The notes below the pieces were generated by a model, which searched no databases, had not been told where the DNA came from, and saw only the letters and a program-made list of their open reading frames with translations. The position numbers and the translations under genes are program-made. This document shows positions 1-64,000 of a DNA stretch of 64,000 nucleotides, in pieces. The stretch lies in the sequence record PV261924.1. One strand, 5' to 3'. How positions within the stretch are numbered: the stretch's first letter is position 1; each line of letters begins with the position of its first letter.

Positions 1-151
1 GTTTGGGGACCTTTGTAGGTTAGACTTGCTGCAATTTCTTTTAAGGGGGGGGGCAAGAAACCATCGATAACCAACCAAACCTTATAACCCGCTTTGCACC
101 GCAACGGCTATAAAACTAAACACAAAAACACTGTGCATTTGCCATACTGTG

Positions 152-194
152 ATTTTAACATATAGGGCCACTGGTTGTCAAGAACTGTGGCCCT
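152..194 (-). promoter_or_regulatory. sigma70-like promoter firing leftward into non-coding sequence
   Basis: TTGACA (176-181), 18 bp, TG-n-TAAAAT (152-157); 8-bp inverted repeat AGGGCCAC/GTGGCCCT (164-171/187-194) brackets the -35. Confidence 0.55.
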
Positions 195-227
195 GCTTCG
201 TTTACACTCAGTCTGGCGACTATATGA

Positions 228-557
228 TCAGAACTGTTGCTCTGTTACGTATTGGCGAACCTCATCAGCCATGTTGTTATCAACTACGAGAAACTTGCGA
301 TCTATGTTGTTATCATCAACTCGCTGGTTGATACCATCCATGGCGCGAACATAGGCACCGAATGTTGACACCACACGTCGCTCAAGCATGTTCAGTTTGG
401 AGGACTGTCCCTGACCTAGCTTAGCGAGTTCAGTGTTATCATACTTGGCACACATTGCGTCAGTGAGAATAAGCCACAGCGGAGTGTCAGTGATAACGTC
501 ATCAATAGCTTGGTATCGGTTGTTGAGTCGTTCGGTGTAGCTGAGAGTGTTAGTCAT
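228..557 (-). CDS. hypothetical protein, 109 aa
   Basis: ORF track; same strand as all neighbours. Confidence 0.7.
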   Translation of the reverse strand: MTNTLSYTERLNNRYQAIDDVITDTPLWLILTDAMCAKYDNTELAKLGQGQSSKLNMLERRVVSTFGAYVRAMDGINQRVDDNNIDRKFLVVDNNMADEVRQYVTEQQF

Positions 558-609
558 TGGTTGAAATAAGGTGGGTTATATAAGGCCTTTATATAGGGCA
601 CTTATGTCA

Positions 610-762
610 TCAGAACTCCAGCGGTTCGAGTGTAGGTTGGGCCTGGGGGATTTGCACCTGTTCGATGTTATCACTGTTCGTAGCGATAGCCTCAAGGATG
701 TTCAGGATTTGAGCACCATTGTTACCCTTACGAAGCAGAGAGATCATCAGATTGCGGGACAT
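610..762 (-). CDS. small cyanophage-type protein, 50 aa (MSRNLMISLLRKGNNGAQILNILEAI...)
   Basis: hand-translated; below track cutoff; resembles small proteins recalled from T4-like cyanophages. Confidence 0.7.
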   Translation of the reverse strand: MSRNLMISLLRKGNNGAQILNILEAIATNSDNIEQVQIPQAQPTLEPLEF

Positions 763-833
763 GTGTTTGTGTAAGTTAGTGTGTGAATTGTGATGAGTTT
801 AATGACATCATCAGGTCAAGCAGTAAGTGTAAC

Positions 834-950
834 TCAGAGCAGCGCTTTGCGTTTGCGATTGATCTGAGAGGGCAGTACAGTAACTGTTACTTTCTTGCCA
901 TTAGCTTTGAGTTCATCAATGGACTTCAGCAGTTGTTGATAGTTGGTCAT
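834..950 (-). CDS. hypothetical peptide, 38 aa (MTNYQQLLKSIDELKANGKK...)
   Basis: hand-translated; ATG lies just downstream of the repeat copy at 975. Confidence 0.6.
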   Translation of the reverse strand: MTNYQQLLKSIDELKANGKKVTVTVLPSQINRKRKALL

Positions 951-1053
951 GATGATTGCCGTGGTTACACTATAGCGGACCTTTGGAGGTGAGTAATTTT
1001 GAAGTCCTCAAAGTGTTACAGATAAGTGATACTGATTTGACAGGATTTGGGGG

Positions 1054-1082
1054 TTGACATTGAGACTTAAGCCTGATAGAAT
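1054..1082 (+). promoter_or_regulatory. sigma70-like promoter on the + strand
   Basis: TTGACA (1054-1059), 17 bp, TAGAAT (1077-1082). Confidence 0.65.
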
Positions 1083-1209
1083 ACGGGGCAAGATGACTAT
1101 AAGATCAGGCCTTTAAGTATCTTCAGAGACCCCAGCTAGTGACTCTGTAACACCTTTCTAGACACTTTTGCAAATCACTTATAAGCATTTAAAAAGCCAT
1201 TTACAACAT

Positions 1210-1245
1210 AAAAAAAGGCAAATAGCAGTATTTATTCACCTTTTT
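1210..1245. terminator. probable bidirectional intrinsic terminator
   Basis: Stem GGCAAATA/TATTCACC (with G-U pairs) flanked by A7 on the left and T5 on the right; directly after the stop of 1252..1518. Confidence 0.55.
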
Positions 1246-1251
1246 GAGACG

Positions 1252-1518
1252 TTATTTTACAGAATGAGACTTTCTTACTCTACGGACTTCATCATCAACT
1301 ACTTCGCCAATTGTAGTGTAAATGTAGTCAGTATTTCCCACCTCACATAGCACTTCATTTGTATCATCTTGATTAAGATAAATTTCATCATTAGATACAT
1401 CATTGAAGTAAAATACATCCTCTTTAGTATAGATGAAGAAAGCACATATAGCATCCTCTCCTTGTTCTTCAATCAGACAATCTACAATAGATTTTAGTTT
1501 AGATAGTGTGTGGTACAT
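1252..1518 (-). CDS. hypothetical acidic protein, 88 aa
   Basis: ORF track. Confidence 0.75.
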   Translation of the reverse strand: MYHTLSKLKSIVDCLIEEQGEDAICAFFIYTKEDVFYFNDVSNDEIYLNQDDTNEVLCEVGNTDYIYTTIGEVVDDEVRRVRKSHSVK

Positions 1519-1521
1519 AAT

Positions 1522-1701
1522 TCAGTGAGTGAAAGGATTAACAGTAGCTCGTGTTACTGGATCACCTAATTGTTCTCTGGTTGGTATATCATCATGAGGA
1601 CGATATGCAGAGATGATAGGTGATAACAAGAGAGCTAATCGTTCATCTAATTGTGTATGTCTGAGGTGATAGATTTGATGGCCTTGCGCAGGGCGGTTCA
1701 T
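1522..1701 (-). CDS. hypothetical protein, 59 aa (MNRPAQGHQIYHLRH...)
   Basis: hand-translated; fills the gap between neighbours. Confidence 0.6.
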   Translation of the reverse strand: MNRPAQGHQIYHLRHTQLDERLALLLSPIISAYRPHDDIPTREQLGDPVTRATVNPFTH

Positions 1702-1731
1702 GATGAATGAAATGAAGAATGATCTGCAGGT

Positions 1732-2046
1732 TCAAACTGTAGTCATCTCCAGATAATCAGCTTCAGTTTGTAACTTCTTACCATTCCAAATATAGATGTC
1801 TGGGTTATCACAAGCACCATAATCTTCAACCTCTCCATCATCATCAAAGGTGACATAATCGCGAACAGAAACTACAACCATTGCGGTCTGATTACCGAGA
1901 TGATTGATACAAGCTTCGAGAGTGTAATCATCAAGATCACCACAAGCTGGAGTCCATTGAATATCAAGATCTTCGTTGCGATCTTCCTCTACAATATAAC
2001 TCTCATCAACAGAAAAGTCAAAGGCTTCAATAGTAGCGAATTCCAT
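1732..2046 (-). CDS. highly acidic hypothetical protein, 104 aa
   Basis: ORF track; directly downstream of repeat copy 2070; 27 D/E versus 4 K/R by hand count. Confidence 0.8.
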   Translation of the reverse strand: MEFATIEAFDFSVDESYIVEEDRNEDLDIQWTPACGDLDDYTLEACINHLGNQTAMVVVSVRDYVTFDDDGEVEDYGACDNPDIYIWNGKKLQTEADYLEMTTV

Positions 2047-2101
2047 GTGATTAGCGTGATTGTACTATAGTGGACGTTTGAAGGTGAGTAACTTTGTAGA
2101 G

Positions 2102-2260
2102 TTAAGATTGGGATACTTTATTGATAACAACTCGATGAGCAGGGTATCTAGCCTCTACTAATTGTCTTATAAAGTCTCTATCAGAACGATCAGATTGAAG
2201 AGAAAACTCATGCCTTCTCCCCTTGTCATCATTCCAATATCCAGTGCAATTGTAAATCAT
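2102..2260 (-). CDS. hypothetical protein, 52 aa (MIYNCTGYWNDDKGRRHEF...EARYP...)
   Basis: hand-translated; start overlaps the stop of the upstream gene. Confidence 0.65.
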   Translation of the reverse strand: MIYNCTGYWNDDKGRRHEFSLQSDRSDRDFIRQLVEARYPAHRVVINKVSQS

Positions 2261-2520
2261 TTGAAGAAATTAAGACGATGTAATTCAGTATAAGCGAAAC
2301 GACGCATATTGTCATCCTCTGTTGTATGATACAAATTAATCATACGCTGACAATAATCAGACCTCTTTGCGATCGGTGTGATACTTTGGCGTGAAGTGTA
2401 GCCAAGGTCATTGTTACCATTGGTGCGAACCTTATTTTTTCCGAAGTTTCCAGATACACGACCAGTTGTTCTCAACTTAGGCTTGATCTTACTGAGGTTA
2501 GAAGTGGCGAAACTTGACAT
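2257..2520 (-). CDS. basic hypothetical protein (likely start MSSFATSNLSK)
   Basis: ORF track 2257..2565; ATG at 2520 preferred because it avoids overlap with the HNH gene. Confidence 0.7.
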   Translation of the reverse strand: MSSFATSNLSKIKPKLRTTGRVSGNFGKNKVRTNGNNDLGYTSRQSITPIAKRSDYCQRMINLYHTTEDDNMRRFAYTELHRLNFFK

Positions 2521-2526
2521 GGTTGA

Positions 2527-2533
2527 ATAAATA
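2527..2533 (+). promoter_or_regulatory. T4-type late promoter for the HNH gene
   Basis: ATAAATA ending about 24 nt upstream of the ATG at 2557. Confidence 0.5.
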
Positions 2534-2556
2534 ATTACAGGTAACTTTGGTGAAGA

Positions 2557-3060
2557 ATGAAACACCTACATCACATCATTCCTCGGTATGAAGGTGGCTC
2601 AGATGAGGCAGATAACCTGGTCGAACTAACACCAACTCAACACAGTATGTGGCACTTTGCTGAATACTTGAGAAAGGGTAATCTCGAAGATTGGTGTGCA
2701 TCACGGATGATACTTGGCGATGTGAATAATCCTGAGTTTAGAAAGAATGCGTCTCAGTTAGGTAATCAAAAGATCAGACACTTACTGGACAATGATAACA
2801 TATACAGGGAGAAAGTGAGTGAGATAGGTAAAAGAAATGGTGTTCTTGGTAATAAGGCTCAGAGAGACAAATTGGCGAAAGAGGGTAGAACAATCGCCGA
2901 ACAATCCTGGATCATTACAACACCGACAGGAGAGGAGTTACAGATAACTAACCTCGCCAAATACTGTCGGGAGAATGATTTACTGAAGCACAAGATGTGT
3001 GAAGTTGCGAAAGGGACATACAAACAACATCGTGGCTATTCAGTGAGAAGATCAGCATGA
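2557..3060 (+). CDS. free-standing HNH homing endonuclease
   Basis: N-terminal HHIIP..GG.D...NLV.L....H...H motif; C-terminal NUMOD/HTH-like DNA-binding tail; opposite strand to neighbours. Confidence 0.85.
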   Translation: MKHLHHIIPRYEGGSDEADNLVELTPTQHSMWHFAEYLRKGNLEDWCASRMILGDVNNPEFRKNASQLGNQKIRHLLDNDNIYREKVSEIGKRNGVLGNKAQRDKLAKEGRTIAEQSWIITTPTGEELQITNLAKYCRENDLLKHKMCEVAKGTYKQHRGYSVRRSA

Positions 3061-3188
3061 ACTTCAGAGTTGTCATCAATTACAGTTACAATTTGTCCGT
3101 CTTGAGTTAGAATTTCATACTGAGTTTGAAATGATGAAATATCAGCCTTTCCAACAATAATAGCAGTGGTGAGGATAAATTCAATCAT
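3036..3188 (-). CDS. hypothetical protein, 50 aa (MIEFILTTAIIVGKADI...)
   Basis: hand-translated; overlaps the HNH 3' end convergently by 25 nt. Confidence 0.55.
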   Translation of the reverse strand: MIEFILTTAIIVGKADISSFQTQYEILTQDGQIVTVIDDNSEVHADLLTE

Positions 3189-3248
3189 CAGTTAAACCTT
3201 TATACAAAAAGAGTAATAAAAAAATGAGAAGAATAAAACCTATGGAGA

Positions 3249-3500
3249 TCATAACTCCCATAGCATTTCATTCATCTCATTCACATCAATGTTAGGATCA
3301 TCCCAACGAACACCATCACCAGTGGTGAAGTCTCCGATGTTGTTCATACAAAGAATGAAGCGATCCCATACACTTTCCAAACCCTCACGGTAAGTTACAC
3401 ATGCCTTGGCAGTGTTGTAGAGAAACTCATCATTGCCGATCCAAAGAGCAGCGTTCCAAGTTTCATAGTTAGACCAACCGTTGTAGGTAGAATTAGACAT
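3249..3500 (-). CDS. small phage protein (TYNGWSNYETWNAALWIGND)
   Basis: ORF track; the YNGW.NYETW motif is recalled from many phage small proteins. Confidence 0.8.
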   Translation of the reverse strand: MSNSTYNGWSNYETWNAALWIGNDEFLYNTAKACVTYREGLESVWDRFILCMNNIGDFTTGDGVRWDDPNIDVNEMNEMLWEL

Positions 3501-3638
3501 AGTAGAAAAAGAAATAAAGGTGGTGATTAAGTGTGGTTCAGAGAAACAAGTCAGAGAAGCAATCTAGAAGAAAGAAGTCTGAGCGAGAAGTCTGAACCCT
3601 TACACCTATGTGGACATTTCGAGGTGAGTAATTCTGTG

Positions 3639-3848
3639 TCAGACCAATTCATACTCGATTGATTTCACACAATAACCTACATCATCAGAAATAAGACTCA
3701 TTAAATGCTCCTCATCTTTGGCATCCCATAAAAAATCTAATGTATCTTCAATGATGCATTCTTGAGTAAATTCGTCTGGAATAGCACAATACGTATCATC
3801 CCAATCAAACTCAATTTCAGTCACTTGATAGAACTTTTTCATTGACAA
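3639..3848 (-). CDS. acidic hypothetical protein, about 69 aa
   Basis: ORF track; stop lies 5 nt before repeat copy 3610. Confidence 0.75.
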   Translation of the reverse strand: MSMKKFYQVTEIEFDWDDTYCAIPDEFTQECIIEDTLDFLWDAKDEEHLMSLISDDVGYCVKSIEYELV

Positions 3849-3982
3849 TCAGGATGAGGTTGAGGTAATGTGGCACATGCATTTTCATGTGCATTGTTGA
3901 TAGATTGTGTGTCCCTTATCGCTAATAACACATTGATAAAAACAACAGCAATAAAGGGAAAAATAAAGAGATGAAGTTTCAT
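3839..3982 (-). CDS. small membrane peptide, 47 aa (MKLHLFIFPFIAVVFINVLLAIRD...CATLPQPHPDCQ)
   Basis: hand-translated; N-terminal TM segment and a C-terminal Cys pair; translationally coupled to neighbours. Confidence 0.65.
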   Translation of the reverse strand: MKLHLFIFPFIAVVFINVLLAIRDTQSINNAHENACATLPQPHPDCQ

Positions 3983-4140
3983 CACATGCCATTCATAAAG
4001 TCATGAATTGCCTCAAGGTATTCTTCCTTTGTTTCAAAGGTTTTGCCGTAGATAGTCTTTGGAAATTCGCCAAGTTTGGCGGGTTGATTGACAGGATCTT
4101 TGCCCTGTGACTTGATTTGATCAGTGTAAGTGTTTCTCAT
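3982..4140 (-). CDS. small cyanophage-type protein, 52 aa (MRNTYTDQ...IYGKTFETKEEYLEAIHDFMNGM)
   Basis: hand-translated. Confidence 0.65.
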   Translation of the reverse strand: MRNTYTDQIKSQGKDPVNQPAKLGEFPKTIYGKTFETKEEYLEAIHDFMNGM

Positions 4141-4175
4141 ACTATAGTGGACCTTTCGAGGTGAGTAATTCTGTG

Positions 4176-4376
4176 TCAGTCTAATCTCTTGAAATGAACT
4201 GAATTAAACTGACCTGATTTGTTCTCTAATGTAATCTTAGTGTACCATGGTTGAATGTCAACACTCTCGACAACATAGCGATGACCAACTATCAAATGAG
4301 ATGGATAATCACTCGATGCCCATAACAACTGTTCATGAGTTGCTCCCTTAAATTCTACTATATCACCTGACTGCAT
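4176..4376 (-). CDS. hypothetical protein, 66 aa
   Basis: ORF track. Confidence 0.75.
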   Translation of the reverse strand: MQSGDIVEFKGATHEQLLWASSDYPSHLIVGHRYVVESVDIQPWYTKITLENKSGQFNSVHFKRLD

Positions 4377-4572
4377 TTATCATATCCTCCCACACTTCTT
4401 CACCCATCATATCACTAATCTCCTCTTGCAAGTCAGTTTCATCATAATCTTTCATATTTGCTTCTATTTGTTCTGCTGCCCACTGACATAGAGTCTTGAG
4501 ATCCATACCATCAACGATTAGCCAGGCATAGTCATTCTTTAGGTTATCAAGTTGTTCAGGTGTGAGTGTCAT
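4363..4572 (-). CDS. acidic hypothetical protein (likely start MTLTPEQL)
   Basis: ORF track 4363..4626; start is uncertain (4572 or 4602) because a terminator lies at 4603-4624. Confidence 0.7.
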   Translation of the reverse strand: MTLTPEQLDNLKNDYAWLIVDGMDLKTLCQWAAEQIEANMKDYDETDLQEEISDMMGEEVWEDMINAVR

Positions 4573-4602
4573 TGGATCAGTGTAATGTGCGACAAAAGAC
4601 AT

Positions 4603-4624
4603 AAAAAAAGAGGGTAAAACCCTC
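4603..4624 (-). terminator. intrinsic terminator
   Basis: GAGGG-TTTTA-CCCTC followed by a T tract. Confidence 0.55.
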
Positions 4625-4967
4625 AAGCAAAGACATAACCAGAGACAAAATCTTCGACGTTGTAGACTTTACCAGTCACAGAAGATTCACCAATGAACTT
4701 GCGAACATACCAGAGAAAGTCTTTCTGGAAAACACCTTCACCAGCGATACAATACTCTTCGCAAAGTGCATTGAGTCGTGATTTAGTGGTGTTAGATTGC
4801 CAACCACCGTCAAAGATAGTCAGGCTAGTGTCATCAACCAGAGCAATTTTATTGCCGTGGAGATAAACAGTGGAAACACCCATGTTGGTGACAACTTCAG
4901 TGTTTCCAGATTTCCAGTTCTTGTTACCATTGATGGCTTCAATCATCTGGGATTCAATCTTACGCAT
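4623..4967 (-). CDS. cyanophage-type hypothetical protein, 114 aa (MRKIESQM...VYLHGNKIA)
   Basis: ORF track; directly downstream of repeat copy 4993. Confidence 0.8.
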   Translation of the reverse strand: MRKIESQMIEAINGNKNWKSGNTEVVTNMGVSTVYLHGNKIALVDDTSLTIFDGGWQSNTTKSRLNALCEEYCIAGEGVFQKDFLWYVRKFIGESSVTGKVYNVEDFVSGYVFA

Positions 4968-5019
4968 GTGGTTAAGTGGTTCCTACACTATAGTGGACAT
5001 TTGGAGGTGAGTAATTCTG

Positions 5020-5637
5020 TCACTCGACAATCTGTTCAACTTGAGTATTGTCACCACCAAAGTTAGTGACTTCATGCAACTTACTTCCAGCAACGGTACC
5101 ACCAACCATCAAAGAAATTGTGGAGATAAGTACAACCCAGAAACGAAGGTGAAAGTTTTTCTCTTGAGTAAACTTAGACCCATATTTGTAACCAACAAAG
5201 GCACCACCAAACATACCAACAAGAGGTGCCAATGCGTAGGCGATATATCCACCAATACCAATGGCAGCAAGAATCAACAATCCACCAATATCAGCACCAG
5301 AAAGTGAAGAACCCTCACCACTGTTAGTGTTGTTGTAACTGACACTATGTGTGCCACTAGATGTTACACCACCACTGAATGAATTGTTGATAGATTGTTG
5401 AGTTTGTTCGGCAGCACTTGTTCTATTTGCTCTTGTTTCTTCACGTTTTTGTTTCTCTTTCTCTCCCCATATCTGAGAGTCAATACATTTAACACCAGAA
5501 ATCTTGGCGCCAGGATAACGAGCTTCAAATATTTCCTTGGCACCAGCTGCGGTGTTTGGCCCTTCACAAGTGACATAATGTCCTGAATATCCATTCACAG
5601 AGTGAATACGACCTTGCCAAGTGTGAACGTTAGCCAT
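5020..5637 (-). CDS. membrane protein, 205 aa, with C-terminal hydrophobic helices
   Basis: ORF track; hydrophobic segments GGLLILAAIGIGGYIAYALAPLVGMFGGAFVG and FWVVLISTISLMVGGTVAG; flanked by repeat copies 4993 and 5667. Confidence 0.8.
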   Translation of the reverse strand: MANVHTWQGRIHSVNGYSGHYVTCEGPNTAAGAKEIFEARYPGAKISGVKCIDSQIWGEKEKQKREETRANRTSAAEQTQQSINNSFSGGVTSSGTHSVSYNNTNSGEGSSLSGADIGGLLILAAIGIGGYIAYALAPLVGMFGGAFVGYKYGSKFTQEKNFHLRFWVVLISTISLMVGGTVAGSKLHEVTNFGGDNTQVEQIVE

Positions 5638-5706
5638 GATAAAAGAATTGCGTTGGTTGTACTATAGTGGACTTTTGAAGGTGAGTAATTCTAAAGAGTG
5701 ACAAGT

Positions 5707-5807
5707 GGCCTTACATTGTATCAAGGTAACCACACCAAAACATGATACAAATGCCACACATTATGGGCCTTACATGAGTGTTGTAACCACCACAGAAATT
5801 ACACTCA
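5707..5807 (-). repeat. two tandem stem-loop units, each followed by TGTAAGGCC
   Basis: Stems 5716-5723/5743-5750 and 5775-5781/5801-5807; GGCCTTACA at 5707 and 5766; GTAACCAC at 5726 and 5783. Confidence 0.55.
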
Positions 5808-5818
5808 ATGCCCATCAA

Positions 5819-6001
5819 TCAAAAAGGATTAGTCCATTTGTGGTGTTGTTGTTTCGTAATTCTACCGTCATCAAGTAAACTATCAACCACATTTAGGAAG
5901 ACAGCCCACTTCATGTCACGAGTGAAAGTAATACCTTCCTCTTTGCAATGAGTGTTCACAGTATTACGAACAACGCGTTGAACTTCAGTTTTTGTCATCA
6001 T
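5819..6001 (-). CDS. hypothetical protein, 60 aa
   Basis: ORF track. Confidence 0.75.
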   Translation of the reverse strand: MMTKTEVQRVVRNTVNTHCKEEGITFTRDMKWAVFLNVVDSLLDDGRITKQQHHKWTNPF

Positions 6002-6055
6002 TTTTGTCCTTGTTTGGTTTAGTTGGTTTCGTCCAATAATCGCGGTAAATTGACA

Positions 6056-6208
6056 TCAATTAGTGGGAAAGTTACGACAGACGGCATCACAAAGCATACG
6101 AATTACATTATCTTTATACTCAACTTCACCAAAGTTAGATTCAATAATACAATCAATGTCCTCCATGAGTTGTTCACGAGCGGTCAACATTTCGAGTTGG
6201 TCCATCAT
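6056..6208 (-). CDS. small cyanophage-type protein, 50 aa (MMDQLEMLTAREQLMEDIDCII...)
   Basis: hand-translated; coupled start/stop with the upstream gene. Confidence 0.7.
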   Translation of the reverse strand: MMDQLEMLTAREQLMEDIDCIIESNFGEVEYKDNVIRMLCDAVCRNFPTN

Positions 6209-6363
6209 TTAGAAAGAAGAAAACGACGTGCTTCGTAGGCTTGAAATTGTGAATTGAATGTGGCAATCTTGGTCATATCTTCACGCCAATATAATGCCCA
6301 TTTGTGTGACCCTATCACACCTTTAGCGATGATAGGGTTATCAATACCAAGTGGATAAGTCAT
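6205..6363 (-). CDS. small cyanophage-type protein, 52 aa (MTYPLGIDNPII...HKWALYW)
   Basis: hand-translated; ATGA overlap with the upstream gene. Confidence 0.7.
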   Translation of the reverse strand: MTYPLGIDNPIIAKGVIGSHKWALYWREDMTKIATFNSQFQAYEARRFLLSK

Positions 6364-6521
6364 TCTTCAATAACAGATTGGATTACAAATTGTGGTTGAT
6401 TTCGATTACAAGTTGCAATTGCTTCCTCTTTACTAGAAGCAATGTAACCTAGACAATCTCTCATTGTCCAACCATTAGCACGATGATGTTCACCGTAGAT
6501 CAGAAACTTAGATTCTTTCAT
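6360..6521 (-). CDS. hypothetical protein (likely start MKESKF)
   Basis: ORF track 6360..6563; ATG at 6521 avoids overlap with the upstream gene. Confidence 0.7.
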   Translation of the reverse strand: MKESKFLIYGEHHRANGWTMRDCLGYIASSKEEAIATCNRNQPQFVIQSVIEE

Positions 6522-6525
6522 GTTA

Positions 6526-6753
6526 TCAACCTCCGTAGACTTCTTCAGCCATAGGTGTATCACTCATGCGATCGAGGTGATCCCAAAGTGTGTTTTTTTC
6601 ACCAAACATTTCTTGGAAGAGATCAAGATCTTGACGATCATATTGATCTTTAACAATCCAAATCTCTTGTTCAATCCATGCAAGTTCTGCACGAGCTTTA
6701 TCTAGTTTCTTACGAAGTTCGTAAAGCTTTTGGTTTCTTTCTGTGAGTGTCAT
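6526..6753 (-). CDS. coiled-coil hypothetical protein, 75 aa
   Basis: ORF track; downstream of repeat copy 6777. Confidence 0.75.
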   Translation of the reverse strand: MTLTERNQKLYELRKKLDKARAELAWIEQEIWIVKDQYDRQDLDLFQEMFGEKNTLWDHLDRMSDTPMAEEVYGG

Positions 6754-6803
6754 AATGATTCAGTGGTTACACTATAGTGGACATTTCGAGGTGAGTAATT
6801 CTG

Positions 6804-7394
6804 TCAGCCCAACAATACCTGAGGAAAGTATGGAGTCAGGTCAGAATCTACAATCTTATGTTCACAACTCACAAATTTCTTTCGTGATACATTCTTGACA
6901 TAGATCAGGTGGTTAATGTCAATATCTTTGTAATCTTGTGGTCCACGTTTACGAATAAGACCAAAGGCTTCGTTCTCTTCGCGAGTGGAAACAACGACCT
7001 TTGAAAGTTTATCAATGTCTGTCAAAAAGTGAGTGATAAGATCATAAGAACGATCTTCCACAAACTTATCATAATGATATGCAAATATAAACTTTGAACC
7101 ACTACGAACTCCGCCGAAGTGTTCTTTAGTCAAACTGTGTCCGCCTTTGACTTTCATATCAATTACACTGGACAAAGTTTTGTCAGGATATTCACTCCAC
7201 TTGACAAATGCTTGTGGTGTCAACAATGCACCAGTGTCATCGATTTTATGAGAACCAGCCCAACAAATACCACCAGAAAGATCCTCTACAACCTTGAACA
7301 TGGTCTCACGGGTGTAGATATTGACCTGCTCATCTGTCAAGGACATAATCAGTTTGAGCTGATTAGTTAGGAATCTTTTAGTGGTGGCAGTCAT
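6804..7394 (-). CDS. hypothetical protein, 196 aa
   Basis: ORF track; single gene between repeat copies 6777 and 7416. Confidence 0.8.
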   Translation of the reverse strand: MTATTKRFLTNQLKLIMSLTDEQVNIYTRETMFKVVEDLSGGICWAGSHKIDDTGALLTPQAFVKWSEYPDKTLSSVIDMKVKGGHSLTKEHFGGVRSGSKFIFAYHYDKFVEDRSYDLITHFLTDIDKLSKVVVSTREENEAFGLIRKRGPQDYKDIDINHLIYVKNVSRKKFVSCEHKIVDSDLTPYFPQVLLG

Positions 7395-7439
7395 CGGTTT
7401 AATGTGGTTACTTAAGTGGACATTTAGAGGTGAGTAATT

Positions 7440-7643
7440 CTATTTGAGCTCAATTCGGTCAATCAAGACCATACCAAGGTCAAAATATAGATCATCATCA
7501 ATGTCACCAAGTTTTTCACGGAGAGCATCACCAACCATGTCGGTCATCATCTCCATATAACGCTCATCTTCATAGATTTGATTGATAATATCCTCCTTCA
7601 ATGCGTCGGCGAGTTTGGATACACATTTTGCAGAAAGTGCCAT
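7440..7643 (-). CDS. acidic hypothetical protein (likely start MALSAKCV)
   Basis: ORF track 7440..7691; stop directly abuts repeat copy 7416. Confidence 0.7.
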   Translation of the reverse strand: MALSAKCVSKLADALKEDIINQIYEDERYMEMMTDMVGDALREKLGDIDDDLYFDLGMVLIDRIELK

Positions 7644-7644
7644 G

Positions 7645-7725
7645 TCAGTTGTTAGTGAGAATGTTGATGATTGTGATGAATAATGCACCACACATAACGT
7701 AGTAGATGAAACGAAAAATAACCAT
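7645..7725 (-). CDS. 26-aa hydrophobic micropeptide (MVIFRFIYYVMCGALFITIINILTNN)
   Basis: hand-translated; exactly fills the gap with coupled start/stop. Confidence 0.45.
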   Translation of the reverse strand: MVIFRFIYYVMCGALFITIINILTNN

Positions 7726-8054
7726 TATCGTAAGTAAAGATAACCACCTGCCCAATCAGCACGTTCATAACATTGTTCGCGTGATTCAATCCTCAGAAGA
7801 TTGTAACGAACACCTTTGGCTGGTGCTTTGAATGATGCAGGTTTGTAAACATCACCAGTCTTCTTATCAACAAAGGCATGAACACTGCGGGAGTTACCAT
7901 CAGTCTCCATGATCAGTTTGTGATACTTACGACCAGATTCAATGTAAAACTTGTAACCATCAGACTTGTAATTGTTACGGCGAAGGAAATCTTCCATCAA
8001 CACACCGCAAAGAATGTTAGCGTGTTTCTCAACAATTTGTGTGGGAGTGATCAT
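7725..8054 (-). CDS. cyanophage-type hypothetical protein (GRKYHKL...SVHAFVDKKTGDVYKPAS..APAK)
   Basis: ORF track; downstream of repeat copy 8077. Confidence 0.8.
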   Translation of the reverse strand: MITPTQIVEKHANILCGVLMEDFLRRNNYKSDGYKFYIESGRKYHKLIMETDGNSRSVHAFVDKKTGDVYKPASFKAPAKGVRYNLLRIESREQCYERADWAGGYLYLR

Positions 8055-8211
8055 AGCTTTGTGTGGTTACACTATTGTGGACCTTTGGAGGTGAGTAATT
8101 CTGAAGACCGACGATTGATGGCGGCTACTTCTACACTACTACAAGGAATCAGAACCTTTTGATTTACCCACACAATCTTGCGGGTGGTAATATCTGATGC
8201 CATATTGTAAG

Positions 8212-8532
8212 TCATTCAAGTTCCTCCACAGGGTTGGCGTAAAGATCATTCTCTGTGGTCACATCAGTGAACACATCTTCATCATCATCAGAAAATACCA
8301 GATACAAAATCTCATCATTATCCTTGACATTCCACTCTTGATAGAGAGAAATAATGTCACCAGATACCCTATCTTTATTTTTCTTCTTCTCTAAAGATTT
8401 ACCTAGTTTCTTGATACGTTTCTCATATGAATCTTGCTGATCATTGGCAAGATATTCAACTCTGTCAAGATTGAAGACAAACTTATTACCTTCAATCTCA
8501 AAGGTTTCGGAATTTGCGGTATCGAAATTCAT
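8212..8532 (-). CDS. hypothetical protein, 106 aa
   Basis: ORF track; own promoter at 8554-8581. Confidence 0.75.
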   Translation of the reverse strand: MNFDTANSETFEIEGNKFVFNLDRVEYLANDQQDSYEKRIKKLGKSLEKKKNKDRVSGDIISLYQEWNVKDNDEILYLVFSDDDEDVFTDVTTENDLYANPVEELE

Positions 8533-8553
8533 AATAATAATGTGGTTAATTCA

Positions 8554-8589
8554 ATTGTATCCTATAAACTACCGATGTCAATCGGTAGT
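8554..8589 (-). promoter_or_regulatory. sigma70-like promoter with a palindrome centred on the -35
   Basis: TTGACA (8576-8581), 16 bp, TACAAT (8554-8559); inverted repeat ACTACCGAT-N4-ATCGGTAGT. Confidence 0.6.
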
Positions 8590-8781
8590 GGTTGCTTTAC
8601 CCACAAGAGATGGGCCTTTCCAAACCAAACCATCTTCTTCCCATTTACTGATAAAGGCACGACGAAGCATCATCAGTTCATCATATCGTGATTGTTGAGA
8701 TGACGTATAGTTGAAGTTTTGTGCCCTCCAAGTCTTACGCAGTTCTTGAAGTTCACGGATGATTTGAGAAGAGTTGTTCAT
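8578..8781 (-). CDS. cyanophage-type hypothetical protein (likely start MNNSSQII)
   Basis: ORF track 8578..8895; ATG at 8781 lies just downstream of repeat copy 8803. Confidence 0.75.
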   Translation of the reverse strand: MNNSSQIIRELQELRKTWRAQNFNYTSSQQSRYDELMMLRRAFISKWEEDGLVWKGPSLVGKATTTD

Positions 8782-8824
8782 GATTTGACTGGTTACAATA
8801 AAGTGGACGTTTGGAGGTGAGTAA

Positions 8825-9376
8825 TTATGAACCGAGACAGAATTGTCTGAGTTTCCGAGTAATAGAGGGTGCAGTGATGTCTTCCGACACAACATATGCC
8901 TCTAATTCTTCCAGAATAGTATCTTCATGAAGACCCTTGGCTTTCAGTCGCGAACGTAACTGAGCAAGACGTTCTTCATCATAAGATGGAGACAAAGACA
9001 AGAATTTAGCAAGTTCTTCTTCATTGAACATCGTTGTAGTTTTACCATCAGCAATATAACCACTTGCACAATCTTGGATTACATGATGTGCCTCATGTCG
9101 CAGTGTGTTGTAGTCATTCTCGGTCCATTTGTATTGTTTATTTGAACCTGGAATCATCTTGTCTTGACAGATAACTAACATTCCAGAATAAGGATAGTAA
9201 ATACCATCCATTTTCTTTCTGTCATTACAATGATTGAGATGATTGACCAATGTAACTACACCAAGGTCTTGCAAAGTGTTCCACAATTCATTATGGTCAT
9301 CATGAATGTCAGCCTTGGCAATACCAGGAGTGAGAACTGCGGTTGCTGCGAGAAGAGAAAGAAATAGTTTTTTCAT
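8825..9376 (-). CDS. exported HExxH zincin-like protein
   Basis: signal peptide MKKLFLSLLAATAVLTPGIAKA; RHEAHHVIQDC motif. Confidence 0.7.
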   Translation of the reverse strand: MKKLFLSLLAATAVLTPGIAKADIHDDHNELWNTLQDLGVVTLVNHLNHCNDRKKMDGIYYPYSGMLVICQDKMIPGSNKQYKWTENDYNTLRHEAHHVIQDCASGYIADGKTTTMFNEEELAKFLSLSPSYDEERLAQLRSRLKAKGLHEDTILEELEAYVVSEDITAPSITRKLRQFCLGS

Positions 9377-9381
9377 GTTAA

Positions 9382-9633
9382 TCAGAAGTCAGGTCCAAGA
9401 ATTTCCATAAGATCAGCAGGATCAGTACTGCCGAGATAAGTCTCAGTAAAGAGAATTGCTAGTTCTCTACTACCAAACTCAATCTCTACATTATCCCAGA
9501 TCCTGTCATTATATACTTTGACAGTGATAGGTTGAACACCCGATTCTTCAATTGTTTCAGAAATATTATAATAAATGTCATCACCATCACTACAATCAAA
9601 GTCATAAGTGACTTTTACAGTTGACATAATCAT
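9382..9633 (-). CDS. acidic hypothetical protein
   Basis: ORF track 9382..9696; GGAGG precedes ATG at 9633/9627. Confidence 0.75.
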   Translation of the reverse strand: MIMSTVKVTYDFDCSDGDDIYYNISETIEESGVQPITVKVYNDRIWDNVEIEFGSRELAILFTETYLGSTDPADLMEILGPDF

Positions 9634-9830
9634 TTTGATTCCTCCAGAGTAATAGTACGATACTGATTGACAATGGTCTCTAGTTCCATAACACAATGTT
9701 GCATTGTGGCACGAGAGTAACCAGTAGCATAAGGATAACCCTGATCAGGGTTATTCAATGCATCATGTGATACATTCACTCCATCTTGAAGACTTTCGAT
9801 GATTGTGATTAGTTTGGTGTCGATGTTCAT
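9630..9830 (-). CDS. hypothetical protein (likely start MNIDTKL)
   Basis: ORF track 9630..9869; start placed after the terminator. Confidence 0.7.
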   Translation of the reverse strand: MNIDTKLITIIESLQDGVNVSHDALNNPDQGYPYATGYSRATMQHCVMELETIVNQYRTITLEESK

Positions 9831-9840
9831 GATAGGTAAT

Positions 9841-9879
9841 AAAAAACCGCTGTAGGGGATCAGAGACACCTTACAGCGG
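9841..9879 (-). terminator. intrinsic terminator
   Basis: CCGCTGTAAGG-loop-CCCTACAGCGG followed by T6, just after the stop of 9887..10096. Confidence 0.7.
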
Positions 9880-9886
9880 AGAATAG

Positions 9887-10096
9887 TCAGACAGTGGTCT
9901 TAGGACCAAACTCACGTTGATAAGAATCTTTCACATACTCAACAGTTTGTTGAATGAAAGGCTTGACATAATCAACGAGTTGTTTTACATCTTCAATGAG
10001 CTTGTTAGTCTCATACTGATGAATCTCCCAACGTACTTTGATGTCGGCAAGATACTGTTGACGAGTAATAAGAACTTGAGGAGTGGTTTGAGTCAT
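9887..10096 (-). CDS. cyanophage-type hypothetical protein, 69 aa
   Basis: ORF track; downstream of repeat copy 10120. Confidence 0.8.
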   Translation of the reverse strand: MTQTTPQVLITRQQYLADIKVRWEIHQYETNKLIEDVKQLVDYVKPFIQQTVEYVKDSYQREFGPKTTV

Positions 10097-10146
10097 AGAA
10101 GTGTGGTCTCTACACTATAGGGGACATTTGGAGGTGAGTAATTCTG

Positions 10147-10347
10147 TCACCGCTTCTTTTTCTTGAGTTTGTTAATCAATGTCATCGCAGATTGTCTGTT
10201 ACGACATACTTTAACAATGTTACCATTGTGAACAACAACAAGTTTAGTTGTTGAACCAGCCAATGGAATTGCAGCCAGGTAACCATCACCCACGATAATA
10301 GGTAATGTTCCTGGTTTACAATCAAGGATGTGTGAGTTAGTAAACAT
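10147..10347 (-). CDS. hypothetical protein, 66 aa
   Basis: ORF track; coupled to the helicase stop. Confidence 0.7.
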   Translation of the reverse strand: MFTNSHILDCKPGTLPIIVGDGYLAAIPLAGSTTKLVVVHNGNIVKVCRNRQSAMTLINKLKKKKR

Positions 10348-11525
10348 TAGCGACGAGTAACTGAGTCGTACATTTCACCTTTCTCGAAGACAATATCAAC
10401 ACAACGTTGTAGTGCCTTCTCGGTAGATACACCGACATTGTTGTAAACGGGGACACACAGCATACCGTAGGTTTTGGTAGAAGAACCCACACGAATCACA
10501 CGACCAACAGTTTGAAGAAGCTCAATACTGTCCATGTTACGGAGGAAGATAACCGCCTCAAGTTCAGACACGTTGATACCTTCAGACAGAATAGAACGGT
10601 GAAGGACAACAAACTTCTTTGACTTGTCACGACCCCATGCATTCAGAGTATTGAAAAACTCTTCACGGGTCACTTTCTGACCATCGATAACAGCACCAGT
10701 CTTGGCGGTGATATACAGATAAGAGTAACCACGTTCTGTCAACTGATCAGCAAAATCAGTCATGAACAGGTTCTGCAACTGTCGTGTGGTCTTAACACAA
10801 ACCAGAATCTTCTTGATGTCAATCTGGTCAATAGATGCGAGGACATTGTTACCCTCAAGGTGAGGAGTGAGAGACTTTTTGTCAATCTTGTCCATCTCAA
10901 TCACCTTGACCTTAGGTGGAAGAATGTAACCATTCTGAACCAGATCAGGTGCAGACACACGTGCAATCACTTGACCATAAGTCTCAGTCCAGTTCATGCC
11001 TGGTTTCTTCACAGTCACACTGGTTTTACGAGTTGCAGTGAAGTAGTAACAACGATCTGCATGTTTACTGAAATACTCAGTGGGACCGTAGAAGTTACGT
11101 TGAACAGAGTTATGTGCCTCGTCAAAGTAAATCGTATCTACAGCAATACCAGACTCTTGTACACGATGAAGAGAATGATATGTGGTGAAGATAATAACGT
11201 GTTCACGCATAGTTTGACACATATCAACAAATAATTTGATACGGTCAGACTTAGTGGTACTGAAATGTTTTGTCTCTCCACTATGAACATGGAGAACATT
11301 TGCATTGGTGATATGTTCCAGATACTCTGATGACAGTTGTTCTGCCAACAGAATACGAGGAGCGACAACAACAATAGTGCGAGGAACTTTTATCTCAAAT
11401 CGTCTCACTGCGTCCATGATAGCGATAAGAGTCTTGCCGCCACCAGTAGGAACAATGATTTGACCGATAGAGTTATTACGAAGAGCGTAAACAGCGTCCT
11501 GTTGATGAGGGCGGAGTTTGATCAT
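10347..11525 (-). CDS. superfamily 2 (DEAH) helicase, type III restriction Res-like
   Basis: motifs PTGGGKT (I), APRILL (Ia), DEAH (II), TAT (III), LSEGINV (V), QTVGRVIR (VI). Confidence 0.9.
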   Translation of the reverse strand: MIKLRPHQQDAVYALRNNSIGQIIVPTGGGKTLIAIMDAVRRFEIKVPRTIVVVAPRILLAEQLSSEYLEHITNANVLHVHSGETKHFSTTKSDRIKLFVDMCQTMREHVIIFTTYHSLHRVQESGIAVDTIYFDEAHNSVQRNFYGPTEYFSKHADRCYYFTATRKTSVTVKKPGMNWTETYGQVIARVSAPDLVQNGYILPPKVKVIEMDKIDKKSLTPHLEGNNVLASIDQIDIKKILVCVKTTRQLQNLFMTDFADQLTERGYSYLYITAKTGAVIDGQKVTREEFFNTLNAWGRDKSKKFVVLHRSILSEGINVSELEAVIFLRNMDSIELLQTVGRVIRVGSSTKTYGMLCVPVYNNVGVSTEKALQRCVDIVFEKGEMYDSVTRR

Positions 11526-11568
11526 TTATGTGGTGTATGTAATAGTGTGGACGTTTGAAGGTGAGTAA

Positions 11569-12450
11569 TTATGAACCGAACCCATTATGGAAGTTAGCAT
11601 ATGCAAACTCGGTACGATCTACCAGTTTAACACATCCATAGGTGTTAGAGTGGAAAACATATCCTTCACCACCACATTTCTTACCATTAGGAAGATAAGA
11701 TTGTGGTGCGTCGGTGACAATCAGACTGTCCATAATATCCAGTTTGATTTCCATCACAAACTGATACAGATTAGCGAGATGTTGACAACCAAGAATGTCA
11801 GTCAGGGTTGCGTCATCAATATACTGACCAGATTTGATGAGTGCGTTGATAGCAGTCTTAGCCTTAGCAGCTTCCTTATCAGTCAGAAACTTGATACCCT
11901 TAGGGTTAATCTTAGGGACAGATCCTTGGGGAGGAATACGATCAACAGAAGGTTGCACCCACTTGACCATAGTGGTGTCTTCAAATGTTTCCATCAAAGG
12001 TGAACACACATTCTTCCACATTTCCTCATGAACGTCAACAACTGTGTGAGGAGCGATTACAAGTTTCTGGTCAATTGCTTCGTCAAAGACATACGTCAGA
12101 GTGTTCTGAGTAAACACATCAGTACGACCGAAACCAAGCCAATCACCCCAGTAAATCTTCTCGGTACGAGGAAGATACTTGAAACAATGAGAGAGAATAT
12201 CTACAACTTCGATTTGATGACCAAAATGGGTGAAGATGTCGTCCATTGAGTAACACAGACGGATCTTTTTCTTATTAAATGCGGACTTCGTGCAACAGAA
12301 CCATTTACCATTGGCAGGATTAGTACCCCACACAAGTGACATACCATCCATTTTCATACTGATATGTGCTCGGTCATACAGAAGATCAAAGACCGACAAA
12401 TCGCCAGTCAAAATGCAGTCCTCTGGGTGCTCAATATGTGTGGAAGTCAT
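11569..12450 (-). CDS. phage protein with ATP-dependent ligase/nucleotidyltransferase-like motifs
   Basis: KMDG (motif I), YWGD (III-like), EGYVF (IV), VKLV (V). Confidence 0.55.
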   Translation of the reverse strand: MTSTHIEHPEDCILTGDLSVFDLLYDRAHISMKMDGMSLVWGTNPANGKWFCCTKSAFNKKKIRLCYSMDDIFTHFGHQIEVVDILSHCFKYLPRTEKIYWGDWLGFGRTDVFTQNTLTYVFDEAIDQKLVIAPHTVVDVHEEMWKNVCSPLMETFEDTTMVKWVQPSVDRIPPQGSVPKINPKGIKFLTDKEAAKAKTAINALIKSGQYIDDATLTDILGCQHLANLYQFVMEIKLDIMDSLIVTDAPQSYLPNGKKCGGEGYVFHSNTYGCVKLVDRTEFAYANFHNGFGS

Positions 12451-12501
12451 AATTTAGTGTGGTCTCGTACTATAGATGACCTTTCAAGGTGAGTAATTGC
12501 G

Positions 12502-12645
12502 TCAGGGGAGAACTACCCAGACTTTGTTACCATTTTTCATTGTAGTATGGTTATCAACATATTGTTTTGCTCTCGCAATTGTCATACCATGGTTAGTTCT
12601 CAGATAAGATCTTGCTTCTGTGACTGTATTAAACAGTCGCATCAT
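12502..12645 (-). CDS. hypothetical protein, 47 aa (MMRLFNTVTEARSYL...)
   Basis: hand-translated; stop 3 nt before repeat copy 12475. Confidence 0.6.
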   Translation of the reverse strand: MMRLFNTVTEARSYLRTNHGMTIARAKQYVDNHTTMKNGNKVWVVLP

Positions 12646-12653
12646 CTTCTGTG

Positions 12654-13316
12654 TCATTTTAGAGCCTTTGCAGCAGCATGTGCTTTTGCGGTCAGTTGAA
12701 TTGCCTCTTTCTTGTTTGGTTTTCTACCATGTTTCTTCTCAAAGTCAGCACGAAGTTGTGACTTTACATCTTTTCTACTCTTACCTGTCTCTTTATTACG
12801 AGCAGCATCTCTTTCTTTTCTTGTCATACCACCACCATCGTCAGTCTTCCAACTACGACGTGCTTTTGCTGGTTCAGTCTTCTTAGGTTCTGCCTTCTTA
12901 GTCTTCAACATCTGAGTTGCTTTCTTTTCAGCATCTTTAGTTGATGTGGTGTCTTTCTTAACTTCAGTACCTGCCTTTCTTGCAGCAATACGTGCTCTTG
13001 CTGCTGCCTTTCTTTCTGCCTTTGCCTTATCCGCATAAGTTTGTTTGACTTCTGCAGAACCACGTTCTTTTTCAGGTTGTTGTTCTCTTTCAGAACGTGC
13101 CTTAGTTGTACCTACGTCTTTACGAGTCTTATATTCACCAACAGGTGCCATCTTACCACCACCAACTGCCTTCATTCGTGGTGATTGACCAGCCTTTCTT
13201 CTTGTTTCAGTTTCTCTCTTAGGTTGTTTCCTACCACCTTCACCAGTTCTACGAATCTGTGCACCTTTGAGGTCAGGATCGTATGCTTCTGATAGGAAAT
13301 CTCTTAATGTTTTCAT
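12654..13316 (-). CDS. Lys/Arg-rich protein, probable capsid internal protein
   Basis: N-terminus MKTLRDFLSE resembles the T4 IP capsid-targeting sequence MKTYQEFIAE; very basic body. Confidence 0.6.
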   Translation of the reverse strand: MKTLRDFLSEAYDPDLKGAQIRRTGEGGRKQPKRETETRRKAGQSPRMKAVGGGKMAPVGEYKTRKDVGTTKARSEREQQPEKERGSAEVKQTYADKAKAERKAAARARIAARKAGTEVKKDTTSTKDAEKKATQMLKTKKAEPKKTEPAKARRSWKTDDGGGMTRKERDAARNKETGKSRKDVKSQLRADFEKKHGRKPNKKEAIQLTAKAHAAAKALK

Positions 13317-13504
13317 TCTTCTACAACTGTAGCATTTTTGAACCCACCAGTTTTACCATCAACGTTGGCAACCTTTGCATCTAAACCCTCACGGGTTGCA
13401 TAAGTTACTTTTTCTGATGATTGATCAGACCATCTATTACCACCAGCATAATATACTGTAATACTAGGATCAATCAATGATGGTTTAGTTGCGTAAAAGG
13501 CCAT
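13313..13504 (-). CDS. small late protein, 63 aa
   Basis: ORF track; late promoter immediately upstream. Confidence 0.75.
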   Translation of the reverse strand: MAFYATKPSLIDPSITVYYAGGNRWSDQSSEKVTYATREGLDAKVANVDGKTGGFKNATVVEE

Positions 13505-13510
13505 GATTGG

Positions 13511-13539
13511 AGGGTGATAATATGATTATTTATCACCCT
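13511..13539 (-). promoter_or_regulatory. late promoter ATAAATA (13527-13533) embedded in a perfect 10-bp hairpin
   Basis: AGGGTGATAA (13511-13520) / TTATCACCCT (13530-13539); hairpin ends 6 nt from the AUG at 13504. Confidence 0.65.
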
Positions 13540-13547
13540 TGGTATTA

Positions 13548-13724
13548 TCAGGAGAAGAAACAGTCAGGCACTGACAAGTCTTCCACATAAGCCTCGATAG
13601 ATTCATTACCCTGAACATCAAGAACTTTTTCCCAATCGATATTATGAGGATTGAAATCGTCCATTACATCTAACTCGAGCGTGACACGATACTTGGTCTT
13701 TTGAGGAAGATAAGTGGCAGACAT
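13548..13724 (-). CDS. small cyanophage-type protein, 58 aa (MSATYLPQKTKYRVTLELDV...)
   Basis: hand-translated; CAGGAG upstream of the start. Confidence 0.7.
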   Translation of the reverse strand: MSATYLPQKTKYRVTLELDVMDDFNPHNIDWEKVLDVQGNESIEAYVEDLSVPDCFFS

Positions 13725-13758
13725 GAGAACTCCTGATTGACTACCTTAAAACTATAGT

Positions 13759-13968
13759 CTATTTAGGAGCAGGTGTCAAGGGAATCGTGCCAGTGTTACA
13801 ACTGTCTACTGAGTTCCAGTGACGTGCGACACCAGCGACAATAAAACAGTTTGTGATGAAATAAGTAACAAAAACCACAGTCCTAATGACAGCGATATAA
13901 TCAGCTTCCCTATCCGTTCGTCCATCTTTTCTACCTAATGCAAGTGACCATATTCTCCACATTACCAA
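13759..13968 (-). CDS. small membrane protein (WRIWSLALGRKDGRTDREAD)
   Basis: ORF track; one TM segment. Confidence 0.75.
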   Translation of the reverse strand: MVMWRIWSLALGRKDGRTDREADYIAVIRTVVFVTYFITNCFIVAGVARHWNSVDSCNTGTIPLTPAPK

Positions 13969-14162
13969 CCAGGAGGAACGACGACAATATCTTTATAGTA
14001 ATCCATATTATACCAATAACAATCTAAAAGACGAAGTTCATCTGTGGGATTAAGAATATCGTATGGATTTAATTGAGTAAATTCACTACAATGTTGAATA
14101 ATTTCTTGTGGAACTTCAATCTCTCTCCAAGTGATTGGTTCTTGAATATAAATTGGAATCAT
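13962..14162 (-). CDS. hypothetical protein, 66 aa
   Basis: ORF track. Confidence 0.7.
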   Translation of the reverse strand: MIPIYIQEPITWREIEVPQEIIQHCSEFTQLNPYDILNPTDELRLLDCYWYNMDYYKDIVVVPPGW

Positions 14163-14830
14163 TTAATGTAACCATTTTCTAACAACCACTCTTTAGTCTT
14201 TGGTGTTGGTGTATATGTTTCCCACATATTACCTTTGGCACAAGCAGTCAATGCTTTTTGTGTCATTCCTTCAGTACGTCCTGCCCATTGTGCTTCTGCC
14301 TCCCAGGGCACTGCGGATGCGGGATAGGTACGTTCTACCATCACACGCCACAACATAGGAACATCTTCTTCAGGTAGAATAATTGCAATCAAACTATTCT
14401 TGATTGTTCCAGCCATACAATCCTGTGCGGCATGCCATCCTTCATGTCTCATCAACTGCATCAAGACACTTGGATCACCCATATAATCTTTATTCAGGTA
14501 GAAATTATTAGTTACAGTGTGATATACACCACGATGATTCTTTGGAAAATATTTTTGATCTGCTAGATATACATTGACACCAATTTGATTCAGTGTCATC
14601 AACAGAGTATTAAACTCAAGAGAAACTGATGAAAATTCTTCAGTGTTAGGGTACTGACTTGAAATATCGAGAAGACTAAAGACTTCATCCACGTCTTTTG
14701 TACACTCTCTTACAATCATACAACCCATGGCATCCATGGTATTGTACCCTTTAGTAATCTTTGTCTCATTAGCCATGGCTGGAGGGACGATCAACAGTGA
14801 TAGTCCTAACAAAACATTGCGAATTTTCAT
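14159..14830 (-). CDS. exported HExxH zincin-like protein
   Basis: signal peptide; RHEGWHAAQDC motif; paralogous to 8825..9376. Confidence 0.75.
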   Translation of the reverse strand: MKIRNVLLGLSLLIVPPAMANETKITKGYNTMDAMGCMIVRECTKDVDEVFSLLDISSQYPNTEEFSSVSLEFNTLLMTLNQIGVNVYLADQKYFPKNHRGVYHTVTNNFYLNKDYMGDPSVLMQLMRHEGWHAAQDCMAGTIKNSLIAIILPEEDVPMLWRVMVERTYPASAVPWEAEAQWAGRTEGMTQKALTACAKGNMWETYTPTPKTKEWLLENGYIK

Positions 14831-15068
14831 CTTTAGATTCTCTCGTTTTAATATATTCTAATTCATCCCAAAATTGTGATTGACAGACGACTAGAATGTG
14901 ATCATTACAGTGTAACTTATTTTTGACAATATTACAATAGGGTTTAGGTTTGACACCAACTTCAATGGTAATATAGTCATCACACTTGAAATATACCCAA
15001 CCCTCATCACACAAATTATTGTGATGCCACTTCACATAATCATTAACCTGAACATCAAATGTTTTCAT
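14769..15068 (-). CDS. hypothetical protein (MKTFDVQVNDYVKW...EGWVYFKC)
   Basis: ORF track 14769..15089. Confidence 0.7.
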   Translation of the reverse strand: MKTFDVQVNDYVKWHHNNLCDEGWVYFKCDDYITIEVGVKPKPYCNIVKNKLHCNDHILVVCQSQFWDELEYIKTRESKDENSQCFVRTITVDRPSSHG

Positions 15069-15258
15069 TGTGGATACTTGGTGCTCCAATAAGAGAAATT
15101 GTTTCTTGTTGTTTGAAGTACAGTTTAACGTAACAACGAAGAGCTTCTTTTAACACCACAACATCATTAAGTTCATCAATATCACGCGAAATCTTCTCGT
15201 ATGCAAAAGATTTAGATGGTGATTCTAATGTGATTTGTGATGGGTCTAAGTCTTTCAT
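15055..15258 (-). CDS. hypothetical protein, 67 aa (NblA-like length, not assigned)
   Basis: ORF track. Confidence 0.7.
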   Translation of the reverse strand: MKDLDPSQITLESPSKSFAYEKISRDIDELNDVVVLKEALRCYVKLYFKQQETISLIGAPSIHNENI

Positions 15259-15548
15259 TGAAATGCTGACATGAGTGGATTGAGGTTCAACTGCATGGCA
15301 GAATACGGTGTTGTGTCTTCTGGTTTTACAATTTTACCTATTTTGTCTTTGTGAATAGGAGCTTTAAATTGTTTAGTCTTTTGACAGAAAAAACCCCATA
15401 CTGATTTAGGATGTGGATCTGAACATCCTACGAATTCATATTTACAATTACGAATCCAAATGCGAATTACAGTTTTCGAAAATTGATCGGTCTCGTATTT
15501 GAAACCTTCAGGACACTTGTGAGGAAATTTCATAATCACGTTCTTCAT
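15255..15548 (-). CDS. cyanophage-type hypothetical protein, 97 aa
   Basis: ORF track. Confidence 0.75.
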   Translation of the reverse strand: MKNVIMKFPHKCPEGFKYETDQFSKTVIRIWIRNCKYEFVGCSDPHPKSVWGFFCQKTKQFKAPIHKDKIGKIVKPEDTTPYSAMQLNLNPLMSAFQ

Positions 15549-15702
15549 TTTGATAAGAGTACAGAAGATCTAACATCTTCCGACGCCATTCCATCAATTC
15601 TTCGAAACATTCCTGATTGTGAGCACAACCACGAAGTTTACTGTCTGGTTTGAGGACACTCTCAATCATAAGACCAAGAGCTCTTTTTTCAGGATCAGTC
15701 AT
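15508..15702 (-). CDS. hypothetical protein (likely start MTDPEK)
   Basis: ORF track 15508..15753. Confidence 0.7.
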   Translation of the reverse strand: MTDPEKRALGLMIESVLKPDSKLRGCAHNQECFEELMEWRRKMLDLLYSYQNEERDYEISSQVS

Positions 15703-15895
15703 CGAAAACTTTACATTGTGGGGAACCTGGATGTGTATCACAAAAATCGTCAAGAAGTTTATCTCTATGGCGTGAATGCCAATCGTTGACTACTCCTTCA
15801 CTTTCTTTTACCTCATCATCTGCATGAGGTTCATTTGCGTGAAAATCAACTTCGTACTCTGCGTACTTATCGTTGGGATCGTTTTCTTTTGTCAT
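15695..15895 (-). CDS. CP12-like protein (C-terminal Cys-pair domain)
   Basis: ends FCDTHPGSPQCKVFDD = C-x8-C-x-x-(F/Y)DD of CP12; acidic; lacks the AWD_VEE core. Confidence 0.55.
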   Translation of the reverse strand: MTKENDPNDKYAEYEVDFHANEPHADDEVKESEGVVNDWHSRHRDKLLDDFCDTHPGSPQCKVFDD

Positions 15896-16125
15896 GTTAG
15901 GAAACTCTCTACAACTTCAGATGGTGCATCACCAACCAATTCATATTTATTTGAATGACTGATGTTCTCCCTGAGTTTACCATAAAATTCAGGATATAAC
16001 TCATTATCTGCTGATGTAATCAAATCAAAACATTCCTCATCATCAGATGCTCTGACTACCCACAAACCACCATATTCTGATTGTGGAAAGGGTACATAAT
16101 GATCCACAGTGTAGAGGTACTTCAT
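15892..16125 (-). CDS. hypothetical protein, 77 aa
   Basis: ORF track; promoter at 16148-16176 and CAGGAG RBS. Confidence 0.8.
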   Translation of the reverse strand: MKYLYTVDHYVPFPQSEYGGLWVVRASDDEECFDLITSADNELYPEFYGKLRENISHSNKYELVGDAPSEVVESFLT

Positions 16126-16147
16126 TTACTCCTGTAATTTTTCGTAA

Positions 16148-16176
16148 ACTATAGTTGATTTATACAGAAATGTCAA
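16148..16176 (-). promoter_or_regulatory. sigma70-like early promoter
   Basis: TTGACA (16171-16176), 17 bp, TATAGT (16148-16153). Confidence 0.8.
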
Positions 16177-16324
16177 GACATTTCATTTGACGTTCAAATT
16201 CATATTTGAGTTTATACAATTTACTTTGAATGTAACTTTCATACTCCATCTCCTCGGTTAATGCAAGAAGATTTTCCACTTGAGCATGTGCAATCACAAG
16301 TTTTTGTTTCGGGTCGAGTTTCAT
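16160..16324 (-). CDS. hypothetical protein (likely start MKLDPKQK)
   Basis: ORF track 16160..16447. Confidence 0.65.
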   Translation of the reverse strand: MKLDPKQKLVIAHAQVENLLALTEEMEYESYIQSKLYKLKYEFERQMKCLDISV

Positions 16325-16466
16325 TATTTTGAAGTTTTTGAACAAGGTAATCTGCGAATGCCTCCATCCGATCAGGATGAATGGCGGTGATACTTGCCTC
16401 TTTGACAGCAATTTCCATTGAATCAATCTCTTTCTTTGAGAGATCATTTCCCTTAGGCATTGTCAT
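16239..16466 (-). CDS. hypothetical protein, 75 aa
   Basis: ORF track; 3' end overlaps the next gene. Confidence 0.65.
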   Translation of the reverse strand: MTMPKGNDLSKKEIDSMEIAVKEASITAIHPDRMEAFADYLVQKLQNNETRPETKTCDCTCSSGKSSCINRGDGV

Positions 16467-16477
16467 GGAATCAACAC

Positions 16478-16621
16478 TCAGTTGTTGAAATATTTACATA
16501 TTTCAGAGTATAGGTCTACCTTTTTGTAAGTCTTCTTTACATTGTGGTAGGGATGAAATCTTTTCTTCCATCCTTCCTCCTCTGAAGTCTCTAATTCCTT
16601 ACGAATCTCTTCGTAATTCAT
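16478..16621 (-). CDS. hypothetical protein, 47 aa (MNYEEIRKELETSEEEGW...)
   Basis: hand-translated; ATGA coupling. Confidence 0.55.
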   Translation of the reverse strand: MNYEEIRKELETSEEEGWKKRFHPYHNVKKTYKKVDLYSEICKYFNN

Positions 16622-16812
16622 TTGATCACCATCCAGTTAGGGTCATTTTGTTTTTGAAACCAGAAACTGTAATTTCCAGTAATAGAACTCAGGAACATAC
16701 TGTCCTCTTTCTCTTGTTCTACACGACAACTGTGTAGTTCATTCATTAGATTTGCAAATCGGTTCTTTGCTTTATTTGATTTTGGTTGTACACAAATGAA
16801 CTTGGTCTTCAT
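16618..16812 (-). CDS. cyanophage-type hypothetical protein, 64 aa
   Basis: ORF track; promoter at 16856-16884. Confidence 0.8.
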   Translation of the reverse strand: MKTKFICVQPKSNKAKNRFANLMNELHSCRVEQEKEDSMFLSSITGNYSFWFQKQNDPNWMVIK

Positions 16813-16855
16813 GGTCTTAATAACTTAAAGGATCCTCATCTTCCAGGACAAGCCT

Positions 16856-16884
16856 ATTCTAGTCCTGATTGTTGTACTTGTCAA
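16856..16884 (-). promoter_or_regulatory. sigma70-like early promoter
   Basis: TTGACA (16879-16884), 17 bp, TAGAAT (16856-16861). Confidence 0.75.
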
Positions 16885-17197
16885 GTAACAAGTTTTCTGA
16901 TAGATTAGCACATATCTCACATCGTGGAATACCCATCAAATGTTGGTACATGTGATAACACTCATGGAGTAATGTCTTAGTGTGTTCATCACCCCTTAGA
17001 TTTTCATCGATTTGAATGACAAACTCATTGTCTTGTTCTCTCATACACCAACCATCAACACCTTCATCAGATAGGTCCATATAGACCACTGTAAGGTCTA
17101 CACCATGGTCAGACAGATATTCTGTCATGAACCACTCTAGAAGGGGTTTACAAGACGGTACAGGTGTGAATGACGGTACGACTTCAATAGAATGCAT
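16859..17197 (-). CDS. HExxH metallopeptidase-like protein (IrrE/ImmA-like)
   Basis: TLLHECYHMYQH motif; start probably MHSIEVV. Confidence 0.65.
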   Translation of the reverse strand: MHSIEVVPSFTPVPSCKPLLEWFMTEYLSDHGVDLTVVYMDLSDEGVDGWCMREQDNEFVIQIDENLRGDEHTKTLLHECYHMYQHLMGIPRCEICANLSENLLLDKYNNQD

Positions 17198-17285
17198 GTG
17201 ACAGTCCTTGATAGACAACTCTTGTACCCCAATTCATCATCCACATAAAGGATGCGATGAAGATTAGTTTGTGTGTGGTGGTCAT
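17184..17285 (-). CDS. 33-aa membrane peptide (MTTTHKLIFIASFMWMMNWGTRVVYQGLSHAFY)
   Basis: hand-translated; AGGGAG RBS. Confidence 0.6.
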   Translation of the reverse strand: MTTTHKLIFIASFMWMMNWGTRVVYQGLSHAFY

Positions 17286-17306
17286 CTCCCTTAGGTAACT
17301 GAACAT

Positions 17307-17351
17307 ACTATAAGACCTCCAGAGGTCATCTGGAGGTCAGGTGTGACAGTT
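17307..17351 (-). promoter_or_regulatory. atypical promoter: AACTGTCACA box, perfect hairpin, then TATAGT
   Basis: TATAGT at 17307-17312; GACCTCCAGA/TCTGGAGGTC at 17314-17323/17329-17338; box at 17342-17351; no -35 at the normal spacing. Confidence 0.55.
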
Positions 17352-17375
17352 TGTCAGGTGGTTTGATATATGGCA

Positions 17376-18266
17376 TTACGCACTGGTCATATAAGTAATC
17401 TGTCCAAATATATCAGAGGTATTACTATCTCTATCAGCCACATTAAATTGAATATCTACACCACTATTTCTAACACCTACGACGGTGAGGTGATTAAGAG
17501 TAGAAGTTCTTAAGACTGCATACTCTACAGTACTTGGAAACGAAAAAGCCTCTAATATTACAGAACCTGCTTCATTTCCATTGCTTGGTGTGAAAGGTAA
17601 TCCACCAATTCGTAATAATCCAGTCCCTGCGGAATCTTCGTTTATATTTTTTATATCCACATATAAATGTACTGTATTACCAATTTTAGTATACTTAGCG
17701 TTAGTACTAGTTAAGGTATAAGTACCCGCTGTTGATGCTCCATAATAAGTAGGAGTCCAACTGCCCTCTTCATAATCATCTAGTGCATTATTTACAGATG
17801 TGTCACCGTTGAAAGTAATACCGCCAGTTGATAGGATGCGAAGTTTTTCACTTCCGTCGATTTGAAAATCAATTCTTGTGTCAGCACCAATGTTAGAATG
17901 GTCTGCTCTTATTGATAAATTATCAGCATTACCTCTAAGTTCGTGTCGTACACCAGTCGAATTCCTAACGAGTCTAATACGTGGAGGCTCTCCATAAACG
18001 TCTAGATGAACTGCTGGATTATCTGTCCCGATACCGACATTACCACTTGAATCTACACGAACTCTCTCACCACCATTTGTAAGAATTCTAAACTCATTAT
18101 CACTTGGATTACTAATCGTAGTTCCAGTGCCAATGGTCAAATTATTACCAGTGGTGGCTACATCAGCAGTAATCGTTGTGATACCGTTGATAACCGCACC
18201 ATTAGGAAATGTAGGAGCTCCAGTACCAGCACCATTGACAATGTTATTGGCTCTTATTCTAGACAT
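17376..18266 (-). CDS. tail fibre/adhesin-like protein (DDYEEGSWTP family)
   Basis: GNVGIGTDNP fibre repeats, DGSEKLRI, DDYEEGSWTP C-terminal domain. Confidence 0.7.
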   Translation of the reverse strand: MSRIRANNIVNGAGTGAPTFPNGAVINGITTITADVATTGNNLTIGTGTTISNPSDNEFRILTNGGERVRVDSSGNVGIGTDNPAVHLDVYGEPPRIRLVRNSTGVRHELRGNADNLSIRADHSNIGADTRIDFQIDGSEKLRILSTGGITFNGDTSVNNALDDYEEGSWTPTYYGASTAGTYTLTSTNAKYTKIGNTVHLYVDIKNINEDSAGTGLLRIGGLPFTPSNGNEAGSVILEAFSFPSTVEYAVLRTSTLNHLTVVGVRNSGVDIQFNVADRDSNTSDIFGQITYMTSA

Positions 18267-18285
18267 CTGAAGACTTTTTAGTTAT

Positions 18286-18468
18286 TTATTCTATAATAGG
18301 AAGAGGAGAGGGAGCATCATCTGGTAAAGGTGTGACAACCCCACCATCTTCAACCCATTCAAGATACTCCTGATATTCTGTGTTGTTAGGATCTGGAGGA
18401 ATAGAATATTGTGTACCCACAATACCCACTGTACCATATCCGTCTTGTAAGTAATACTGTTTAGTCAT
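18286..18468 (-). CDS. small fibre-partner protein (YQEYLEWVEDG..PLP), probable assembly chaperone
   Basis: ORF track 18286..18513, start MTKQ; paralogous to 19741 and 33644. Confidence 0.65.
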   Translation of the reverse strand: MTKQYYLQDGYGTVGIVGTQYSIPPDPNNTEYQEYLEWVEDGGVVTPLPDDAPSPLPIIE

Positions 18469-19721
18469 AAGTCTGCCTGAAGAACTACTGCTGCGCCATT
18501 GCCCCAAGTACAATTATTATTTACACTTTGACCACTGTTACTAATTCCTGATATATTAAAAACAACAGTATGATTTATAGATTCTTGCTGAATTGCAACA
18601 GTGGTGGCAGAATACCATGCAACTGTTTCAACCAAACAATTCCCTGCAGTATATGAGAAAATTGTTGGAGTTGCTCTCATGTGAACATCTAAGGGTCTTA
18701 CTACAACCGCAGATGTTCCACCACTCCACTGACCATATGCAATTCTACCACCATTCCAACCCTGACAATATCTATAACATATCTGTAAATCTTCACCATA
18801 AGAACGGTGTTCGAATGGCGTGGCTCTAGTACCTACTTCTAATTGAAGTCCAGTTACATACCACTCATTATCAAGACTGTCAGCAAGATTCATACTTGTT
18901 GTTCTATCACTAGTCAAAGTAGTAGTCCAAACTTCGGCTGGAGTTCCTGCATAATTACTACCTGCTGCTAAATAAAATCTAATAGCTAATCCCTGCCCAT
19001 TATCATTATTAATTGTACCACCAGCAGTGTCTCCAGGAATAGTAATTGTTTTATACTCCCAAGTATCTGCAGAATTTATAGTATATGTTGTTGCATATTG
19101 TTTTTCGGCATCATCTCGATAAAACCACAATCCAAAATCACCAGTTTTATTAGATCTAACCCAGAAAGAGATAGTTAGTGATTTTGCTGTAGAACTACCA
19201 TATTCAAGATGTTGTAAATTTTGTGCTTCAATTACCTGTTGAAGCCAAATTTCTTCAGTTCCTGTTGGTGTTGTTACTGATGTACAATCAAATTTAATAC
19301 TATTTGAAAATCCTTCAGGTGCGGTAGATGATTGTGTTACAGTAAACCCAGCAGGACCTTGAGTAAACTTAAACCTGTCAACACAATACCCATTACTAGT
19401 AAAAGATGTGCCCCTCTGACTGACTTGCATGGCACCATTTTGAATCAAATTACGATTACTTAATGGACCAGCAGTAGGATATTGTAAGTCATTAATGTAT
19501 TCAGTGGTAATATTGGTACTACCAATCGTAACTGAACCCTGACCAACTGTCAGAACTCCAGTGATTCTAGCATCTCCATTTACTGTCAGAGCAGTCTGAC
19601 CAACTCCAGTCACAGTCGTAATACCGAGACTGGAGATACCAACAACATTCACACCCTCAGAGAATGTGGGTGATCCAGTTCCTGCCCTATCAGTATATCT
19701 GTCAGCTCTTACTCTAGACAT
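18465..19721 (-). CDS. tail fibre-like protein with carbohydrate-binding-like domain (PLSNRN...TPFEHRSY family)
   Basis: one of four paralogues sharing these motifs. Confidence 0.7.
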   Translation of the reverse strand: MSRVRADRYTDRAGTGSPTFSEGVNVVGISSLGITTVTGVGQTALTVNGDARITGVLTVGQGSVTIGSTNITTEYINDLQYPTAGPLSNRNLIQNGAMQVSQRGTSFTSNGYCVDRFKFTQGPAGFTVTQSSTAPEGFSNSIKFDCTSVTTPTGTEEIWLQQVIEAQNLQHLEYGSSTAKSLTISFWVRSNKTGDFGLWFYRDDAEKQYATTYTINSADTWEYKTITIPGDTAGGTINNDNGQGLAIRFYLAAGSNYAGTPAEVWTTTLTSDRTTSMNLADSLDNEWYVTGLQLEVGTRATPFEHRSYGEDLQICYRYCQGWNGGRIAYGQWSGGTSAVVVRPLDVHMRATPTIFSYTAGNCLVETVAWYSATTVAIQQESINHTVVFNISGISNSGQSVNNNCTWGNGAAVVLQADL

Positions 19722-19740
19722 TGTGAAACTTTTTAGTTAT

Positions 19741-19905
19741 TTATTCAGAGTCAGCAGGTAATGGTGTGTTACCTTCAGCAACCCATTCTAGATATCTCTG
19801 GTATTCGGAGTTGTTCTCGTCATTCGGAACGTAAAATTTAAAATTATTTCTTTGATAAACAACTCCAATTTGCTCCCCTTGATTGTTATTGTGAATTTTA
19901 TACAT
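19741..19905 (-). CDS. small fibre-partner protein (YQRYLEWVAEGNTPLPADSE)
   Basis: ORF track 19741..19929, start MYKI. Confidence 0.65.
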   Translation of the reverse strand: MYKIHNNNQGEQIGVVYQRNNFKFYVPNDENNSEYQRYLEWVAEGNTPLPADSE

Positions 19906-19947
19906 TAATTGAACTCCTTTAATTGTCAATGTAAATTTTGTACATGA

Positions 19948-21159
19948 TCATAATTCTGCACTAAAATCCATTCTTAAGTCATCATTGTATACTTCGAGCC
20001 ATCCTGCATCTCCTGCAGTATATGTAACAACACTACCTCCAGTACCACTTGTATTGTTATAAAAATCCGACAAGTAAACTATAGAGCAATTTGTTCCGCA
20101 TCTTTGTGTACCAAAAGTAGAACCAGTTTGGTTCCAACTAGCCACTCCAGCAGAAAATACACGGATAAATCCAGGTGTTGATGCAGATATATTATTACTA
20201 AAGACGGGTGTTGATCTCATCGTTACTGGATGATGAACGGCTATATATATCTGGTTACTTTGCCAAATTGATCCAGTTCCGATTCCGTCAGTAGTAGCGT
20301 CAGTACCCAAATGGGTATAAAAATACCTCTGACAGCTGGCCAGTTCATCACCATAAGAACGATGTTCGAAAGGCGTGGCTCTTTCGCCGACTTCTAATTG
20401 AACACCAGTAATTGACCACTCGTTGTCAGTGCTATCTGCTAAATTTGTTTGTCCAGCAAAACGATTTGCGGTAGTTGTTTGCCATGTATTTGATTGAAAT
20501 GTTCCACTTGAAAGGGTTGGTCCAGCAGCAAGACACCATTGGACATATAGACCTACACCATTGTCGTTATTAATAGCGTTTGAAGTGTCTCCAACATAAG
20601 TTAAAGTTTTATATTCCCAGGTGTTTGCTGAATTAATTGTATATTTAATGCCATTAAAAGTAGCAGCATCTCCATGATCTAGTTCAACCACATAATCACC
20701 AGTTTTATTTGATTTAACCCAGAATGAGAGTGTAATTTGTTTTGCGGTAGAACTACCATAGTCAAGATGTACTAAATTTTGAGCTTCAACATACTGACTA
20801 AAAAACAAATTATTTGTTCCTGTCAGAGTAGCTTTTGCAGTAGTGCAATCAACTTTAATACTATTTGAAAATCCAGAAGGCAAATTTGATGTAGTATTTG
20901 CTGTTGTCCAAGTACCACACGATGATATATCTAGTCTAAATCTATCAGCTGCCCAAGACGGACCAGAAGTTACTCCAGAATCTCCTGTGCCTCTCTGCGC
21001 CACCTGCATCGCACCGTTGATAATCAGGTTGCGATTACTTAATGGACCAGCAGTAGGATATTGAAGACCACCAACAGTCACTGAACCATCAGTTGCAATA
21101 CCAATACCACCTGCTGCGGTGGAAGGGTTTTCTATATTGTAAACTCTTAAGGTACTCAT
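19948..21159 (-). CDS. tail fibre-like protein (PLSNRN...TPFEHRSY family)
   Basis: paralogue motifs. Confidence 0.7.
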   Translation of the reverse strand: MSTLRVYNIENPSTAAGGIGIATDGSVTVGGLQYPTAGPLSNRNLIINGAMQVAQRGTGDSGVTSGPSWAADRFRLDISSCGTWTTANTTSNLPSGFSNSIKVDCTTAKATLTGTNNLFFSQYVEAQNLVHLDYGSSTAKQITLSFWVKSNKTGDYVVELDHGDAATFNGIKYTINSANTWEYKTLTYVGDTSNAINNDNGVGLYVQWCLAAGPTLSSGTFQSNTWQTTTANRFAGQTNLADSTDNEWSITGVQLEVGERATPFEHRSYGDELASCQRYFYTHLGTDATTDGIGTGSIWQSNQIYIAVHHPVTMRSTPVFSNNISASTPGFIRVFSAGVASWNQTGSTFGTQRCGTNCSIVYLSDFYNNTSGTGGSVVTYTAGDAGWLEVYNDDLRMDFSAEL

Positions 21160-21161
21160 GG

Positions 21162-21482
21162 TTAGTTTCCTGGTTTAGTAGGCCAAACAGGGTTGGCTGG
21201 ATCAGTAGTGTTTGCAGGAAGATCCCGCAAAGCTTGGCGGTAAGCAGCCATCTCAGCGCTCAGGGTACTGTCAGACAGTGCCAGGTAGTCGGTTTCCGCG
21301 ATAAGGCGGTTACGTTCTTGGCGTAGTTCTTTCCATTGATATTCAATCTCAAGTTCAGCAGCTTTGGCAGCAATAGCAGCCTCGTCAACTGCAATTTTAT
21401 TCCCATCAGAATCAAATGCACCGTAAGTGCTACTAACTCTCACAGCGTTTGGATAAAGAAGATGCGTAGCTTTAATTTTCAT
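21162..21482 (-). CDS. phage tail assembly chaperone-like protein
   Basis: LRQERNRLIAETDY...YRQALRDLP...WPTKP signature. Confidence 0.75.
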   Translation of the reverse strand: MKIKATHLLYPNAVRVSSTYGAFDSDGNKIAVDEAAIAAKAAELEIEYQWKELRQERNRLIAETDYLALSDSTLSAEMAAYRQALRDLPANTTDPANPVWPTKPGN

Positions 21483-22066
21483 CCTGCTACCTCCATTAAT
21501 GTAAAATGAGACATGGGACGACCTATCTTGGCAGCATCGGTATCATTTTCAAACATGTTCACAAAAACTGTTTGAGAAGCGGAACTCATGTGTCTAATCT
21601 TTACTCCGTATGTAAACGTACCCGCACTACCTGGAGTGTCTAGAAACATAATATTGAGGGGTTGACTTGAATCTTGTCGGTCAGGGTCAGAATAACCAAC
21701 AGACGAATACCTAAATCTATTTCCAGCCGCGTCAGCAATACCAATGTCTGTACCATCTCTATTCAATACAAATCCGTAAGACGGAGTGGTTGCCATCATA
21801 TGCATCGTACACATGATTAAAACTTTACTATTTGCTGATACTGTAATGGACTGTTCAATAATATTACTACTGAGTGCCAGAGAGGCAAGATTGTAACTCT
21901 CAGCATCTGTCTTTAGACTTTGAACAACCTGCAAAATGTTCCCAGCACGCTCAAGACGATCAAGAGTTCCACTTGCAGTGGGCATCGTCATTGTAGTGAT
22001 ACCAGCAACAGCTGGTGCACTCAACTCTGTATATCCAGATGTGGCACCATTTAACCTAACTGGCAT
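21479..22066 (-). CDS. short tail fibre-like protein (GNILQVVQ family)
   Basis: N-terminal LNGATSGYTELSAPAVAG..T.T.P module; C-terminal HFTLMEVAG. Confidence 0.65.
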   Translation of the reverse strand: MPVRLNGATSGYTELSAPAVAGITTMTMPTASGTLDRLERAGNILQVVQSLKTDAESYNLASLALSSNIIEQSITVSANSKVLIMCTMHMMATTPSYGFVLNRDGTDIGIADAAGNRFRYSSVGYSDPDRQDSSQPLNIMFLDTPGSAGTFTYGVKIRHMSSASQTVFVNMFENDTDAAKIGRPMSHFTLMEVAG

Positions 22067-22098
22067 TTTAATGAACCTCCATTCTTATTATATATTTA

Positions 22099-22242
22099 TT
22101 AGACCCTGTAACACGCACTGATGAAAACATCTGTAGCACCACTTGTGATGTCTGTAACATCAGTGGAAGAGTCACCAACATTCAGGTCGGTAGGTTGCCC
22201 TATAGCAGTTGAAAAACCTGATAATGTACTTGCTCTAGACAT
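22099..22242 (-). pseudogene. 47-codon chimeric remnant (MSRASTLSGFSTAIGQPTDLNVG + DSSTDVTDITSGATDVFISACYRV)
   Basis: 22173-22242 is identical (70 bp) to 32036-32105; 22233-22265 is identical (33 bp) to 19712-19744. Confidence 0.75.
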
Positions 22243-22281
22243 TGTGAAACTTTTTAGTTATTTATCAGTTGGTCGAATGGT

Positions 22282-22935
22282 TTATGTCTTATAAGTAAGT
22301 TCAAAAAATACATAAGATGAAGCACCAACAGCACTAACATTGGTATTACCATAGTTGGCGCCTGCATTTGCTTTTTGATATACTTGCAATGTAGTACTGT
22401 TACTACCTATATGTGGAGCTACTGGCCACGCATCACCCTGCAATCCAGTCCCATACCAATAAATGAGAGTTCCTACAGTTCTATATCCAGTAGTGTTATT
22501 TGATACATATGGTAATCCTTCAATTGTCCATGCCTGACCAGTAGTTCCTGATGTAGTAGATCCATCCATGGCAAACCAAAGATGAACGGTATCACCAACT
22601 TTTGTATATCTAAATGCTTGATTACCACCAGAGTAACTAATCACATTAGTACCACTTTTGATTACAGGAGTCCAACTACCTTCTTCATAATCATCTAGAA
22701 GTTCAGATGTAGATGACCCTGAACCATCAGATGTGGCAGAGAAGTCAATACCTTGACCATCTAGAAATGCTAAATTACCACTACTATTAAACGTTGCAGC
22801 TACACTACCACCAGTTACAAATTCAATTTCATTTGTGCCAGGTCTGATACCAGTATCTGAATCACCACCTTGAAAACCAGGTGCTGCTGTAGTATTTGTT
22901 CCGCTAATTCTTACAGTCATTATACTACACTCCAA
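22282..22935 (-). CDS. tail fibre-like protein (DDYEEGSWTP family)
   Basis: ORF track; motif present. Confidence 0.7.
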   Translation of the reverse strand: MECSIMTVRISGTNTTAAPGFQGGDSDTGIRPGTNEIEFVTGGSVAATFNSSGNLAFLDGQGIDFSATSDGSGSSTSELLDDYEEGSWTPVIKSGTNVISYSGGNQAFRYTKVGDTVHLWFAMDGSTTSGTTGQAWTIEGLPYVSNNTTGYRTVGTLIYWYGTGLQGDAWPVAPHIGSNSTTLQVYQKANAGANYGNTNVSAVGASSYVFFELTYKT

Positions 22936-23225
22936 ACTGAACCTGAATTGACTGTGACAGTGGCACCAGATGCAACATTAATAGGACCAGCTGTCATGGC
23001 ATTACGCCCTGTGGTGATACTGTAACTGGTAGTCACTGTCAAATCATTCTCATAAAAAATTCTATCAGTACCAGCACCAACTGCACCGACTAAATCACGA
23101 CCATCATACTTAAATGCTGTAGCAGTTACAACACCAGAGACATTGATACCTCCCCCAATCCCAAGAGTGATATTAGGGGAGGAAGCATCTAAATGCTCTA
23201 GGTTATTAGTCTTTAGAATACTCAT
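22920..23225 (-). CDS. small virion/tail protein (FYEND...SAGP.T motif)
   Basis: ORF track; C-terminus similar to that of 27185..27814. Confidence 0.65.
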   Translation of the reverse strand: MSILKTNNLEHLDASSPNITLGIGGGINVSGVVTATAFKYDGRDLVGAVGAGTDRIFYENDLTVTTSYSITTGRNAMTAGPINVASGATVTVNSGSVWSVV

Positions 23226-23248
23226 CTCAATATCTTTTTAGGTATTTA

Positions 23249-23536
23249 TCAGAGTGCGTCTCTGGTAGCAATCAGGTGTGCCTTATATGCATCCTTGACT
23301 GCTTGTGTCCATGCAGCGTTACAAATTGCTTGAACGTCTGCACCTTCACCACTGATGTCTGTATCTACCCAGTTGTCGTCTGCATCAACTGTACCAGACA
23401 TCAGACAATGACGATGGAAAGTACGTGCAATCTCTGTACCATCTCTCTCAACGATATCAGCTCTACGTACTTGAACTGCTTTAAATCTACCGACAACTTC
23501 AATCTTGTCGTTTTCGCTTCTTTCAGAAAGTGCCAT
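23249..23536 (-). CDS. fibre-associated small protein (DKIEVVG...VQVR...FHRH)
   Basis: ORF track; lies next to a DDYEEG-family gene. Confidence 0.7.
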   Translation of the reverse strand: MALSERSENDKIEVVGRFKAVQVRRADIVERDGTEIARTFHRHCLMSGTVDADDNWVDTDISGEGADVQAICNAAWTQAVKDAYKAHLIATRDAL

Positions 23537-23580
23537 TAGGATAATCCTCCGAATTAAACAGGGTTAGGCGTAAGTATTTA

Positions 23581-24525
23581 TTATGCTTCTGTATAATAAT
23601 TAAGTGTAAAAATGATAGAGCCACTACCTGTCATCTCTATTCCTTGTAATGGATCCCAACCCACATTGTCCCCACACTGATAAAATGTCATGTCATTACC
23701 GCCAACATAAGTTACAAGATACGTCTTACTTGCTCCATTATCAAGATTTACATTATTAATCATCGCGGTACCCACAGCTTCAGGAGTGTCACCAACTCCT
23801 TGAGATGCTGCAAATGGAAGTCTAATAGTTATATTTGCCGCAGCCGGGGTGTCTAATCCAGAAATTCTTCCCCATACAGTAACTTTTCTTCCGAGTTTTA
23901 CATATCTAGTGCTACCACTATTAACGCCATTACCACCCGTAGCGAGTGTAGCAGTCCAAGTACCTTGCTCATAATCATCTAAAAGGTGTGCAGATGCTGT
24001 ATCAGAACTACCAGCACCAGTATTCTGAAAATCAATACCTTGATGGTTAATAGTCAGATACTGTGTTGCATCTGTAGAGTCTTGTACTCTGATTGTACCA
24101 CCAACCGCAACATTAACACCTGCAGAAACTGTGGTGGTATTGACACCTACACCACCAGTTGAAGTTATACGAAGTCTTTCTGCGTCTGCAGTTTCATCAT
24201 AAACATTTAAAATTGTACCACTATTTCCTATAGTAAAGGAACGAGCATTAGCACCAGTTTTATCCAATCCTAATCTGGATATCGTTCCATCACTTACTTT
24301 AAGGTTTGTTCCATTAGCAGGAAAAGTTATCGTATTGATACCAACATTACCACTACTATCCTCAACCATTGAGGAATGAGTTACAATACCAGCTGTGGTA
24401 CTGTTCTTATAGAACTGATTAGCACTACCATTCCCATCAGGTAGTGTGATAGTATTATCACCAGCTACAGCTGGAGCGTTGATATCAACGGCTCCAGAAG
24501 TTTGTCCTCGTAAACTCAGTCCCAT
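23581..24525 (-). CDS. tail fibre-like protein (DDYEQGTW family)
   Basis: ORF track; motifs present. Confidence 0.7.
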   Translation of the reverse strand: MGLSLRGQTSGAVDINAPAVAGDNTITLPDGNGSANQFYKNSTTAGIVTHSSMVEDSSGNVGINTITFPANGTNLKVSDGTISRLGLDKTGANARSFTIGNSGTILNVYDETADAERLRITSTGGVGVNTTTVSAGVNVAVGGTIRVQDSTDATQYLTINHQGIDFQNTGAGSSDTASAHLLDDYEQGTWTATLATGGNGVNSGSTRYVKLGRKVTVWGRISGLDTPAAANITIRLPFAASQGVGDTPEAVGTAMINNVNLDNGASKTYLVTYVGGNDMTFYQCGDNVGWDPLQGIEMTGSGSIIFTLNYYTEA

Positions 24526-24549
24526 GGGATTATACTTTTTAGTTATTTA

Positions 24550-25899
24550 TCAGGCAGTTGATGAAGCGGTCAATGAATGCTGTGAACCTGGTACTGCATT
24601 TTGAATAATGACTTCATAGAAGAATGACACACCATCATCACCTGTTGGATTAGAAATATCAATACTATATCCATTTCCGCCAGAATTATTAAATGCATAG
24701 TGACTTGCTGCTGAGTAAGTATATGCAAAAGGTGTGGTTACTGTTGCACTATCAGAGGATGTACCACTGGAGTTTGTAAATACTCTACACATAAACTGTG
24801 CAGCAGGGTGATTGTTTTCTGTGTTAGATGCTGTCCAAGAACCTGTAGCATTGATTGTAATCATTGCACTAGTTCTATCAGTTCCTACAAAAGTAAATCG
24901 AGTCAGTTGTCCAGAATTCAATGTATCTCTGACATAATACTTTTTAATTGCACCACCAGCAATCTCCTCATATCTATAGACTTGGTTTTGTGTAATAGAA
25001 CTATCGCCTAACTGTAAAGTGGAACCAGTTGATACATTGATGTTACCACCTGCTGTGATACGAAGTTTTTCTGATCCATCAACTTTAAATCTAATATGGC
25101 TATCGGGACCCTGATTACCCTCATCAGCAGCAATCACTAATTCATCTGCATCACCATCTATTCCAATAAAATTATTTCTTAAAAAACCAGATTTACTAAT
25201 TGTTATTCGTGATTGGGCGTTTGTAGTTGTATCAATATGAAGACCAGTTTGTGGATCATCTGTCCCGATGCCAACATAACCATTTGAATTAACTCTAAGA
25301 GCCTCAGTTCCACCAGCAGATATTGCAACTTGACCAGCAGCAGGGAAGAATACCCCAGTAGTTGTATCAACACCAACTAAACCAGGTGTTGCTTCTGTAC
25401 CATAACCAACTGATACTGCTGCACCAACAGGAACTGCAAGACCATAAGGGAACTTAGGTGCCTTTACACCACTCTTATCTGTAATATTATCTACTCTTAC
25501 TTTACCTTCACCACTAGCAAGAATACCAGGAGTATCTACATCTGTACCAATACCTAAAATGTCAGGAATAAAGTCATCACCATCGGCTACAATCAGGTCT
25601 GCATCACCTTGTAGGACAATGTTGGTATATTGTGTATATGCTGCTGAAGCAGATGCTGGTGGGTCTACAGTGATGGTAGAACCAATGGTCAGGTTTGCAT
25701 CAGTATAATATATCTTATTCAACGGACTGTTTAGGTCATCTGGTAACAATGAAGTACCAAGGCCACCAGGAGTACCAGTCAGGTTTGAGCCGTCACCATA
25801 GTATTCAATTGCAGTTACTACCCCCAACCTGACATTAACAGGATTTTGAGGGTTAGTAACCGCAGAACCAAAACCAGCAAGATTACGAGCTCTTGACAT
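24550..25899 (-). CDS. tail fibre-like protein, 449 aa
   Basis: GYVGIGTDDP, DGSEKLRI repeats. Confidence 0.7.
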   Translation of the reverse strand: MSRARNLAGFGSAVTNPQNPVNVRLGVVTAIEYYGDGSNLTGTPGGLGTSLLPDDLNSPLNKIYYTDANLTIGSTITVDPPASASAAYTQYTNIVLQGDADLIVADGDDFIPDILGIGTDVDTPGILASGEGKVRVDNITDKSGVKAPKFPYGLAVPVGAAVSVGYGTEATPGLVGVDTTTGVFFPAAGQVAISAGGTEALRVNSNGYVGIGTDDPQTGLHIDTTTNAQSRITISKSGFLRNNFIGIDGDADELVIAADEGNQGPDSHIRFKVDGSEKLRITAGGNINVSTGSTLQLGDSSITQNQVYRYEEIAGGAIKKYYVRDTLNSGQLTRFTFVGTDRTSAMITINATGSWTASNTENNHPAAQFMCRVFTNSSGTSSDSATVTTPFAYTYSAASHYAFNNSGGNGYSIDISNPTGDDGVSFFYEVIIQNAVPGSQHSLTASSTA

Positions 25900-25922
25900 T
25901 TTTTATACTTTTTAGTTATTTA

Positions 25923-27173
25923 TCAGAGACCTGCATCGGTCAAACGTTGCTCAAGGGTTTCAATTTTTGCAATAGCTTCTTGAAGAGCAGCTGTAAGAAG
26001 TGGTACGACGTAAGATTTATCAACCATTTGCGGATTAATAGAGCCATCTTCGTTCACTGCATCTTTTTCACCACCAACTGCATAAGGACAAACTTCGTCA
26101 AGTTCGTGGGCAAGAAAACCAACCTGCGGTACTGTGGGATTTTCAATGAATCTGTAATTAACTGGATTTAATCTCTTAACATCAGAAATTGCATTTGTAA
26201 GTGGTGTAATGTTTTCCTTTAGTCGGTAATCAGAACTGGTGGCCCAAAGCATATTACCATTATTATACCAAGCTTTGCCACGTTGGGTGCCTTGTTGTTG
26301 GCAGTCAATAAAGTATGCGTTCCCAGATGCTGTCTCTGTGTGATTCAAACTCATGATCCAGTCATTTTGACCTGTCTCAAACCACACCAAACAGTCGTTT
26401 GTTCCCTGACCACCACCGTTTCTAATTACTTGAAGACACTCAGCCTGACGGTCACCTAAATCATCTCCAATATGAACTTTACCGTCACGTTCAATTCTCA
26501 TCCCCTCTTGAGGGGCGCTTGCATTGTCAGCAGTTGTCCAAAACGAGATGCGACCTGGATAGTCTAGATTAGATTCTGTTCCATCATTCTCACCCTTAAT
26601 TTGAGCAAAAATGCCACCATTATAATCGGTAAAACTAATAGTACCTAAAGTGTCTCCTGCACCAATAGAACCAGCTGTAGTATTATGATTAAGTCTCAAA
26701 TAACTACCATTTCCATCATCAGTTAAAAGACCTCTCAGCACATTGTTTGTATAAAATGTTAAATTCTCTGACTCATATCCTACAAATCCAAGAGCGTTAT
26801 TATCATTTACAAGTTTTAAATAAACAGAATTTGATCCCGATTTTGTAAATTCAGCAACAGTTGTACTCCCCGCAACACCCTTTACGTCAAGAGTTACACT
26901 AGGAATCTCAGTTCCAATACCAACTCTGCCGTTGCTGTCGAGGCGTAAACGTTCAATGGAGTTAGTATATAAACTTAATTCATTATTAGCAGGGTTACCA
27001 ATAGATGCTCCTGTACCAATTACCACACCTTGTCTGGCAGTAATGACACCAACAGAATCTACATTGGTAACATCTTCATATGTGACTGTACCACCTACAG
27101 ATACACTCTGGTCAAAGGAATAACTTGTAGTTGCGCCAGTAATTGCACCGTCGCCTGAAATTGAAATTGGCAT
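25923..27173 (-). CDS. tail fibre with C-terminal intramolecular chaperone (peptidase S74-like)
   Basis: TSSDYRLKENI...GFLAHEL...coiled-coil C-terminus. Confidence 0.85.
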   Translation of the reverse strand: MPISISGDGAITGATTSYSFDQSVSVGGTVTYEDVTNVDSVGVITARQGVVIGTGASIGNPANNELSLYTNSIERLRLDSNGRVGIGTEIPSVTLDVKGVAGSTTVAEFTKSGSNSVYLKLVNDNNALGFVGYESENLTFYTNNVLRGLLTDDGNGSYLRLNHNTTAGSIGAGDTLGTISFTDYNGGIFAQIKGENDGTESNLDYPGRISFWTTADNASAPQEGMRIERDGKVHIGDDLGDRQAECLQVIRNGGGQGTNDCLVWFETGQNDWIMSLNHTETASGNAYFIDCQQQGTQRGKAWYNNGNMLWATSSDYRLKENITPLTNAISDVKRLNPVNYRFIENPTVPQVGFLAHELDEVCPYAVGGEKDAVNEDGSINPQMVDKSYVVPLLTAALQEAIAKIETLEQRLTDAGL

Positions 27174-27184
27174 TTACTTACTCC

Positions 27185-27814
27185 TTACAGAATGACCCAT
27201 CTTTCAGAACCAGGGATAGTCACTGTAACCCCAGCTGATACTGAAACAGGACCAACACTGACCGCACTGTATCCTGATGTTAATTGATAATTGGTTGTCA
27301 CAACTCTCTGGTTCTCTTGGAAGACTTTATCAGGTCCACCACCTCTTGCACCACCAGAGATTGCAATATCAATAGAACCATCACCCTTCAATGTAACTGT
27401 ATTACCAGCACCAGTGAAGTTCAGTGTGGATGTAACACCAATGGTTGTACCACCTGATTGAATACCAACTTCACCAATACCATCAACACTTGCATAAAGT
27501 GTTCCAGTGACTACCAGGTCACCACTGATAGTCTGTGATGATGCTGAACCTACAATGGCATCAGGAACAGCAAAGGTATCAAGAACCTCAATCGAGATTT
27601 CATCACCTGATTGACAAGCATCATTCAGTGTGACAGTAGAACCATCAGCTGCTGTGTAGTCAGTGGAATTCGTCAGGCGAACACCATTTCTAAACAGAGA
27701 CAGTTTGCCGAGGGTATAACCATCAGTGACTGTAAATAAAGTCTGTCCTGCAGTTGCGGAAAACCTTAGTACTCTATAATTGTTTTGACTGGATATAGGA
27801 TTTCCAATGGCCAT
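27185..27814 (-). CDS. tail/baseplate-associated protein, 209 aa
   Basis: ATAGQTLF...LFRNGVRL...DYTA.DG module typical of T4-like cyanophage tail proteins. Confidence 0.7.
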   Translation of the reverse strand: MAIGNPISSQNNYRVLRFSATAGQTLFTVTDGYTLGKLSLFRNGVRLTNSTDYTAADGSTVTLNDACQSGDEISIEVLDTFAVPDAIVGSASSQTISGDLVVTGTLYASVDGIGEVGIQSGGTTIGVTSTLNFTGAGNTVTLKGDGSIDIAISGGARGGGPDKVFQENQRVVTTNYQLTSGYSAVSVGPVSVSAGVTVTIPGSERWVIL

Positions 27815-27837
27815 TGTAAAACCTTTTTAGTTATTTA

Positions 27838-30800
27838 TTATTTAGCGTTGGCAGTCTTGAATGGTGATTCAGCGAAGGCAGCGAAGATGTAAGTTGCTCC
27901 ACTATTATTTCCACCAAATCCCGATGCTTGTCTTACCTTAAAACCATTGGATAAGAAATCTACATCATGAGCATTATCAGTTTCCCTATCATTGGTATTT
28001 GCGAATAATACTGCAGTGATTGGGTTTATTGTTTTTCTTGAATTATCAAAAATATACCAATTTGTTGCAAGTGTTGAAGACTTAATCATAACCCATGCCG
28101 GTTTAAACCCACAATACACAAAAGGTCCATCAGTACTTGCATTACCAATATAACTTCCAAACTTACTGTAACCTTCTATTTCTGTCCAGCAGTAAGCAAC
28201 AATGTCCTGATTACCCGTACCTGCTGCCTGACCAGTTGTTGTGGAATTTGCAAGACCAAAAGTGTCACTTCCTACAGAAGGCCAGAAAACATATGCTGCT
28301 TCAGAACTGTTTAAAGTGACGGAATTTTTACCAGCATCATTAATACCAGAATGATAAACTCTCCAGTTGACAGCAGCACTTCTATTTTTCAGGATAATCA
28401 TATTTGGAGTCTTATTTAAACCATGCCCAACTGTTTCTGTTGCAGTATTGCTTCCAGTTGAAGTATATGTTACAATACTAACCCCAGCATCCTGATTTAC
28501 AGAAACTACAGAATCAATTGTTCCATCTGTGTTTACTGATGTGGTGCCTGCTCCTACTTTCCAACACCAGGCGACAAAGTTAGTTCCAGATTCATTAATA
28601 CCAATATTACTACCACCAGTTCCATAAACCATACTAAAACCATCATTATTAAACGAACTTATGCCTCCAAAATAATCACTAGAAGCACCTTCTACTGCTG
28701 ATGAATTGGGCAATAAGAAATTATCTTTTCCAGCACCACGAACAGAATCAAAGGCACGATGATTATATGCGGAAGGACTTCTTGACTTAATCCAAACCAA
28801 GTCAGGAGTAAATCCAACACCTACAATACTTCTACCACTATTACCATCACCAGTCCAAAGCACAGTCTTAAAGTAATCACCAGGATCAGAAATCGCAGGA
28901 GTTGGTAAGTTGTCCTCACATAATGCTAGGAATCCACTTGGAGGTTGATATCTAAATTCACCTTTTCCATTGGAATCAGCATTTCTTTGTGTTGATGCTG
29001 CTGAAACTTGACCAGAGAATGTTGGGTTTTGACCAAAGTTCCAATTGACCGTGGTTTGAGTACCACCTGACTCTCTGTAAGAAAATCTATAATCTCTCTC
29101 TGGAGTAGTGGAGATACCAGTAGCCATTGCGGTTCCACTAGTATCAACTACTTCATTTTTTGCAATCCAAACACTTCCAATGTCTGCGTCATATGCAATA
29201 GCAAGAATGTCACCAGTACTAAATGCACTTAAATTACCATTGTCTGTACCACTGGTAGCAACTGTACCATCCCACATTTGAACACTTACATTGTTAGTTC
29301 CAACTGTCGCCGCGTCGTGGTCTGCATCACTTACAAGTATATTGCCTCTGGCTTGTTGGTCAACATCTCTTACCTCAACATACCATTTTCCAGAGGTAAA
29401 TCCAAATGTTGAGAACACATGTTTATCATTGGCGGTAGTTCCTGATACCTGTAAATTTCCTCTTGTCAGGGTTCCAGCTACAGCATTAGCTAATGGATTC
29501 AAAGTCGCAAAGTTATTTGCAGTACAATCAGATACTGCTCTCCAGGTTGCAATACCTACGGGTGTATAAGGTTTCGGAACATCAAAACCACCCTTGTATT
29601 TTGCTACACCTTTATAAACACGGAGGTCTTGTATATCACCAGTAAATTCGTCATTACTTGTGCCGTCCCAAGTTCCTATTTTAAATGTATCAGCAGTATT
29701 TGTATATAAAGTAGTTGGGGCATTTGTTAATATACCTACCACCACTCCATTTAGATATACTCTTAAATCATTTCCTTCTTTTTCTCCAACTACATGTGAC
29801 CATTGGTTAGTTGTCAAAATACTAACTGGTGAACTTACAACATGTTGAGTCGCAGCTGTTCCATCACCAGATACGATAAAATTAAGATCACCACTTGAAC
29901 CGTGATAAAGTAACCAACTTCTTCTATCAACACCATCGTAATTAAAAATTCCAGCAATTCCACCACCATCAGTTAAACTTGTGGGATTTATCCAAGCCTC
30001 TACCGTATAGTCATCAGATCCTGGTTGGAAGTCTGGATCATTGGCGGGTGATGTAAGATAGTCACCAGTCCCATCAAAGGTCATAGCACTTCCATAATAA
30101 TTCCCAAGTTCATAACCCACACCAGCGTCACCAACTGCTGTAAGTGTCTTATTAGTTCCACTACCTTTGATATCAGCAGAGTAATCTCTTGGTGCGTCTT
30201 CTTGTTTGACTACAACGTTGTCAAATATAGCAGTCGCAATTTCATTTGCATTTACTCTCAAAATAACATATAATGTTGTGGATGTTGCAGTAAATGAAAT
30301 ATATCTATTTCCATATCCACTATTTGATGGTCGCGCCGCAAAACTTGCTAAAGGATTGTTAGAATAACTCAAATAATATGCAATACTTGATGCGGTTCCA
30401 CCAACAAGATCAACACCTACAGTATATCTTTTACCAACTTCTACTGTTACTAACTGATATGCATATACTGGAGGATCACTAGTATCAGTATTACTTACTA
30501 CTAATTGACCCCCGACAACGGCCATAGAACCTTCGGTAACATCATTAATAGTCCAACCAGTAGTTCCATTATCAAAAGATCCATTAGTAACTAAATTAGC
30601 ACCAGTCGCAGTGGAAATACCAGGAACAGCAAGAACCAAATTAGCAGCATAAGAGTCACTTCTCAACTGACTGACATATGCATCAGAAGTTGTAGGAGCA
30701 CCATTACGTGGTTGTGGTAGGTCTTCTCCTTTCAGAGTGATAATACTGTTAGGAGTGGTGTGGAAGTCAGCACCGAAGTTGGAACTATCATTTATAGGAA

Positions 30801-31485
30801 GATAGAAACCATTGACACCAAATCCACCATTATTGTTGATAGAATTCTTAATTACTGATGGTTTCTTTGGAACCCATTGTCCTGGTCTGAAATCAGTGGA
30901 TTGTGTAGTGCCAGCAGAGACATATCCATTACCATCTTTATAGAAACCAAACACATCTGGTGTGAGTGCTTGACCGTCTACAAAAAACCAATCAAAATAT
31001 TCTTGTGATGGACCAGATGGAGCATATGGAACACCACCAACTATAACAGTACCAATGGTATGCATCACTTGTGTATTTACAGAACCATCATAGTTCAGAC
31101 TAGGATAACTACCAGTTAGACTATCTTGTAATGTACCATTTACATATAATTTTAATCTTTCTTGAGCAACACTTTTGGTAACATCCCATTTAAGTAATAT
31201 ATGCATCCAACTTCCAACATCCCTAAACACATTTGTAGTGTTTAATTCATGATCTACACCACCTTGATTTCTACCAAGTTGTATTGTTCCATCACCATTA
31301 AAATTTGCAACAGACTGATATGGTGATGAATCTTGTGTTGTATAAAAATTGAAAAAAGCACCAGAAGTATTATCTGGATTTTGATTTGCTGCTACAGCAT
31401 TCCTTTTAATCCAAAAAGATAAGGTCCAAGTATGTCTGTTGCCAGTGCTTGTAGGAGTTCTATGAAAATATTCGTTTACAGCCAT
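27838..31485 (-). CDS. large multi-domain adhesin (LamG/ConA-like, CBM-like and SPRY-like domains)
   Basis: WTLSFWIKR, NLVTNGSFD, YTVEAWINP...WSHVV, GKWYVEV, PDLVWIKSR motifs. Confidence 0.75.
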   Translation of the reverse strand: MAVNEYFHRTPTSTGNRHTWTLSFWIKRNAVAANQNPDNTSGAFFNFYTTQDSSPYQSVANFNGDGTIQLGRNQGGVDHELNTTNVFRDVGSWMHILLKWDVTKSVAQERLKLYVNGTLQDSLTGSYPSLNYDGSVNTQVMHTIGTVIVGGVPYAPSGPSQEYFDWFFVDGQALTPDVFGFYKDGNGYVSAGTTQSTDFRPGQWVPKKPSVIKNSINNNGGFGVNGFYLPINDSSNFGADFHTTPNSIITLKGEDLPQPRNGAPTTSDAYVSQLRSDSYAANLVLAVPGISTATGANLVTNGSFDNGTTGWTINDVTEGSMAVVGGQLVVSNTDTSDPPVYAYQLVTVEVGKRYTVGVDLVGGTASSIAYYLSYSNNPLASFAARPSNSGYGNRYISFTATSTTLYVILRVNANEIATAIFDNVVVKQEDAPRDYSADIKGSGTNKTLTAVGDAGVGYELGNYYGSAMTFDGTGDYLTSPANDPDFQPGSDDYTVEAWINPTSLTDGGGIAGIFNYDGVDRRSWLLYHGSSGDLNFIVSGDGTAATQHVVSSPVSILTTNQWSHVVGEKEGNDLRVYLNGVVVGILTNAPTTLYTNTADTFKIGTWDGTSNDEFTGDIQDLRVYKGVAKYKGGFDVPKPYTPVGIATWRAVSDCTANNFATLNPLANAVAGTLTRGNLQVSGTTANDKHVFSTFGFTSGKWYVEVRDVDQQARGNILVSDADHDAATVGTNNVSVQMWDGTVATSGTDNGNLSAFSTGDILAIAYDADIGSVWIAKNEVVDTSGTAMATGISTTPERDYRFSYRESGGTQTTVNWNFGQNPTFSGQVSAASTQRNADSNGKGEFRYQPPSGFLALCEDNLPTPAISDPGDYFKTVLWTGDGNSGRSIVGVGFTPDLVWIKSRSPSAYNHRAFDSVRGAGKDNFLLPNSSAVEGASSDYFGGISSFNNDGFSMVYGTGGSNIGINESGTNFVAWCWKVGAGTTSVNTDGTIDSVVSVNQDAGVSIVTYTSTGSNTATETVGHGLNKTPNMIILKNRSAAVNWRVYHSGINDAGKNSVTLNSSEAAYVFWPSVGSDTFGLANSTTTGQAAGTGNQDIVAYCWTEIEGYSKFGSYIGNASTDGPFVYCGFKPAWVMIKSSTLATNWYIFDNSRKTINPITAVLFANTNDRETDNAHDVDFLSNGFKVRQASGFGGNNSGATYIFAAFAESPFKTANAK

Positions 31486-31496
31486 TATGCTTTACC

Positions 31497-32105
31497 TCAA
31501 CCTAAAATTACTGAACCTGATGGGAAGTAATCAGTGATGATTTCTACCCAGTTTGTACCGTCGTATATCTCTAACGCCTTACTTGTACTATTGAATCTAA
31601 TGAAACCCTCCACACCTGTGGGTCTCTGTGCTGTTGTACCCTTTGGAAGTCCAATAGCATCAGTGTTCTGTGAAACATCAAGACTGACTTCAGGTCCAGT
31701 GCTTCCAATACCTACCGAACTACCTGCACCAGTGACATGAATACCACCACGCGTGGTGATGATACCAAGAGAATCAACGTTGGTGACATCCTCATAAGTC
31801 AGTGTACCAGCAACTGATACATTACCTAAAAGAGTTCTGGTGTCTACACTGAGGAATGTACCAACACCAAGTGGACTATGAATACCACTTGAACTGATGG
31901 TGGTAACACCGACTAATGTGGAACCAATACTTACAGTGTCACTGAATGTTGCGATACCAGTGATACTTAAGTTGTTGAATTCATAAGTATTTGATGCTGT
32001 GATGTTATCAGCGTCAATACGAGTTGCGGTAACCACACCAACATTCAGGTCGGTAGGTTGCCCTATAGCAGTTGAAAAACCTGATAATGTACTTGCTCTA
32101 GACAT
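31497..32105 (-). CDS. tail fibre-like protein, 202 aa
   Basis: YEDVTNVDS module; C-terminal LPKGTTAQRP...G.IRFNST...EIYDGTNW. Confidence 0.7.
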   Translation of the reverse strand: MSRASTLSGFSTAIGQPTDLNVGVVTATRIDADNITASNTYEFNNLSITGIATFSDTVSIGSTLVGVTTISSSGIHSPLGVGTFLSVDTRTLLGNVSVAGTLTYEDVTNVDSLGIITTRGGIHVTGAGSSVGIGSTGPEVSLDVSQNTDAIGLPKGTTAQRPTGVEGFIRFNSTSKALEIYDGTNWVEIITDYFPSGSVILG

Positions 32106-32126
32106 CTTGGTGTGTTTTTAGTTATT

Positions 32127-32187
32127 TATTCAGAGTCAACAGGTATGGTTAGTTGCTTTCAACTGCCAGTTTGGAGTTGCCTCCAGA
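32127..32187 (-). pseudogene. eroded remnant of a YLEWV..PLPADSE partner gene
   Basis: GAA AGC AAC TAA CCA TA- CCT GTT GAC TCT GAA TAA aligns with GAA GGT AAC ACA CCA TTA CCT GCT GAC TCT GAA TAA of 19741..19905. Confidence 0.6.
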
Positions 32188-33621
32188 TCAAAGTTCGGCA
32201 TCGAGTTGTAGGCTAGTGAATGTCAACCAATAAACCGCATTATCATTTACTGAAACGTTACTTACTGTGTAATCCAATGTTGGCTTAAGTTCCGAAAAAT
32301 TGCCGACGGAAAATGTGGCGCTACCAAAACTTATGTTCGTTGCGTCATACCTATATATCTGAGAAATAGTATTGTTCCTAAACACGGGAGTGCCCCTCAT
32401 CGAAGATGCTAGTGAAAGAGGAAACACTAAAGTTGTTGGTGAAGATGCGGCACCGAAAAGTCTTCCCAGCTGCCCAATCTGTTGAAAATATCTCTGACAC
32501 TTATCAAGCATATCACTATAACTCCGATGTTCAAAAGGCGTGGCTCTGGTGCCTACTTCTAATTGAACACCAGTGAGGAAAAATTCATCATCATTTGCAG
32601 AACCAATAGCAAGGTTATCTGAATTACGATTATTATTAACAAGTGCTCTCCACCCTCCTTGTGACCCTCCTGTAAAGGTAGAACCACTATTTAACCACCA
32701 AATAATGTCTAAACCACGACCACTATCATTATTAATAAGACCAGAAGTATCTCCAGGAATGGTAATTACTTTTTGCTCCCAAGTGTTTGTAGCATTAATC
32801 GTGTAACTTGCACTATACTGTCTATCACTGTTATCTTCTTGAATTAATTCAAGAGTGCCAGTACCAGTTTTAGTTGACCTTACCCAAAAGGATAAAGTCA
32901 TTGTTTTTGCATTTGAAGTCCCATAGTCAAGATGTTGTACATCTTGACCCTCAATGAAGTATACAATTTTGACATTATCAGTTGCACCTGGAGATGCTTG
33001 TCCTGCGGTACAAGTTAATCTCAATGAATTACGGAAACGTTCAGTTGAACCACTTTCATAAGTATCACCTTGAGAGTTAGTCATCCTGTCAGATGTCCAA
33101 GTTCCCATAGAAACATCAAGTCTAAAACGATCGGCGGTGTAATAACCAGTGCCAGAATTAATGGATGATACAGTATTACCGCGTTGTGCAACCTGCATCG
33201 CACCATTAATAACCATATTACGATTACTTAATGGTCCAGCAGAAGGATAACCTAGGTCATTGATACTACTAATATATGCCGTTGTTACACCAAGTGTAGC
33301 ACCAACACCCGCAATATGAACATTACCTCCAGTAACTTCAATACTTCCAATGTATGCTGTTCCTACGCCGATTGTAGAACCTGCACCTGCAATATGAACA
33401 TTACCTCCTGTAACTTCAATACCATTACGTGCAGTAATGACACCAACAGAATCAATATTAGTTACATCTTCATAAGTCAGTGTACCACCAATTGATACAT
33501 CACCACTAAAGGATGCACCACCAGTATAAGTAGTGAAACCAGTGACAGTCAGACCCTTGGGACAATCAGGTGCACCAGTATCAAAATGATTTACAATCTC
33601 ATTTACTTGGATCTTAGACAT
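32188..33621 (-). CDS. tail fibre-like protein (PLSNRN...TPFEHRSY family)
   Basis: paralogue motifs; internal 26-aa tandem duplication. Confidence 0.7.
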   Translation of the reverse strand: MSKIQVNEIVNHFDTGAPDCPKGLTVTGFTTYTGGASFSGDVSIGGTLTYEDVTNIDSVGVITARNGIEVTGGNVHIAGAGSTIGVGTAYIGSIEVTGGNVHIAGVGATLGVTTAYISSINDLGYPSAGPLSNRNMVINGAMQVAQRGNTVSSINSGTGYYTADRFRLDVSMGTWTSDRMTNSQGDTYESGSTERFRNSLRLTCTAGQASPGATDNVKIVYFIEGQDVQHLDYGTSNAKTMTLSFWVRSTKTGTGTLELIQEDNSDRQYSASYTINATNTWEQKVITIPGDTSGLINNDSGRGLDIIWWLNSGSTFTGGSQGGWRALVNNNRNSDNLAIGSANDDEFFLTGVQLEVGTRATPFEHRSYSDMLDKCQRYFQQIGQLGRLFGAASSPTTLVFPLSLASSMRGTPVFRNNTISQIYRYDATNISFGSATFSVGNFSELKPTLDYTVSNVSVNDNAVYWLTFTSLQLDAEL

Positions 33622-33643
33622 ATCACGTAAACTTTTTAGTTAT

Positions 33644-33811
33644 TTATTCAGAGTCAGTAGGTAATGGTGTGTTACCTTCTTCAACCCATTCAAGGTATTT
33701 TTGGTAGTCAGTATTGGCAGTATCAAGTGGAATAGTTCCGATACCTTGTCCATCGATTGCAATCAACTTTTTTGTAAAAAAATCGTAAATTCCAGTGTAA
33801 ATCATAGTCAT
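33644..33811 (-). CDS. small fibre-partner protein (YQKYLEWVEEGNTPLPTDSE)
   Basis: ORF track 33644..33829; ATGA coupling at 33811. Confidence 0.65.
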   Translation of the reverse strand: MTMIYTGIYDFFTKKLIAIDGQGIGTIPLDTANTDYQKYLEWVEEGNTPLPTDSE

Positions 33812-35205
33812 AACTCCGCAGAAATCCAAATGTCTTCTGTTGTAAAACCAAACAAAAACGACGTTCCTAGGTTATTGTTTGCATTGTTCGTATTTTTGTA
33901 GTTTGGATTTAAAATGTGGGTAGAGGAGCCGCTAGTAACAATAAAATTAAGTTCTGCGTTTGTTTCACCTCCATAATTTACATTTAGCATACCTGTTGAG
34001 ATTGTAGCTGATCCATCACTAGCTCTTGTTGTAGGTGCAGCCCTCATTCTTGAAATAACTATAGATCCTTCTAACCGTGCATCTGAGTATACTACACCAT
34101 TTGCACTTCTCGTGACCGATACGCCATTAGGCAGCATTTGGAAATAGCGCATACACTTTTGAAGATCATCCCCATAGCTCCGACGTTCAAATGGTGTACT
34201 TTTAGTTCCTACTTCTACCTGCAATCCAGTAACATAAAAGTCATTATTAAGCGTATCTGACCAAGTATTAGTCATGCCAGGTGTTCCAAATAAGTTTGAA
34301 TTATGCCAAGTGTTTGCTGTACCATGAAAAGTAGTACCAACATCAATACCCATCAGTATTTCTAGACCTTTCCCGTTTGTACTTTCAAAAGTTCCTGAAT
34401 CTGCCCCAGGGATTGTAAAAGTTTTATACTCCCAAGTATTTGCAGCTTGAATTGAATACTCTCCAGTGTAGTTTTTAGTGGCTGTGTTGTTTCTAAAACA
34501 AAAACCATAAGTGCCAGCAACACTAGATTTTACCCAAAAAGAAACGGCTACTGTTTTACAATTTGCGTTTCCATATTCAAGCTGATTTATATCATATCCT
34601 TCAAAAGAATATCCAAGAAGCACGTAGCCAAAAGCAGGTGTTCCTGCAGCGTTAGCGCTGACTCTCAATTTATATGAATATTGAAATCCTTGGCCTGCAG
34701 GTACATCCGTGTCTTGTGATTGATCAACGCTAAAAGTATTAAAAGTGCTGGAGTACGTTTTAAATCTGTCAATTAAGTATTCCCCGTCAACGGTTACAGT
34801 TACTGGTCCTGCTCCTCTTTGTGCTATTGCCATCGCACCGTTGTGGACCAAATTACGATTACTTAATGGACCAGTAGTAGGAAAACCTAAGTCATTAATA
34901 CTATCAACACCATAGACAGAACCAATACCTGCTGTGGATACACCAGTGATACTTGAACTACCTGATGTTCCATCAATAGTAACTGAACCAGTACCAATTG
35001 TTAGAATACCAGTGATTCTTGCATCACCACCAACGACCAACTCTGTTGTGGCACCACCAACTACTGTATTACTAAATGTTGATACCCCAGTTACAGATAA
35101 ACCACTACCAACATGTAAGTCACTTGAAATGGTAGTCACACCCGTCAGCACTGGTCCGTGAGAACCAGTCCTACCTGTAATAGAATTTACATTAATTGCT
35201 GACAT
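33808..35205 (-). CDS. tail fibre-like protein (PLSNRN...TPFERRSY family)
   Basis: paralogue motifs. Confidence 0.7.
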   Translation of the reverse strand: MSAINVNSITGRTGSHGPVLTGVTTISSDLHVGSGLSVTGVSTFSNTVVGGATTELVVGGDARITGILTIGTGSVTIDGTSGSSSITGVSTAGIGSVYGVDSINDLGFPTTGPLSNRNLVHNGAMAIAQRGAGPVTVTVDGEYLIDRFKTYSSTFNTFSVDQSQDTDVPAGQGFQYSYKLRVSANAAGTPAFGYVLLGYSFEGYDINQLEYGNANCKTVAVSFWVKSSVAGTYGFCFRNNTATKNYTGEYSIQAANTWEYKTFTIPGADSGTFESTNGKGLEILMGIDVGTTFHGTANTWHNSNLFGTPGMTNTWSDTLNNDFYVTGLQVEVGTKSTPFERRSYGDDLQKCMRYFQMLPNGVSVTRSANGVVYSDARLEGSIVISRMRAAPTTRASDGSATISTGMLNVNYGGETNAELNFIVTSGSSTHILNPNYKNTNNANNNLGTSFLFGFTTEDIWISAEL

Positions 35206-35230
35206 TGTTTATATCTTTTAAAGGTATTTA

Positions 35231-35863
35231 TCAGAGGTCACCCAACTGATATAAATCAGTCACGAGTGTTTTACCAAGACCAACAGTAATTGTAGCACCA
35301 GTGCTGACAATCATTCTTGGTTCCTGGACTACAACATATGTATTATCTGCACCTGCATTTGTCGTATTCAGGTCAATTGTCTCATTGACATAGACAGTTG
35401 CATTGATGTAACTAAATGGACTTTCTGTGTTACTAGGATAACGAATAGCAGTACCAACACCACCACCAGCACCACTGACTTCTACGTTAATGGTGTCACC
35501 AGATTGTGAGAATGTAGTTGCAGTGCCAACAAAGTTAAGTGTATTTGCTTCACCTACAGATACACCATTGGAGTGAATACCAATGGTGGCTTGTGCTGCA
35601 TTGAATGCTTTATATGTAACAGCCTCGATAATGTCACCAGGCTGTGGATGTGTAATGAATGAGAAGTTATTACCATCACCAGCAGTGAAGTCAATACCTC
35701 TAATCTGTTTTGCACCGTTCAGATAGACATCAAAATACTGAAGATCGTATCCTGATGCAAAGTTATAGGTAGTTTGAATACCTGTGGGTTGATAGACCTG
35801 ACGTGAAACAGTTACCGCTGAGTCACTAGGAGATCTTCCGATGTAACCGTTATTTCCAATCAT
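35231..35863 (-). CDS. tail/baseplate-associated protein, 210 aa
   Basis: GYIGR...VYLNG.KQ...DFTA.DG module. Confidence 0.7.
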   Translation of the reverse strand: MIGNNGYIGRSPSDSAVTVSRQVYQPTGIQTTYNFASGYDLQYFDVYLNGAKQIRGIDFTAGDGNNFSFITHPQPGDIIEAVTYKAFNAAQATIGIHSNGVSVGEANTLNFVGTATTFSQSGDTINVEVSGAGGGVGTAIRYPSNTESPFSYINATVYVNETIDLNTTNAGADNTYVVVQEPRMIVSTGATITVGLGKTLVTDLYQLGDL

Positions 35864-36390
35864 CAGGCAACTCCTGCAAGGACACTCAGATTGACATCAA
35901 CAGCTGTTGCAGTATTACAATATACCCTGACTTCTTCGTTCTGTCTCAGGATTGTCTTACCTGCATCACTGATAACAAATGAACTACCCTGTGGAACAGG
36001 AATGTTATTTGCAATATTAACAAAAGTATTTCCAACACCAACTTCTACAAAGATGTTGATATTGTTATCGGACAGGTTACAGAAAGTACCACCGACCAGA
36101 ATTGACTTAGATGATGCAGTGTATGCAGTGGTGACACCCAAGAAACTTACGGACTGATTAGTCGCAGAAGAAGTATTGGTTGAAGTCTTGTCAAGTCTGA
36201 CCTGACCTGCATCAATATAAGCAACTTTTGCACCACCTCTGAAGTGAGTGGTTTTAACCATGTCACCAACAGCAACACCAGCAGTGGAGATACCAGTAAT
36301 GATGGTAACACCAGCTCCAATACTTCCGCTTGAACTAGTGGTCACAATACCAGCAGCTCTTGTCAGTGAATTTGTAAATGACTCCGCCAT
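35863..36390 (-). CDS. virion structural protein, 175 aa
   Basis: ORF track; late operon context. Confidence 0.7.
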   Translation of the reverse strand: MAESFTNSLTRAAGIVTTSSSGSIGAGVTIITGISTAGVAVGDMVKTTHFRGGAKVAYIDAGQVRLDKTSTNTSSATNQSVSFLGVTTAYTASSKSILVGGTFCNLSDNNINIFVEVGVGNTFVNIANNIPVPQGSSFVISDAGKTILRQNEEVRVYCNTATAVDVNLSVLAGVA

Positions 36391-36415
36391 TGTATTAATA
36401 CTTTTTAGTTATTTA

Positions 36416-37834
36416 TCAAAGTCCACCAAGAGCAATGACCATTGCTAATGAAGGAACAGAGTTATTATTGACAGTCAGTTCACCATCAATATTAGTGTCT
36501 CCTCTGACATCTAGAGTATATAAGGGGTTTGTAGTCCCGATGCCCACCATTGTAGTGGTGGCTGTTGATACAACAGTGAATGAAGAGTTAGCAAGACCTA
36601 CCTGAAGAGCATTCAGTGGATCATCCGTACCAATACCAAGAGTTGTAATGTGTGCTGTTGGTGCAGTGACAACACCAGCAAATGATGCATTACCTGATGG
36701 TAGGAGTGTGATACCAATACCAGTACCACCACTATAATCATAACCGACGTGAATACCTTTTCTTGCAGTAACAAAACCGAGAGAGTCAATGTTCTCTACA
36801 TCTTCATAAATCAGGGTGCCACCAATGGTGACATTACCTGTGAATGTTGCAGATGCACCTACAATATCAGTGACATATGCAGTAACAACACCGATTGACT
36901 CAAGACCAGTGACGATTCCGAGAGTAGATATACCAGTAACAACTAATGAATCTGCAACAACATTTGCTGTATTGGCAAGACCAGTAATTGTGACATTACC
37001 TGTTGAGCTGTCAACAGAAATATTATCACCCGCTGTAATTGAGGTGACAATACCTGATAATTCGGTGCCTCTACCATAGTAAGTTACTACACCAACAGAA
37101 CCACCAACAGTTGCACCGACACCCGATGATGTAATCTTAAAGTCTGCGAATGAAGATATACCTACATCAACATTCAGTTGAGTGACTGATGCAATACCAC
37201 CAATTACATTGGTTGCAATTCCAGCTTGTGCTACATAAGTCTGTTGTGAGACTGTAATTGTAGCAATACCACCGTTATTATTACCAGTTGCTACTACATC
37301 TAAACCTCTAAAATCAAGACCACTAAATGTGGTACCAAGACCTACTGAACTTCCTTCATCGAATATTAAAATACCTTCAATAGCACCTGCAGGTGCAACA
37401 GGTAACCATTGGGGAGGTTGTCCTACTCCTCTCGAATAGAGTCCATATCCAGTTATTCCATTCTCAAATGCAGAAGTGATACCAGGTTGTGCCTGATATA
37501 ATATCTGTCCTGCAGTACCACCGTAAATATTCGTTGCATTGGTGGCACTTGTGATTCCAGTCAGTCCCAGACCAGAACCATAATATTCGTTGGCTGTAAC
37601 GACACCAACGTTAATTACTGTCGTATTATTTACATCTACCGCATCAGTCGGTGTTGAAGTACCGATGCCGATACTTCCTGAAATATAAACATTCCCTCTT
37701 ACATCCAGATCCTGCATTGCAGCATCTGTATTCAAGCCGATACGTCCGACTACTTCTAGTGATGTCTTTTCCTCACTAAAAGAACTGACACCAACTTTTA
37801 AATTAAGACGGTCGTTACTTCCGTATCTTGCCAT
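36416..37834 (-). CDS. tail fibre-like protein, 472 aa
   Basis: Gly/Thr/Val-rich fibre repeats; YEDVENIDS module. Confidence 0.7.
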   Translation of the reverse strand: MARYGSNDRLNLKVGVSSFSEEKTSLEVVGRIGLNTDAAMQDLDVRGNVYISGSIGIGTSTPTDAVDVNNTTVINVGVVTANEYYGSGLGLTGITSATNATNIYGGTAGQILYQAQPGITSAFENGITGYGLYSRGVGQPPQWLPVAPAGAIEGILIFDEGSSVGLGTTFSGLDFRGLDVVATGNNNGGIATITVSQQTYVAQAGIATNVIGGIASVTQLNVDVGISSFADFKITSSGVGATVGGSVGVVTYYGRGTELSGIVTSITAGDNISVDSSTGNVTITGLANTANVVADSLVVTGISTLGIVTGLESIGVVTAYVTDIVGASATFTGNVTIGGTLIYEDVENIDSLGFVTARKGIHVGYDYSGGTGIGITLLPSGNASFAGVVTAPTAHITTLGIGTDDPLNALQVGLANSSFTVVSTATTTMVGIGTTNPLYTLDVRGDTNIDGELTVNNNSVPSLAMVIALGGL

Positions 37835-37839
37835 TGTTA

Positions 37840-38184
37840 TTACTGATTAAGTGTCTCTAAAACAGATGAGATGAACTTCACGTCAGTATTGCTACTGGAT
37901 GATATAACCATAGAATCACCAGATTCCAGAACAAGTTTGCCAGCCAAAAGATTGGCGGCATCATTAGCAGGAACTGGGAACCCTTTCAACATTTCAGTAG
38001 TAACTGCGATACCTGAAGTGGTTCTTTCGTGTGAAAAATTGATAGTTTGTGTGTCACTACCAACGTTGGTTGCTTGTGCTAAAAGGACAATAGCACTATA
38101 ACCAGTAGGTGCGGTATAGATACCGACCGTATTGAGTCCGACAACACCTGTGATTGTCTGATAATTGTTAAGGGCTAATGCCAT
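37840..38184 (-). CDS. virion structural protein, 114 aa
   Basis: ORF track; similar fold motif to the C-terminus of 35863..36390. Confidence 0.7.
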   Translation of the reverse strand: MALALNNYQTITGVVGLNTVGIYTAPTGYSAIVLLAQATNVGSDTQTINFSHERTTSGIAVTTEMLKGFPVPANDAANLLAGKLVLESGDSMVISSSSNTDVKFISSVLETLNQ

Positions 38185-38187
38185 CTT

Positions 38188-41100
38188 TTAGTCTCCTCCT
38201 CCTAATGCGAGAATATAAGGTGTAATGTTTGCAAACAGAGATCTTTGATATGCGTCACCTGTGATAGAACCTTCCAATTGATTAATAATAACACCATCAC
38301 CAATCTTAAAGTTACCTGCCTGGTCAGTTGATGTGTAAATGACCAGACCACCATTCTTACTTGTAACTTCATTTTCTGGTTTTGCTACACCACCTCTTTG
38401 TGGGAGTGCGGAAAGAGCAGTATTTCCAGAACCGATGTATTCAAATGCGTGGCTTGAAGCAAGTACTCTACTCTGTTTGAAGAATGGAACTGTTGTTCCT
38501 ACACCAACCGCGTAAGGTACATTTTCAGTAAAGGTGACTGTAGAGATACCCCCAACTACAGGAGTAGCACTACTAACCACATAGTATGTAGGTAAGATAA
38601 CAGGGGTGCCAGTAGCAGCACCATCAATATTAACAGTAGGAGTTCCTGTATAACCTCTACCATTTGAAATCATGTCAATTGATGTTACAACACCATCAGT
38701 GAGTCTTGCGACACCTGTTGCAGTGATACCCCAGGATTCAGATGGTGCAGAGAATGTGACAACTGGTGGAGTTGCATATCCTGAACCACCATTAGTAATT
38801 GTGACGCCACTGATAGAACTATACAATTCATCCAGATATACAACCTGACCATCATAAGGTCTAGTAACAAAGGTTTCTACCTCACCACCACTAACATATG
38901 TGTGTGCTAATGTAGAGACACCAACATAAGCTCTGAATTGTGTGTTAGATGGTACAGAATCCACCGTAAAGATATTTCCATAAGCACCACTTGGGAATGG
39001 AGCAAATGTACTGATACTTACGTTTCCACCTTCCTGATAATTGTGTGTAATAGTTGATGGACCAACGTTGACTGTGAACTCTGTGGAAGTTCCAACTGTG
39101 ATAACATCAAATACATGATTTGGAGCACCATTATTGTCACCAGGGGCAGGTGGGAAGTATGCAGTGGAAACACCACCACCAGAATCACAACTGAATACTA
39201 ATTGGGCGAAAGTAACACTTGCACCAACGTAGAAGTTATTATCGACTGATGTCTGAACAGTCATAATACCACTTACTCTGTCATAATTTGCGGTCGAAAT
39301 ACCGAATGATGTGACAGGAAGTTGTGAATCACATGTGAAGGTCATATCCTTCATTGTGACTGACATACCAACATTGAAACCGTGGTTAGTTGATGTTGTA
39401 ATTGTGGTCAGACCAGTTACATTATCATATTCAGCATTAGTAATAGTAAGTGTGTCAACACCAATGTCAAGTGGGAAGATATTTGTACCTGCTGCTTTTG
39501 CTTCTGTGACTGTACCGATGAAACCTTGTGGTCCAATACCATCAGCAACGAGACCCAATCTACCGAAGGAAGAGTTGGAGTTAGTTAGGTCACATTGACC
39601 ACCAGAAGTACAAACAATACTCTGGTCATTGTAGATTGTGAAGATTGAAACTAACTGTGCATAACCTTCATTGGAGATTGAAACACCAATACCACCCTGA
39701 TTAAGTTGAGTATAGGAGTCAACATTCATTGCTCTGGTATCACCAATGACGTGTCTACCGTCAATCTTCATACCAATACTATTTGAGATGAAGTTGGTGC
39801 AGTTACGGATGTAAGGACCCTGTGTTACATATGATGGCTTATCAGGGTTGAATGCGATAATTGCCTTACCTTCATTCAATGAACCAGTGAATGAAAGATT
39901 TTCTACATAACTACCATTTGCAACATAGATGAGGTCTTCATCTGGGTTTTGTGGGATGATTGAAACTTCTCTCAGACTGTCACCAAGAAGTGTGACCTGT
40001 TCTGGAAGAATGATTGGGTTGTTTTCTGAATAATTACCAGCAGAAATCTTAATGACTGTAGAAGTTTCAGCAACAGTCAGTGCAGAACCAACAGTTCTCT
40101 TCGCGGATGATACCAGATAACCATCATTTTCATCATTTCCATCAGGGGTAACAAACAGGATGTTGGTGACAGATACAAGACCAACAACACCAGTCAGGTT
40201 TGAACCATCACCATAGAATGCTGTTGCACTGACAATACCAGTCTGACCATACATCGTGATGGCTGCACCGACTGATGCAATACCAGAGACATACAGACTA
40301 TCAGTGACTGTTGTGAAACCAAGTGTGGTTACCCCAGTGATATTCAGTGTTGTTGCTGTAATACCAGTACCAGCAACAGTCAGTCCAGTTCCAGCAGTTA
40401 CATAACCACCCAGGGTTGAGACACCAGTTACCTCTAGTGCATGAGTTGTGGTGATACCAGTAACACCCAGATTTTGTACTGTAGTGACACCAGTCAGATT
40501 AGAATTCTCAAAATCCCCATTGAATACGGTAACACCAGTACCCAGAGTTACATCACCTTGGAATGTAGAAACACCAGTGACTTGTAAGAACTGAGTTGTG
40601 GTGACTCCACTGACACCCAGTGTTGCAATGGTTGAGACACCAGTTACCTCAAGGAACTGTGCAGTTGCAACACCTGTGACACCCAGAGTTTGAACTGTAC
40701 CAACACCAGTAACATCCAAGAACTGTGTGGTGGTGATACCAGTGACACCAAGTGACCCTGTAATAGTGGTCAGACCAGATAGTGAGGAGAAACCAGATAC
40801 AACCAGGTTATTAGGTATTGTTACATTGGTATCAAGACCAACTGTGACTGTATTACCAAGACCGATTGTATAAATCTCGTTTGTAGTACCTTCGATGGTG
40901 AAGGTCTCTTCGTCAAGGTCAATAGTGCCACCACCAGTGTCGGCATCGAAGGTCATTCCGATACCAGTTCTAGTCGCGTCTACATAAGCACGAATAGATT
41001 GTTGTGTCGCCAGAGCATCAGCTCTGTTTGACACCATATCATCCTCATCGAGAATAGTGGTGATACCAACTAATGCACCCTCTTCACCAATCTGTAATTG

Positions 41101-42012
41101 ACTGATTGTAGCAACACCAGTTACTCTTAAGTCGTGAGTAGTGGTGATACCAGTAACATTTAATGTCTTTGCAGTGGCAACACCCAGTGTGGTGACACCA
41201 ATAACTTCCAATGAAGTTGCGGATGAGATGTAACCACTTTGAAGATTGGTTGCAATACCAGCAAATCTTGCTCTTCTTACATCAAGTTGAGCCTTAGGGT
41301 CAATATAAATTGGAGTTGATGTACCCTGAGCAAGAATAATATTACCTGTAACACCGACAGGCATAAATGTGGTGGAGTTTAATCCATCCTGAACTGGAAT
41401 TCTACCAGCAGAACCACCTTTTAAGTTGGTTGAGATACCAGCACTATCGGCATATGCTACGTTAATTGCAGCAAGAGATGTCCAAGTTGGTGCTAAAGCA
41501 CCGTTTGACTGAAGAATTTCGCCTGCAGAACCAGCTGCAGTGAATCCAGTATCATTTGGTCCAATCTGATACAGAACTGCACCAGCAACACCACCTTTGA
41601 CATCAGTTGCAAGACCAGCGTTAGTTGCGTATCCAGCAACCGCCACACCAGTTGCAGAAATTGTAACTCTACCTTGACCAGATAAAGGACTGATTTGAAC
41701 ACCAGCACCAGGAACAACTGATGTAACTACACCACTTAAATTAACACCGTCACCGTAATAAGTCGCACCAGTGACGATACCAGCGGTCGTAATGCCAGTA
41801 AGATTTGAGTTGAAAAGATTTGCACCGTTATTGGCGGTGATATAGTTGGCAGTCAGTGCATTACCAACTAAAACGTTATTTGTAACACCAAGACCAAGGA
41901 CAGTTGCAATACCAGTGACTGTAAAATGTCCACTAACAGTCGATGGACCTACAATAATAGGACCAGTATTATTAAACCTATTGGCAATCTTGTCGGCCCT
42001 AAGTAATGACAT
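38188..42012 (-). CDS. long tail fibre/virion protein, 1274 aa
   Basis: (L.VTG(I/V)(T/S)T)n repeats; pectin-lyase-like beta-helix region (ILFVTPDGND.NDG...SPY..NCT). Confidence 0.75.
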   Translation of the reverse strand: MSLLRADKIANRFNNTGPIIVGPSTVSGHFTVTGIATVLGLGVTNNVLVGNALTANYITANNGANLFNSNLTGITTAGIVTGATYYGDGVNLSGVVTSVVPGAGVQISPLSGQGRVTISATGVAVAGYATNAGLATDVKGGVAGAVLYQIGPNDTGFTAAGSAGEILQSNGALAPTWTSLAAINVAYADSAGISTNLKGGSAGRIPVQDGLNSTTFMPVGVTGNIILAQGTSTPIYIDPKAQLDVRRARFAGIATNLQSGYISSATSLEVIGVTTLGVATAKTLNVTGITTTHDLRVTGVATISQLQIGEEGALVGITTILDEDDMVSNRADALATQQSIRAYVDATRTGIGMTFDADTGGGTIDLDEETFTIEGTTNEIYTIGLGNTVTVGLDTNVTIPNNLVVSGFSSLSGLTTITGSLGVTGITTTQFLDVTGVGTVQTLGVTGVATAQFLEVTGVSTIATLGVSGVTTTQFLQVTGVSTFQGDVTLGTGVTVFNGDFENSNLTGVTTVQNLGVTGITTTHALEVTGVSTLGGYVTAGTGLTVAGTGITATTLNITGVTTLGFTTVTDSLYVSGIASVGAAITMYGQTGIVSATAFYGDGSNLTGVVGLVSVTNILFVTPDGNDENDGYLVSSAKRTVGSALTVAETSTVIKISAGNYSENNPIILPEQVTLLGDSLREVSIIPQNPDEDLIYVANGSYVENLSFTGSLNEGKAIIAFNPDKPSYVTQGPYIRNCTNFISNSIGMKIDGRHVIGDTRAMNVDSYTQLNQGGIGVSISNEGYAQLVSIFTIYNDQSIVCTSGGQCDLTNSNSSFGRLGLVADGIGPQGFIGTVTEAKAAGTNIFPLDIGVDTLTITNAEYDNVTGLTTITTSTNHGFNVGMSVTMKDMTFTCDSQLPVTSFGISTANYDRVSGIMTVQTSVDNNFYVGASVTFAQLVFSCDSGGGVSTAYFPPAPGDNNGAPNHVFDVITVGTSTEFTVNVGPSTITHNYQEGGNVSISTFAPFPSGAYGNIFTVDSVPSNTQFRAYVGVSTLAHTYVSGGEVETFVTRPYDGQVVYLDELYSSISGVTITNGGSGYATPPVVTFSAPSESWGITATGVARLTDGVVTSIDMISNGRGYTGTPTVNIDGAATGTPVILPTYYVVSSATPVVGGISTVTFTENVPYAVGVGTTVPFFKQSRVLASSHAFEYIGSGNTALSALPQRGGVAKPENEVTSKNGGLVIYTSTDQAGNFKIGDGVIINQLEGSITGDAYQRSLFANITPYILALGGGD

Positions 42013-42039
42013 TACCTATAATGCTTCTTCCGTTAGTTG

Positions 42040-42064
42040 TATTTATAATATGTCAAGATAAATA
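42040..42064. promoter_or_regulatory. back-to-back divergent late promoters
   Basis: TATAAATA on the minus strand (42040-42047) and ATAAATA on the plus strand (42058-42064). Confidence 0.6.
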
Positions 42065-42091
42065 TTTTCAACCAATTCAGTATTTAACAAG

Positions 42092-42421
42092 ATGAAAAAA
42101 GGTGAATTTTGTCCCCTAATTCAGAAAAAGTGTGTAGAAAATAAATGTGCTTGGTATACTCAAGTTAGAGGTACAAATCCAAATACTGGTCAAGAAGTAG
42201 ATGAATGGAAATGTGCTGTGTCTTGGATGCCTATGATGGCTGTAGAAATTGCACAAAAGTCAAATCAAACTGGTGCTGCTGTAGAAAGTTTTAGAAACGA
42301 AGTGGTTGATGCAAATCACCAAAATCAAAAGTTGTATGCTCATGCATTACAACAGGGGATTGTTCAAGCTCAAGTAACTCCGTATCCCCCTATTGATACA
42401 TTACCTCCAGGTCAAGGATAG
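42092..42421 (+). CDS. Cys-containing protein associated with the tail-collar fibre gene
   Basis: CPLIQKKC....CAW...GTNPNTG..VDEW.CAV; convergent with 42412..44754. Confidence 0.75.
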   Translation: MKKGEFCPLIQKKCVENKCAWYTQVRGTNPNTGQEVDEWKCAVSWMPMMAVEIAQKSNQTGAAVESFRNEVVDANHQNQKLYAHALQQGIVQAQVTPYPPIDTLPPGQG

Positions 42422-44754
42422 GCATCCTTAGATGCAATGATTACGTCAATATATTGAACTCTGAAGTCCATTGAAGCTCCAGAGGTACCTTCATTGTCAA
42501 CGGTAATACCGTGAGTGTGGTTTGCATTATTAATACCTACACTGGTTCCATGATTATGACTTCCACCACTGTTAATTGAGATTCCAGTTAGTCTATTGCC
42601 ACTAACAAAATTAGCACGGGTAGATGCTGCAGCATTAGCACTTCTATTACCAAACTCCTTATTTCCACTAGGTGCGGAATAATCGTGGTTGTGGCCAGGA
42701 TCAGAAATACCGTGAGTGTGTGAACCACCACTTTCAACTGTAACACCATGGCTGTGATTAGCACTCTGATTACCAGATGAAGCAGTGTGATTGTGTCTCA
42801 GTAGTGGAACACTTCTTGTTGCAAAAGTTGAGGTAAACGTGTTGTTACCACCCGTACCACCACCACTACCAGACACAACTCTAAGTGCCTTATTATTCTG
42901 AGTTGTTAGTTTAGTCCAACCTGATGGTGCAGATGCCTGATAGAACAACATAGTCGTTCCTGCAGGTATCACTGCAGTTCTTACTTCATCATAAACATCG
43001 GTGACAAGATTTGCTGTTGCTGCTCTGGTAGTTGATGAACTGTTAGGTGGGAAAGTATCATAAAGTTGTACTACACCCTGAGCGGTTGTTGATGCATCAG
43101 GAATTCTATCTGCATTGATAGTACCTTGTGAAATGTTTGAACCATCAAGGTTTGTAAGATTATCACCAGCACCAGCAATATTTGCTGCAGTCAGAGTGTT
43201 AGTAGATGGATTATATGTGAATTGACCTGATTGAGAGTCAATATAAGGTCTTTGATAACCAGCTCCTTGATTGTCACTGAATAATACCTGATAAGTTGTA
43301 TTATTAGATTTTTTATCTACATTAATATTGTCTGCATTGGTTGCAGTACCAGCCAAACCAGCAGTAACCGTTGTGGCTGTGATATTGGTTGATGACAGTG
43401 TATTTGTAGAAGGATTATAAGTTAATCTATCACTATCACTATCAATCAATTGTCTCTGATAGTCTGCACTTCCTGGGTTACTAAATGTAACTTGGAATTT
43501 AGTATTTGCACTGCTTGAGTCAATATTAATATTGTCAGCACCTGTTGCGATACCAGACAAGTTACCAATAACTCTATTGACAGTCAGTCGATTGGTTGAT
43601 GGGTTGTAGGACATCTGTCCATCTTCACTATCAACATACAAGTTTTGATAGTTTGAACCAATACCTAAAGTATCACTAAATGGAACTTGATATGCTACAT
43701 TATCACTCTTCTCTTGAAGACTGACTCTATCAGCACCAGTTGAAACTCCAATCAGAGCAGTCTGGTCTTGTCTGACAGTCAGAATACCAGAACTGACACT
43801 GAAGTCTGGACCTTTCAGATTATTGATAGTACCAATACCTGAAACATAAATCTGTTCAAAGTCTGCTTGAGTATCACTGTCTAAGAACTGAGAAACTGTC
43901 AGAACACCAACAGTATAGGTTTTATTGTCATTATCAACATAAATCGTACCACCCATACCAGCAACGTTTGATGCTTGATAGTACAGGATGTTAGGTGAAT
44001 TGAATGGAACCTTGAAGGTAACAACACCAACCTGAGCACCATTGTTAGTGACACCATCTGAATACTGATTATTCAGGTCAGCAGTTGGTTGTGTCTTGAG
44101 GTAGAATGGGAAACCACCAGAGTCAAGGTGGAACTCATATTTCTGACCTCTTGAAACATAAATTTCTGGATTGTCAGTGTTCTGAGTGAAACCAATACCA
44201 GGTGGGTCACCCGCAACTAAGAATCTAAAGGTATCACTAGTGACTTCTTCAATATTAAACTTAGTATATACCTCTGCATTATTTGCATCAAGTACATTAT
44301 CTACAGTGACATTAGTAAAGCCAACTGTACCACCAGCAGAAATCTGACCTTCGAGTCGATTACCCTTAATCGTACCAGTGACTTCTACATCACCAAAAAT
44401 ATATGCTGCTGTTGTACCAGTGGATACGGGACCATAAAGGTCTAAAGTATAAACTGGTGAGGTTGAACCGATACCAATCTTAGCGTCGAGTTTGTCAATC
44501 GATACAAAAGTACCACCTACACCAACATCAATACCGTCATTGGCAGTAATGATACCAGTAAAGGCACCTCTTTGAGCTGTAATTGTGGTACCTACTGCAA
44601 GGTCTGAACTTACCTCAGCGTTACCAATTACAACTAATTTTCTATTGGGGGTGGTAGTACCTAGACCAACTTTATCATTGTCAGAATCAGCAAAAATTAA
44701 ATTTTCGTTGACCTGTAAACCATTTTTAACGACAAAATCCTTATCTATCGCCAT
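42412..44754 (-). CDS. tail fibre with C-terminal tail-collar-like domain
   Basis: IPAGTTMLFYQASAPSGWTK...H.H motifs. Confidence 0.8.
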   Translation of the reverse strand: MAIDKDFVVKNGLQVNENLIFADSDNDKVGLGTTTPNRKLVVIGNAEVSSDLAVGTTITAQRGAFTGIITANDGIDVGVGGTFVSIDKLDAKIGIGSTSPVYTLDLYGPVSTGTTAAYIFGDVEVTGTIKGNRLEGQISAGGTVGFTNVTVDNVLDANNAEVYTKFNIEEVTSDTFRFLVAGDPPGIGFTQNTDNPEIYVSRGQKYEFHLDSGGFPFYLKTQPTADLNNQYSDGVTNNGAQVGVVTFKVPFNSPNILYYQASNVAGMGGTIYVDNDNKTYTVGVLTVSQFLDSDTQADFEQIYVSGIGTINNLKGPDFSVSSGILTVRQDQTALIGVSTGADRVSLQEKSDNVAYQVPFSDTLGIGSNYQNLYVDSEDGQMSYNPSTNRLTVNRVIGNLSGIATGADNINIDSSSANTKFQVTFSNPGSADYQRQLIDSDSDRLTYNPSTNTLSSTNITATTVTAGLAGTATNADNINVDKKSNNTTYQVLFSDNQGAGYQRPYIDSQSGQFTYNPSTNTLTAANIAGAGDNLTNLDGSNISQGTINADRIPDASTTAQGVVQLYDTFPPNSSSTTRAATANLVTDVYDEVRTAVIPAGTTMLFYQASAPSGWTKLTTQNNKALRVVSGSGGGTGGNNTFTSTFATRSVPLLRHNHTASSGNQSANHSHGVTVESGGSHTHGISDPGHNHDYSAPSGNKEFGNRSANAAASTRANFVSGNRLTGISINSGGSHNHGTSVGINNANHTHGITVDNEGTSGASMDFRVQYIDVIIASKDAYP

Positions 44755-44791
44755 TTGGGTTCACTCTCCCCCACTATTTTTTTATTATTTA

Positions 44792-47700
44792 TCAACTACT
44801 GATAGTACCAAATGTCTTCCACTCATTGTTAGTTGTGTAGACCCAACCAACTGTTCCACCACTTGCTGGGTTTGCATTGTAAACGATATCACCAGGGTTA
44901 CCAGCATCAGATGGAGTGGCAATACCGACAGTGATTTTTCTAGACACCTGGGCATTACCTTGAATGAAGATGTTATTGGCTTCAATACCTTCAGATGAAG
45001 TACTGACTACCTTTTTGGTGAATTGAACAGGACCATTGAACTCTGAGAGAATGTTGGACTTGTCACCACCATCAACAACAACGTTTCTTTCAATCTTAAC
45101 CACAGAACTATCAACAAAGTTGAAATCGGAAACATCGTTTGTAGAACCAACCGTATATGGGTCTTCTCCACATATCGTTTGAACTGGCGTATCATAAACT
45201 TGTTCTCTACCAGTATTAGATGCGATTCTCTTATTACCAATAAAGAAGTCACCTCTATCATTCATACCAGTGTAGTTGACAACACCACCACTAGTGGACT
45301 GTGATTGAGCAGTAATTTGTTGATCAAGTGTAAGTTGTTTTGTTTGCTTATCAGGGAATGCGGTTGAGTAGTTACCTGGACCATAACCAAGATATTCAAA
45401 TGTGTGTGCAGATGCTCTGATCAGTGAGTTTCTTCTAAATTCGATAGGATAGAAAAGAATTCTCTGAACTACTGAACCAGATACATGGGTATCTGCGATA
45501 GAACCATAAACACCTCTGAATACCTTCAATTGTGTTACACCAGAAGTTCTACTTACAGTGGTCTTGATTCTCATGATTTCATCATTGACTTGAATGTAAT
45601 CACCAATCAAGAAACCAAAGTCTGTCATATTTGATACGTTAATTGTATCAGTGGTTTTACTTGTAATAGCCGCAGACAATGTAGTTGTGATACCAGCATA
45701 AATTGGTGTCTCTCTACCATGAAGTCTACCATTACCAACTACCAAATCACCAAAGTTATTTCTAATACCACCACTGTGAAGTCTGATAGTTCCACCAGTC
45801 GCAGGAGTGACGGTATTGACACCAACTTGAAGAACAACAGTTGTCAGACCAATCTTATCAACACAAACAAATGAACCATTGTAGAATGTCTGCGCAGCAC
45901 CACTGATGACTACACTGTTATTAACTCTAAAGTTGTTTGCATAGTCTGTAGTTACTGTTGCAAGTCCAACATCCTTATTATAAACAAAATTGCTCGTATC
46001 ATATGCAGGACCGATGACAGAGAATGCAGCTGGGGCACATATATTGTTTCCAAGACCAACTGTTGTGATACCTGGTGATACTGGTGCCAATGGTTCTACT
46101 TCAATCTCTTTAATTCCAGGAATTGAAGTCACTCTATAAAGTGAATTGTATGCTCTTCCATCATAATCATTGATACCAGCAATTCTAATGGTGTCGTTTC
46201 TGTTATCATAAATCTTGTTGACAGAACCTGTTGCTGCACTAAATCCAGTGGTTGTTGCAATACCAACAACTCTGAAAGTATCACCCTCGACGAATGCAGT
46301 ACCACCATCCATGACAGCAATGTCAATAATTTCACCTGTCGATGTTCCATCTACAGTAACCAATGCTGTTGCATTTCTACCAAGTGAACCAGCACCAAGG
46401 TTTTCAAGTGTTGCATTATAATAGTATTGAATGGTTGATGAACCATCACCATATCCAGCCCCTGGGTTATCAATAACTGCTCTGGTAATTCTGTTACAAC
46501 CATGGTCAGTATCAGTAAAGATTGTATATGCAGTACCAACGTTATTTGATACAATATCTGTAATACCAGCACCAACTCCACTATCACTAAAGAGTTCTTC
46601 TAAAGTCTCTCCAGTGATACTATTGGTGGGATTATTAATAACCGTCTCACCGATATTACTTGGAATAGCATAACATGCTGCAGATGTTGCAGTTGATTTT
46701 GGATTGTCTCTATCTAACTGTGGATAAAGATTTCCGACAGGTTGTGAGAATGCATATTCTTCAACATTGAATGGTGCAACAGATGGTTTTACATCAGCAT
46801 TAAGAACACTCAGGTAATAGATACCATCTTGCTCTCCATTCTTATAGTCATTAATAGTTTCTACATTATAAACGTAAAAGTCCTTAGAGAATTTCTTTCT
46901 CTTGACTGTTGGAAGTGCAGTGGTTCTCTGTGAAGTATTGTTAGTAAAGGTACCAGGACTTGATCGAATCTGATTTACCGAGAATGTTCTTGCACTACTG
47001 ATACCAGTGACCTCGTATGTACCGTTGAAACCAGAATTACCAACACCTACAGTTGGGAAGAGTGTACTTGTAACATTATTAATCTCAACGGTTGAACCAA
47101 TAGAAAGACCATGTGGTTTTTCAGTGGTATAGAATGCAAGTCCTGACCTGTAATCAACATTAGCAATAAAACTAAAGTTTCTCATTTGAGCATCATTGCT
47201 CATCGTAACAGAACCAGGGTTGAAATTAAGTGCAATCTCTGTATTTGATGTACTAGTTACATCGCTAGACTGTTGAATCACATAACCATCCAGAGGTGGT
47301 CTTGCTGAATCAGAACCTGTAGATGATGGAATGACGAATCTTACTTTATGAATTCTATCTGCAGATTGTCTGGTATCTTTCAGTCTTGTGATGTAAGACC
47401 TTGGGGTTGCATCACCTAATCCACCACCAACAACTTTTGCGTACAGATTATTTTCAGTAGAAGCAGATGAGACATTAACATACCATTGACGTTCTGTCGT
47501 ATCATATTGAACTGGGTGACCTACATCACCAGCATCCTTATCACCAACTCTACTCTCTACAATCAGAGTATCACCAAGATTGTTGATAGAAATCTTGTTT
47601 CCTGACAGTGAGTCGTTAAATGATTGTGCAAGTTGTAATTGATTACCACCCAGACCATCAACGATAGAGAAGTATACTTTATTACTCTCTAAACCATCAG

Positions 47701-49693
47701 GAAGTCTACCGTCATTTGAAATGACTCTAATCGATTCACCTTGAATGAACTGGTGGTCTTCTGTAAAGGTAAATGTAGAGTTTGTGATACTATTACCAGT
47801 TGATACATTTCTACCAACCCTGGCCATTTTTGATCCTGTTGCCTTCTTGGTAGCATATGCAGTGTTGTCCATGACAACTCTTGCTCTGAATACTTCAGGT
47901 GTACCACTTACAGGAATGACAACATTAATATTTTCTGTTTTCTTTGAACCAAATCTATAACCCTGAATTGTCGTATTAGGTGCCTCATCAGGATTGGTGA
48001 AGTTATAAAGATAAAGTCTTGAAGTATCTCCAACAGATGTTGTCTTTGTTACATCGATAGATGAGAACTCTACTGTTGCAATTTCTGGCTTAAGTGCCTT
48101 TGGTGGGATAATTTGAGTAATGTAACCAACATCATCCTGTGAGAATACATTATTCTTATATCCTCTTGAAGTCAGAGCAATCTGACCAAAGTTGGAGTTT
48201 GAGTTTGTGACAGAAAAATCACCACCAGACTCAGCTAAGAATTGATTTGAATATCCAATTGCGAAAATGGATACCAATTGCATGAATCCATTATTGGATA
48301 CCTTAATGTGATAGTTTGAATACTCTGGTTTATATACAGCATCAATGTCAGTGTGTAAATTAGGAATAGTGGTTGAATCATCAAACGAGCCACTATTTTG
48401 ATTATACTTGACAAATGCGTTGTCATCAACTTGAAGACCTACACCAGTATATTGTGCAGCAACCATGGATTTGAAACCCGTTGCCTTACTACCATCGGCA
48501 TGCATACCACACATACCAAAAATAGATCTCAATGACACATTGAAGATATAGGGAGATGCAGAAGTAACAGTATCAGTAGAAAGAACTACACTTGTACCAG
48601 TTGGGTTAGGAAGTGCGTCACCTGGAGCTACAGGAACTTCATACTTAAATCCTGTAACACCAATTTCATTAGTAGAGGTGATTTCTGTGACAAGATAAGT
48701 ACCGTTATATCTCTTATCGGTTACATCATTAATGATAACGTTAGTATCAACATTAAGACCAATGATCGCATTTGACAATTTAACATCAATGACAGAAGTT
48801 GGTGTGACACCATCACCTGCCTTGATACTGTTGATACCTACTTCACCAGAGACAGGTCCAACAATTCTATATTCATCAATTCTTGGTTCAATATCTACAT
48901 TCGCACTTGGATAATCAGGTTCAATCTCTCTTCCACTTGCTGGACCATATACAATACCAATCTTCTCATAATACATATCCAAATCAGTACGGTCTGTTGA
49001 ATATGAAATAAAGTCGTCATTGATATTGACTTTATTATTACCGTCCGCATATTCAAAAACAGTCAGTTTGTGGTGTGAAAATGTTGGTTTGAATTTGTTT
49101 GTCGTATAATCTTTATATGCTGGTTTTTGTGGATCAGCATCTTTGATAGTACAACTGTTCAGATAACAACCACCAGTTACTCTTAAGATTGCTGAGGGTT
49201 CAATTGCATTATTTTCAGGGTTTGGAACATAAATCGGACGAATCACACATTTTCTAAGATCCTGTCCAACAACAGATACACCACGAGGCATAATAACACC
49301 ACCATGGATACTATTCAGTTTATAGAGAATATTGTTGGTATCAAAGATATCGAAGTTTGATGTGTTACTAAAAGCAGTAAAATCAGAAGAAGTTATACCA
49401 TTCCTCTGTAGAAACGTATTTCCTCCAGTCGGAATCCAACCAGGTCTATTATCAATGTGGTGGACACCTGGTGACAAATAAATTGTAGTCTTTTCAAACC
49501 TATCATTATCTTTACCTTTCTGATAGGAGAACCTTGATGCCTCTACCAGAGCTCTTTGAATGGTTTTGAATGGACGTGCAAGAGAATTACCTTGGTTCTC
49601 TACCCCATCAGTTGCATCCAAATTGTTTGGATCAACATACAGAATATTTCCCTTAACGTTCTTCAGAAAATTATCTAAGCGAGATAATGGCAT
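44792..49693 (-). CDS. large virion structural/tail protein, 1633 aa
   Basis: MPLSRLDNFLKN..GNILYV.PN...PFKTIQRAL, beta-helix-like; typical of T4-like cyanophages. Confidence 0.8.
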   Translation of the reverse strand: MPLSRLDNFLKNVKGNILYVDPNNLDATDGVENQGNSLARPFKTIQRALVEASRFSYQKGKDNDRFEKTTIYLSPGVHHIDNRPGWIPTGGNTFLQRNGITSSDFTAFSNTSNFDIFDTNNILYKLNSIHGGVIMPRGVSVVGQDLRKCVIRPIYVPNPENNAIEPSAILRVTGGCYLNSCTIKDADPQKPAYKDYTTNKFKPTFSHHKLTVFEYADGNNKVNINDDFISYSTDRTDLDMYYEKIGIVYGPASGREIEPDYPSANVDIEPRIDEYRIVGPVSGEVGINSIKAGDGVTPTSVIDVKLSNAIIGLNVDTNVIINDVTDKRYNGTYLVTEITSTNEIGVTGFKYEVPVAPGDALPNPTGTSVVLSTDTVTSASPYIFNVSLRSIFGMCGMHADGSKATGFKSMVAAQYTGVGLQVDDNAFVKYNQNSGSFDDSTTIPNLHTDIDAVYKPEYSNYHIKVSNNGFMQLVSIFAIGYSNQFLAESGGDFSVTNSNSNFGQIALTSRGYKNNVFSQDDVGYITQIIPPKALKPEIATVEFSSIDVTKTTSVGDTSRLYLYNFTNPDEAPNTTIQGYRFGSKKTENINVVIPVSGTPEVFRARVVMDNTAYATKKATGSKMARVGRNVSTGNSITNSTFTFTEDHQFIQGESIRVISNDGRLPDGLESNKVYFSIVDGLGGNQLQLAQSFNDSLSGNKISINNLGDTLIVESRVGDKDAGDVGHPVQYDTTERQWYVNVSSASTENNLYAKVVGGGLGDATPRSYITRLKDTRQSADRIHKVRFVIPSSTGSDSARPPLDGYVIQQSSDVTSTSNTEIALNFNPGSVTMSNDAQMRNFSFIANVDYRSGLAFYTTEKPHGLSIGSTVEINNVTSTLFPTVGVGNSGFNGTYEVTGISSARTFSVNQIRSSPGTFTNNTSQRTTALPTVKRKKFSKDFYVYNVETINDYKNGEQDGIYYLSVLNADVKPSVAPFNVEEYAFSQPVGNLYPQLDRDNPKSTATSAACYAIPSNIGETVINNPTNSITGETLEELFSDSGVGAGITDIVSNNVGTAYTIFTDTDHGCNRITRAVIDNPGAGYGDGSSTIQYYYNATLENLGAGSLGRNATALVTVDGTSTGEIIDIAVMDGGTAFVEGDTFRVVGIATTTGFSAATGSVNKIYDNRNDTIRIAGINDYDGRAYNSLYRVTSIPGIKEIEVEPLAPVSPGITTVGLGNNICAPAAFSVIGPAYDTSNFVYNKDVGLATVTTDYANNFRVNNSVVISGAAQTFYNGSFVCVDKIGLTTVVLQVGVNTVTPATGGTIRLHSGGIRNNFGDLVVGNGRLHGRETPIYAGITTTLSAAITSKTTDTINVSNMTDFGFLIGDYIQVNDEIMRIKTTVSRTSGVTQLKVFRGVYGSIADTHVSGSVVQRILFYPIEFRRNSLIRASAHTFEYLGYGPGNYSTAFPDKQTKQLTLDQQITAQSQSTSGGVVNYTGMNDRGDFFIGNKRIASNTGREQVYDTPVQTICGEDPYTVGSTNDVSDFNFVDSSVVKIERNVVVDGGDKSNILSEFNGPVQFTKKVVSTSSEGIEANNIFIQGNAQVSRKITVGIATPSDAGNPGDIVYNANPASGGTVGWVYTTNNEWKTFGTISS

Positions 49694-49734
49694 CTGTCTT
49701 GCACACGATATCTATTATTAGATATTTATTACAT

Positions 49735-49759
49735 AAAAAAACCACCCAGAGGGTGGTTG
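49735..49759 (-). terminator. intrinsic terminator
   Basis: AACCACCC-TCT-GGGTGGTT followed by a T tract. Confidence 0.8.
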
Positions 49760-49790
49760 ATTAGCAACAGAGTGCTTCCTTCACACGGCT
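49735..49790 (-). ncRNA. candidate small RNA, about 55 nt
   Basis: consensus promoter and terminator enclose an ORF-less, foldable sequence. Confidence 0.55.
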
Positions 49791-49795
49791 CTAAT

Positions 49796-49824
49796 ATTAT
49801 AACACTAGATCATATCATTGTCAA
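49796..49824 (-). promoter_or_regulatory. perfect consensus sigma70 promoter
   Basis: TTGACA (49819-49824), 17 bp, TG-T-TATAAT (49796-49801). Confidence 0.85.
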
Positions 49825-50119
49825 GTAGATACTCTACTGTGTTAGCAACATCATTCATCGCATCACGAAGTTCTTCTCGATTTCCACTCTCCATAATCTT
49901 GAGATTTTCGTCAGAAGTGAGTGTCCATCTCCATTCCTCCATATCGTTGGAATACCAGAAATTGACTTTCATGTGTTTTGTGTAGTGACTACTTTCACAC
50001 CGAAAATACAATCTAAGTTGTATTTCCTTCTCATCATTATATATCTGGGGTTCAGGAGTCTTGTAAGGATTTCTGGATTTGACATATATTTTGTCGTATT
50101 TGGTTGGTGTAAGTGGCAT
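49805..50119 (-). CDS. hypothetical protein (true start possibly internal)
   Basis: ORF track; C-terminal MKVNFWYSNDMEEWRWTL... is the most protein-like part. Confidence 0.6.
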   Translation of the reverse strand: MPLTPTKYDKIYVKSRNPYKTPEPQIYNDEKEIQLRLYFRCESSHYTKHMKVNFWYSNDMEEWRWTLTSDENLKIMESGNREELRDAMNDVANTVEYLLDNDMI

Positions 50120-50176
50120 GTATGTTTCGTATTAGGTAGTATTCTAACAACGAATAATAAAACACTCAATTCATAA

Positions 50177-50258
50177 TAGGAGTGGTGGGACTTGAACCCA
50201 CAAGGCTACTGCCGCAGAATTTTAAATTCTGTATGTTTACCGATTTCATCACACTCCC
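50177..50258 (-). tRNA. trnL: tRNA-Leu (anticodon UAA), CCA not encoded
   Basis: acceptor GGGAGTG/CACTCCT-A; anticodon arm CAGAA-TTTAAAA-TTCTG; long variable arm; T-arm GTGGG-TTCAAGT-CCCAC. Confidence 0.9.
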
Positions 50259-50264
50259 AAAAAA

Positions 50265-50435
50265 TCAGGTAATAGGATTACCCAGTTTATCGTAGGTTGG
50301 TGGATTGAGACGACAATACTCATTAAAAGTAATTTTCATCTCTTTGTACGTCAGACCACAATTATTTGCTGCTTCTGGTAAATTCCATTTTGCGGAAAAT
50401 AACATTTCCATGGATTGTCGGGTTTCTGGTCTCAT
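50265..50435 (-). CDS. small cyanophage-type protein, 56 aa (MRPETRQSMEMLFSAKWNLPEAA...)
   Basis: hand-translated. Confidence 0.7.
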   Translation of the reverse strand: MRPETRQSMEMLFSAKWNLPEAANNCGLTYKEMKITFNEYCRLNPPTYDKLGNPIT

Positions 50436-50492
50436 ATAAAAAAGTAATGGGCCCTAAAATTTACTGGGATTTTTTTCTCGGCATTTTGCAAA

Positions 50493-50717
50493 TCAAAAGC
50501 CGATTTTGACTGGAGCTTCAGCATAAGCAACGATGTCCTCGTCAACTACCTTTTCAATCAAGTCAAGAACACGGGAGAACTGGTCTTCGTCGTCACAGTC
50601 AACGGTTCGTTTGTTACCGACACTAGAGTAAAGATAGAACTTACTGAGGTGAGGGTCAACCACGACCCGAGTCAGAAATTCGTCATCTTCATTCTTAAGA
50701 AAGGTGAAGTCAGACAT
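50493..50717 (-). CDS. hypothetical protein, 74 aa
   Basis: ORF track; promoter at 50741-50769. Confidence 0.8.
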   Translation of the reverse strand: MSDFTFLKNEDDEFLTRVVVDPHLSKFYLYSSVGNKRTVDCDDEDQFSRVLDLIEKVVDEDIVAYAEAPVKIGF

Positions 50718-50740
50718 AGTTGTTTGTTGATTACCTTAGT

Positions 50741-50785
50741 AGTATAGGTCAGTCAAGACCCCGTGTCAAGGGCAGAGTGCCAGTT
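50741..50785 (-). promoter_or_regulatory. sigma70-like promoter with upstream AACTGGCAC box
   Basis: TTGACA (50764-50769), 17 bp, TATACT (50741-50746); box at 50777-50785 resembles the box at 17342. Confidence 0.75.
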
Positions 50786-51847
50786 CTAATATGGTCCACC
50801 AAAAGCAGGGTCTTGTAAGATTGTTATGGCCGCATTCAAGTCAGTAATTGAATTCTGTACCTTTGAATTAGATTTCGATAATGCCCAGATATTTGATGCA
50901 TATCCCTTCTTATATCCTTTGATAGTAGAAGAACTATTGGCGTAAGATGTGATACCTGTCCTCTGAGTTCCTATCTCTGTGATTTCAGAATCAATCTGTG
51001 TTTTTACTGCTGCACCAGAGACTGTGTTAAATGCGAATACTGTTCCTTTGACTGGAATTACATCGTCACAATCAACAATGCTACCAATGACATTAGGGGA
51101 AAGTGAATTAGAATAGAATGTATTAGCAGCACCCAGACCAGACATATTAGTAACAAGGAGTTTTGCCTGATAATTTCTGAAAGGGCTACCTACTGTTGTA
51201 TTAGGTGGTTCCAAATCTGGATAGAAGGTGACAATTGTATTATCATTACGAATACCACCAGTACCAACATAATTTACAAATGATGGGCCACCACTATATG
51301 CAATACCAGGTTGTACACCAAAATAAACTGTCTGACCAATACCAAAATTACCTGACACATTTCTGACAAGAACACTAAGTGCCGTACCAACAGTTGCTGT
51401 TGCATTAACTGCAACAACACCAGTAGCACCTGAAAATGAACTTATTGCAGTTCCTGCTGAAATACTTTGAGAAACTGTGACCGCAACTCCTGTAAAGTTT
51501 AGATTGTGATAAACTTCTTTGGTAGTAAGAACAGTGTTGAACTGAGTTGTAACTGCAGTATCCGCGTCTCCAGATGAGGCATAATATTTTGGATAAGTTA
51601 CAAAGTTAGAATATTGTCCTAATGTGACAATATCATCCTTGTTTGTATTGATACCTGCCATCTTATTGATGACAACATTATCCATGACAGTACAAGGTTG
51701 TTTGAACTGTTCGTATCTAAAAGTATTGATACCCAGAGTAGTTTGACTACCATTCAACTGGAGTAATGTTGTCTTAGATTCAACCTGTGCATTTAACAAT
51801 CCCACAACAGGTGTGTATCCCTCATAACTTGTAACTGCGAATCCCAT
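50786..51847 (-). CDS. virion/baseplate-region protein, 353 aa
   Basis: ORF track; gp5 operon context. Confidence 0.7.
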   Translation of the reverse strand: MGFAVTSYEGYTPVVGLLNAQVESKTTLLQLNGSQTTLGINTFRYEQFKQPCTVMDNVVINKMAGINTNKDDIVTLGQYSNFVTYPKYYASSGDADTAVTTQFNTVLTTKEVYHNLNFTGVAVTVSQSISAGTAISSFSGATGVVAVNATATVGTALSVLVRNVSGNFGIGQTVYFGVQPGIAYSGGPSFVNYVGTGGIRNDNTIVTFYPDLEPPNTTVGSPFRNYQAKLLVTNMSGLGAANTFYSNSLSPNVIGSIVDCDDVIPVKGTVFAFNTVSGAAVKTQIDSEITEIGTQRTGITSYANSSSTIKGYKKGYASNIWALSKSNSKVQNSITDLNAAITILQDPAFGGPY

Positions 51848-52689
51848 TACTTACCTCTCTTATCGTAGTCGTATCCTGCAATAGAGAATCTACTATTATC
51901 ACCTGGATAATCTGCTGGACTATCACCTTTATATTCTACATGTAATTTCTCATCATACTTTCTTGCTGCCCAGACTTGGTAGTAACATTCGATAGGACCA
52001 CCCTCTCTATTTCTAATCTCAATTTTTTTACCCCAGTCAATAGAGTCAACATATAGTTCTTGGTATGAACCAATAGGTGTCAATTGAACAGAAATACTCT
52101 CTGGGTCAACAAGACCATCCCAATAACTTGGACAGGTGATTGATGTTCCTTTCAGTTTACCTCTAATATAAATCGGTCCATCCTCAGGACCCTCAACACA
52201 AATGTGTCTGATTCTGTGTCCTTTTTTGGTTGGATGTTCAATATCAAATCCTTTATCACTCAAAGGTACCTTATCCAGAATAGATGCGGCGACATCACCA
52301 ACACCAGCCAGGTTTAGAATACCATTCAGACCCACATCACCAGCAATATCAATATTACCAAGAGTTTGCATGTCACCAACCATGTTGGCAAACTCAGTGA
52401 GTTCATTAAGGACAGGAATATTACCAAATGATGCTTCTTCTGTGACCTGTGCAGTTGACACAGAGTCTAGATGTTGACCCACATAATTTTCATATGTGTT
52501 CATCAAGAATGAACCAATATCTGTATTCTTGAATGCGGTGTCTTGGTTAATCAATGTATGCCATAGACCCTCTTTGTCTGTAGCATCAAAATCAAAATCA
52601 CCAGTAAAATACTGTGGTCCAGAAAATGTTCCAAAGTGTTTGAAAATAAACTTATATGGAACCTCTTTAATATTATAATTACCTAGCAT
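51847..52689 (-). CDS. baseplate-region protein with H.C.EGPE domain
   Basis: FDIEHP...RHICVEGPE. Confidence 0.7.
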   Translation of the reverse strand: MLGNYNIKEVPYKFIFKHFGTFSGPQYFTGDFDFDATDKEGLWHTLINQDTAFKNTDIGSFLMNTYENYVGQHLDSVSTAQVTEEASFGNIPVLNELTEFANMVGDMQTLGNIDIAGDVGLNGILNLAGVGDVAASILDKVPLSDKGFDIEHPTKKGHRIRHICVEGPEDGPIYIRGKLKGTSITCPSYWDGLVDPESISVQLTPIGSYQELYVDSIDWGKKIEIRNREGGPIECYYQVWAARKYDEKLHVEYKGDSPADYPGDNSRFSIAGYDYDKRGK

Positions 52690-53356
52690 TATTTTTTACC
52701 TCCGTTTTAAGTCTGGGAACATCTTTTCTTTCGGCACATACAAGATAATAACAATCAATAGGGATACCAGGTCTTGACCCAAGAGTAATCTTATTATCCT
52801 GAATACGTTTTATGTATACACTCTGTTCACATCCAATAGGTGTGAGAGTTACAGTGATAGAGAGTTCTTCTACAAGGTCTCTCCATACTTCAGGTAGTAC
52901 AATCTCGTCGTGATTTCTCAATCTACCACGATGATATACACCATTCTCTGGACCTTCTAGACAAGAGTGTACTAGATTGTATCCTTTCCTCTGTGGATGA
53001 GGAATAGAGAAGTTCTTTACTTTTGCAATGATAACCTCAGAGTAAATTATTTTTGCTCTGATGTTAGAAACTGTAAGTAGTTTGTCAACCTTCAAGAAAC
53101 TTTTAATTCTTGCATAGGTTTTTGTAATCATTGCATAGAATGGAGGAGGAATCATCTCCACATTCTCATTCTGACCCAACATGGTCGCACCCAATTCAAA
53201 AGGGTCGGGTTTATTGAATTCGGAAGGGTCACCAGTGATTTGTGGTCCTTCAATATATGCAGAACCACGTACTTCTTTTGGTCCTCTACCTAAAATTTCA
53301 GGTTTACCAAGACCACAAAATAGTCTCTTGCCAACATTTATATCAGGTACCTTCAT
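52679..53356 (-). CDS. baseplate-region protein with H.C.EGPE domain
   Basis: FSIPHP...VHSCLEGPE; paralogous to the downstream neighbour. Confidence 0.7.
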   Translation of the reverse strand: MKVPDINVGKRLFCGLGKPEILGRGPKEVRGSAYIEGPQITGDPSEFNKPDPFELGATMLGQNENVEMIPPPFYAMITKTYARIKSFLKVDKLLTVSNIRAKIIYSEVIIAKVKNFSIPHPQRKGYNLVHSCLEGPENGVYHRGRLRNHDEIVLPEVWRDLVEELSITVTLTPIGCEQSVYIKRIQDNKITLGSRPGIPIDCYYLVCAERKDVPRLKTEVKNNAR

Positions 53357-53928
53357 TCTCTGTTTTGCTCCTCATTTTGAGAGATAGATTTTGATCCCTT
53401 CACACTTGTTGCACCATCTGCAACATCAACAAGACCACCATACATGTTAAGAATACCTCTTCCGATAGTCTCTACAGTTTTCTCAGAGAATATCTTGGTA
53501 GATACTTTTGATGATACATCAATAGTCTGTGACTTAATAATAACTTTTTCGTTACCATTAATATTTACTACACCATTTTCACCATCTGCACCTGATGCTA
53601 CAAGGTCAATATTGATACCTTCAATCCTGACCCTTCCACTTGGTGCCTTGAGTACCAAGTCACCACTAACTGCTTCAATGTATACTCCAGGATGGTCATC
53701 GTCTACATTGTCTCCTGCCCTTACCTGAAAACTACCAGGTGAACGACAGATGGTACCATGTTTTCTATGTTTCTCACCCGTAGCATCAAGAGTTATGTAA
53801 TGTTTTAAAGAGCCACCATTTCTCAACATAACAGCAGAGAGGACATTATCTTGAGTGATATGTCCAAACTGCAGTTCACCCTCTGCGGTACCATACCTAA
53901 TAGTATGGTAATTTTTTAACTCTGCCAT
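53353..53928 (-). CDS. baseplate spike-associated beta-rich protein
   Basis: directly downstream of gp5; repetitive beta-strand pattern. Confidence 0.55.
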   Translation of the reverse strand: MAELKNYHTIRYGTAEGELQFGHITQDNVLSAVMLRNGGSLKHYITLDATGEKHRKHGTICRSPGSFQVRAGDNVDDDHPGVYIEAVSGDLVLKAPSGRVRIEGINIDLVASGADGENGVVNINGNEKVIIKSQTIDVSSKVSTKIFSEKTVETIGRGILNMYGGLVDVADGATSVKGSKSISQNEEQNRE

Positions 53929-56303
53929 CAGAACTTACCTACACAGTCAATGACTCTAACAACCTTGTCTTGAGTTGTTGGTTGTTTGAGTTCATCAGAA
54001 CCAACTCTATCTATACAAAGTTTTGGTCTTAATTGAGCATTATAACCTGTCTCTGACCTAATGTAAAGTCTTGGGAACTCTGTGAATCCTTCACCTTGTT
54101 CAGTAACTTTAACAGAAATAACTCTACCCTGTTGATCAAACTTCGCCTCTGCCTTTGCACCAATGTCGGGTTCAATCACAACCTTATCTTCAAATGAATA
54201 GTTGATACCACTATTGTCAATGACAATCTCACAAAGATAAAGGATAACAGGATAAGAACCATTAGATTCTGATGGATAGTCACCTGAGACTCTATTATAA
54301 TCTGGAAGTGGAGAAGTAAACTTACCTGGACGTTCAACTGTCACAGGATTACCACCAATGATCTCTTCACCACCACCTTGATCACCTTCGATTGGTTCAG
54401 TAACTACAACAGTACCAGGTGGAATCGTAACTTCATCTCCTGGTCCAACAACAATAATATTACCTGGTGGTTTAGGTACATCATAATCACCGTTTGGTTT
54501 CTTGACTATAGAATCATCTGGATCAGCCCATGTGTATTCGTTACCACCTTTACTACCATCAGGAGCAGATAAGTAACCAGTGCCAGGATAAACAACTTCG
54601 ATGTCTACAATACCACTTTGAATATTACCATCATCATCGGTATAGTCCTCAACAATTGGTCTAATGACTGCACCTTTACCTTTACCGCACTGGTCTTTGA
54701 CCTTTGCAAAACTTCTTTGTGGGTCGTAACCAAATCCAAAGCTCTTCATATCAATACCAAGAACTTCACCTGCAGTACCAATAATCAAGTTACCTGCAGC
54801 ATTTGACCCCGAACCAAAGAACTCAGCAATTGGTGGTCCACATAAAAGTGGTCCAATACCACAACCATCTACATTAAATGCATCACTGAAGTCATTGTTT
54901 AATAATCCTTCTACTCCACCTTGAGCATTTTGCAATGATGTCTCAAATCCTTTCGCAAAATTCTTTGACTTACCGATGATACTTTCTAAGTCTCCCTTAG
55001 CTAACTTACCAGCACCACTCAGAATGTTCCACTCATTAACTTCAGAACACTTAGGTTTCTCCTCACAAGTCAAGAATGAAAGAACATCTGTGATGGTTCC
55101 TACAATATCATCAACAATTGATTGTGCTTGACCAACCAATGAAGTAATAGAACCTAAGGCTTGATTAAGTGTGTCCTGAACTTGTTTAATAATCTTACCA
55201 AGTGTGTTGCTTATCATATTCTCTGCGACACACTGTGCTGCGTTGATTACTTTCTTTGCAGCATCCTTGACAAAACTACCCATCTGTTCGAGTAAACCAC
55301 CAATCAATTTTCTAAACAGACAAGCAATCAAATCATTAACATTATCTACAGCCTTCTTTAGTTCTGGTCTCTCGTTAGGGAACAATAAGAAGTAAGTCTT
55401 CTTCATACCCTTATTGACTGTGTTGATAACAAACTTTTGAACCTGAGTGAATATCCACTTCATGTTCTCAGCAATAAACTTTTGAGCCTTCTCAATCTGT
55501 TTATTGATTTGTTCTTGAATGTCACCGATATTATTCTTGACAGCAAGAGAGTATTTGTATTGTGACTTTTGAAGTTTCTGAATTTCTACAATAATATTCT
55601 GAAGTTGTTTTTGAATTCTACCTGTAGGGATTGGTTCACAATCTTCTGGTTCAGCAATGGGTTGACTTTGTTCCTCTGCTGCCACTGCAGATGCAGCTTC
55701 TTTAATAGCAGTTGATGCACTTGCAAATTCAATAACCTCTTTATTATTTTTAGGCCCTGACTTTGGTCCTTGTGCTTCTGTCTTACCTTCTCCATTACCC
55801 CCAGTTTGTTCTACAACCTGACCACCTTGTTCAACTCTCAGAGAGTAATATGAAGTGTTATCATTCTCTGTATAACCACTGAATGGAACAAACCTTGCCT
55901 TGGTTATGTTTTTACTGACAGCAGCATACTCATTGTTACCAAGGATACCCATAATGACAGGCATCTGAGCATCCTCACCATCCATGAAGAAGCCAAAGAC
56001 AAAATCACCCTGAGATATGTTTGCAGACTGAGAACCTGAACGCCCACCACCACCAGCAGTGACTGGATACATGACATATGCCCATGGCAATTCCTCATCA
56101 GGAATTTCATCAATGTTTGCAGTATGGTAACCCATAATGCGAACACGGTATCTCTCACCGAAACCCTTTATCTCTTCATTAGAACCGACAGGAACACCAG
56201 GCTTATTGTCTTTCCATGAGGACTCAGGGGCAACCTGACCGATCCACCAAATGAATCCGTCTCTACCTACGAAATATCTTTTAAAGAGTCCTTGTTCTAT
56301 CAT
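53928..56303 (-). CDS. gp5: baseplate hub/tail spike protein gp5 (OB-fold N-terminus)
   Basis: WWIGQV...RYRVRIMGYH...LPWA...VFGFFMDG..AQ.PVIMG. Confidence 0.85.
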   Translation of the reverse strand: MIEQGLFKRYFVGRDGFIWWIGQVAPESSWKDNKPGVPVGSNEEIKGFGERYRVRIMGYHTANIDEIPDEELPWAYVMYPVTAGGGGRSGSQSANISQGDFVFGFFMDGEDAQMPVIMGILGNNEYAAVSKNITKARFVPFSGYTENDNTSYYSLRVEQGGQVVEQTGGNGEGKTEAQGPKSGPKNNKEVIEFASASTAIKEAASAVAAEEQSQPIAEPEDCEPIPTGRIQKQLQNIIVEIQKLQKSQYKYSLAVKNNIGDIQEQINKQIEKAQKFIAENMKWIFTQVQKFVINTVNKGMKKTYFLLFPNERPELKKAVDNVNDLIACLFRKLIGGLLEQMGSFVKDAAKKVINAAQCVAENMISNTLGKIIKQVQDTLNQALGSITSLVGQAQSIVDDIVGTITDVLSFLTCEEKPKCSEVNEWNILSGAGKLAKGDLESIIGKSKNFAKGFETSLQNAQGGVEGLLNNDFSDAFNVDGCGIGPLLCGPPIAEFFGSGSNAAGNLIIGTAGEVLGIDMKSFGFGYDPQRSFAKVKDQCGKGKGAVIRPIVEDYTDDDGNIQSGIVDIEVVYPGTGYLSAPDGSKGGNEYTWADPDDSIVKKPNGDYDVPKPPGNIIVVGPGDEVTIPPGTVVVTEPIEGDQGGGEEIIGGNPVTVERPGKFTSPLPDYNRVSGDYPSESNGSYPVILYLCEIVIDNSGINYSFEDKVVIEPDIGAKAEAKFDQQGRVISVKVTEQGEGFTEFPRLYIRSETGYNAQLRPKLCIDRVGSDELKQPTTQDKVVRVIDCVGKF

Positions 56304-57616
56304 TTAAATCCTGTTTTCTTACCAAATGAATCTCTAACCAGAGCTAATTTTGTAAAAGATTCTCGTGGTGTAATCCTATGACACACACTTGCTACCATAT
56401 ATATACCTCCTGTCTGAGGATTTGTATCCTTTGTTTGTTCTCCAGTTACCTCAGGAAATTCACACTGTACCACATCACCAGCCTTAATGCTCAAGTCTGC
56501 TTCAAGAGTCACATTAATCTTGACTGTGAACATCTGATTGTATCTCATCACAGACTGAGCCATGGTGTTCTCAGCATCATAGTTAGGTGAGGATGGATTC
56601 TGTTTCCATTGTTCTAACTGGTCATTACCAGTACCGTTAGGCATTGCACCCACATCAAACACATGACTCATCAAACGTGTGGGTGTTTCTGTAAATTCTT
56701 TTGCAACTAAGTCACCAGCAAAATACTTACCTGCCTTACCCACATTGTCAGGTTTGTACTTGAATTCTTTTACATAATAATCCATAGCAAATGGATTGAA
56801 GTAGATTGCTCTACTATTATATGTGCCGAGTGTCAGGTTTTGTTTAAGGTCAATGTCACTGTCAATAGAAAAGTCTAACACGTTTGCATCATTACCTTGA
56901 CTTGTCTCACCAGTATTGTTAAAGATATATTTCTTGACTGGCTCTTGTTCGAATAACTTATCGATTGACCTAAAATTCATACCATCTCTGGTTTGATAGA
57001 ATAGAAAACCTGCCCTTGATCCTACATCTTTATCAGGTACAGCCTTTGATGCCAACCATGTACATGTATAGAATGGTTTCCTATCACTACCAATGAAATT
57101 ATAATTCAATGATGTGTTATCTACCTGTTCAATCTTAACATTATCACCAAGAGTACCTAGGATCTCATTGACATGTTCAGAGATCTTACCCTCATATCTT
57201 TTCATTACTCTCTGTTGTTCATTCGCAAAGAATTCTTTCGATGCAAAGTCAACAAAGAATACATCCTTAGATGTACCAGGGTCAGCATCTCTCACTCTAT
57301 TGACATAGAGACCCTGTAAAGATTGAAAGGAGAGTTTATTTTCTTTATTGTCTTCGATAACAATGTCAGTTCTTTCACCACCTCTGATAGGTAGAGCATC
57401 GAGAACACCCTTAGACGCCTTGATACTACCGCCATCACTCTCATATCCACTATCAACTACCACTGCAGTTGCGGTAACATTATTAGATAACACACTCTCG
57501 TAGTATCTAAATTCAACCACACCACCAGATAAGTCAATCGCTTTATCGGATTGATTAGAACTAATCTTAAATTTTTGAATGTTACCAGGAGATGCTGGTG
57601 CGTTTTGTGATGGCAT
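56300..57616 (-). CDS. probable baseplate hub protein (gp27/VgrG-like)
   Basis: position upstream of gp5; YESV..N, FLFYQT.DG.NFRSID, GD.V...SGIY.V..V.H motifs. Confidence 0.55.
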   Translation of the reverse strand: MPSQNAPASPGNIQKFKISSNQSDKAIDLSGGVVEFRYYESVLSNNVTATAVVVDSGYESDGGSIKASKGVLDALPIRGGERTDIVIEDNKENKLSFQSLQGLYVNRVRDADPGTSKDVFFVDFASKEFFANEQQRVMKRYEGKISEHVNEILGTLGDNVKIEQVDNTSLNYNFIGSDRKPFYTCTWLASKAVPDKDVGSRAGFLFYQTRDGMNFRSIDKLFEQEPVKKYIFNNTGETSQGNDANVLDFSIDSDIDLKQNLTLGTYNSRAIYFNPFAMDYYVKEFKYKPDNVGKAGKYFAGDLVAKEFTETPTRLMSHVFDVGAMPNGTGNDQLEQWKQNPSSPNYDAENTMAQSVMRYNQMFTVKINVTLEADLSIKAGDVVQCEFPEVTGEQTKDTNPQTGGIYMVASVCHRITPRESFTKLALVRDSFGKKTGFK

Positions 57617-60435
57617 TATCCCTGTTTATATAAGAATCCCATAAGTTGAGACTTGTAATAACTATTTACTACGGCTGAAGTAGACACACTCATCATAGGT
57701 ACACCACTCTGTCCACCTCCTCCTGATGGTTGTTGACCAGGAATAGGAATTGGTGTGATACTACCTTGACCATACATTTGATCGTAAGATCCACGTCTAT
57801 TAATGTTCACGTCTGGACGAGCACCAGGTTGATTAGGTGACAACTGTGCATTTATGTTAGGTGCTGCTCCTTCTGGTCCTTTAGCACTCAAAATCAAGTG
57901 ACCAACATATGCTGAAGGATTTCCACTACCACCATATTTAGTACCACCCTTTTTTCTATCAACCTCAAAGTGAAGGTGTGGTCCAGTTGAACTACCTCTA
58001 CCTACATCACCTTTTGCTCCACCAGTTTGACCAAGAGGAACACCAGCAGGTATCTTTTGTCCTGCACTACAAAGTCTTTTATTTAAGTGTGCCAGTCTAA
58101 ACTGCAATCCAAGAGATGGTGCCCAGGCGTCAACGACATTACCATAACCCTTTCCTACTCTTGATCCGTGCAATCCAGAATAGACAATTTCAACATCAAC
58201 ATCCAATGCAACATATGTTCCTTCTGGTGTTCCGATGTCAATACCTTTGTGTTGTGTACCCCATCTCGGTCCATAACCAGATGTGACTGGGAAACCACTT
58301 ACCATGTCTCCCTTCCTTCCCCCAGTTGTGGCTCCCATGTCTTTGATGACACCTGTTCCTCCCTGTGCCTGAACATCTAATGCAAGTTGTGCAGGTTGTG
58401 TGGTTTGTTGTGATTGAGATGTTTGTGCAGGTTGACCAAAGGCTCTCCTCAATGCCTTGGTGAATTTAGTTCCAGAAGTTCCAAATCCATCACGGGTAGG
58501 ATCCTTGGTCATGTTAGAGTCTAACCAATTCGCTGCATGAACCCATCCTTGGTTATGAGCAAATCCCAGATATGAAAGTCTTTCAATACCACTAGCATCT
58601 CTGTATCGTTGAGATCCTCTTCTTCCTGACAGTAACCTATGATTTTGTACTGCATGAGCAAGAATCATATCCTCTTGGAGTTGAGGGTTGTTTCTAAATT
58701 CTGCTCTTGATGGAACTGGTATACCTAATATATTTGCCGCATCAATTTTAGCAGCATTACCCATTTGATAACGACCATCATATAGATTACCACTACCACC
58801 AATCGCACCATAAGAATCTCTGAGACTATATCCAGATGTTTCGATAGATGCCAGAGTATCTTTATATGTCTTCCACTGTGATGCAGTAATACCTAAAGTA
58901 TTGTATAATCTTTGTGCACTAGATGAAGGGCCTAGATTTGATGAGTAACCAGTAGGTGATGCTCCACTTCTTCCACCACCAGAAGCCCCCGTAGTTCTAC
59001 TAGTTGAAGGTGTGTACTGAGATGGTTCTACATATTGGAAACCATTCCATACCATTTGTTTTCCATTGATCGTTGCAGTTTGACCAGGTTTTGGATTTTT
59101 TCTTCTATTAAATTCCTCTCTAGTCAATCCAGTTCCAGACACTCCACCAGCACTCTCCTTGTCTTCGGGCTTTACTGGTGGAACAAGACCCATCTTTTCT
59201 TTAATCAATTCATATAAAGCTTTACCAGCCCAGTCACCAATCATACCACCGAGAATAGCACCAGCAGCTGTACCTGCAAAAGGAAATACAACAGAACCAA
59301 TACCACCACCAATCCAGGCACCAATACCACCACCAATTGCCCCAACTACAGCCCTATCAAGTGGTTCACCAAGTAACATATCGATAAAGACACTCAGAAG
59401 TCCACCGATGACAGGAACTCTTTTAAATATGCCACCAATCTTTAAAATCCTTTTACCACCTTCACCAAACAAATTTTTTGCAGTGGCTTTAGATCCTTGT
59501 TGTACTGCAACCTTTCCTGTAGTTCTACTTAAAGATTTAGAAGTTTGAGATGCTACAGTTCCAGCATTCTTTGCAACTTGTTTGGTGACACTTTTCGTAC
59601 CTTGACCAGTTACCTGACCAGTAATCTTCTTTACAAAACCAACTATTCCTTCACCAATAGAACCAAAGGTTTTCTTTGCAAGAGGAAGTACTTGCTTCAT
59701 TTTCCTAGTCAGAACTTGACCACCCTTACTCAAACCTTTCCATGTGGTTTTGAATATACCTTTAATAGGACCAGTAAATACTGAGGAAATTCCTGTAATG
59801 ACGCCCTTCAACATCTTGAAAGGATCTTCAAAGTTTTCACCTAAAGTGGTGAATAAATTCTCAATAGTTTCATAGTTATTAAGGAGGAATAATGTCAATC
59901 CTCCCATTGCAATATTGGTTATGAAATCAAAGATACCAAAGTTCTTACCAATCGTTTTACCGACTGATAAAATACCACCCCCACCTCGTTTCTTCTCTAG
60001 TTCCTCTTCCTTTTTTCTTGCCTTTTCAATTCGTTGTTTATCTTTTAAATCCCTATTGGCTTCTTTCTTTGCTTTACTTTCAGCCTCACTCGCCTTAACA
60101 AGTGTTGAGGTTGTATTATTAATGTTGTCAAGTTGTTTACTGATAGACTCAAACGATGCCTTACCAGATGTTTGTGTTGAACGATCAGATTGATTTGATT
60201 TATAGACAGATTTAGGTAACTTGATCGCCTTTATCTTCTTGGCCTTTGGACTCGATACCTTTTCAGATACTTTTCTACCAACATCTTGAGTCTTCTTTGT
60301 TACGGTCTGTTTTGCCTTATCCTTTGCCTTACCTTTGACAAACTTCTTGGCACCACCCATGACAGCCTTCTTGGCACCGCCTTTGGCAGCACCAGCTAAT
60401 AAACCTTTTGCTCCTGCTAGTAAGGGTAATGCCAT
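57616..60435 (-). CDS. tape-measure/hub-like protein with lysozyme-like and M23 peptidase domains
   Basis: SIETSG...GRYQMG; TSGYG.RWG..HKGIDIG...HL...STGPHLHFEV. Confidence 0.75.
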   Translation of the reverse strand: MALPLLAGAKGLLAGAAKGGAKKAVMGGAKKFVKGKAKDKAKQTVTKKTQDVGRKVSEKVSSPKAKKIKAIKLPKSVYKSNQSDRSTQTSGKASFESISKQLDNINNTTSTLVKASEAESKAKKEANRDLKDKQRIEKARKKEEELEKKRGGGGILSVGKTIGKNFGIFDFITNIAMGGLTLFLLNNYETIENLFTTLGENFEDPFKMLKGVITGISSVFTGPIKGIFKTTWKGLSKGGQVLTRKMKQVLPLAKKTFGSIGEGIVGFVKKITGQVTGQGTKSVTKQVAKNAGTVASQTSKSLSRTTGKVAVQQGSKATAKNLFGEGGKRILKIGGIFKRVPVIGGLLSVFIDMLLGEPLDRAVVGAIGGGIGAWIGGGIGSVVFPFAGTAAGAILGGMIGDWAGKALYELIKEKMGLVPPVKPEDKESAGGVSGTGLTREEFNRRKNPKPGQTATINGKQMVWNGFQYVEPSQYTPSTSRTTGASGGGRSGASPTGYSSNLGPSSSAQRLYNTLGITASQWKTYKDTLASIETSGYSLRDSYGAIGGSGNLYDGRYQMGNAAKIDAANILGIPVPSRAEFRNNPQLQEDMILAHAVQNHRLLSGRRGSQRYRDASGIERLSYLGFAHNQGWVHAANWLDSNMTKDPTRDGFGTSGTKFTKALRRAFGQPAQTSQSQQTTQPAQLALDVQAQGGTGVIKDMGATTGGRKGDMVSGFPVTSGYGPRWGTQHKGIDIGTPEGTYVALDVDVEIVYSGLHGSRVGKGYGNVVDAWAPSLGLQFRLAHLNKRLCSAGQKIPAGVPLGQTGGAKGDVGRGSSTGPHLHFEVDRKKGGTKYGGSGNPSAYVGHLILSAKGPEGAAPNINAQLSPNQPGARPDVNINRRGSYDQMYGQGSITPIPIPGQQPSGGGGQSGVPMMSVSTSAVVNSYYKSQLMGFLYKQG

Positions 60436-60438
60436 GTC

Positions 60439-62934
60439 TTATCCCACTATATTATAGATTGATTTGACAACAATAAGGTCAAAATTATTTAAATCCTCAG
60501 CAGAGAATCCTGGTACTTGTTTTTGTGCTGCACTTGCTGCACTGTTAGTTGTCTGACCACCCATAGGAACAGGTAAAACTGCTGTTCCACCACCTTGTGG
60601 TTGATATGGATGAATATTCATATTCAATTGTGGTCTGGACACTTGTGCACCTGGTGGTGGAGGAAGAACAGGTGCAGGAGGTGCACCTGATAAATCATCT
60701 GCTTGTACTGGTGATGCACCAACACTAGGTAAGATACCTCTCAAGATCTTCTCTGCCATCCGCAAAGAATGAGGACCCTGTGTTCCTCTCTTGACCTCTT
60801 CCAACAATCCACGAATGGCTGGGTCATCAATACGAGCCAGTTCCAATAATGTACCACCACCCCTTGTAACACCCTTACTACTTGGGTCAAAGGATGAACT
60901 ATATCTACCAAACTCATTCATCAGTGAACGGTCAGTAGCTGACTCATTGGCACTAGGTAATACACCTGCTTTACCAAATCCTCTTGCATCAAAGTGAAGG
61001 TCAACATATTGTTGTCCTCTCACACTCTCAACCTCTTGAGGTACTTGACTCAATCCACTCCAAGAATAGATGTCTCTAAATCCAATCTTGTCACTTAGTC
61101 CTCTCTGTTGTACTAGAGTCTTAAGTGTCGATACGACGTGTCTCGTTGCCTCCCACTCCTTGACACCTGTGGGATTTGTATTACCACCAGAAGAACCATC
61201 ATCAGCAGTACCTTGGACTGACCTGTTGTCTGACCCTAATCCAATACCTCGTGCAGCATTTGATGGTGTTGGAGCATGACCTGCACCAATAATAACTTTA
61301 CCTACCTGGCCACCACCTTCGAAGCCTTGGATCTTACCAAACTTAGGTTTGTTACTACCACCTGCCATTGCATTGGCAGCAAGAAGATTGTCGGCACCAT
61401 ACATATCGACTGCTTTCTTACTCATCATAATTTCACCAGGTTGTGCAGCAATCAACTGGGTGTCTTTACCCATACCTTTGATTGTCATACCTGTCATCTT
61501 GTCGATGGCACCACCATCAAAGAGTGAAAGGTTCTTGATGTCTACTACTTGACCACCACCCTCTTGTTGTTGCATCCATTGAGGATAAGGTATCTGTGGT
61601 ATATTTGGAATCGCAATATTAGGGATGTCAGGGAACTTAGGGACCTGTATAATAGGTACTATTTTTTGAATTTGTTTTAATGCAAATTCTAATTCATTAA
61701 ACGCTGAGTTCAACGTATTAATATAGACATTAATAGGATATAAAACAGTATTATTGATGAAGTTAATAATGTTGTTCAAGAAATCAACTATACTATTTCC
61801 AAAATCAATGATAGGTTTCAAATACTTACCAGGATTCTGAACGATATCCAAAATCAGATTAATTGCACCACCAAGTAAAATATTCTTAAAGAAATCTCCG
61901 ATCATATCGAAGATACCCTTCACTGGTTTTAATGCCTTTTCAATCTTCTCACCTTTCTTTTTATCTGTTGCCTCAAGTTTTGCTTCCTTCTCTCTGAACC
62001 CTTCAGTCTCTTCCTTTGCTGCAAGTTTTCTTGCAGTCTCCTTTTCAAGTTCTAACTTATCCTGATTGATCTTTAAAAGTTTCTGTAAGTTCTTATCAAT
62101 ATTAGTGAGAGACTTTGAGATAGGGACAAGTTTCTCTTGTACATCCTCTTGGAGGTCTGCCTTTACACTCTCAGGTACATTTGAAGCTGACGACGTGGAT
62201 GATGGAAGTAACTTATCTGTCTGAACTTTGGTTGGTCCAGTGGGTTTTGATTTACTTTTTCTATTAACAAAGTTCGAAGTCCTTACAGTCTTTTTCCTAG
62301 ACTTTGGTTTAAATCTACCAGACTTAGACTTTACCTTTTTATATTCATCATCAATTAATTCACTTTCCTCAGTAGGAATTTTACTACCAGACATTCTGGC
62401 AGCCATCATTCTCTCCTTTAAGAGAGTTTTATATGTATCGTAATCTAAGTCACTGACATCTTCTAATCCAAGGAGACTTAGAATTCTTGGGTCTACATCT
62501 TCACTCTTGGGTGGTGTAGTTTTCTTTTGAGTAACACTCTTTACTATTGCAGTAGTCTTACCTTTTTTGTCACCACCCTTTTCTTTTTTGAGAGTATCTA
62601 CATCATCTCTGATTTCTTTCAGAAGGTCATCAAGACCATCTGGAATTTGTTGTTGTTTTTTATTTGACTTTTTTGCAGCCTTTACATTCTTTGTAGTTAC
62701 ATTTCCAATATTACCTTTCTCATCAAATTCACCTGCAAGTCCTCTTGCAATATCAGTGAAGTCATTCGATCTTCCTTGAATGAGTTCACTATCAAGTTTA
62801 GATTGTTCTCTTTCGTTGAGTGAATTGTAGTATTTTGATAGTTGAGCAATATGAGCATCAGAAAGTTTATCGGCAAGTTTCTTGCCGAGTTTCACTTCGT
62901 AAGCCTTTCTTAGTCTAGCTGGGTCTCTAGCCAT
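60439..62934 (-). CDS. tape-measure/hub-like protein with N-acetylmuramoyl-L-alanine amidase (Amidase_3-like) domain
   Basis: VIIGAGH...E...VDLHFDA...LLELA; coiled-coil N-terminus. Confidence 0.7.
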   Translation of the reverse strand: MARDPARLRKAYEVKLGKKLADKLSDAHIAQLSKYYNSLNEREQSKLDSELIQGRSNDFTDIARGLAGEFDEKGNIGNVTTKNVKAAKKSNKKQQQIPDGLDDLLKEIRDDVDTLKKEKGGDKKGKTTAIVKSVTQKKTTPPKSEDVDPRILSLLGLEDVSDLDYDTYKTLLKERMMAARMSGSKIPTEESELIDDEYKKVKSKSGRFKPKSRKKTVRTSNFVNRKSKSKPTGPTKVQTDKLLPSSTSSASNVPESVKADLQEDVQEKLVPISKSLTNIDKNLQKLLKINQDKLELEKETARKLAAKEETEGFREKEAKLEATDKKKGEKIEKALKPVKGIFDMIGDFFKNILLGGAINLILDIVQNPGKYLKPIIDFGNSIVDFLNNIINFINNTVLYPINVYINTLNSAFNELEFALKQIQKIVPIIQVPKFPDIPNIAIPNIPQIPYPQWMQQQEGGGQVVDIKNLSLFDGGAIDKMTGMTIKGMGKDTQLIAAQPGEIMMSKKAVDMYGADNLLAANAMAGGSNKPKFGKIQGFEGGGQVGKVIIGAGHAPTPSNAARGIGLGSDNRSVQGTADDGSSGGNTNPTGVKEWEATRHVVSTLKTLVQQRGLSDKIGFRDIYSWSGLSQVPQEVESVRGQQYVDLHFDARGFGKAGVLPSANESATDRSLMNEFGRYSSSFDPSSKGVTRGGGTLLELARIDDPAIRGLLEEVKRGTQGPHSLRMAEKILRGILPSVGASPVQADDLSGAPPAPVLPPPPGAQVSRPQLNMNIHPYQPQGGGTAVLPVPMGGQTTNSAASAAQKQVPGFSAEDLNNFDLIVVKSIYNIVG

Positions 62935-63094
62935 TCCTTGCCTTCATCTTTTGCTCTTCTTCCTCAAGATGTTCTTGGAGTAATGCAACGTAGATGTCTC
63001 GTTCCCAAGGCATCATGTTTTCAAGCTCTGTTAATGAATATTTATGGTACTGCATCAAGGCAAAAGTTAATCTGAAGTAGTTCTCCAGATCCAT
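62927..63094 (-). CDS. gp51: baseplate hub assembly catalyst gp51, 55 aa
   Basis: hand-translated: NYFRLTFALMQYHKYSLTELENMMPWERDIYVALL. Confidence 0.85.
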   Translation of the reverse strand: MDLENYFRLTFALMQYHKYSLTELENMMPWERDIYVALLQEHLEEEEQKMKARNG

Positions 63095-63105
63095 GTGGAC
63101 AAGGC

Positions 63106-63822
63106 CTATCCGAAAAAACTTGATAACCCTTCCAGCACAACAGTACTCTTTACTTTAGTAACAGGATTTTTTACCTCAATAGTATGAGATAACTTAGGCA
63201 TTGTCTCAAAGAACTTCTCAATCTCTTTGAACTGAGTGGAACTCATCTGTTCAAGGAATTCGATCACTTCTTTATTGGTAACGTCAGCAGTTGACCATAC
63301 CTCTTCTTCACTATAAATCTTGTCAATACAAGTTGCAATCAATTCAAATGATTTATCAACAGAGTTATCATCAAAGTCAAAGTTGTTCTTGATGAATTGA
63401 TCCAATGATGGATACTTCATCTCCATCATCAAAGTGTCATCAAGTTTGATTTGTTTTGAATGGTTCTCATTCTCCACCACCTTAATATCCTCAAGGTCAA
63501 TCTTCACATTGATCGATGTCTCACCATCATCAGGTGCAATAATACCTACCTCAACTTCTTCACCAACAGACTTACCTCTAATGTTTAAGAAGAGATACTC
63601 AATATCAAATGTAGGAAGTTCCTCAACCTTAATACCTCTGGTAGAGATACAGTTCTTGATTACGGTTTTAATTGCAGTTGTAATCTGTTGAGTATCCTCA
63701 CTCTCAAGTGCAAGGACAAGAAGTTTTTCTTCCTTTACAAGGAAAGGTCTAAATTTGATTTTCTGTTTGGTAGAAGGCAACTCAAGCTCATAAGTTGGAG
63801 TAACAATCTTTGGTAAAGGCAT
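63106..63822 (-). CDS. gp26: baseplate hub subunit gp26
   Basis: MPLPKIVTPTYELELPST..KIKFRPFLVKEEK...FDIEYLFLNIRGKSVGE. Confidence 0.9.
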   Translation of the reverse strand: MPLPKIVTPTYELELPSTKQKIKFRPFLVKEEKLLVLALESEDTQQITTAIKTVIKNCISTRGIKVEELPTFDIEYLFLNIRGKSVGEEVEVGIIAPDDGETSINVKIDLEDIKVVENENHSKQIKLDDTLMMEMKYPSLDQFIKNNFDFDDNSVDKSFELIATCIDKIYSEEEVWSTADVTNKEVIEFLEQMSSTQFKEIEKFFETMPKLSHTIEVKNPVTKVKSTVVLEGLSSFFG

Positions 63823-63852
63823 GATATCTGATAATGATTTCAGTAAAAATAT

Positions 63853-64000
<148 letters not shown>

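Follow-up and report, generated by a model that had tools for sequence, protein, structure and literature searches.

A bipartite intergenic element with a shared core and a genome-specific address heads thirteen gene units of cyanophage RN05-S and is a probable phage-specific promoter

Thirteen co-oriented repeats in Synechococcus phage RN05-S, a T4-like cyanomyovirus (206,548 bp), belong to an intergenic element that is bipartite in structure. A core that is common to a large clade of marine cyanomyoviruses is preceded by an address that is specific to the genome. We infer that this minus-strand element of about 55 nt probably initiates transcription, with the address read by a trans-acting factor, and that the units it heads are cassette-like. 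Such a class of element would imply an unknown specificity factor.

The window analyzed is a stretch of 64 kb from the 206.5-kb genome. It contains the 24-bp pattern 13 times, all on one strand between 975 and 12498, where 0.01 occurrences are expected by chance, and AGGTGAGTAA is present without variation in 13/13 copies. Both the thirteen same-orientation copies and the invariant segment had been claimed in an earlier note on this DNA, and both are recovered exactly. The whole-genome motif scan it suggested was run with a position weight matrix over all 206,548 bp, and gave these 13 sites at 43-61 bits each with everything else below 10. No extra copy was found at up to three mismatches in the remaining 142.5 kb outside the window. 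The repeat is real, and its copies are as follows.

961-1002, minus strand: copy 1 (24-mer 975-998, TATAGT 969-974, leader box; 59.5 bits); the target is an unannotated 38-aa ORF at 834-950
2056-2097, minus strand: copy 2 (24-mer 2070-2093, variant AGTTAC...); heads gene 1732-2046
3596-3637, minus strand: copy 3 (24-mer 3610-3633, hexamer ATAGGT); the target is a structured leader of 109 nt followed by gene 3249-3500
3500-3595, minus strand: long leader of copy 3, with a conserved 8-bp stem GGTTCAGA...TCTGAACC around a variable section of about 50 nt
4133-4174, minus strand: copy 4 (24-mer 4147-4170); the target is gene 3982-4140, with its ATG flush with TATAGT, the leaderless candidate of RN05-S
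4979-5020, minus strand: copy 5 (24-mer 4993-5016); heads gene 4623-4967 (Pfam Kyano_Gp96)
5653-5694, minus strand: copy 6 (24-mer 5667-5690); heads gene 5020-5637; this unit is missing in the sibling phage RB11-B
6763-6804, minus strand: copy 7 (24-mer 6777-6800; 60.8 bits); heads gene 6526-6753 (MTLTERN... family)
7402-7443, minus strand: copy 8 (24-mer 7416-7439, hexamer TTAAGT), adjoined by the upstream stop; heads gene 6804-7394
8063-8104, minus strand: copy 9 (24-mer 8077-8100, hexamer AATAGT); heads gene 7725-8054 (DUF7717); falls within annotated CDS 8072-8215, which may be spurious
8789-8830, minus strand: copy 10 (24-mer 8803-8826, hexamer TTTATT); heads gene 8578-8781; the first two bases of the motif overlap the TAA stop of gene 8825-9376
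10106-10147, minus strand: copy 11 (24-mer 10120-10143); heads gene 9887-10096
11533-11574, minus strand: copy 12 (24-mer 11547-11570, hexamer ACTATT); heads helicase gene 10347-11525; the motif overlaps the TAA stop of gene 11569-12450
12461-12502, minus strand: copy 13 (24-mer 12475-12498, variant ...GTCATC), the first copy in the order of transcription; the target is gene 11569-12450 (DUF6267, KxDG ligase-like)

Every annotated gene in positions 1-18000 of the window, bar one homing endonuclease, lies on the minus strand, and the 13 copies follow the coding strand throughout. Since the genes of the region are all on the minus strand, the unit of the earlier note had been read backwards. What it took on the plus strand for an upstream stop is the TAG within ACTATAG, and no -10 is present on the side of the repeat where it was placed. 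Two copies do share the extended AATTATGAACCGA that it described, but the ATG there is not a start, the coding strand reading ...GGT TCA TAA; the first two A's of the motif finish the TAA stop. The earlier observation of the array is partly confirmed, and its interpretation as a whole partly supported.

In gene orientation each unit comprises, from 5' to 3', the stop codon of the upstream gene, an AAT sub-element, WCAR, AATTACTCACCT-YN-AAA-N-GTCCAC, TATAGT, an invariant purine, TAACCAC and the ATG. The element is about 55 nt long, not 24 bp, extending from the AAT at -16 to the CAC at +38. In 10/13 RN05-S copies the distance between the upstream stop and the motif is -2 to +8 nt, the TATAGT hexamer is directly 3' to the motif, and the ATG of a typical unit is found some 15-19 nt past TATAGT. 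With the deposited annotation the 24-mer is separated from the ATG by 21-29 nt in 10/13 copies, rising to 11/13 if the ORF at 834-950 is included. The separation is 21-25 nt in 97 of 129 unique sites, and the fixed geometry recurs in a further 157 sites, all new, from an independent metagenome set. The flanks, which played no part in site selection, are conserved. T is found at -14 (of the AAT, -16 to -14) in 103/126 sites, WCAR is conserved among sites, position 30 is T in 281/286 and position 31 is a purine in 286/286.

The core reads AAA-N-GTCCAC-TATAGT-GTAACCAC in the RN05-S group, and AAAGTGTCCC-TATAGT then RTRA(G/C)CAC in most lineages. The address is formed by the 12-14 nt immediately upstream, and is the same at all units within a genome. 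The RN05-S group carries AATTACTCACCT(YN) as its address and S-SM2 carries AAGGGGGGTCGC; other lineages have ACTCTGGGGCCT, TGTTAGTAACCT and further sequences. S-SM2 and SynMITS9220M01 have the 3' framework in common, with different 5' 12-mers. We compared addresses in 38 viral contigs that were fetched by the core alone. The 12-mer was uniform inside each contig, with more than 15 discrete classes among contigs. Its identity was 0.883 for paralogs in the same contig, 0.557 for orthologs in different contigs and 0.521 for unrelated pairs, and for the YN dinucleotide the corresponding values were 0.714, 0.406 and 0.386. A single gene family was found behind at least 14 different 12-mers. The address follows the genome, not the downstream gene. 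The leader reverses the pattern, with orthologs closer than paralogs, and the within-genome likeness also reaches weakly into the flanks. An address that is uniform in a genome yet different between lineages would imply an undiscovered factor that reads it, although slow gene conversion, and not co-evolution with a factor, might in principle produce the same uniformity. Some arrays contain occasional foreign address modules, which shows that a mismatch in the address can at least be tolerated. The search for a candidate reader covered the block and the large ORFs tested, and turned up no additional sigma factor, no RNA polymerase and no DNA-binding domain.

Of the two readings offered in the earlier note, that of a phage-specific activator or promoter class is the better supported. 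We prefer it because of the strict co-orientation with genes, the intergenic position, the fixed spacing to the start codon, the column-specific purifying selection, and an upstream module that tracks the genome and not the gene. The 24-bp repeat would be the upstream part of an intergenic initiation element, and the thirteen copies would head thirteen short transcription units of 1-6 small genes each. The core would be read by a conserved component of the transcription machinery and the address by a lineage-specific trans-acting factor, giving phage-specific promoter recognition. Most simply, this factor would be a phage protein, either co-injected with the DNA or produced very early. The outcome would be either leaderless mRNAs or A/C-rich leaders of about 15-19 nt without a Shine-Dalgarno sequence, which is found in just 4% of leaders downstream of the element. 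The array lies in a hyperplastic block flanked by the tail-fibre region on one side and the baseplate module on the other. By position it would be pre-replicative, and only synteny with other T4-like cyanophages suggests that it is early.

In 529 unique core sites, TATAGT is followed directly by ATG 127 times and by GTG just 4 times, and an in-frame start codon is flush with TATAGT in 24%. Of the 127 abutting ATGs, 120 begin an ORF of 40 codons or more, and the gene is in frame with the ATG in 110/124 cases, compared with 114/360 where the triplet is not ATG. Leader length is bimodal, with leaders either absent (0 nt) or of about 14 nt and more, and in contig L217 five of the eight units lack any other start codon. 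The abutting start codon at position 31 is under selection. Its frequency points to transcription starting close by, with leaderless mRNAs and a non-standard sigma70 geometry. The start is probably at or just before the invariant purine after TATAGT, although the in-frame selection could arise on read-through transcripts instead.

In the RN05-S group the evidence on the start site conflicts. ATTACT lies 17 bp upstream of TATAGT, and C-A is found exactly 7 nt past TATAGT in 61% of sites, which together have the look of an ordinary sigma70 promoter. Here TATAGT would be the -10 of a host-type promoter and ATTACT a weak T4-style -35, with the start about 7 nt downstream at C-A and the remaining conservation reflecting ancestry. 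The spacing resembles the T4-type early consensus TTTACW-N17-TAYWAT (PMC4122927), and the canonical promoters of RN05-S also have TATAGT as their -10. However, the -35 position in other lineages is occupied by AAGGGGGGACGT, ACTCTGGGGCCT, TAACTGGGCCCC and others, none of them -35-like, and none of the 13 copies passed a sigma70 consensus scan. The invariant columns are held by selection and not ancestry, and the selected start codon abutting TATAGT, sometimes the only one in most units, would precede such a start site. We consider this explanation unlikely. Because RN05-S also has separate promoters of the form TTGACA-N17-TATAGT, with longer leaders bearing AGGAG, the element is a class apart. 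The canonical promoters cited in the earlier note do exist, on the minus strand (16176 to 16148, 16884 to 16856, 49824 and 50769), and it was right that the copies have neither TTGACA nor a stem-loop.

The element might alternatively be a signal in RNA, where a long polycistronic transcript is cut just after UAUAGU to create defined 5' ends, including leaderless AUG ends. It is strand-specific, and conservation stops exactly where the start codon can sit. No terminators were found flanking the 13 copies, so that read-through between units is expected, and canonical promoters lie upstream of and within the array (16176, 13779 and 8581). Yet the element lacks structure (z-scores -0.6 to +1.6) and has no Rfam match, its roughly 40 conserved single-stranded positions far exceed the needs of known RNase sites, and no complementary guide sequence was found encoded in the genome. 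The -16 sub-element and the address run into or across upstream stops, as a DNA site would, and the hexamer is the -10 of the canonical promoters. RNA processing is accordingly an improbable function.

The other reading in the earlier note was a recombination handle similar to PeSL or integron cassettes, a homology patch or site for the gain, loss and shuffling of cassettes with promoter activity secondary. Gene order is broken at element junctions about twice as often (37.8% versus 16.5% of pairwise comparisons), and 28/39 junction types with an element are ever broken compared with 32/79 others. Relatives have extra units with their own copy (for example 159 and 160 in L027), and the foreign address modules indicate that promoter-plus-gene cassettes pass between lineages. 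Cassette modularity is therefore real, and the self-contained units would also act as exchangeable cassettes, but recombination as the primary role of the element is not supported. In the degenerate columns, similarity is higher between orthologous copies than between paralogs, which resemble each other no more than unrelated pairs do. The copies are not homogenized by gene conversion, and these columns descend together with the gene downstream. When relatives are aligned, four homology breaks between RN05-S and RB11-B directly abut a copy on its upstream side (3638, 5018, 5701 and 12505), but many indel breakpoints fall at plain gene junctions (1246/1528, 3981 and 8784) or are homing-endonuclease insertions. 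One swap replaces a copy and its gene by a gene without a copy, and in RB11-B two genes are inserted next to copy 13 with no copy added. A handle could do without a constant spacing to the ATG, a strict strand bias or an invariant purine at 31, and operon boundaries tolerate insertions anyway, which could alone account for a twofold excess. Inverted repeats and an integrase are both absent, and the integron analogy is wrong. We give this role little credence; recombination is probably a by-product and not the function.

The element is found only in phages. A search of 596 Gbp of cellular genomes gave no match, against about one expected by chance. Co-oriented arrays occur in over 240 contigs of marine viral or metagenome origin, and at least 120 metagenome contigs have co-oriented copies.

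The promoters of the T7 group (T7, T3, SP6, K11) resemble the RN05-S element in being long, information-rich and identical throughout a genome, with an initiation core ending ...CTATAG, a conserved initially transcribed sequence and a phage-variable upstream part; in both the start would fall right after TATA(G). The SP6 promoter core is GTGACACTATAG, resembling GTGTCCCTATAG of the RN05-S element. The resemblance may be coincidental. No gene for a single-subunit RNA polymerase was found in the ORFs tested, and T4-like cyanophages are not known to have one. The variable part lies at about -30 to -17, whereas the T7-group specificity region is nearer, at -12 to -8. The logic of the address can be likened to that region or to the MotA box of T4 middle promoters (MotA box plus -10, with sigma appropriation by MotA and AsiA), where a box read by a phage factor also takes the place of the -35 and adjoins a short conserved downstream element. 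However, the RN05-S element has no TGCTT box, its address differs between closely related lineages, and its likely start is right after TATAGT, not 7 nt beyond the -10. Moreover, T4-like cyanomyoviruses lack alt, modA, modB, motA and asiA (PMC2984593).

PeSL and PmSL (Arbiol 2010; Comeau 2014, PMC4122927) are likewise repeated, co-oriented, intergenic regulatory elements that extend up to the start codons of small ORFs, concentrate in hyperplastic regions, are enriched near indels and replacements, and vary in sequence by phage lineage. PmSL also pairs a -10 with a non-sigma70 upstream box. PeSL consists of a stem-loop (terminator), sigma70-like -35 and -10 boxes and a Shine-Dalgarno sequence (PMC4122927); the RN05-S element differs in having no stem-loop, no -35 and few Shine-Dalgarno leaders, and in its lack of homogenization.

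In the Syn9 syntenic block (gp55-gp93) we find a box AAGGTGGCACA / AAGTGTCCAC, about 30 nt that are often hairpin-like, TATTCTATAAGAGTCAAAGG and then the ATG, and a similar upstream sequence recurs in Bellamy. Doron et al. 2016 (ISME J 10:1437) reportedly described, in Syn9 and P-TIM40, a novel element that controls early genes and is both conserved and abundant among cyanophage genomes and in metagenomes. Both that element and ours occur in T4-like cyanomyoviruses lacking motA and asiA, among clustered small ORFs of unknown function, and are a non-host-like upstream element distinct from the host-like TTGACA/TATAAT of the same genome. The Syn9 sequence resembles the RN05-S element only in an AAGTGTCCAC-like piece and, unlike it, has no abutting TATAGT and no recognizable genome-wide 12-mer.

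The long leader of copy 3 is an insertion between the GTAA and CCAC of the usual leader. It contains no conserved ORF (3500-3595), and its stem includes one compensatory A-U/U-A pair.

The 24-mer occurs 13 times between 975 and 12498, always on one strand, where the expectation by chance in the pattern search is 0.01, and AGGTGAGTAA is confirmed as invariant in all 13 copies. A position weight matrix was trained on the 13 copies together with 14 nt of flank. On scanning the whole genome the copies score 43-61 bits and no other position exceeds 10, and no further copies with up to three mismatches are found in the other three stretches of the RN05-S genome. From the matrix scan and the mismatch searches it follows that the repeat is real, discrete and restricted to 975-12498. 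RN05-S is a T4-like cyanomyovirus of 206,548 bp whose host is Synechococcus sp. MW02, and all 13 copies lie within one 11.5-kb block of small ORFs. The initial 13 kb of the window are 100% identical to 1-13000 of the RN05-S record (PV261924.1).

The earlier note had read the unit on the plus strand. All the annotated genes in 1-18000 lie on the minus strand, with the exception of one homing endonuclease, and the unit was therefore read backwards. The stop codon perceived on the plus strand is the TAG within ACTATAG. In the orientation of the genes the arrangement is as follows.

Organization of the repeat unit in gene orientation (minus strand)
Stop codon of the upstream gene: in 10 of 13 copies, between -2 and +8 nt relative to the motif
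24-mer (positions 1-24): AATTACTCACCT-YN-AAA-N-GTCCAC
Hexamer TATAGT, then GTAACCAC: directly 3' of the 24-mer
ATG: 21-29 nt past the 24-mer in 10 of 13 copies by the deposited annotation, and in 11 of 13 with the unannotated ORF at 834-950

The two copies that had been thought to supply a stop codon do share AATTATGAACCGA, but the cause of this is the TAA of the upstream gene overlapping the first two A's of the motif. There are two exceptions to the placement of the ATG, which abuts TATAGT in one copy and lies behind a 109-nt leader in another. Three features of the block bear on its annotation.

834-950, minus strand: unannotated ORF of 38 aa, beginning 24 nt (the canonical distance) past copy 1, in a region (763-1251) that is empty in GenBank
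8072-8215, minus strand: annotated CDS of 47 aa that reads through copy 9 and its hexamer, and is either spurious or a gene overlapping the promoter of the next unit
3500-3609, minus strand: unit of copy 3, with a leader of ~109 nt that contains no conserved ORF, and with orthologs in L005 (RB11-B), L007, L010 and L020

The copy 3 leader has the form TATAGTGTAA[GGGTTCAG...~50 nt...CTGAACC]ACAC, with a conserved 8-bp stem that includes one compensatory A-U/U-A change, and a variable interior. From its sequence it looks like an insertion into a normal leader.

The anatomy of the element was examined in 129 unique sites, to which the metagenome set added another 157 unique ones, the flanks not having been used for site selection. 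Upstream of the 24-mer there is conservation of AAT at -16 to -14 (T at -14 in 103 of 126 sites) and of WCAR at -4 to -1. TATAGT occupies positions 25-30, with T30 present in 281 of 286 sites, position 31 is a purine in all 286, and TAACCAC is conserved at 32-38. In 97 of 129 sites the first ATG to open an ORF lies 21-25 nt past the 24-mer.

In a set of 50,697 phage records, only the four MW02 phages (RN05-S, RB11-B, S-B05 and S-B43) have the RN05-S form in numbers, with a trace in SynMITS9220M01. Exact matches to this form are present in 23 stretches of IMG/VR, 17 of which bear arrays of 2-12 co-oriented copies. A 20-base pattern, for which about one chance match is expected in 596 Gbp of bacterial and archaeal genomes, has none there, and has at least 120 in marine metagenome contigs. 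Among the matches listed, 80 metagenome loci contain 224 sites with a median spacing of 714 bp, and within any one contig all the copies share a strand. Mimicry of a host promoter was rejected, there being no match in 185,579 species genomes. We also rejected an RNA element. Six copies folded with their flanks gave z-scores of -0.64 to +1.59, none of them significant, and no shared hairpin, in agreement with the earlier observation that the motif has no stem-loop, and no Rfam family matches the element. Terminator-like hairpins in the 18 kb occur at the level of chance, and none adjoins a copy.

Comparison of a syntenic block in two other phages reveals that the element has two parts. In SynMITS9220M01 the sequence is TGTTACTCACCT-CT-AAAGTGTCCC-TATAGT, and in S-SM2 it is AAGGGGGGTCGC-CT-AAAGCGTCCC-TATAGT. 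The two are of equal length and have a common 3' framework, with an unrelated 5' 12-mer. We term the upstream part the address and the shared 3' part the core. Retrieval of viral contigs using the core alone gave at least 120 stretches, and the 38 loci with three or more sites were analysed. The core AAAGTGTCCC-TATAGT-(G/A)T(A/G)A(G/C)CAC is universal in these 38 loci. The 12-mer is uniform inside each contig, falling into more than 15 discrete classes among contigs. Identities were computed by segment over 497 sites.

Identity by segment for paralogs (same contig), orthologs (different contigs) and unrelated pairs
12-mer: paralogs 0.883, orthologs 0.557, unrelated 0.521
YN dinucleotide: paralogs 0.714, orthologs 0.406, unrelated 0.386
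First 8 bases of the leader: paralogs 0.652, orthologs 0.696, unrelated 0.582

At least 14 different 12-mers occur ahead of one and the same gene family. The repeat of RN05-S thus consists of a shared core that carries one allele of a genome-specific address. Foreign addresses are found inside otherwise uniform arrays. One AATTACTCACCT lies among five TAACTGGGCCCC in the IMG/VR contig L214, and single such units are present in L196 and L170, also from IMG/VR. This is direct evidence that cassettes of promoter plus gene move between lineages, and these units are likely to be recent transfers. In four other IMG/VR contigs (L010, L011, L020 and L025) address positions 4-5 are mixed within one contig (AATTAC, AATAAC, AATCAC, AATACC and AATAGC), which may represent an intermediate of relaxed specificity between address classes.

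The loci were oriented and their ORFs called and clustered into families. There is a strongly syntenic backbone, and from contig to contig the copies precede the same gene families. Copies were compared column by column, those that share a downstream family but lie in different contigs being taken as orthologous. At the degenerate positions 13, 14, 18, 22, 23, 26, 29 and 31-38 the orthologous copies are clearly more alike than paralogous copies, which are no more alike than unrelated pairs. Thus each copy has descended together with its gene, and purifying selection maintains the invariant columns. This argues against gene conversion within the RN05-S group, and against recombination as the reason for the existence of the repeat. 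On the timescale between lineages, slow concerted evolution by conversion could generate a uniform address.

The earlier note had suggested that the repeat might be a handle for recombination, by which host-takeover genes are added, deleted and shuffled. In the alignment with RB11-B, homology stops exactly at the upstream edge of a copy at 3638, 5018, 5701 and 12505, and elsewhere at plain gene junctions (1246/1528, 3981 and 8784) and two insertions of HNH-type homing endonucleases. The genes of the latter lie at different sites of the array, at 2557-3060 on the plus strand in RN05-S and at 15396-15878 of L005 in RB11-B. Between these two phages one replacement deletes a copy along with its gene, and a two-gene insertion beside copy 13 adds no copy. 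Taking all contigs together, 37.8% of comparisons at element junctions show a break in adjacency, compared with 16.5% elsewhere, and 28 of 39 junction types with an element are broken at least once against 32 of 79 without. This enrichment indicates that the transcription units are modular. However, a twofold enrichment is also expected from operon boundaries alone, and at the nucleotide level crossovers inside the element are uninformative, all copies being so similar that alignments cross it under either model. We therefore regard recombination as a by-product of modular units and not as the primary role. In S-B43 (L006; MN018232.1, 193641-213993) plus-strand tail-fibre-like and carbohydrate-binding genes interrupt the array, and an unrelated region is joined upstream. 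Either the genome is truly rearranged here or the record is misassembled.

The element itself looks promoter-like, and the proposal of a phage-specific promoter class is supported and can be extended. As regards the position of initiation, TATAGT could be the -10 hexamer of a sigma70 promoter. It forms the -10 of canonical TTGACA-N17-TATAGT promoters of RN05-S, ATTACT is located 17 bp upstream of it, and a C-A dinucleotide lies exactly 7 nt past it in 61% of RN05-type sites. Yet a sigma70 consensus scan calls none of the 13 copies, and ATTACT, the best candidate for a -35 sequence, matches TTGACA at three of six positions, while other lineages have G-rich 12-mers there. We consider a -10 role a plausible reading, though the less probable one, and on present evidence we favour with reasonable confidence initiation at or just before position 31. 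TATAGT would then occupy about -6 to -1, a placement that differs from sigma70 geometry.

The preference for position 31 comes from the sequences that follow the hexamer. In 529 unique core sites the next triplet is GTA in 292, ATG in 127, ATA in 74 and GTG in four, so that a selected, in-frame start codon abuts TATAGT in 24%. Of the 127 abutting ATGs, 120 begin an ORF of 40 codons or more, and a long ORF is in frame with the ATG in 110 of 124 sites, compared with 114 of 360 non-ATG sites. In several families coding conservation extends up to the abutting ATG, and most units of some contigs have no other start codon. The length of the leader is bimodal, being either 0 nt or at least ~14 nt. 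Leaderless mRNAs characteristically show an almost absolute preference for AUG over GUG, together with a bimodal distribution of leader lengths. Translation reading through from upstream could in principle generate the in-frame bias. Where leaders are present they are rich in A and C (11% G), with a Shine-Dalgarno (SD)-like 4-mer in 9 of 226 (4%). At the canonical RN05-S promoters the hexamer lies 21-26 nt from the ATG, and two have AGGAG. Within RN05-S there is a sole candidate for a leaderless mRNA, and two sigma70-type sequences lie in or beside the array.

3982-4140, minus strand: gene of 52 aa (...TIYGKTFETKEEYLEAIHDFMNGM, PHROG 649) whose ATG abuts TATAGT; homologs in L010, L020 and SynMITS9220M01 have the same start position
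1054-1082, plus strand: TTGACA-17-TAGAAT with TG upstream, in a 253-nt unannotated gap upstream of copy 1; no sigma70-type match in the first 18 kb is stronger
8554-8581, minus strand: canonical promoter TTGACA-16-TACAAT within the array, ahead of the gene at 8212-8532, with a leader containing AACCAC

The match at 1054-1082 points against all neighbouring genes, and may drive an antisense or small RNA. The promoter at 8554-8581 means that two promoter classes are interleaved in the block.

We have sought a factor that could recognise the address. In the block, the large ORFs of the window and the genes annotated as sigma or regulator we found neither an RNA polymerase or extra sigma factor nor a DNA-binding domain, the only recognisable proteins being gp33 and RegA. 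No RNA_pol domain was found in the 27 ORFs scanned, which take in the large ORFs of the window; the virion proteins of 4,337 and 2,539 aa are encoded elsewhere in the genome, and a divergent domain could escape such a scan. A phage RNA polymerase or extra sigma factor thus has no candidate in the scanned ORFs. PHROGs returns only unknown function for the proteins of the block, and motA and asiA domains are absent in Pfam scans. Recognition by a guide RNA was rejected, since antisense matches to the 12-mer in the genome are limited to the near-matches expected by chance. NtcA (GTA-N8-TAC), sigma54 and ECF-type promoters, compared by sequence, give no consistent fit across lineages.

The simplest inference is that the address is read by a co-evolving protein. 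In such a mechanism the address of 12-14 bp, specific to each genome, would be read by a rapidly co-evolving factor, possibly delivered with the virion DNA, making the early promoters private to the lineage. Initiation would occur immediately after the conserved core that ends in CTATAGT, giving leaderless or very short-leader mRNAs of host-takeover genes. It is possible, though on balance doubtful, that a large clade of marine T4-like cyanophages uses initiation of this kind, based on the core with a private lineage address and a co-evolving factor in place of standard sigma70.

We place the element among the phage-specific promoter classes, which are of a known kind. What is most probably new about it is the address specific to each genome, along with the leaderless geometry. 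PeSLs comprise an AT-rich region, a stem-loop, sigma70 -35 and -10 sequences, and an SD with ATG (PMC4122927). Three of the four sequence features are missing from the element, which is therefore outside that definition. It lacks the -35 and -10 sequences ~17 bp apart (none of 13 called) and the stem-loop directly upstream, and where PeSLs have an SD and start codon at the 3' end it has a start codon at fixed distance and seldom an SD-like sequence. It does share with them a concentration in a hyperplastic block, near indels and replacements between siblings. Dense PeSL arrays have been noted as absent from S-PM2 (PMC4503421). The analogy drawn earlier with integron cassettes fails, as these have attC inverted repeats, an integrase and mostly no promoter, whereas the element has no inverted repeats and no integrase is annotated in the genome. 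Nor does it contain TGCTT, the MotA box found near -30 in T4 middle promoters, and cyanomyoviruses lack motA and asiA, together with alt, modA and modB, their early and middle control being described as unclear (PMC2984593).

In the syntenic blocks of Syn9 (L033, 43-54 kb) and Bellamy (L031) there is a different repeated architecture upstream of genes, with an AAGGTGGCACA/AAGTGTCCAC box, ~30 nt, TATTCTATAAGAGTCAAAGG and then ATG. The ~30-nt stretch is often hairpin-like (a GC hairpin with a T-run), and in this terminator-like hairpin resembles PeSLs. Only an AAGTGTCCAC-like piece is common to this architecture and the RN05-S element. For Syn9 and P-TIM40, Doron et al. in 2016 reportedly described a novel element that controls the early genes, and found it conserved across cyanophage genomes as well as metagenomes. 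That early motif is not quoted in the papers and reviews that cite the work. Literature searches with exact strings of the RN05-S motif returned nothing relevant, and the genome papers found for sibling phages do not describe the repeat.

Early-promoter recognition is of particular interest in T4-like cyanophages, which are among the most abundant viruses in the ocean and lack every known T4 polymerase-retargeting protein (PMC2984593). An information-rich element that is present in hundreds of environmental contigs, absent from cellular genomes and cleanly divided into core and address makes such recognition directly testable. The natural address alleles predict which protein should co-vary, and DNA with swapped addresses could reveal the reader. 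If the proposal is correct, phages without Alt, Mod, MotA and AsiA would have a new way of recognising early promoters, and the mechanism might also act as a barrier or filter on gene exchange between co-infecting phages. The element could also serve as a marker for transcription units and true start codons in ORFan-rich hyperplastic regions, including leaderless starts and mis-called ORFs, as a means of spotting promoter-plus-gene cassettes recently exchanged between lineages, and as a source of candidate orthogonal promoter parts for marine Synechococcus.

GC dinucleotides are 6-7-fold rarer in the RN05-S-type element than in its flanks, such that it is almost without them, and the addresses of other lineages contain GC. 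In the sibling S-B43 the cmoX/cmoA pair makes 5-glycylcarboxymethyl-cytosine at GC sites (PMC12783734). We rejected avoidance of GC as a general rule because the depletion amounts in effect to a single consensus (P ~0.3) and GC does occur in the G-rich addresses found in other lineages. At 126660-128499 of the RN05-S record (L004, 16660-18499) a C5-cytosine methylase-family gene adjoins a gene with a SAM-methyltransferase fold. The DNA of RN05-S is probably hypermodified, given the resemblance of this gene pair to cmoX/cmoA of S-B43.

Follow-up and report, generated by a model that had tools for sequence, protein, structure and literature searches.

The tail-fibre region of the marine T4-like cyanomyovirus Synechococcus phage RN05-S (PV261924.1, 206,548 bp) raises the question of why one short sequence should recur unchanged between successive genes. 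In the window, a stretch of 64,000 nt from this record, the 15-bp sequence ATAAATAACTAAAAA (hereafter, the word) occurs in nine exact copies, every one on the minus strand and between positions 18275 and 36416 (Table 1); its chance expectation was 0.00 (100 shuffles). No exact copy was found in the remaining 188 kb of the genome. The 18-kb array holds nine exact and two variant words, and a one-mismatch form lies on the plus strand at 66049, ahead of the baseplate tail tube cap gene.

An earlier note on this DNA had described nine identical copies that usually take in the upstream stop codon and lie shortly before a start, often that of an MSR protein, with longer identities extending from some of them; each of these observations was borne out. 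The nine copies are followed by an ATG after 8-11 nt (16-19 nt when counted from the late-promoter box), the encoded N-termini being MSR (n = 5), MSK (n = 1) and MA or MG (n = 3), and the upstream stop codon is overlapped in seven of the nine. The longer identity noted between 19726-19777 and 33630-33681 is real: 19726-19813 and 33629-33716 are 88% identical over 88 nt, which correspond to the 3′ end of paralogous small ORFs. The word contains TAA in each of the three reading frames, and all three serve as stops, with 95 of 137 upstream frames ending inside it. The idea of a three-frame stop was nevertheless sustained only partly, as position 8 is A, C or T in relatives, abolishing the middle TAA. 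The word has no dyad symmetry.

The 18-kb stretch is probably a variable tail-fibre gene array of about eleven word-started units, each comprising one to three genes. In a Pfam comparison of ten array proteins, the domains recognised were Peptidase_S74, Laminin_G_3 and DUF7483 and no others; thus, the fibre assignment depends on PHROGs. The adhesin function that the earlier note had proposed for the modules is putative, its support being PHROG tail-fibre matches.

Table 1. Words and units of the RN05-S array, by descending position
Feature	Position	Strand	Description
Word 1	36402..36416	-	Overlaps TGA stop of 36416..37834
Word 1 unit	35863..36390; 35231..35863	-	MAESF (175 aa); second gene (210 aa)
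Degenerate word	35217..35231	-	ATAAATACCTTTAAA, 3 mismatches; heads MSAINV unit
MSAINV unit	33808..35205; 33644..33805	-	Fibre (465 aa); small ORF
Word 2	33633..33647	-	TAA at positions 2-4 is the small ORF stop; heads MSKIQ fibre 32188..33621 (477 aa)
Word 3	32115..32129	-	Heads MSRAST 31497..32105 (202 aa) and LamG/DUF7483 protein 27838..31485 (1215 aa)
Word 4	27824..27838	-	Heads MAIGN 27185..27814 (209 aa) and Peptidase_S74-chaperone fibre 25923..27173 (416 aa)
Word 5	25909..25923	-	Heads MSRARN fibre-like gene 24550..25899 (449 aa)
Word 6	24536..24550	-	Heads MGLSL 23581..24525 (314 aa) and 23249..23536 (95 aa)
C8 variant word	23235..23249	-	One mismatch, C at position 8; heads MSILK 22920..23225 (101 aa) and 22282..22920 (212 aa)
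Word 7	22251..22265	-	With 47-aa chimeric mini-gene, together 22099..22265
Generic-promoter unit	19741..22099	-	ATAAATA at 22093-22099, not the word
Genes of generic-promoter unit	21479..22066; 21162..21482; 19948..21159; 19741..19905	-	First gene; tail-fibre-assembly-like; fibre; small ORF
Word 8	19730..19744	-	Heads MSRVRAD fibre 18465..19721 (418 aa) and small ORF 18286..18468
Word 9	18275..18289	-	Heads MSRIRAN 17376..18266 (296 aa), with which the fibre-like genes of the array end

The late-promoter core and its extension

The first seven positions of the word are the previously known cyanomyovirus late-promoter core NATAAATA (PMC2984593); ATAAATA is present in all nine copies, on the coding strand just 5′ of fibre-like late genes. 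The core is identical to that of T4-type (TATAAATA) and cyanomyovirus late promoters, which likewise stand on the coding strand upstream of structural genes in phages possessing gp33. A gp33-like late-transcription coactivator is annotated in RN05-S (70393-70662), and g55, g33 and g45 were present in all cyanomyoviruses sequenced at the time of an earlier survey (PMC2984593). Beyond the box, known late promoters show only A+T richness, whereas the word is fixed from -5 to +3 in a subset of promoters. T4-type late promoters require the 8-bp box only, from -13 to -6 (PMC1524935, PMC2988020), in agreement with the earlier note, which held the 8 nt past the core to be dispensable. No information was detected at these eight positions in the 29 other late-promoter-like sites of RN05-S or in 158 such sites of IMG/VR loci. 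The generic late promoters of RN05-S head the portal, scaffold and adaptor genes.

By analogy with T4-type promoters, the word would span -12 to +3 and its extension -5 to +3, and transcription would start in the A-run of the word, giving a leader of approximately 11-14 nt. No Shine-Dalgarno sequence was found in the word-to-ATG leaders. The literature searched held no mention of the word or its 13-nt core, and nothing usable on mapped late start sites for cyanophages. S-B43 is reported to carry a cytosine modification specific to GC (PMC12783734); involvement of the word in it was ruled out, because the word has no GC dinucleotide.

The same class of word precedes fibre or baseplate genes in Syn9, S-SRM01, S-SCSM1, S-T4 and many IMG/VR contigs; in Syn9, the exact word stands ahead of gp34 and gp102. 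Among IMG/VR copies, 96 of 126 had, no more than 15 nt downstream, the ATG of a frame 60 or more codons long, compared with 15 of 117 for a shuffled control 15-mer, and multi-copy loci numbered six for the word and one for the control. The core is the most strictly kept part of the word. In IMG/VR, genes headed by the word encode, among others, fibres, gp48, gp9/gp10-like connectors and baseplate wedge proteins, and orthologous single-copy baseplate genes (gp48, gp10-like) are word-headed in many phages with no surrounding array. The word is not peculiar to this array: its class extends to other cyanophages. Since the class heads baseplate and fibre genes of other cyanophages, its primary role is probably regulatory, and its distribution suggests that the 8-nt extension marks a late-promoter subclass that several cyanophage genera use for their fibre and baseplate genes. 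The word is absent before the fibre genes of ACG-2014e and S-PM2 and is thus not required for fibre expression in general.

Rearrangement of units among relatives

Gene order and content are not fixed across relatives; the condition that the earlier note had named as refuting its proposal was therefore not observed. The nearest, RB11-B, is fully collinear, with the word position at only 1 of 14 identity breakpoints (25923), but eight more distant relatives (L065, L294-L301) and S-B43 show permuted order (L295, L296, L297 and L301 included) and gains or losses the size of a unit, the joint lying at the word in every case. In S-B43, L294 and L296, a 155-aa unit lies between two words with nothing else added. 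L065 has lost a block, and its junction combines the upstream flank of one RN05-S word with the downstream flank of another. The MAIGN unit has at least six distinct upstream neighbours in 10 genomes, with a constant leader, ggtt(t)taca; in six or more contexts, the upstream flanks of one unit are entirely different until the word begins, with no filler DNA. Word 2 is preceded by a small ORF, MSTLK or a 27173-like gene, depending on the relative, and the junction at word 1 is identical in all nine relatives examined. Identity to RB11-B, S-B05 and S-B43 stops at word 5 (25923-25928), where contig breaks also fall (25923), and a block of identity to S-B05 ends at 32129, in word 3.

From one junction to another, the leaders at 1-11 nt from the word are different, but they are stable in orthologues, and the C8 variant goes with an MS[IT]LK N-terminus in seven genomes. 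The 47-aa mini-gene behind word 7, missing from RB11-B, carries the leader of word 8, and its first 70 coding nt are 100% identical to 32036-32105. Word 9 and the following N-terminus (107 bp) are 99% identical in S-T4, where the gene is reduced to a 36-aa remnant.

Most breakpoints between close relatives and in the contigs of four metagenomes are intragenic, at domain swaps or motifs. Flanking homology reaches about 90 nt at some junctions, and IMG/VR contigs may be chimeric at junctions sharing more than 30 nt; backward joints in metagenome contigs are ambiguous. The generic late promoter at 22093-22099 is likewise a breakpoint. In the S-B05 and S-B43 records, the array is divided over two or three places in the genome; because assembly error is possible, this splitting was left out as evidence.

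A probable promoter that may double as a recombination seam

On balance, we favour the view that the word is a late-promoter subclass of fibre and baseplate genes that doubles as a recombination seam. It would be the late-gene counterpart of PeSLs, the regulatory cassettes known from T4-type phages (Arbiol et al. 2010, PMC2839356; Comeau et al. 2014, PMC4122927). Genome comparison shows word-bounded changes of units among relatives, and the crossover may take place inside the word through the UvsX-type recombination of the phage itself. RN05-S encodes a UvsX/RecA homologue, and no RVT_1 (PF00078) or tyrosine integrase (PF00589) domain was found in the whole genome; this combination fits general recombination and, for these two domains, extends to the genome the earlier remark that the window has neither a reverse transcriptase nor a recombinase. 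The homologous-recombination-driven repertoire of modules proposed in the earlier note is partly supported: the word-bounded permutations speak for it, the intragenic position of most close-relative breakpoints and the wider spread of the word class limit it, and crossover within the word is conjectural.

In the favoured reading, both ends of every unit would carry the same 15 bp, and the word would close the upstream frame through its three-frame TAA while supplying the promoter of the next gene. Recombination between words, in one genome or between co-infecting phages, could then delete, add or reorder whole units. Owing to the presence of the word at both ends, its stops and its promoter, such exchanges would leave upstream frames closed and downstream genes expressed. 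C-terminal domain swaps at conserved intragenic motifs form a second, finer layer of variation. Against a seam, 15 bp is short for UvsX-type homologous recombination, and the flanking homology of about 90 nt may be the actual substrate; selection for promoter-keeping arrangements could by itself place surviving breakpoints at promoters; and both the collinearity of RB11-B and the mostly intragenic joints of the metagenomes point elsewhere. A bolder version, possible though tentative, makes the word a dual-purpose 'late PeSL', that is, a gp55-type subclass with a fixed -5 to +3 element together with an in-register crossover site. The determinant reading this element might be a contact in the core of the host RNA polymerase, a variant form of gp55 or a factor made by the phage. 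Fibre and baseplate genes of marine T4-like phages would then form a regulon of their own, marked by the -5 to +3 segment, and co-infecting cyanophages would trade whole receptor-binding units through the word.

The most serious alternative, which we consider unlikely but worth weighing, is that the word is only a late promoter with a short leader, serving the co-regulation of tail-tip genes and having no part in recombination. Units would have moved by recombination at other places or by illegitimate joins, and breakpoints would appear at the word because survivors are those that keep stop, promoter and start intact. The single-copy gp48 and gp10-like genes headed by the word without an array agree with this account, as do the intragenic swaps by which close relatives mainly differ and the breakpoint at the generic late promoter. 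It is less easily reconciled with the six or more contexts in which the upstream flanks of one unit remain wholly different until the word begins, without filler, with the 155-aa unit bracketed by two words and nothing more, or with the L065 junction joining flanks of two different RN05-S words.

A role at the RNA level, as an A/U-rich translation enhancer, coupling signal or processing site in a long late transcript, is improbable. The ATG stands at a narrow range of distances (4-15 nt for 76% of the copies in IMG/VR) and the leaders lack a Shine-Dalgarno sequence, as such a role would allow; no terminators or terminator-like hairpins were found at unit junctions, so that read-through transcripts are likely. 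The first seven bases, however, match the late-promoter core exactly, and no other part of the word is kept as strictly. Recent tandem duplication or gene conversion, which would keep the copies identical around a functionless extension, is more improbable still and is largely refuted by the conservation of the word across genera. Although paralogous N-termini (MSR...) follow the words and longer identities run from some of them, other genera keep the same 15 bp ahead of proteins whose sequences can no longer be aligned, the leaders are junction-specific yet stable in orthologues, the C8 variant is uncorrected in seven genomes, and the shuffled control does not precede genes. Finally, despite a layout like that of a cassette array with a repeated boundary, a site-specific recombinase or retro-element target, as in integron-like or diversity-generating arrays, is extremely improbable, given the genome-wide absence of RVT_1 and tyrosine integrase and a word without dyad symmetry.

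Known modular systems and the exchange of fibre genes

PeSLs resemble the word in being short promoter motifs that recur within a variable part of a T4-like genome. Each motif bounds insertions, deletions and replacements between relatives, and general phage recombination is proposed for both. As in PeSLs, the word is concentrated in the variable region, and the changes seen in relatives are motif-bounded; the sigma-70-type early promoter and terminator stem-loop were not found at the junctions. PeSLs, which consist of these two elements, are longer, and the genes beside them are mostly small and of unknown function, whereas the word is a 15-bp late promoter without a hairpin that lies next to virion fibre genes and overlaps the stop codon of the gene before it. 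Mini-circles have been shown for PeSLs, whereas the word-bounded units are known from comparison of genomes. The 2014 survey of PeSLs mentions neither late promoters nor cyanophages (PMC4122927).

The tail-fibre and adhesin loci of T-even phages are described as mosaic, with swapping of gp37/gp38 modules (PMC3157838). They resemble the RN05-S array in exchanging host-range modules with conserved intragenic motifs as joints, an LDDYEEGSWTP-coding repeat being such a joint in RN05-S. The T-even swaps appear to occur at coding motifs in one or two genes, whereas in the cyanophages whole units also move, with the word as boundary. Integron cassettes share with the array same-orientation units separated by a repeated boundary; unlike integrons, the array lacks both an integrase and an imperfect inverted repeat of the attC type, and a separate promoter serves each unit.

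Tail fibres determine which Synechococcus and Prochlorococcus strains a cyanophage kills; therefore, the exchange of fibre genes shapes host range in virus-host pairs that are among the most abundant in the ocean. In practical terms, the word offers a simple anchor for finding and delimiting fibre units in cyanophage metagenomes. If the proposed role is correct, T4-type late promoters would not be uniform, a conserved -5 to +3 element defining a subclass, and the PeSL idea would be widened from early accessory genes to late virion genes. A word that preserves expression and closes frames in any phase would then explain how whole receptor-binding units can move between phages without loss of function.

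Fibre genes headed by a 15-bp word

Megablast matched 18000–37000 at 100%, with identical coordinates, to Synechococcus phage RN05-S (PV261924.1), a T4-like cyanomyovirus of 206,548 bp whose isolation host is Synechococcus MW02; its relatives are RB11-B (97% identity across 59% of this stretch), S-B05 and S-B43. The whole array is encoded on the minus strand, the orientation in which the word, an ATAAATA core followed by an 8-nt extension, is also given. PHROGs places most products encoded in 17376–37834 in tail-fibre families and recognises a tail-fibre-assembly-like protein; baseplate wedge and connector genes come next upstream of 38 kb. Pfam identified a Peptidase_S74 intramolecular chaperone and a LamG/DUF7483 protein; the short phrog_20370 ORFs may be fibre chaperones or assembly factors.

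Coordinates of word copies and associated features in RN05-S
Feature	Position	Remark
Exact words 1 to 9	36402, 33633, 32115, 27824, 25909, 24536, 22251, 19730, 18275	minus strand only
Variant word (C8)	23235	C at position 8; from mismatch search
Degenerate word	35217	from mismatch search
Near copy	66049	ends in G; ahead of baseplate tail tube cap gene
LDDYEEGSWTP-coding repeat	17751–17783, 22666–22698, 23950–23982	conserved, inside three fibre-like genes
Paralogous 53–60-aa ORFs (phrog_20370)	18286–18468, 19741–19905, 33644–33805	after three fibre genes, ending inside word
Early-region repeat, 40–55 nt	962–12516	at least 12 copies, ~0.6–2 kb apart
Sugar-modification cluster, ~17 kb	89085–106083	outside window; glycosyltransferase, epimerase/dehydratase, aminotransferase, methyltransferase genes

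The nine copies reported in the earlier note were recovered exactly (0.00 expected), and no exact copy was found in the remaining 188 kb of the genome. Its description of their setting also held: the word overlaps the upstream stop codon in seven of nine cases, lies 8–11 nt before an ATG, and heads products beginning MSR (five) or MSK (one). The longer identity between two word flanks (88% over 88 nt) corresponds to the end of the paralogous short ORFs.

A probable extended late promoter

The word's ATAAATA corresponds to NATAAATA, the published core of cyanomyovirus late promoters (PMC2984593). In T4, the late-promoter box occupies −13 to −6, and beyond it only A+T richness is conserved (PMC1524935, PMC2988020), in agreement with the claim that T4-type late promoters do not need the 8 nt past the core. 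Because of this box position, the word would span −12 to +3, giving a leader of ~11–14 nt. The eight extension positions carry no information at 29 other late-promoter-like sites in RN05-S, which head portal, scaffold and head-tail adaptor genes plus other fibres, or at 158 such sites in unrelated IMG/VR loci; the extension is therefore a genuine addition that only some late promoters carry.

The class ATAAATA-N-CTAAAAA, counted with at most one mismatch, occurs 12 times in S-SRM01, five times in S-SCSM1 and twice in S-T4, mostly ahead of tandem fibre-like genes where the downstream genes were read. Syn9 has two exact copies, ahead of fibre gp34 and the gp10-like connector gp102; none were found in ACG-2014e or S-PM2. 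In IMG/VR, 96 of 126 exact copies have an ATG within 15 nt that opens at least 60 codons. In a composition-matched control, in which the extension was shuffled and the core left intact, this held for 15 of 117 copies. Multi-copy loci number six for the word and one for the control. Among the products headed by the word in this database are fibres, gp48, baseplate wedge proteins and gp9/gp10-like connectors. The downstream proteins have diverged past alignment while the 15 bp are unchanged, a pattern which argues for selection on the extension.

Among described systems, the PeSL cassette of T4-type coliphages comes closest. In it, an early promoter is coupled to a terminator hairpin (PMC2839356, PMC4122927), whereas the word contains a late-promoter core and, unlike PeSL, no terminator hairpin was found at the RN05-S word junctions. 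The word itself was not found in the literature searched. Several IMG/VR loci (L042, L051, L055, L067, L091, L104 and others) have a terminator hairpin, a T-run and an exact word before genes for an uncharacterised protein family (140–470 aa) marked by an N-terminal ..ELR.LQEAY..VY motif. On the minus strand, the early-region repeat resembles a sigma-70-type promoter carrying a conserved extension.

Order and exchange of units

Gene order was compared among loci encoding the MAIGN protein, with units (one to three fibre-like genes behind one word) named by their N-termini. The earlier note's shuffled repertoire stood in part: the proximal block 42012-38184-37834 / MAESF-35863 does not vary and distant relatives are permuted at the word, but RB11-B is collinear with RN05-S, and only one of its 14 identity breakpoints (25923) falls at a word, the others being intragenic.

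Order of units after the proximal block (slash, word; hyphen, genes within one unit)
Locus	Order or junctions
RN05-S	MSKIQ / MSRAST-LamG / MAIGN-27173 / MSRARN / MGLSL-23536 / MSILK
L296	MSRARN / MGLSL-23536 / MSTLK / MSRAS-LamG / 154 aa / MAIGN-like-27173
L301	MSTLK / MAIGN-27173 / MSKIQ / MTRARG / MAGLNL / MSRASR
L295	MSAINV to MAIGN; MSTLK to MSKIQ
L065	MSKIQ directly to MSRARN

The MAIGN leader is kept in every genome behind at least six unrelated upstream flanks, each ending at the word's first base. An extra 155-aa unit occurs in S-B43, L294 and L296; in S-B43 it has a word copy on each side and nothing further is added. In RN05-S, word 7 carries the leader of word 8 followed by 70 nt identical to the MSRAST gene start, a scar that yields a 47-aa ORF absent from RB11-B. 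S-T4 retains a 36-aa remnant of the array's last gene (99% identity to RN05-S over 107 bp). In this remnant (L141:2240-2422) a fibre N-terminus is fused to a PLPADE tail, and a strong terminator-like hairpin after it closes the S-T4 array.

Among the four isolates, the gene downstream of each word is the same and the upstream flank is variable, the hypervariable part being where the upstream gene encodes its C-terminus. Metagenome contigs from four studies have low coverage precisely over these C-terminal segments and show loose ends at both 25923 and 22265; most of their joints fall at motifs within genes, for instance the LDDYEEGSWTP-coding repeat. Some contigs join 22701 to 24004, fusing one gene's N-terminal part to another's C-terminal part. 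Among L294–L301, an MS[IT]LKTNN.EHLDAS N-terminal module sits on at least five different C-terminal bodies (244–455 aa), and in L298–L300 the MAIGN N-terminus heads giant proteins of 1002–1867 aa. In S-B05 (MK799832.1) and S-B43 (MN018232.1), parts of the array lie at two or three distant positions on opposite strands, either through true rearrangement or through assembly error at repeated junctions.

The word as a probable seam

The window had been described as lacking a reverse transcriptase or recombinase; the whole RN05-S genome likewise has no RVT_1 or tyrosine integrase domain, and it encodes a UvsX/RecA homologue. Since the word contains TAA in all three frames, each used as a stop, and terminates 95 of 137 upstream frames, any word-to-word exchange would close the upstream frame again and supply a promoter for the next gene. 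We infer that crossover occurs inside the 15 bp. Alternatively, the crossover site may be flanking homology rather than the word, and some junctions do share 30–90 nt of it, or selection for promoter-retaining arrangements may place the breakpoints at the word. Gene conversion is an unlikely source of the words' identity, as their leaders differ among junctions but hold steady in orthologues and the C8 variant keeps to the MS[IT]LK family in seven genomes. The word is thus probably both a late-promoter subclass of fibre and baseplate genes and the seam along which whole units are shuffled.

What the first reader, a model, noticed from the sequence alone, without database searches (positions are those of the whole stretch)
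22099..22265. Three-way chimeric mini-gene: a recombination scar
This 47-codon ORF has a promoter/leader identical (33 bp) to that of gene 18465..19721 and a first 70 bp identical to gene 31497..32105, located 10 kb away. It then jumps to a tail (DSSTDVTDITSGATDVFISACYRV) resembling the last strands of DDYEEG-family fibres. Perfect identity implies a recent event and is direct evidence that the cassettes exchange heads and collapse by deletion.
Basis: seen in the sequence. Interest (0 to 1): 0.65.

Follow-up and report, generated by a model that had tools for sequence, protein, structure and literature searches.

The report
Leftover scar of a tail-fibre swap
This 47-codon gene in a marine cyanophage is debris from a swap of a tail-fibre tip: the incoming DNA carried the start of a neighbouring fibre gene and fused it to the last 24 codons of the old tip. 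It is a clear but ordinary example of how phages reshuffle their host-recognition genes.

Summary
The window is the first 64 kb of Synechococcus phage RN05-S, a T4-like cyanomyovirus. The mini-ORF (22099..22242, minus strand) shares 70 exact nt with the start of gene 31497..32105. It shares 33 exact nt of promoter and leader with gene 18465..19721.

The tail now has a parent. Metagenome contig L014 carries an intact version of the upstream fibre gene (22282..22935, "gene A"). That version ends ...DVFISACYRV and runs straight into the same promoter and next gene. So the tail is the old C-terminus of gene A, not the end of a separate collapsed gene.

Sister phages RB11-B and S-B05 lack the mini-gene. 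Six genomes or contigs carry five different C-domains at this locus, between conserved flanks.

Best reading: one replacement event.
- The left crossover lay in the conserved 5' part of gene A (about 22770 or higher).
- The right crossover was illegitimate, at a 7-9 nt microhomology (22173-22181).
- The incoming DNA brought a new C-domain, a late promoter and 23 codons of the donor's next gene.

The perfect identity says little about how recent the event was, because gene 31497 is 98.7% identical among the sister phages. This is a known kind of event, well documented here, and of modest interest. I could not check raw reads of the isolate.

The parts
22099..22242 (-). Mini-ORF of 47 codons plus a TAA stop. 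GenBank annotates it as hypothetical protein XYR95538.1 of phage RN05-S.
22243..22266 (-). Late-promoter word and leader. GATAAATA (22266-22259) fits the cyanomyovirus late promoter NATAAATA. The leader GTTTCACA is identical to that of gene 18465..19721.
   Evidence: motif as described in PMC2984593
22173..22242 (-). First 70 nt (23 codons) of a 31497-type fibre gene, 100% identical to 32036-32105. This is a passenger piece of the donor's downstream gene.
22173..22181 (-). Junction microhomology ATGTTGGTG. Seven nt are exact and 8 of 9 are shared with the resident-type allele in L014. Closer metagenome relatives match the window up to exactly 22181.
22099..22172 (-). Stump of the displaced C-domain of gene A: the last 24 codons plus the stop, still in frame. 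In the L014 model this corresponds to a loop plus the final 10-residue beta-strand.
22067..22100 (-). Conserved late promoter and leader of the next gene (21479..22066). It is identical in RB11-B, S-B05 and L010, and near-identical in L012 and L014. This is the right-hand conserved flank of the variable locus.
22282..22769 (-). Incoming segment: the new C-terminal (DDYEEG head) domain of gene A with its stop. The sister phages lack it, and its nearest relatives are only about 53% identical.
22770..22920 (-). Conserved 5' part of gene A, shared with all relatives. The left, homologous crossover lies somewhere here.
31497..32105 (-). Intact 202-aa fibre gene whose first 70 nt are repeated in the mini-ORF.
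18465..19744 (-). Intact 418-aa fibre gene whose promoter and leader (19712-19744) are repeated in the mini-ORF.

Best explanation
The mini-ORF is a by-product of one replacement of the C-terminal domain of tail-fibre gene A (22282..22935). That domain is probably receptor-binding. The ancestor of RN05-S carried an L014-type allele of gene A ending ...NVGDSSTDVTDITSGATDVFISACYRV, directly followed by the late promoter of gene 21479..22066. During a mixed infection, DNA from a related phage recombined in. The left crossover was homologous, in the conserved 5' part of gene A. The right crossover was illegitimate, at a 7-9 nt microhomology (ATGTTGGTG). That microhomology is shared by codons 21-23 of the donor's next gene (a 31497-type fibre gene with an 18465-type leader) and a site 74 nt before the stop of the resident gene. 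The imported block held a new C-domain with its stop, an intergenic late promoter, and 70 nt of the next gene. It landed in frame on the last 24 codons of the old domain. Shown: the three identities, the absence from sister phages, the intact parent of the tail in the same genomic context, the hypervariable locus between conserved flanks, and the microhomology. Inferred: that it was a single event, the direction of transfer, the identity of the donor, and that the 47-aa product (probably transcribed late from its intact promoter) has no function of its own.
For: The window is RN05-S with identical coordinates. RB11-B and S-B05 have only 53 and 61 nt between gene A and the next gene, and no mini-gene. 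Contig L014 has gene A's N-part, then a DDYEEG domain ending DVFISACYRV, a stop, and the same promoter and start of the next gene. Its local alignment to the window spans exactly 22181..21924, 243/258 identical. Metagenome contigs X3 rec20 and X2 rec12 share those boundaries with fewer differences, and X3 rec20 runs on into unlike sequence at both ends. There are five C-domain alleles in six genomes or contigs between conserved flanks. RN05-S-specific differences begin at 22769. In S-B05 a DDYEEG-type gene sits directly upstream of the 31497 orthologue, so a donor-type gene order exists in nature. The invariant Tyr and the final strand of the family are retained in the tail. The tail occurs only once in the RN05-S genome.
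Against: No near-identical donor was found. The new C-domain has relatives of at most 53% identity. The combination of the GTTTCACA leader with the 31497-type start was not found in IMG/VR. Raw reads of the isolate were not available. The metagenome contigs seen cover each part but do not bridge the two junctions specific to the mini-gene. A two-step history cannot be excluded.
Confidence: 0.7

Rival explanations
1. Two-step history. A complete second fibre gene (31497-type head plus L014-type DDYEEG body) once lay between gene A and gene 21479..22066. It later collapsed by an in-frame internal deletion at the same microhomology.
For: IMG/VR relatives L006-L008 carry two DDYEEG-type genes in tandem in this region, so extra genes do occur here. 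Microhomology at the junction fits a deletion as well as a direct join.
Against: This history needs an extra event and an intermediate that was never seen. In L014 and in the X3 contig the tail belongs to gene A itself, in the same context. Sister phages show no trace of a second gene.
Confidence: 0.15
2. Assembly artefact or mixed lysate: the junctions were created by mis-joining at repeats.
For: The region contains 33-nt and 70-nt repeats. No raw reads of the isolate could be laid, and the listed metagenome contigs break at the repeats.
Against: The right junction rests on only 9 nt of shared sequence, too short to mislead an assembler. For two direct repeat copies in a linear genome, only one path uses all unique segments. 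The tail and the 16 nt at 22266-22281 are unique in the genome. A 70-nt repeat is shorter than usual reads. Contigs from three runs (two studies) match 22236 to 22566-22799 with no differences.
Confidence: 0.05
3. A functional small gene. The 47-aa chimera is kept because it acts in the phage, for example by competing with the 202-aa fibre for its docking site. Alternatively, its promoter boosts the downstream genes.
For: It has an intact NATAAATA-type promoter and the same initiation region as two real genes. The frame is open and annotated.
Against: It is found only in RN05-S. An in-frame join has a 1-in-3 chance, and 24 open codons are not unusual. It has no Pfam or PHROG family. It keeps only one strand of a beta-sandwich domain.
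Confidence: 0.08

Closest known systems
Modular exchange of adhesin and tail-fibre C-terminal domains in T4-type phages (gp37/gp38 locus; Trojet et al. 2011, PMC3157838; earlier work by Tetart, Krisch and Sandmeier recalled from memory)
   Same: Variable host-recognition modules are swapped by recombination between conserved flanking sequences. Closely related phages differ mainly in these modules.
   Different: These are cyanomyovirus fibre genes of an unrelated family (DDYEEG head). One crossover was illegitimate and left a visible, still open, promoter-bearing gene fragment that records the donor's gene order.
PeSL mobile regulatory cassettes of T4-type phages (Arbiol et al. 2010, PMC2839356; Comeau et al. 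2014, PMC4122927)
   Same: Short repeated regulatory words between genes mark the borders of shuffled modules. Here the 15-nt word ATAAATAACTAAAAA occurs 9 times, on one strand only.
   Different: PeSLs are early sigma-70-type promoters with a stem-loop terminator, found in hyperplastic regions of non-essential genes. Here the word is a late promoter, no terminator-like site was found, and the crossovers mapped lie inside coding sequence, not in the promoter word.
Gene remnants left by illegitimate, microhomology-mediated recombination in phage genome mosaics (general knowledge from phage comparative genomics, e.g. Hendrix and Hatfull; from memory)
   Same: A novel joint at a few shared bases creates a truncated or chimeric ORF beside an acquired module.
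   Different: Both parents of the joint can be shown here, and the join happens to be in frame with an intact promoter.
Trimeric head domains of viral attachment proteins (Det7 tailspike gp208 6f7d, reovirus sigma1, Listeria phage PSA gp15)
   Same: The L014-type DDYEEG domain is modelled as a beta-sandwich whose best Foldseek matches are such heads (E 1e-4, TM about 0.5).
   Different: The fold match is weak, and no function was tested. The mini-ORF keeps only the final strand, so it is not such a domain.

Membership tests
Recombination scar of a tail-fibre module exchange | Flanks are colinear with close relatives that lack the extra segment | tested here: met
   RB11-B and S-B05 have 53 and 61 nt where RN05-S has 215 nt. 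The promoter and next gene are identical.
Recombination scar of a tail-fibre module exchange | Each piece of the chimera can be traced to an intact parent sequence | tested here: met
   The 70 nt match gene 31497. The 33 nt match the 18465 leader. The tail matches the C-terminus of L014 gene A in the same context.
Recombination scar of a tail-fibre module exchange | A near-identical donor of the imported block is identified | tested here: not met
   GenBank phages, IMG/VR and the word search give only relatives of 53% identity or less for the new C-domain. The leader-plus-head combination is not in IMG/VR.
Recombination scar of a tail-fibre module exchange | Microhomology at the novel joint | tested here: met
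   ATGTTGG is exact, and 8 of 9 nt are shared between the donor type and L014. Closer metagenome relatives align up to 22181.
Recombination scar of a tail-fibre module exchange | The joint is supported by reads of the isolate | not testable with these tools
   Only Logan contigs of metagenomes were available, and the ones listed break at the repeats.
T4-type late promoter (NATAAATA) of cyanomyoviruses | The motif lies upstream of the start at the same spacing as for bona fide late structural genes | tested here: met
   GATAAATA lies at 22266-22259. The same 15-nt word and spacing precede eight other genes in this fibre region, one of them with an identical leader. The motif is described in PMC2984593.
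T4-type late promoter (NATAAATA) of cyanomyoviruses | Late transcription starts there | not testable with these tools
   No RNA data were available for this phage.
DDYEEG-family fibre head domain | The DDYEEG motif and the full beta-sandwich body are present | tested here: not met
   The mini-ORF keeps only the last 24 residues, a loop plus the final strand. It is a fragment, not a member.
PeSL regulatory cassette | A sigma-70-type early promoter followed by a stem-loop terminator | tested here: not met
   No terminator-like site was found, and sigma-70-like sites do not exceed shuffled controls in 21800-22500.

The most novel reading that the evidence does not exclude
The chimeric 47-aa peptide is made late in infection from its intact promoter and has gained a role. 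It might, for example, occupy the docking site of the 202-aa fibre (same first 23 residues) and so tune which fibres the virion carries. That would be a new gene born from a recombination scar.
Probability: 0.07. Interest if true: 0.55.

Novelty: new member of a known kind. Interest (0 to 1): 0.3.

Why it matters
Swapping of host-recognition modules is thought to drive host-range change in phages, but the joints are usually erased. Here one exchange left both parents of its illegitimate joint visible. It shows that the swap used one homologous crossover and one crossover at a 7-9 nt microhomology. It also records that the donor had a different gene order. The scar adds an extra late promoter and a possibly expressed peptide. 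This is useful as a worked example for cyanophage fibre evolution and for annotation: XYR95538.1 is a gene remnant. It does not change what is known in principle.

Tried and rejected
- Searches for the tail outside RN05-S mostly came back blank: blastn and tblastn against GenBank phages, an exact and a degenerate pattern in IMG/VR, a degenerate pattern in JGI metagenomes, and the word search with the 47-aa protein, which found only a 31497-type N-terminal fragment.
- The parent of the tail was found only indirectly, through the neighbouring 195-aa gene.
- The exact-protein look-up of the 195-aa protein found nothing on record.
- No whole genome is held for this window.
- The donor search for the new C-domain gave no near-identical hit.
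- Pfam gave nothing for any fibre protein here.
- No paper on RN05-S or RB11-B was found.
- I rejected "three independent events" as a necessary reading. The leader-plus-head combination may simply be the donor's own allele.
- I rejected recency inferred from the 70/70 identity.
- The "endosialidase" label in the record has no support from Pfam or PHROGs.

Full report
**What the window is.** Megablast places the window on Synechococcus phage RN05-S (PV261924.1, host Synechococcus sp. MW02) with identical coordinates. The mini-ORF is annotated there as hypothetical protein XYR95538.1. Its relatives RB11-B, S-B05 and S-B43 are T4-like cyanomyoviruses (Kyanoviridae). All genes of the region lie on the minus strand, in a long run of fibre-like genes.

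**Check of the observation.**
- Exact identity runs over 70 nt (22173-22242 = 32036-32105) and over 33 nt (22233-22265 = 19712-19744).
- The two identities overlap in ATGTCTAGAG.
- The 8-nt leader GTTTCACA is the leader of the 18465 orthologues in all three sister phages. The 31497 orthologues all have CACACCAAG. The 5' end is therefore really a mosaic of two paralogue types.
- The 15-nt word ATAAATAACTAAAAA occurs nine times in the window, all on the minus strand between 18.2 and 36.4 kb.
- That word contains the NATAAATA late-promoter motif described for cyanomyoviruses (PMC2984593).

**Relatives.** RB11-B and S-B05 have no mini-gene. Between the homologue of gene A (22282..22935) and the homologue of gene 21479..22066 they have 53 and 61 nt, where RN05-S has 215 nt. 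From the stop codon of the mini-ORF onward, all three phages are identical across the promoter and start of the next gene. Upstream, gene A is conserved in its first third. From about the DDYEEG motif onward it is unrelated in sequence in each phage.

**Origin of the tail.** Direct searches for the tail failed. Searching metagenomes with the neighbouring 195-aa protein gave contig L014 (BCSF01009637.1).
- L014 carries a 5'-open gene whose N-part is gene A (NEIEFVTGGSVAATFNSSGNL...).
- It has a DDYEEG domain that ends ...DDVGDSATNVLDITDGSTDVFISACYRV.
- A stop follows, then the same promoter and the same first 143 nt of the next gene.
- The local alignment of L014 to the window runs from 22181 to 21924, 243/258 identical.
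- Logan contigs of marine metagenomes have the same boundaries. X3 record 20 covers 21924-22181 with 8 differences, in a 550-nt contig that continues with unlike sequence on both sides. X2 record 12 covers 22070-22181.

The tail is therefore the last 24 codons of an older allele of gene A at this very locus. It was not the end of a separate gene. In a family alignment the tail keeps the invariant tyrosine. In an AlphaFold model of the L014 protein (mean pLDDT 76, last block 91), the tail corresponds to a loop plus the final ten-residue strand. The best fold matches of that model are head domains of viral attachment proteins, with weak scores.

**The joints.**
- Right joint: the donor type reads CTGAATGTTGGTG|TGGTT, the resident type (L014) reads GATGATGTTGGCG|ACTCT, and the mini-ORF reads CTGAATGTTGGTG|ACTCT. 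That is 7 exact nt and 8 of 9 shared. The closer metagenome relatives match the window through all nine (22173-22181).
- Left side: L014 is identical to RN05-S from 22834 to 22770. All relatives differ from RN05-S at 22769, 22763, 22758 and 22757, and heavily beyond 22735.
- The imported block is therefore about 22173-22769. It holds a new C-domain with its stop, 16 unique nt, a late promoter with leader, and 70 nt of the donor's next gene.

**Most likely mechanism.** A single replacement fits best: one homologous crossover in the conserved 5' part of gene A, and one illegitimate crossover at the microhomology. The join happened to be in frame.
- A donor-type gene order exists in nature. In S-B05 the 31497 orthologue is directly preceded by a 333-aa DDYEEG-type gene.
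- That S-B05 gene shares its first 77 residues (94%) with the 477-aa gene of RN05-S and then has a different body. So bodies are exchanged under constant heads.
- Six genomes or contigs show five C-domain alleles at the gene A locus.
- The next gene is itself mosaic after about 150 nt.

**What is not shown.**
- The donor was not found. The new C-domain has no relative in GenBank phages or IMG/VR. The word search gave relatives of at most 53% identity, attached to various N-parts. The leader-plus-head combination is not in IMG/VR.
- Recency is not shown by the 70/70 identity. Gene 31497 differs at 8 of 609 nt from each sister phage, and none of those differences lies in the first 143 nt.
- Raw reads of the isolate were not available. 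The metagenome contigs listed cover the parts but break at the 33-nt repeat, as a 31-mer graph must, so they do not bridge the joints specific to the mini-gene.
- Contigs from three runs of two studies match from 22236 up to between 22566 and 22799 without a difference. So the new C-domain with its promoter circulates in nature.
- An assembly artefact is unlikely on logic. Nine shared bases cannot mislead an assembler. The tail and the segment 22266-22281 are unique in the genome. With two direct repeat copies, only one linear path uses all segments.

**Function.** The mini-ORF has the same promoter word, leader and initiation region as genes that are surely expressed, so it is probably transcribed late and may be translated. 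That is inference. It has no family, is seen in one phage only, and keeps one strand of a beta-sandwich domain. I read it as a neutral remnant. A role of its own, or a promoter effect on the downstream genes, remains possible at low odds.

**Comparison with known systems.** Module exchange in tail-fibre and adhesin genes of T4-type phages is well known (PMC3157838). Repeated regulatory words at module borders are known as PeSLs (PMC2839356, PMC4122927). This case differs from PeSLs: the promoter is of the late type, no terminator-like site is present, and the crossovers lie within coding sequence.

**Verdict.** This is a new, well-resolved member of a known kind of event.

Noticed in passing
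window 32106-32187 (-): The stretch upstream of gene 31497..32105 is a decayed copy of the 3' end of the small-ORF family (19741..19929, 33640..33829; ...WVAEGNTPLPADSE). It has a 1-nt deletion and stop codons. It is present in RB11-B too, whereas S-B05 has a DDYEEG-type gene there instead. This is a second, older scar.
   Followed up: partly
window 21479-22066 (-) and L014, L012, L003: The 195-aa fibre-like gene is itself mosaic. Its first ~143-150 nt are conserved in all relatives. The rest is only 40-45% identical at protein level in L012, L013 and L014, and the S-B05 copy likewise diverges after the first ~150 nt.
   Followed up: partly
window 32188-33621 (-) versus S-B05 L004:1598-2596: The same 77-residue N-terminal head (94% identical) is joined to a carbohydrate-binding-type body in RN05-S and to a DDYEEG-type body in S-B05.
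   Followed up: yes
window 18275-36416 (-): The 15-nt word ATAAATAACTAAAAA occurs nine times, always on the minus strand and always just upstream of a fibre-gene start. Many of these genes also begin ATGTCTAGAG or similar, which gives short recombination targets.
   Followed up: partly
window 22282-22920, 17376-18266, 23581-24525 (-): The GenBank label 'endosialidase' for the DDYEEG-family genes has no support from Pfam (no hit) or PHROGs (tail fibre or unknown). The modelled fold resembles head domains of viral attachment proteins.
   Followed up: partly
L006-L008 (IMG/VR contigs): More distant relatives carry two DDYEEG-type genes in tandem plus the 87-aa gene between the T7-like fibre piece and the 195-aa gene. 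Gene content of this region varies as well as domain content.
   Followed up: no
window 22100: The stop codon of the old gene A allele is TGA in L014 and in all four metagenome runs, but TAA in RN05-S. The same base lies inside the NATAAATA word of the next gene's promoter.
   Followed up: no

Follow-up and report, generated by a model that had tools for sequence, protein, structure and literature searches.

Synechococcus phage RN05-S probably directs an antisense RNA at one of its host's tRNAs, to judge from the sequence of one short intergenic locus and its many relatives. The 5′ segment of the RNA predicted there, which we call the anti-tRNA box (CCGUGUGAAGGAAG; 49775..49788, minus strand), is a perfect reverse complement of nucleotides 26-39 of tRNA-Val(CAC). 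On balance we favor reading the locus as the gene of a trans-acting anti-tRNA small RNA (sRNA) of about 57 nt, one that derives from an inverted, truncated tRNA-Val(CAC) gene and disables that tRNA. The module is widespread in abundant marine cyanophages and offers an easily testable hypothesis for a conserved intergenic element. No antisense RNA of a phage against a tRNA turned up in our literature searches, and to our knowledge one directed against a host tRNA is undescribed. The sRNA is phage-encoded, terminator-ended and seed-bearing, and the class of target that its seed points to appears to be unprecedented.

Architecture of the RN05-S locus

Promoter, RNA, terminator and a following late promoter all lie on the minus strand of the sequence that we studied, the first 64 kb of the phage genome (PV261924.1; host Synechococcus sp. 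MW02), hereafter the window. The −35 hexamer TTGACA (49819..49824, minus strand) falls inside the last codons (L-D-N) of a 104-aa open reading frame (ORF) and is kept in the phages Bellamy and S-SM2. A spacer of 17 nt separates it from the TATAAT of an extended −10, TGtTATAAT (49796..49804, minus strand; TG at 49804-49803, TATAAT at 49801-49796). An earlier note on the window, made from its letters alone, had called this its best promoter, and the search agrees: it is the only perfect TTGACA-N16-18-TATAAT in the 64 kb and, as TTGACA-N17-TGnTATAAT, the sole 12/12 match with a TG among 34 promoter-like sites between 44 and 54 kb. The whole 206.5-kb genome holds six perfect promoters, all on the minus (coding) strand, where about 0.1 per window and 0.3 per genome would be expected by chance, as estimated from the GC content of 39.6%.

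The promoter is predicted to drive only a short RNA. With +1 placed from the position of the −10 (A49790 or G49789) and the 3′ end within the U run, the sRNA would be about 57 nt long (49734..49790, minus strand), close to the 55 nt or so given in the earlier note. The strong terminator reported there about 30 nt past the start is likewise found at that distance from the expected +1. This intrinsic terminator (49735..49758, minus strand) has an 8-bp stem with five G-C pairs (AACCACCC/GGGUGGUU, at 49758-49740), a UCU loop and a U run; the T7 run occupies 49741-49735, and its first two T are paired within the stem. The RNA also lacks an ORF, as had been stated: none of at least 30 aa lies on the minus strand between 49805 and 49693. 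Short GUG and UUG frames within the sRNA vary in frame and length among relatives and are not conserved, which led us to reject a micro-ORF or leaderless peptide at the locus.

The neighborhood has the minus-strand order tRNA-Leu(UAA), 104-aa ORF, sRNA, AATAAATA and tail-fiber gene. The tRNA-Leu(UAA) gene (50259-50176, minus strand) is about 350 nt upstream of the sRNA, so that the earlier description of the RNA as adjoining a tRNA gene is only roughly right; the two are separated by the 104-aa ORF (50119-49805, minus strand), whose final codons contain the −35 and a portion of the spacer. Downstream and outside the RNA is the late-promoter-like AATAAATA (49723..49730, minus strand), a constant neighbor of the module, which here would serve a tail-fiber gene of 1633 aa that starts with the ATG at 49693 (minus strand). 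We take the (C/A/T)TAAATA motif to be a T4-type late promoter.

The fold of the sRNA is unremarkable in energy and leaves its 5′ region mostly unpaired. Its fold energy has z = −1.37, and 19 of 200 shuffles were equally good. The minimum-free-energy fold contains a small internal hairpin, AGCA-CUCUGU-UGCU (49763..49776, minus strand), an antisense remnant of a D arm. It does not contain the fold proposed earlier, UUAG/CUAA with AGAG-GUG/CAC-UCU around a purine loop, which is also unconserved and includes a UUAG that lies upstream of the likely +1. An Rfam search, one of the checks that the earlier note had suggested, assigned the sRNA to no family: at the gathering score tRNA-Leu alone matches in the whole window, and at E values up to 10 the sRNA draws just terminator-driven, sub-threshold matches (Yfr10, GadY, RNAI). 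Taken as sequence, the locus looks like a true, independently expressed non-coding sRNA gene and not like a chance pairing of promoter and terminator.

A module shared by T4-like cyanophages

The module is conserved well beyond RN05-S. The close relatives S-B43, RB11-B and S-B05 carry an identical element, and its order is shared by the distant phages Bellamy and S-SM2 (about 68% identity over the region), which read tRNA-Leu, ORF, tRNA-Thr, ORF, promoter, short RNA, terminator, ATAAATA, fiber. Between these two phages and RN05-S a 12-nt block, GTGTGAAGGAAG, is unchanged, and the terminator stem has been swapped for an unrelated, still paired sequence. Using the fiber N-terminus as an anchor, we retrieved 63 IMG/VR loci and examined 61 upstream regions (58 IMG/VR loci plus RN05-S, Bellamy and S-SM2). 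The module is present in 44 of the 61, in 29 unique versions, every one of them with an unchanged GUGUGAA core. In P-TIM68 and some contigs the late promoter stands alone, without the sRNA module; P-RSM4, a phage of Prochlorococcus MIT9303, has only a terminator at the homologous site, without the box.

A wider search uncovered a family that extends past the fiber locus. The pattern CCGTGTGAAGGA-N15-45-T6 matched at least 120 IMG/VR contigs. A hairpin stands ahead of the T run in 117 of the 120 pattern matches listed, and a (C/A/T)TAAATA late-type promoter follows no more than 25 nt past the U run in 103 of the 117 members among the matches listed. The isolates Bellamy, S-SM2, Syn30, S-RIM2 and S-CAM9 carry the module. 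The conservation in other cyanophages that the earlier note proposed to look for thus reaches more than 100 IMG/VR contigs as well as these isolates. Its candidate sRNA gene gains accordingly, being a module conserved in many T4-like cyanophages whose promoter keeps a constant spacing to the conserved 5′ end of the RNA.

The surroundings of the module vary far more than the module does. It ends just upstream of a late promoter, yet the late genes behind that promoter differ between phages: fiber, a MDYKPYSPEWHRKRY protein, a Q-I-x-N-R-N-F-L-S-P protein (annotated as a tail completion protein in S-CAM9), a 2OG-Fe(II) oxygenase and others. In numerous phages it is gp23, the major capsid gene, whose stop codon immediately precedes the box. 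Terminators of relatives occupy the same place with unrelated sequence, their stems changing yet keeping their pairing. The box is single copy, found once in the 206.5-kb RN05-S genome and once per locus in 1.24 Mb of cyanophage DNA.

Antisense match to the anticodon arm of tRNA-Val(CAC)

The conserved 5′ end of the sRNA is an exact antisense of the tRNA-Val(CAC) anticodon arm; the view of the earlier note, in which the RNA exposes a purine-rich loop and could target host mRNAs or sponge an RNA-binding protein, is not supported. The tRNA reads ...GCGCA-CUUCC-UUCACAC-GGAAG-GGGUC..., with CACUUCCUUCACACGGAAGG as the anticodon-arm complement of the box. Nucleotides 26-39 begin one position ahead of the anticodon stem and take in its 5′ arm CUUCC, the loop UUCACAC and, from the 3′ arm, GG. 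Extended to CCGUGUGAAGGAAG(UG), the box is perfect antisense of nucleotides 24-40, which run from the end of the D stem through the 5′ arm and the anticodon loop to two bases of the 3′ arm.

Bacterial genomes point to the same tRNA. We scanned the pattern CCGTGTGAAGGAAG-N14-44-T6 over 185,579 bacterial genomes, one per species, and obtained 74 matches, 50 of them within a tRNA-Val(CAC) gene on the opposite strand. These 50 span Cyanobacteria (Moorena, Nodosilinea, Leptolyngbya, Gloeobacterales), Gardnerella, Bacteroidetes and Synergistetes. The remaining matches fall mostly in unrelated coding or intergenic DNA, with one truncated tRNA-Val remnant (L264), and two matches of the scan are cyanophage contigs mis-binned into metagenome-assembled genomes. 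The gene neighbors of tRNA-Val(CAC) are conserved only inside one Leptolyngbya/Nodosilinea-like group.

The strength of the match lies in the family. The tRNA-Val(CAC) sequences from the scan match the RN05-S genome best at 49774-49788, and in RN05-S alone that match is 14-15 nt long, with E of about 0.01-0.04 for one genome; being so short, it leaves the antisense case dependent on the whole family. In 92 unique family members the perfect complement runs without a break for 12-20 nt, with a median of 16.5 nt, the 12-nt minimum being guaranteed by the ascertainment pattern itself. From the conservation of the tRNA-Val(CAC) arm in other cyanobacteria and other phyla, we infer that the arm in marine Synechococcus (MW02, WH8109, WH7803) matches the box as well.

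The sRNA gene most likely derives from a tRNA-Val(CAC) gene that was inverted and truncated inside the phage tRNA cluster. Read on the plus strand, 49759..49788 resembles a degenerate 5′ half of such a gene, both in a local alignment to nucleotides 4-39 of the cyanobacterial tRNA and in a multiple alignment; its parts correspond to the 5′ strand of the acceptor, a reduced D arm, and the 5′ arm and loop of the anticodon arm. This origin is suggested by the longer fiber-linked forms, RN05-S among them, whose antisense alignment covers tRNA positions 1-40 and in which GGUUGAUUAGC is the counterpart of the acceptor strand and the first part of the D arm. ARAGORN and Rfam found no tRNA gene at 49733-49800, and a plus-strand tRNA gene or pseudogene with a full cloverleaf is ruled out, since only nucleotides 1-40 align. 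The short, general form of the module consists of the anticodon-arm complement alone, beside the terminator.

The box exists in two forms that share only the complement of the anticodon loop. Form A, which includes RN05-S, reads TATAAT-N9-GTGTGAAGGA(A/C/T)G and pairs with the loop and the 5′ arm. Form B reads TATAAT-N14-GTGTGAATTAGTG, with CCTTCC ahead, and its ACCUUCCGUGUGAA covers in antisense the loop and the 3′ arm and goes on to the first base of the variable loop. Some fiber-linked A forms (GGACG and GGAUG variants) have just 12 contiguous complementary bases. The two forms are the halves of a virtual hairpin, CUUCC-GUGUGAA-GGAAG: form A is without the 3′ arm of the anticodon stem, form B is without the 5′ arm, and what they have in common is the invariant complement of the seven loop bases. 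They are found with identical terminators and flanks. An anticodon hairpin cannot form from either, on either strand, so that a sense-strand decoy or a decaying pseudogene does not account for the pattern. The alternation suggests that selection favors pairing over tRNA-like shape.

Past the box, both forms usually carry a small hairpin, then (T)AATCAA, ahead of the terminator. The stem of this hairpin beside CAC/GUG varies among relatives between G-C, C-G, U-A and G-U with pairing maintained (GCAC/GUGC, CCAC/GUGG, UCAC/GUGA, AGCAC/GUGUU), in a regular-expression count that took in 11 sequences and with MAFFT alignments that are rough across the variable terminators.

As predicted from the sequences, the 5′ end of the RNA always sits at the start of complementarity, no matter if a sigma-70 promoter, a late promoter or the 3′ end of tRNA-Thr determines it. 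A sigma-70-type −10 is located 6-9 nt from the box in 46 of 86 contexts. Among the 46 family members with a TAnnnT −10, 34 have an extended TG, and a −35 matching at least 4 of 6 positions accompanies 27 of the 46 sigma-70-type contexts, compared with 3 of 46 shuffled controls. The distance from −10 to GUGUGAA is 6 nt in the Bellamy form, 9 nt in form A and 14 nt in form B; the predicted +1 falls 0-2 nt ahead of the first complementary base in all three, which would put the seed at the extreme, unpaired 5′ end of the RNA. In other members a late-type TATAAATA or CTAAATA replaces the sigma-70 promoter at an equal distance, and in Syn30, S-RIM2 and S-CAM9 the sRNA stands behind a late-type (C/T)ATAAATA promoter. 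In 12 contigs, six of them checked with ARAGORN, the box begins 1-2 nt past the 3′ end of tRNA-Thr(UGU), so that 3′ processing of the tRNA would yield the same RNA 5′ end.

Timing is less uniform. The early expression supposed in the earlier note suits the promoter type of RN05-S only and fails for the versions linked to tRNA-Thr or, in the three isolates just named, to late promoters. Together with the copies that follow gp23, the late-promoter versions imply that the sRNA is not always early.

Alternative readings, possible mode of action and known relatives

Two alternatives explain the tRNA-like segment without RNA pairing. The segment may be a trapped, inverted tRNA-Val fragment whose hairpin is merely a terminator or insulator between early/tRNA and late transcription, the box being retained for a reason unrelated to the tRNA, such as a processing or protein-binding site in a 3′ untranslated region (UTR). 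The terminator does also stop the upstream tRNA-Leu/ORF unit, the box often directly follows a gp23 stop or a tRNA and so is 3′ UTR too, and 103 of 117 members among the matches listed have a late promoter behind them. We nevertheless hold this reading to be unlikely: GUGUGAA is invariant and 12-20 nt of perfect complement persist in more than 90 unique sequences despite freely diverging terminators and flanks; the way in which forms A and B alternate about the loop complement suggests pairing; and the promoter moves together with the start of complementarity. P-RSM4 and P-TIM68, moreover, retain the terminator and/or the late promoter without a box, so the box is not needed for termination. 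It is highly improbable, in our estimate, that the tRNA-identical segment acts at the DNA level, be it as a site of recombination, an att-like or homing site, or a mobile regulatory cassette by which gene modules are shuffled. In favor of this, phage att sites are frequently copies of tRNA genes, the module is located at variable gene junctions, and the A and B forms are swapped between otherwise near-identical flanks. Such sites, however, usually copy the 3′ end of a tRNA, whereas this segment copies the 5′ half and the anticodon arm; no integrase lies near the locus in this lytic T4-like genome, and a strand-specific promoter and a U-run terminator are conserved around the box. The PeSL cassettes of T4-type phages are also units of promoter and stem-loop at gene junctions, but they are multi-copy and their stem-loop precedes the promoter. 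The sRNA module occurs once in 206.5 kb, with the promoter first, and its single copy rules out a multicopy repeat or PeSL-type cassette.

Two further alternatives keep the pairing and change its partner or its purpose. An ordinary trans-acting sRNA could use a purine-rich 5′ end to pair with host mRNAs or sRNAs or to mimic a Shine-Dalgarno sequence, with the CU-rich Yfr1/Yfr10 motif ACUCCUCACAC (which Yfr2 targets) or the 3′ end of 16S rRNA as target. The box resembles the Yfr2 5′ motif of Synechocystis primers (GGUGUGAGGAA; PMC2662882), can pair with Yfr1 at −13.7 kcal/mol with two bulged A (PMC2190773), and forms 9 of 10 pairs with CACCUCCUUU. These RNAduplex energies, however, are no better than those of shuffled boxes (p of about 0.11 for Yfr1 and 0.26 for the anti-Shine-Dalgarno), the GGAAG part is wholly missing from form B, no Yfr2 match appears in Rfam, and the match to tRNA-Val(CAC) is longer and perfect. 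Energies at the level of shuffled boxes and an unsuited form B led us to drop the Yfr1/Yfr10 sponge, the Yfr2 mimic and the Shine-Dalgarno mimic alike. Nor does the phage genome hold a complementary site with fewer than 4 mismatches, which rules out a target within RN05-S itself, and we rate an ordinary sRNA as quite unlikely. The likeness to the Yfr2 family, a conserved unpaired 5′ motif (GUGUGAGGAA versus GUGUGAAGGAA), is better explained by the tRNA complement; the sRNA is without the central 12-nt loop on a long stem and gives no Yfr2/Cyano-1 covariance match in Rfam at E up to 10. Very unlikely, in our judgment, is a cis-acting tRNA sensor, a minimal T-box-like nascent leader that binds the tRNA-Val anticodon and modulates read-through to the late gene. 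The order promoter-leader-terminator-gene suits such a sensor, as does a leader that has the cognate GUG within an extended anticodon complement just upstream of the terminator. Against it, the module has neither a conserved antiterminator nor an NCCA-binding element; the members' terminators have unrelated sequences, which excludes a conserved alternative pairing; a late promoter of their own serves the downstream genes, which also differ between phages; and Rfam gives no T-box match. T-box leaders do recognize a specific tRNA through its anticodon loop, as the box with its cognate GUG codon appears to, but the pairing here would cover the whole 7-nt loop, reach into the stem and probably act in trans by sequestering the tRNA, not by sensing its charge. 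We found in the sRNA no Stem I platform, T-box sequence, antiterminator or T-box match in Rfam, and no conserved sequence between the box and the variable terminators.

An antisense RNA of this design could disable tRNA-Val(CAC) by invading its anticodon arm. GUGUGAA would nucleate on the seven exposed bases of the anticodon loop, after which one arm of the stem would be invaded. The resulting duplex of 14-20 bp would remove the tRNA from decoding; because the anticodon is an identity element for valyl-tRNA synthetase (ValRS), it would probably block charging too, and it might flag the tRNA for a double-strand RNase. Computed energies favor these steps, at −64.6 kcal/mol for the cofold of sRNA and tRNA versus −43.0 for the two apart, and −27.1 for the seed duplex versus −4.1 for the anticodon hairpin, values that take no account of modified bases, of bound proteins or of the tertiary structure of the tRNA. 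The tight fold of mature tRNAs, their modifications, their abundance and the proteins that bind most of them count against invasion by the sRNA.

What the phage would gain is a more tentative matter. It is possible, though we remain doubtful, that Synechococcus T4-like cyanophages carry a dedicated anti-tRNA RNA that disables host tRNA-Val(CAC) by sequestration or guided cleavage, the phage supplying tRNA-Val(UAC), as a form of codon-biased shut-off or reallocation. Forms A and B would then be two solutions for invading one hairpin. In RN05-S, at 39.6% GC, GUG makes up 9.7% of Val codons, and the phage's own tRNA-Val is UAC, with an anticodon arm that has 4 mismatches to the box over 16 positions. 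Cyanophage loci totaling 1.3 Mb hold 89 phage tRNAs, of which 77 carry U34 and read A-ending codons and none is tRNA-Val(CAC). On the host side, some marine picocyanobacteria have a tRNA-Val(CAC) gene and others do not (PMC3152331), the GC-rich Synechococcus CB0101 has high GUG use (PMC9964418), and infection of Synechococcus WH5701 by Syn9 is decided by tRNA supply (PMC11726456). With a GUG-poor phage that has its own tRNA-Val(UAC) and a host that prefers GUG, disabling tRNA-Val(CAC) would favor phage messages. Its loss would shift decoding capacity from host to phage messages and would free ValRS and valine for the isoacceptors that the phage uses. This codon-logic step is the weakest and least secure part of the explanation, and the late-promoter and post-gp23 versions fit poorly with a purely early host shut-off.

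Codon-biased shut-off, if true, would be categorically new biology. Phages add tRNAs, and hosts destroy tRNAs by protein nucleases; the antisense switching-off of one host tRNA would be a new route of translation takeover, a new class of sRNA target and a natural template for programmable tRNA knock-down. The idea links to the evidence that tRNA supply decides the outcome of Synechococcus-phage infection (PMC11726456).

Known phage sRNAs share the layout of the module and differ in their targets. Like DicF, IpeX and StxS/lambda 6S (PR′-tR′), it combines a strong phage promoter, an intrinsic terminator tens of nucleotides on and a single-stranded seed, and it is placed upstream of late genes. 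Unlike theirs, its apparent target is a mature host tRNA, not an mRNA, and its seed is a perfect complement of 12-20 nt at the extreme 5′ end. The late genes here have their own T4-type late promoter, so that the lambdoid antitermination logic probably does not apply; gp55/gp33-type factors are also annotated. Among RNA motifs of phages and cyanophages, the reviews that we consulted name only CfrI, wcaG, manA, glnA, PhotoRC-II and abiF and no anti-tRNA RNA, and none of these six gives an Rfam covariance match at the sRNA.

Parallels also exist outside the phage sRNAs. The primer-binding sites of retroviruses and retrotransposons, and the A-rich loop of HIV-1 with tRNA-Lys3, are likewise viral RNA with perfect antisense to a host tRNA, and their annealing shares the need for partial unfolding of the tRNA. 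Retroviral RNAs target the tRNA 3′ end to prime reverse transcription, whereas the sRNA matches the anticodon arm and 5′ half, with no reverse transcriptase involved. The small stable RNAs C and D of T4, encoded in its tRNA cluster and co-processed with phage tRNAs, resemble the sRNA in being small and co-located with phage tRNAs; they are longer and are not known to us to be antisense to any tRNA. The nearest thematic relatives are the tRNA sets of cyanophages. That of Syn9 (Leu-UAA, Thr-UGU, Arg-UCU, Val-UAC and others) supplements AT-rich codons (PMC3152331, PMC11726456). The sRNA is located in a tRNA cluster and would serve the same theme of fitting the host decoding pool to phage codon usage, but where those sets add tRNAs, it would subtract the host isoacceptor that reads a GC-rich codon.

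Promoters and sequences flanking the predicted sRNA

Perfect TTGACA-N16-18-TATAAT promoters are strongly over-represented in the RN05-S genome. Six are present (206165, 149363, 134935, 110918, 88314 and 49824, all on the minus strand), a count about 20 times that expected by chance. All six lie on the coding strand, and three carry an extended TG. These six are probably the strongest early promoters of RN05-S.

The region upstream of the sRNA is occupied by a hypothetical 104-aa ORF (window 49805-50119, minus strand) between the tRNA-Leu and sRNA genes, and its final codons double as the sRNA -35 box. The C-terminal stretch of this ORF, EELRDAMNDVANTVEYLLDN, shows strong nucleotide-level conservation in Bellamy, S-SM2, S-SCSM2R, S-SRM01 and S-CREM1. 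In S-CREM1, wcaG, manA and abiF RNA motifs lie immediately upstream of the match. On the other side, 3' of the sRNA terminator, the late promoter and fibre 5' UTR form a block, ATGTAATAAATATCTAATAATAGATAT (window 49694-49734, minus strand), that is nearly invariant in many fibre-linked contigs, although terminators vary among those same contigs.

Distribution of the module

The complete cyanophage module occurs in two contigs assigned to bacterial metagenome-assembled genomes (MAGs), one Rhodopirellula (L228, NZVD01000078.1) and one Sphingobacterium (L234, CAZOLA010000022.1). Both contain a -10 or TATAAATA element, the anti-Val box, the terminator and the late promoter, and L228 additionally carries the MDYKPYSPEWH gene. 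Each appears to be a cyanophage contig that was wrongly binned with an unrelated MAG.

The anti-Val box is absent at the homologous junctions of two Prochlorococcus phages, P-RSM4 (L267 235-290) and P-TIM68 (L006 1480-1536). The P-RSM4 junction retains the terminator and late promoter, and the P-TIM68 junction the late promoter alone. Absence of the box in these two inspected cases hints that distribution may be linked to the host.

tRNA-like sequences and annotations

A Pseudanabaenaceae MAG contig (L264) matches tRNA-Val(CAC) at about 1520-1600 in the T arm and anticodon arm only, diverging beyond them, and ARAGORN called no tRNA there. This segment may be a truncated tRNA or an integration-site remnant. 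Within RN05-S, ARAGORN called a tRNA-Ile with anticodon UAU at 108161-108234 (L190 44161-44234), an unusual isoacceptor reading AUA that fits an AT-rich codon supplement. The deposited annotation of RB11-B (L004, PV261925.1 209905-210127) includes a 223-nt 'tRNA-Leu' reaching the genome end, which is probably an artefact of annotating the end of the linear sequence.
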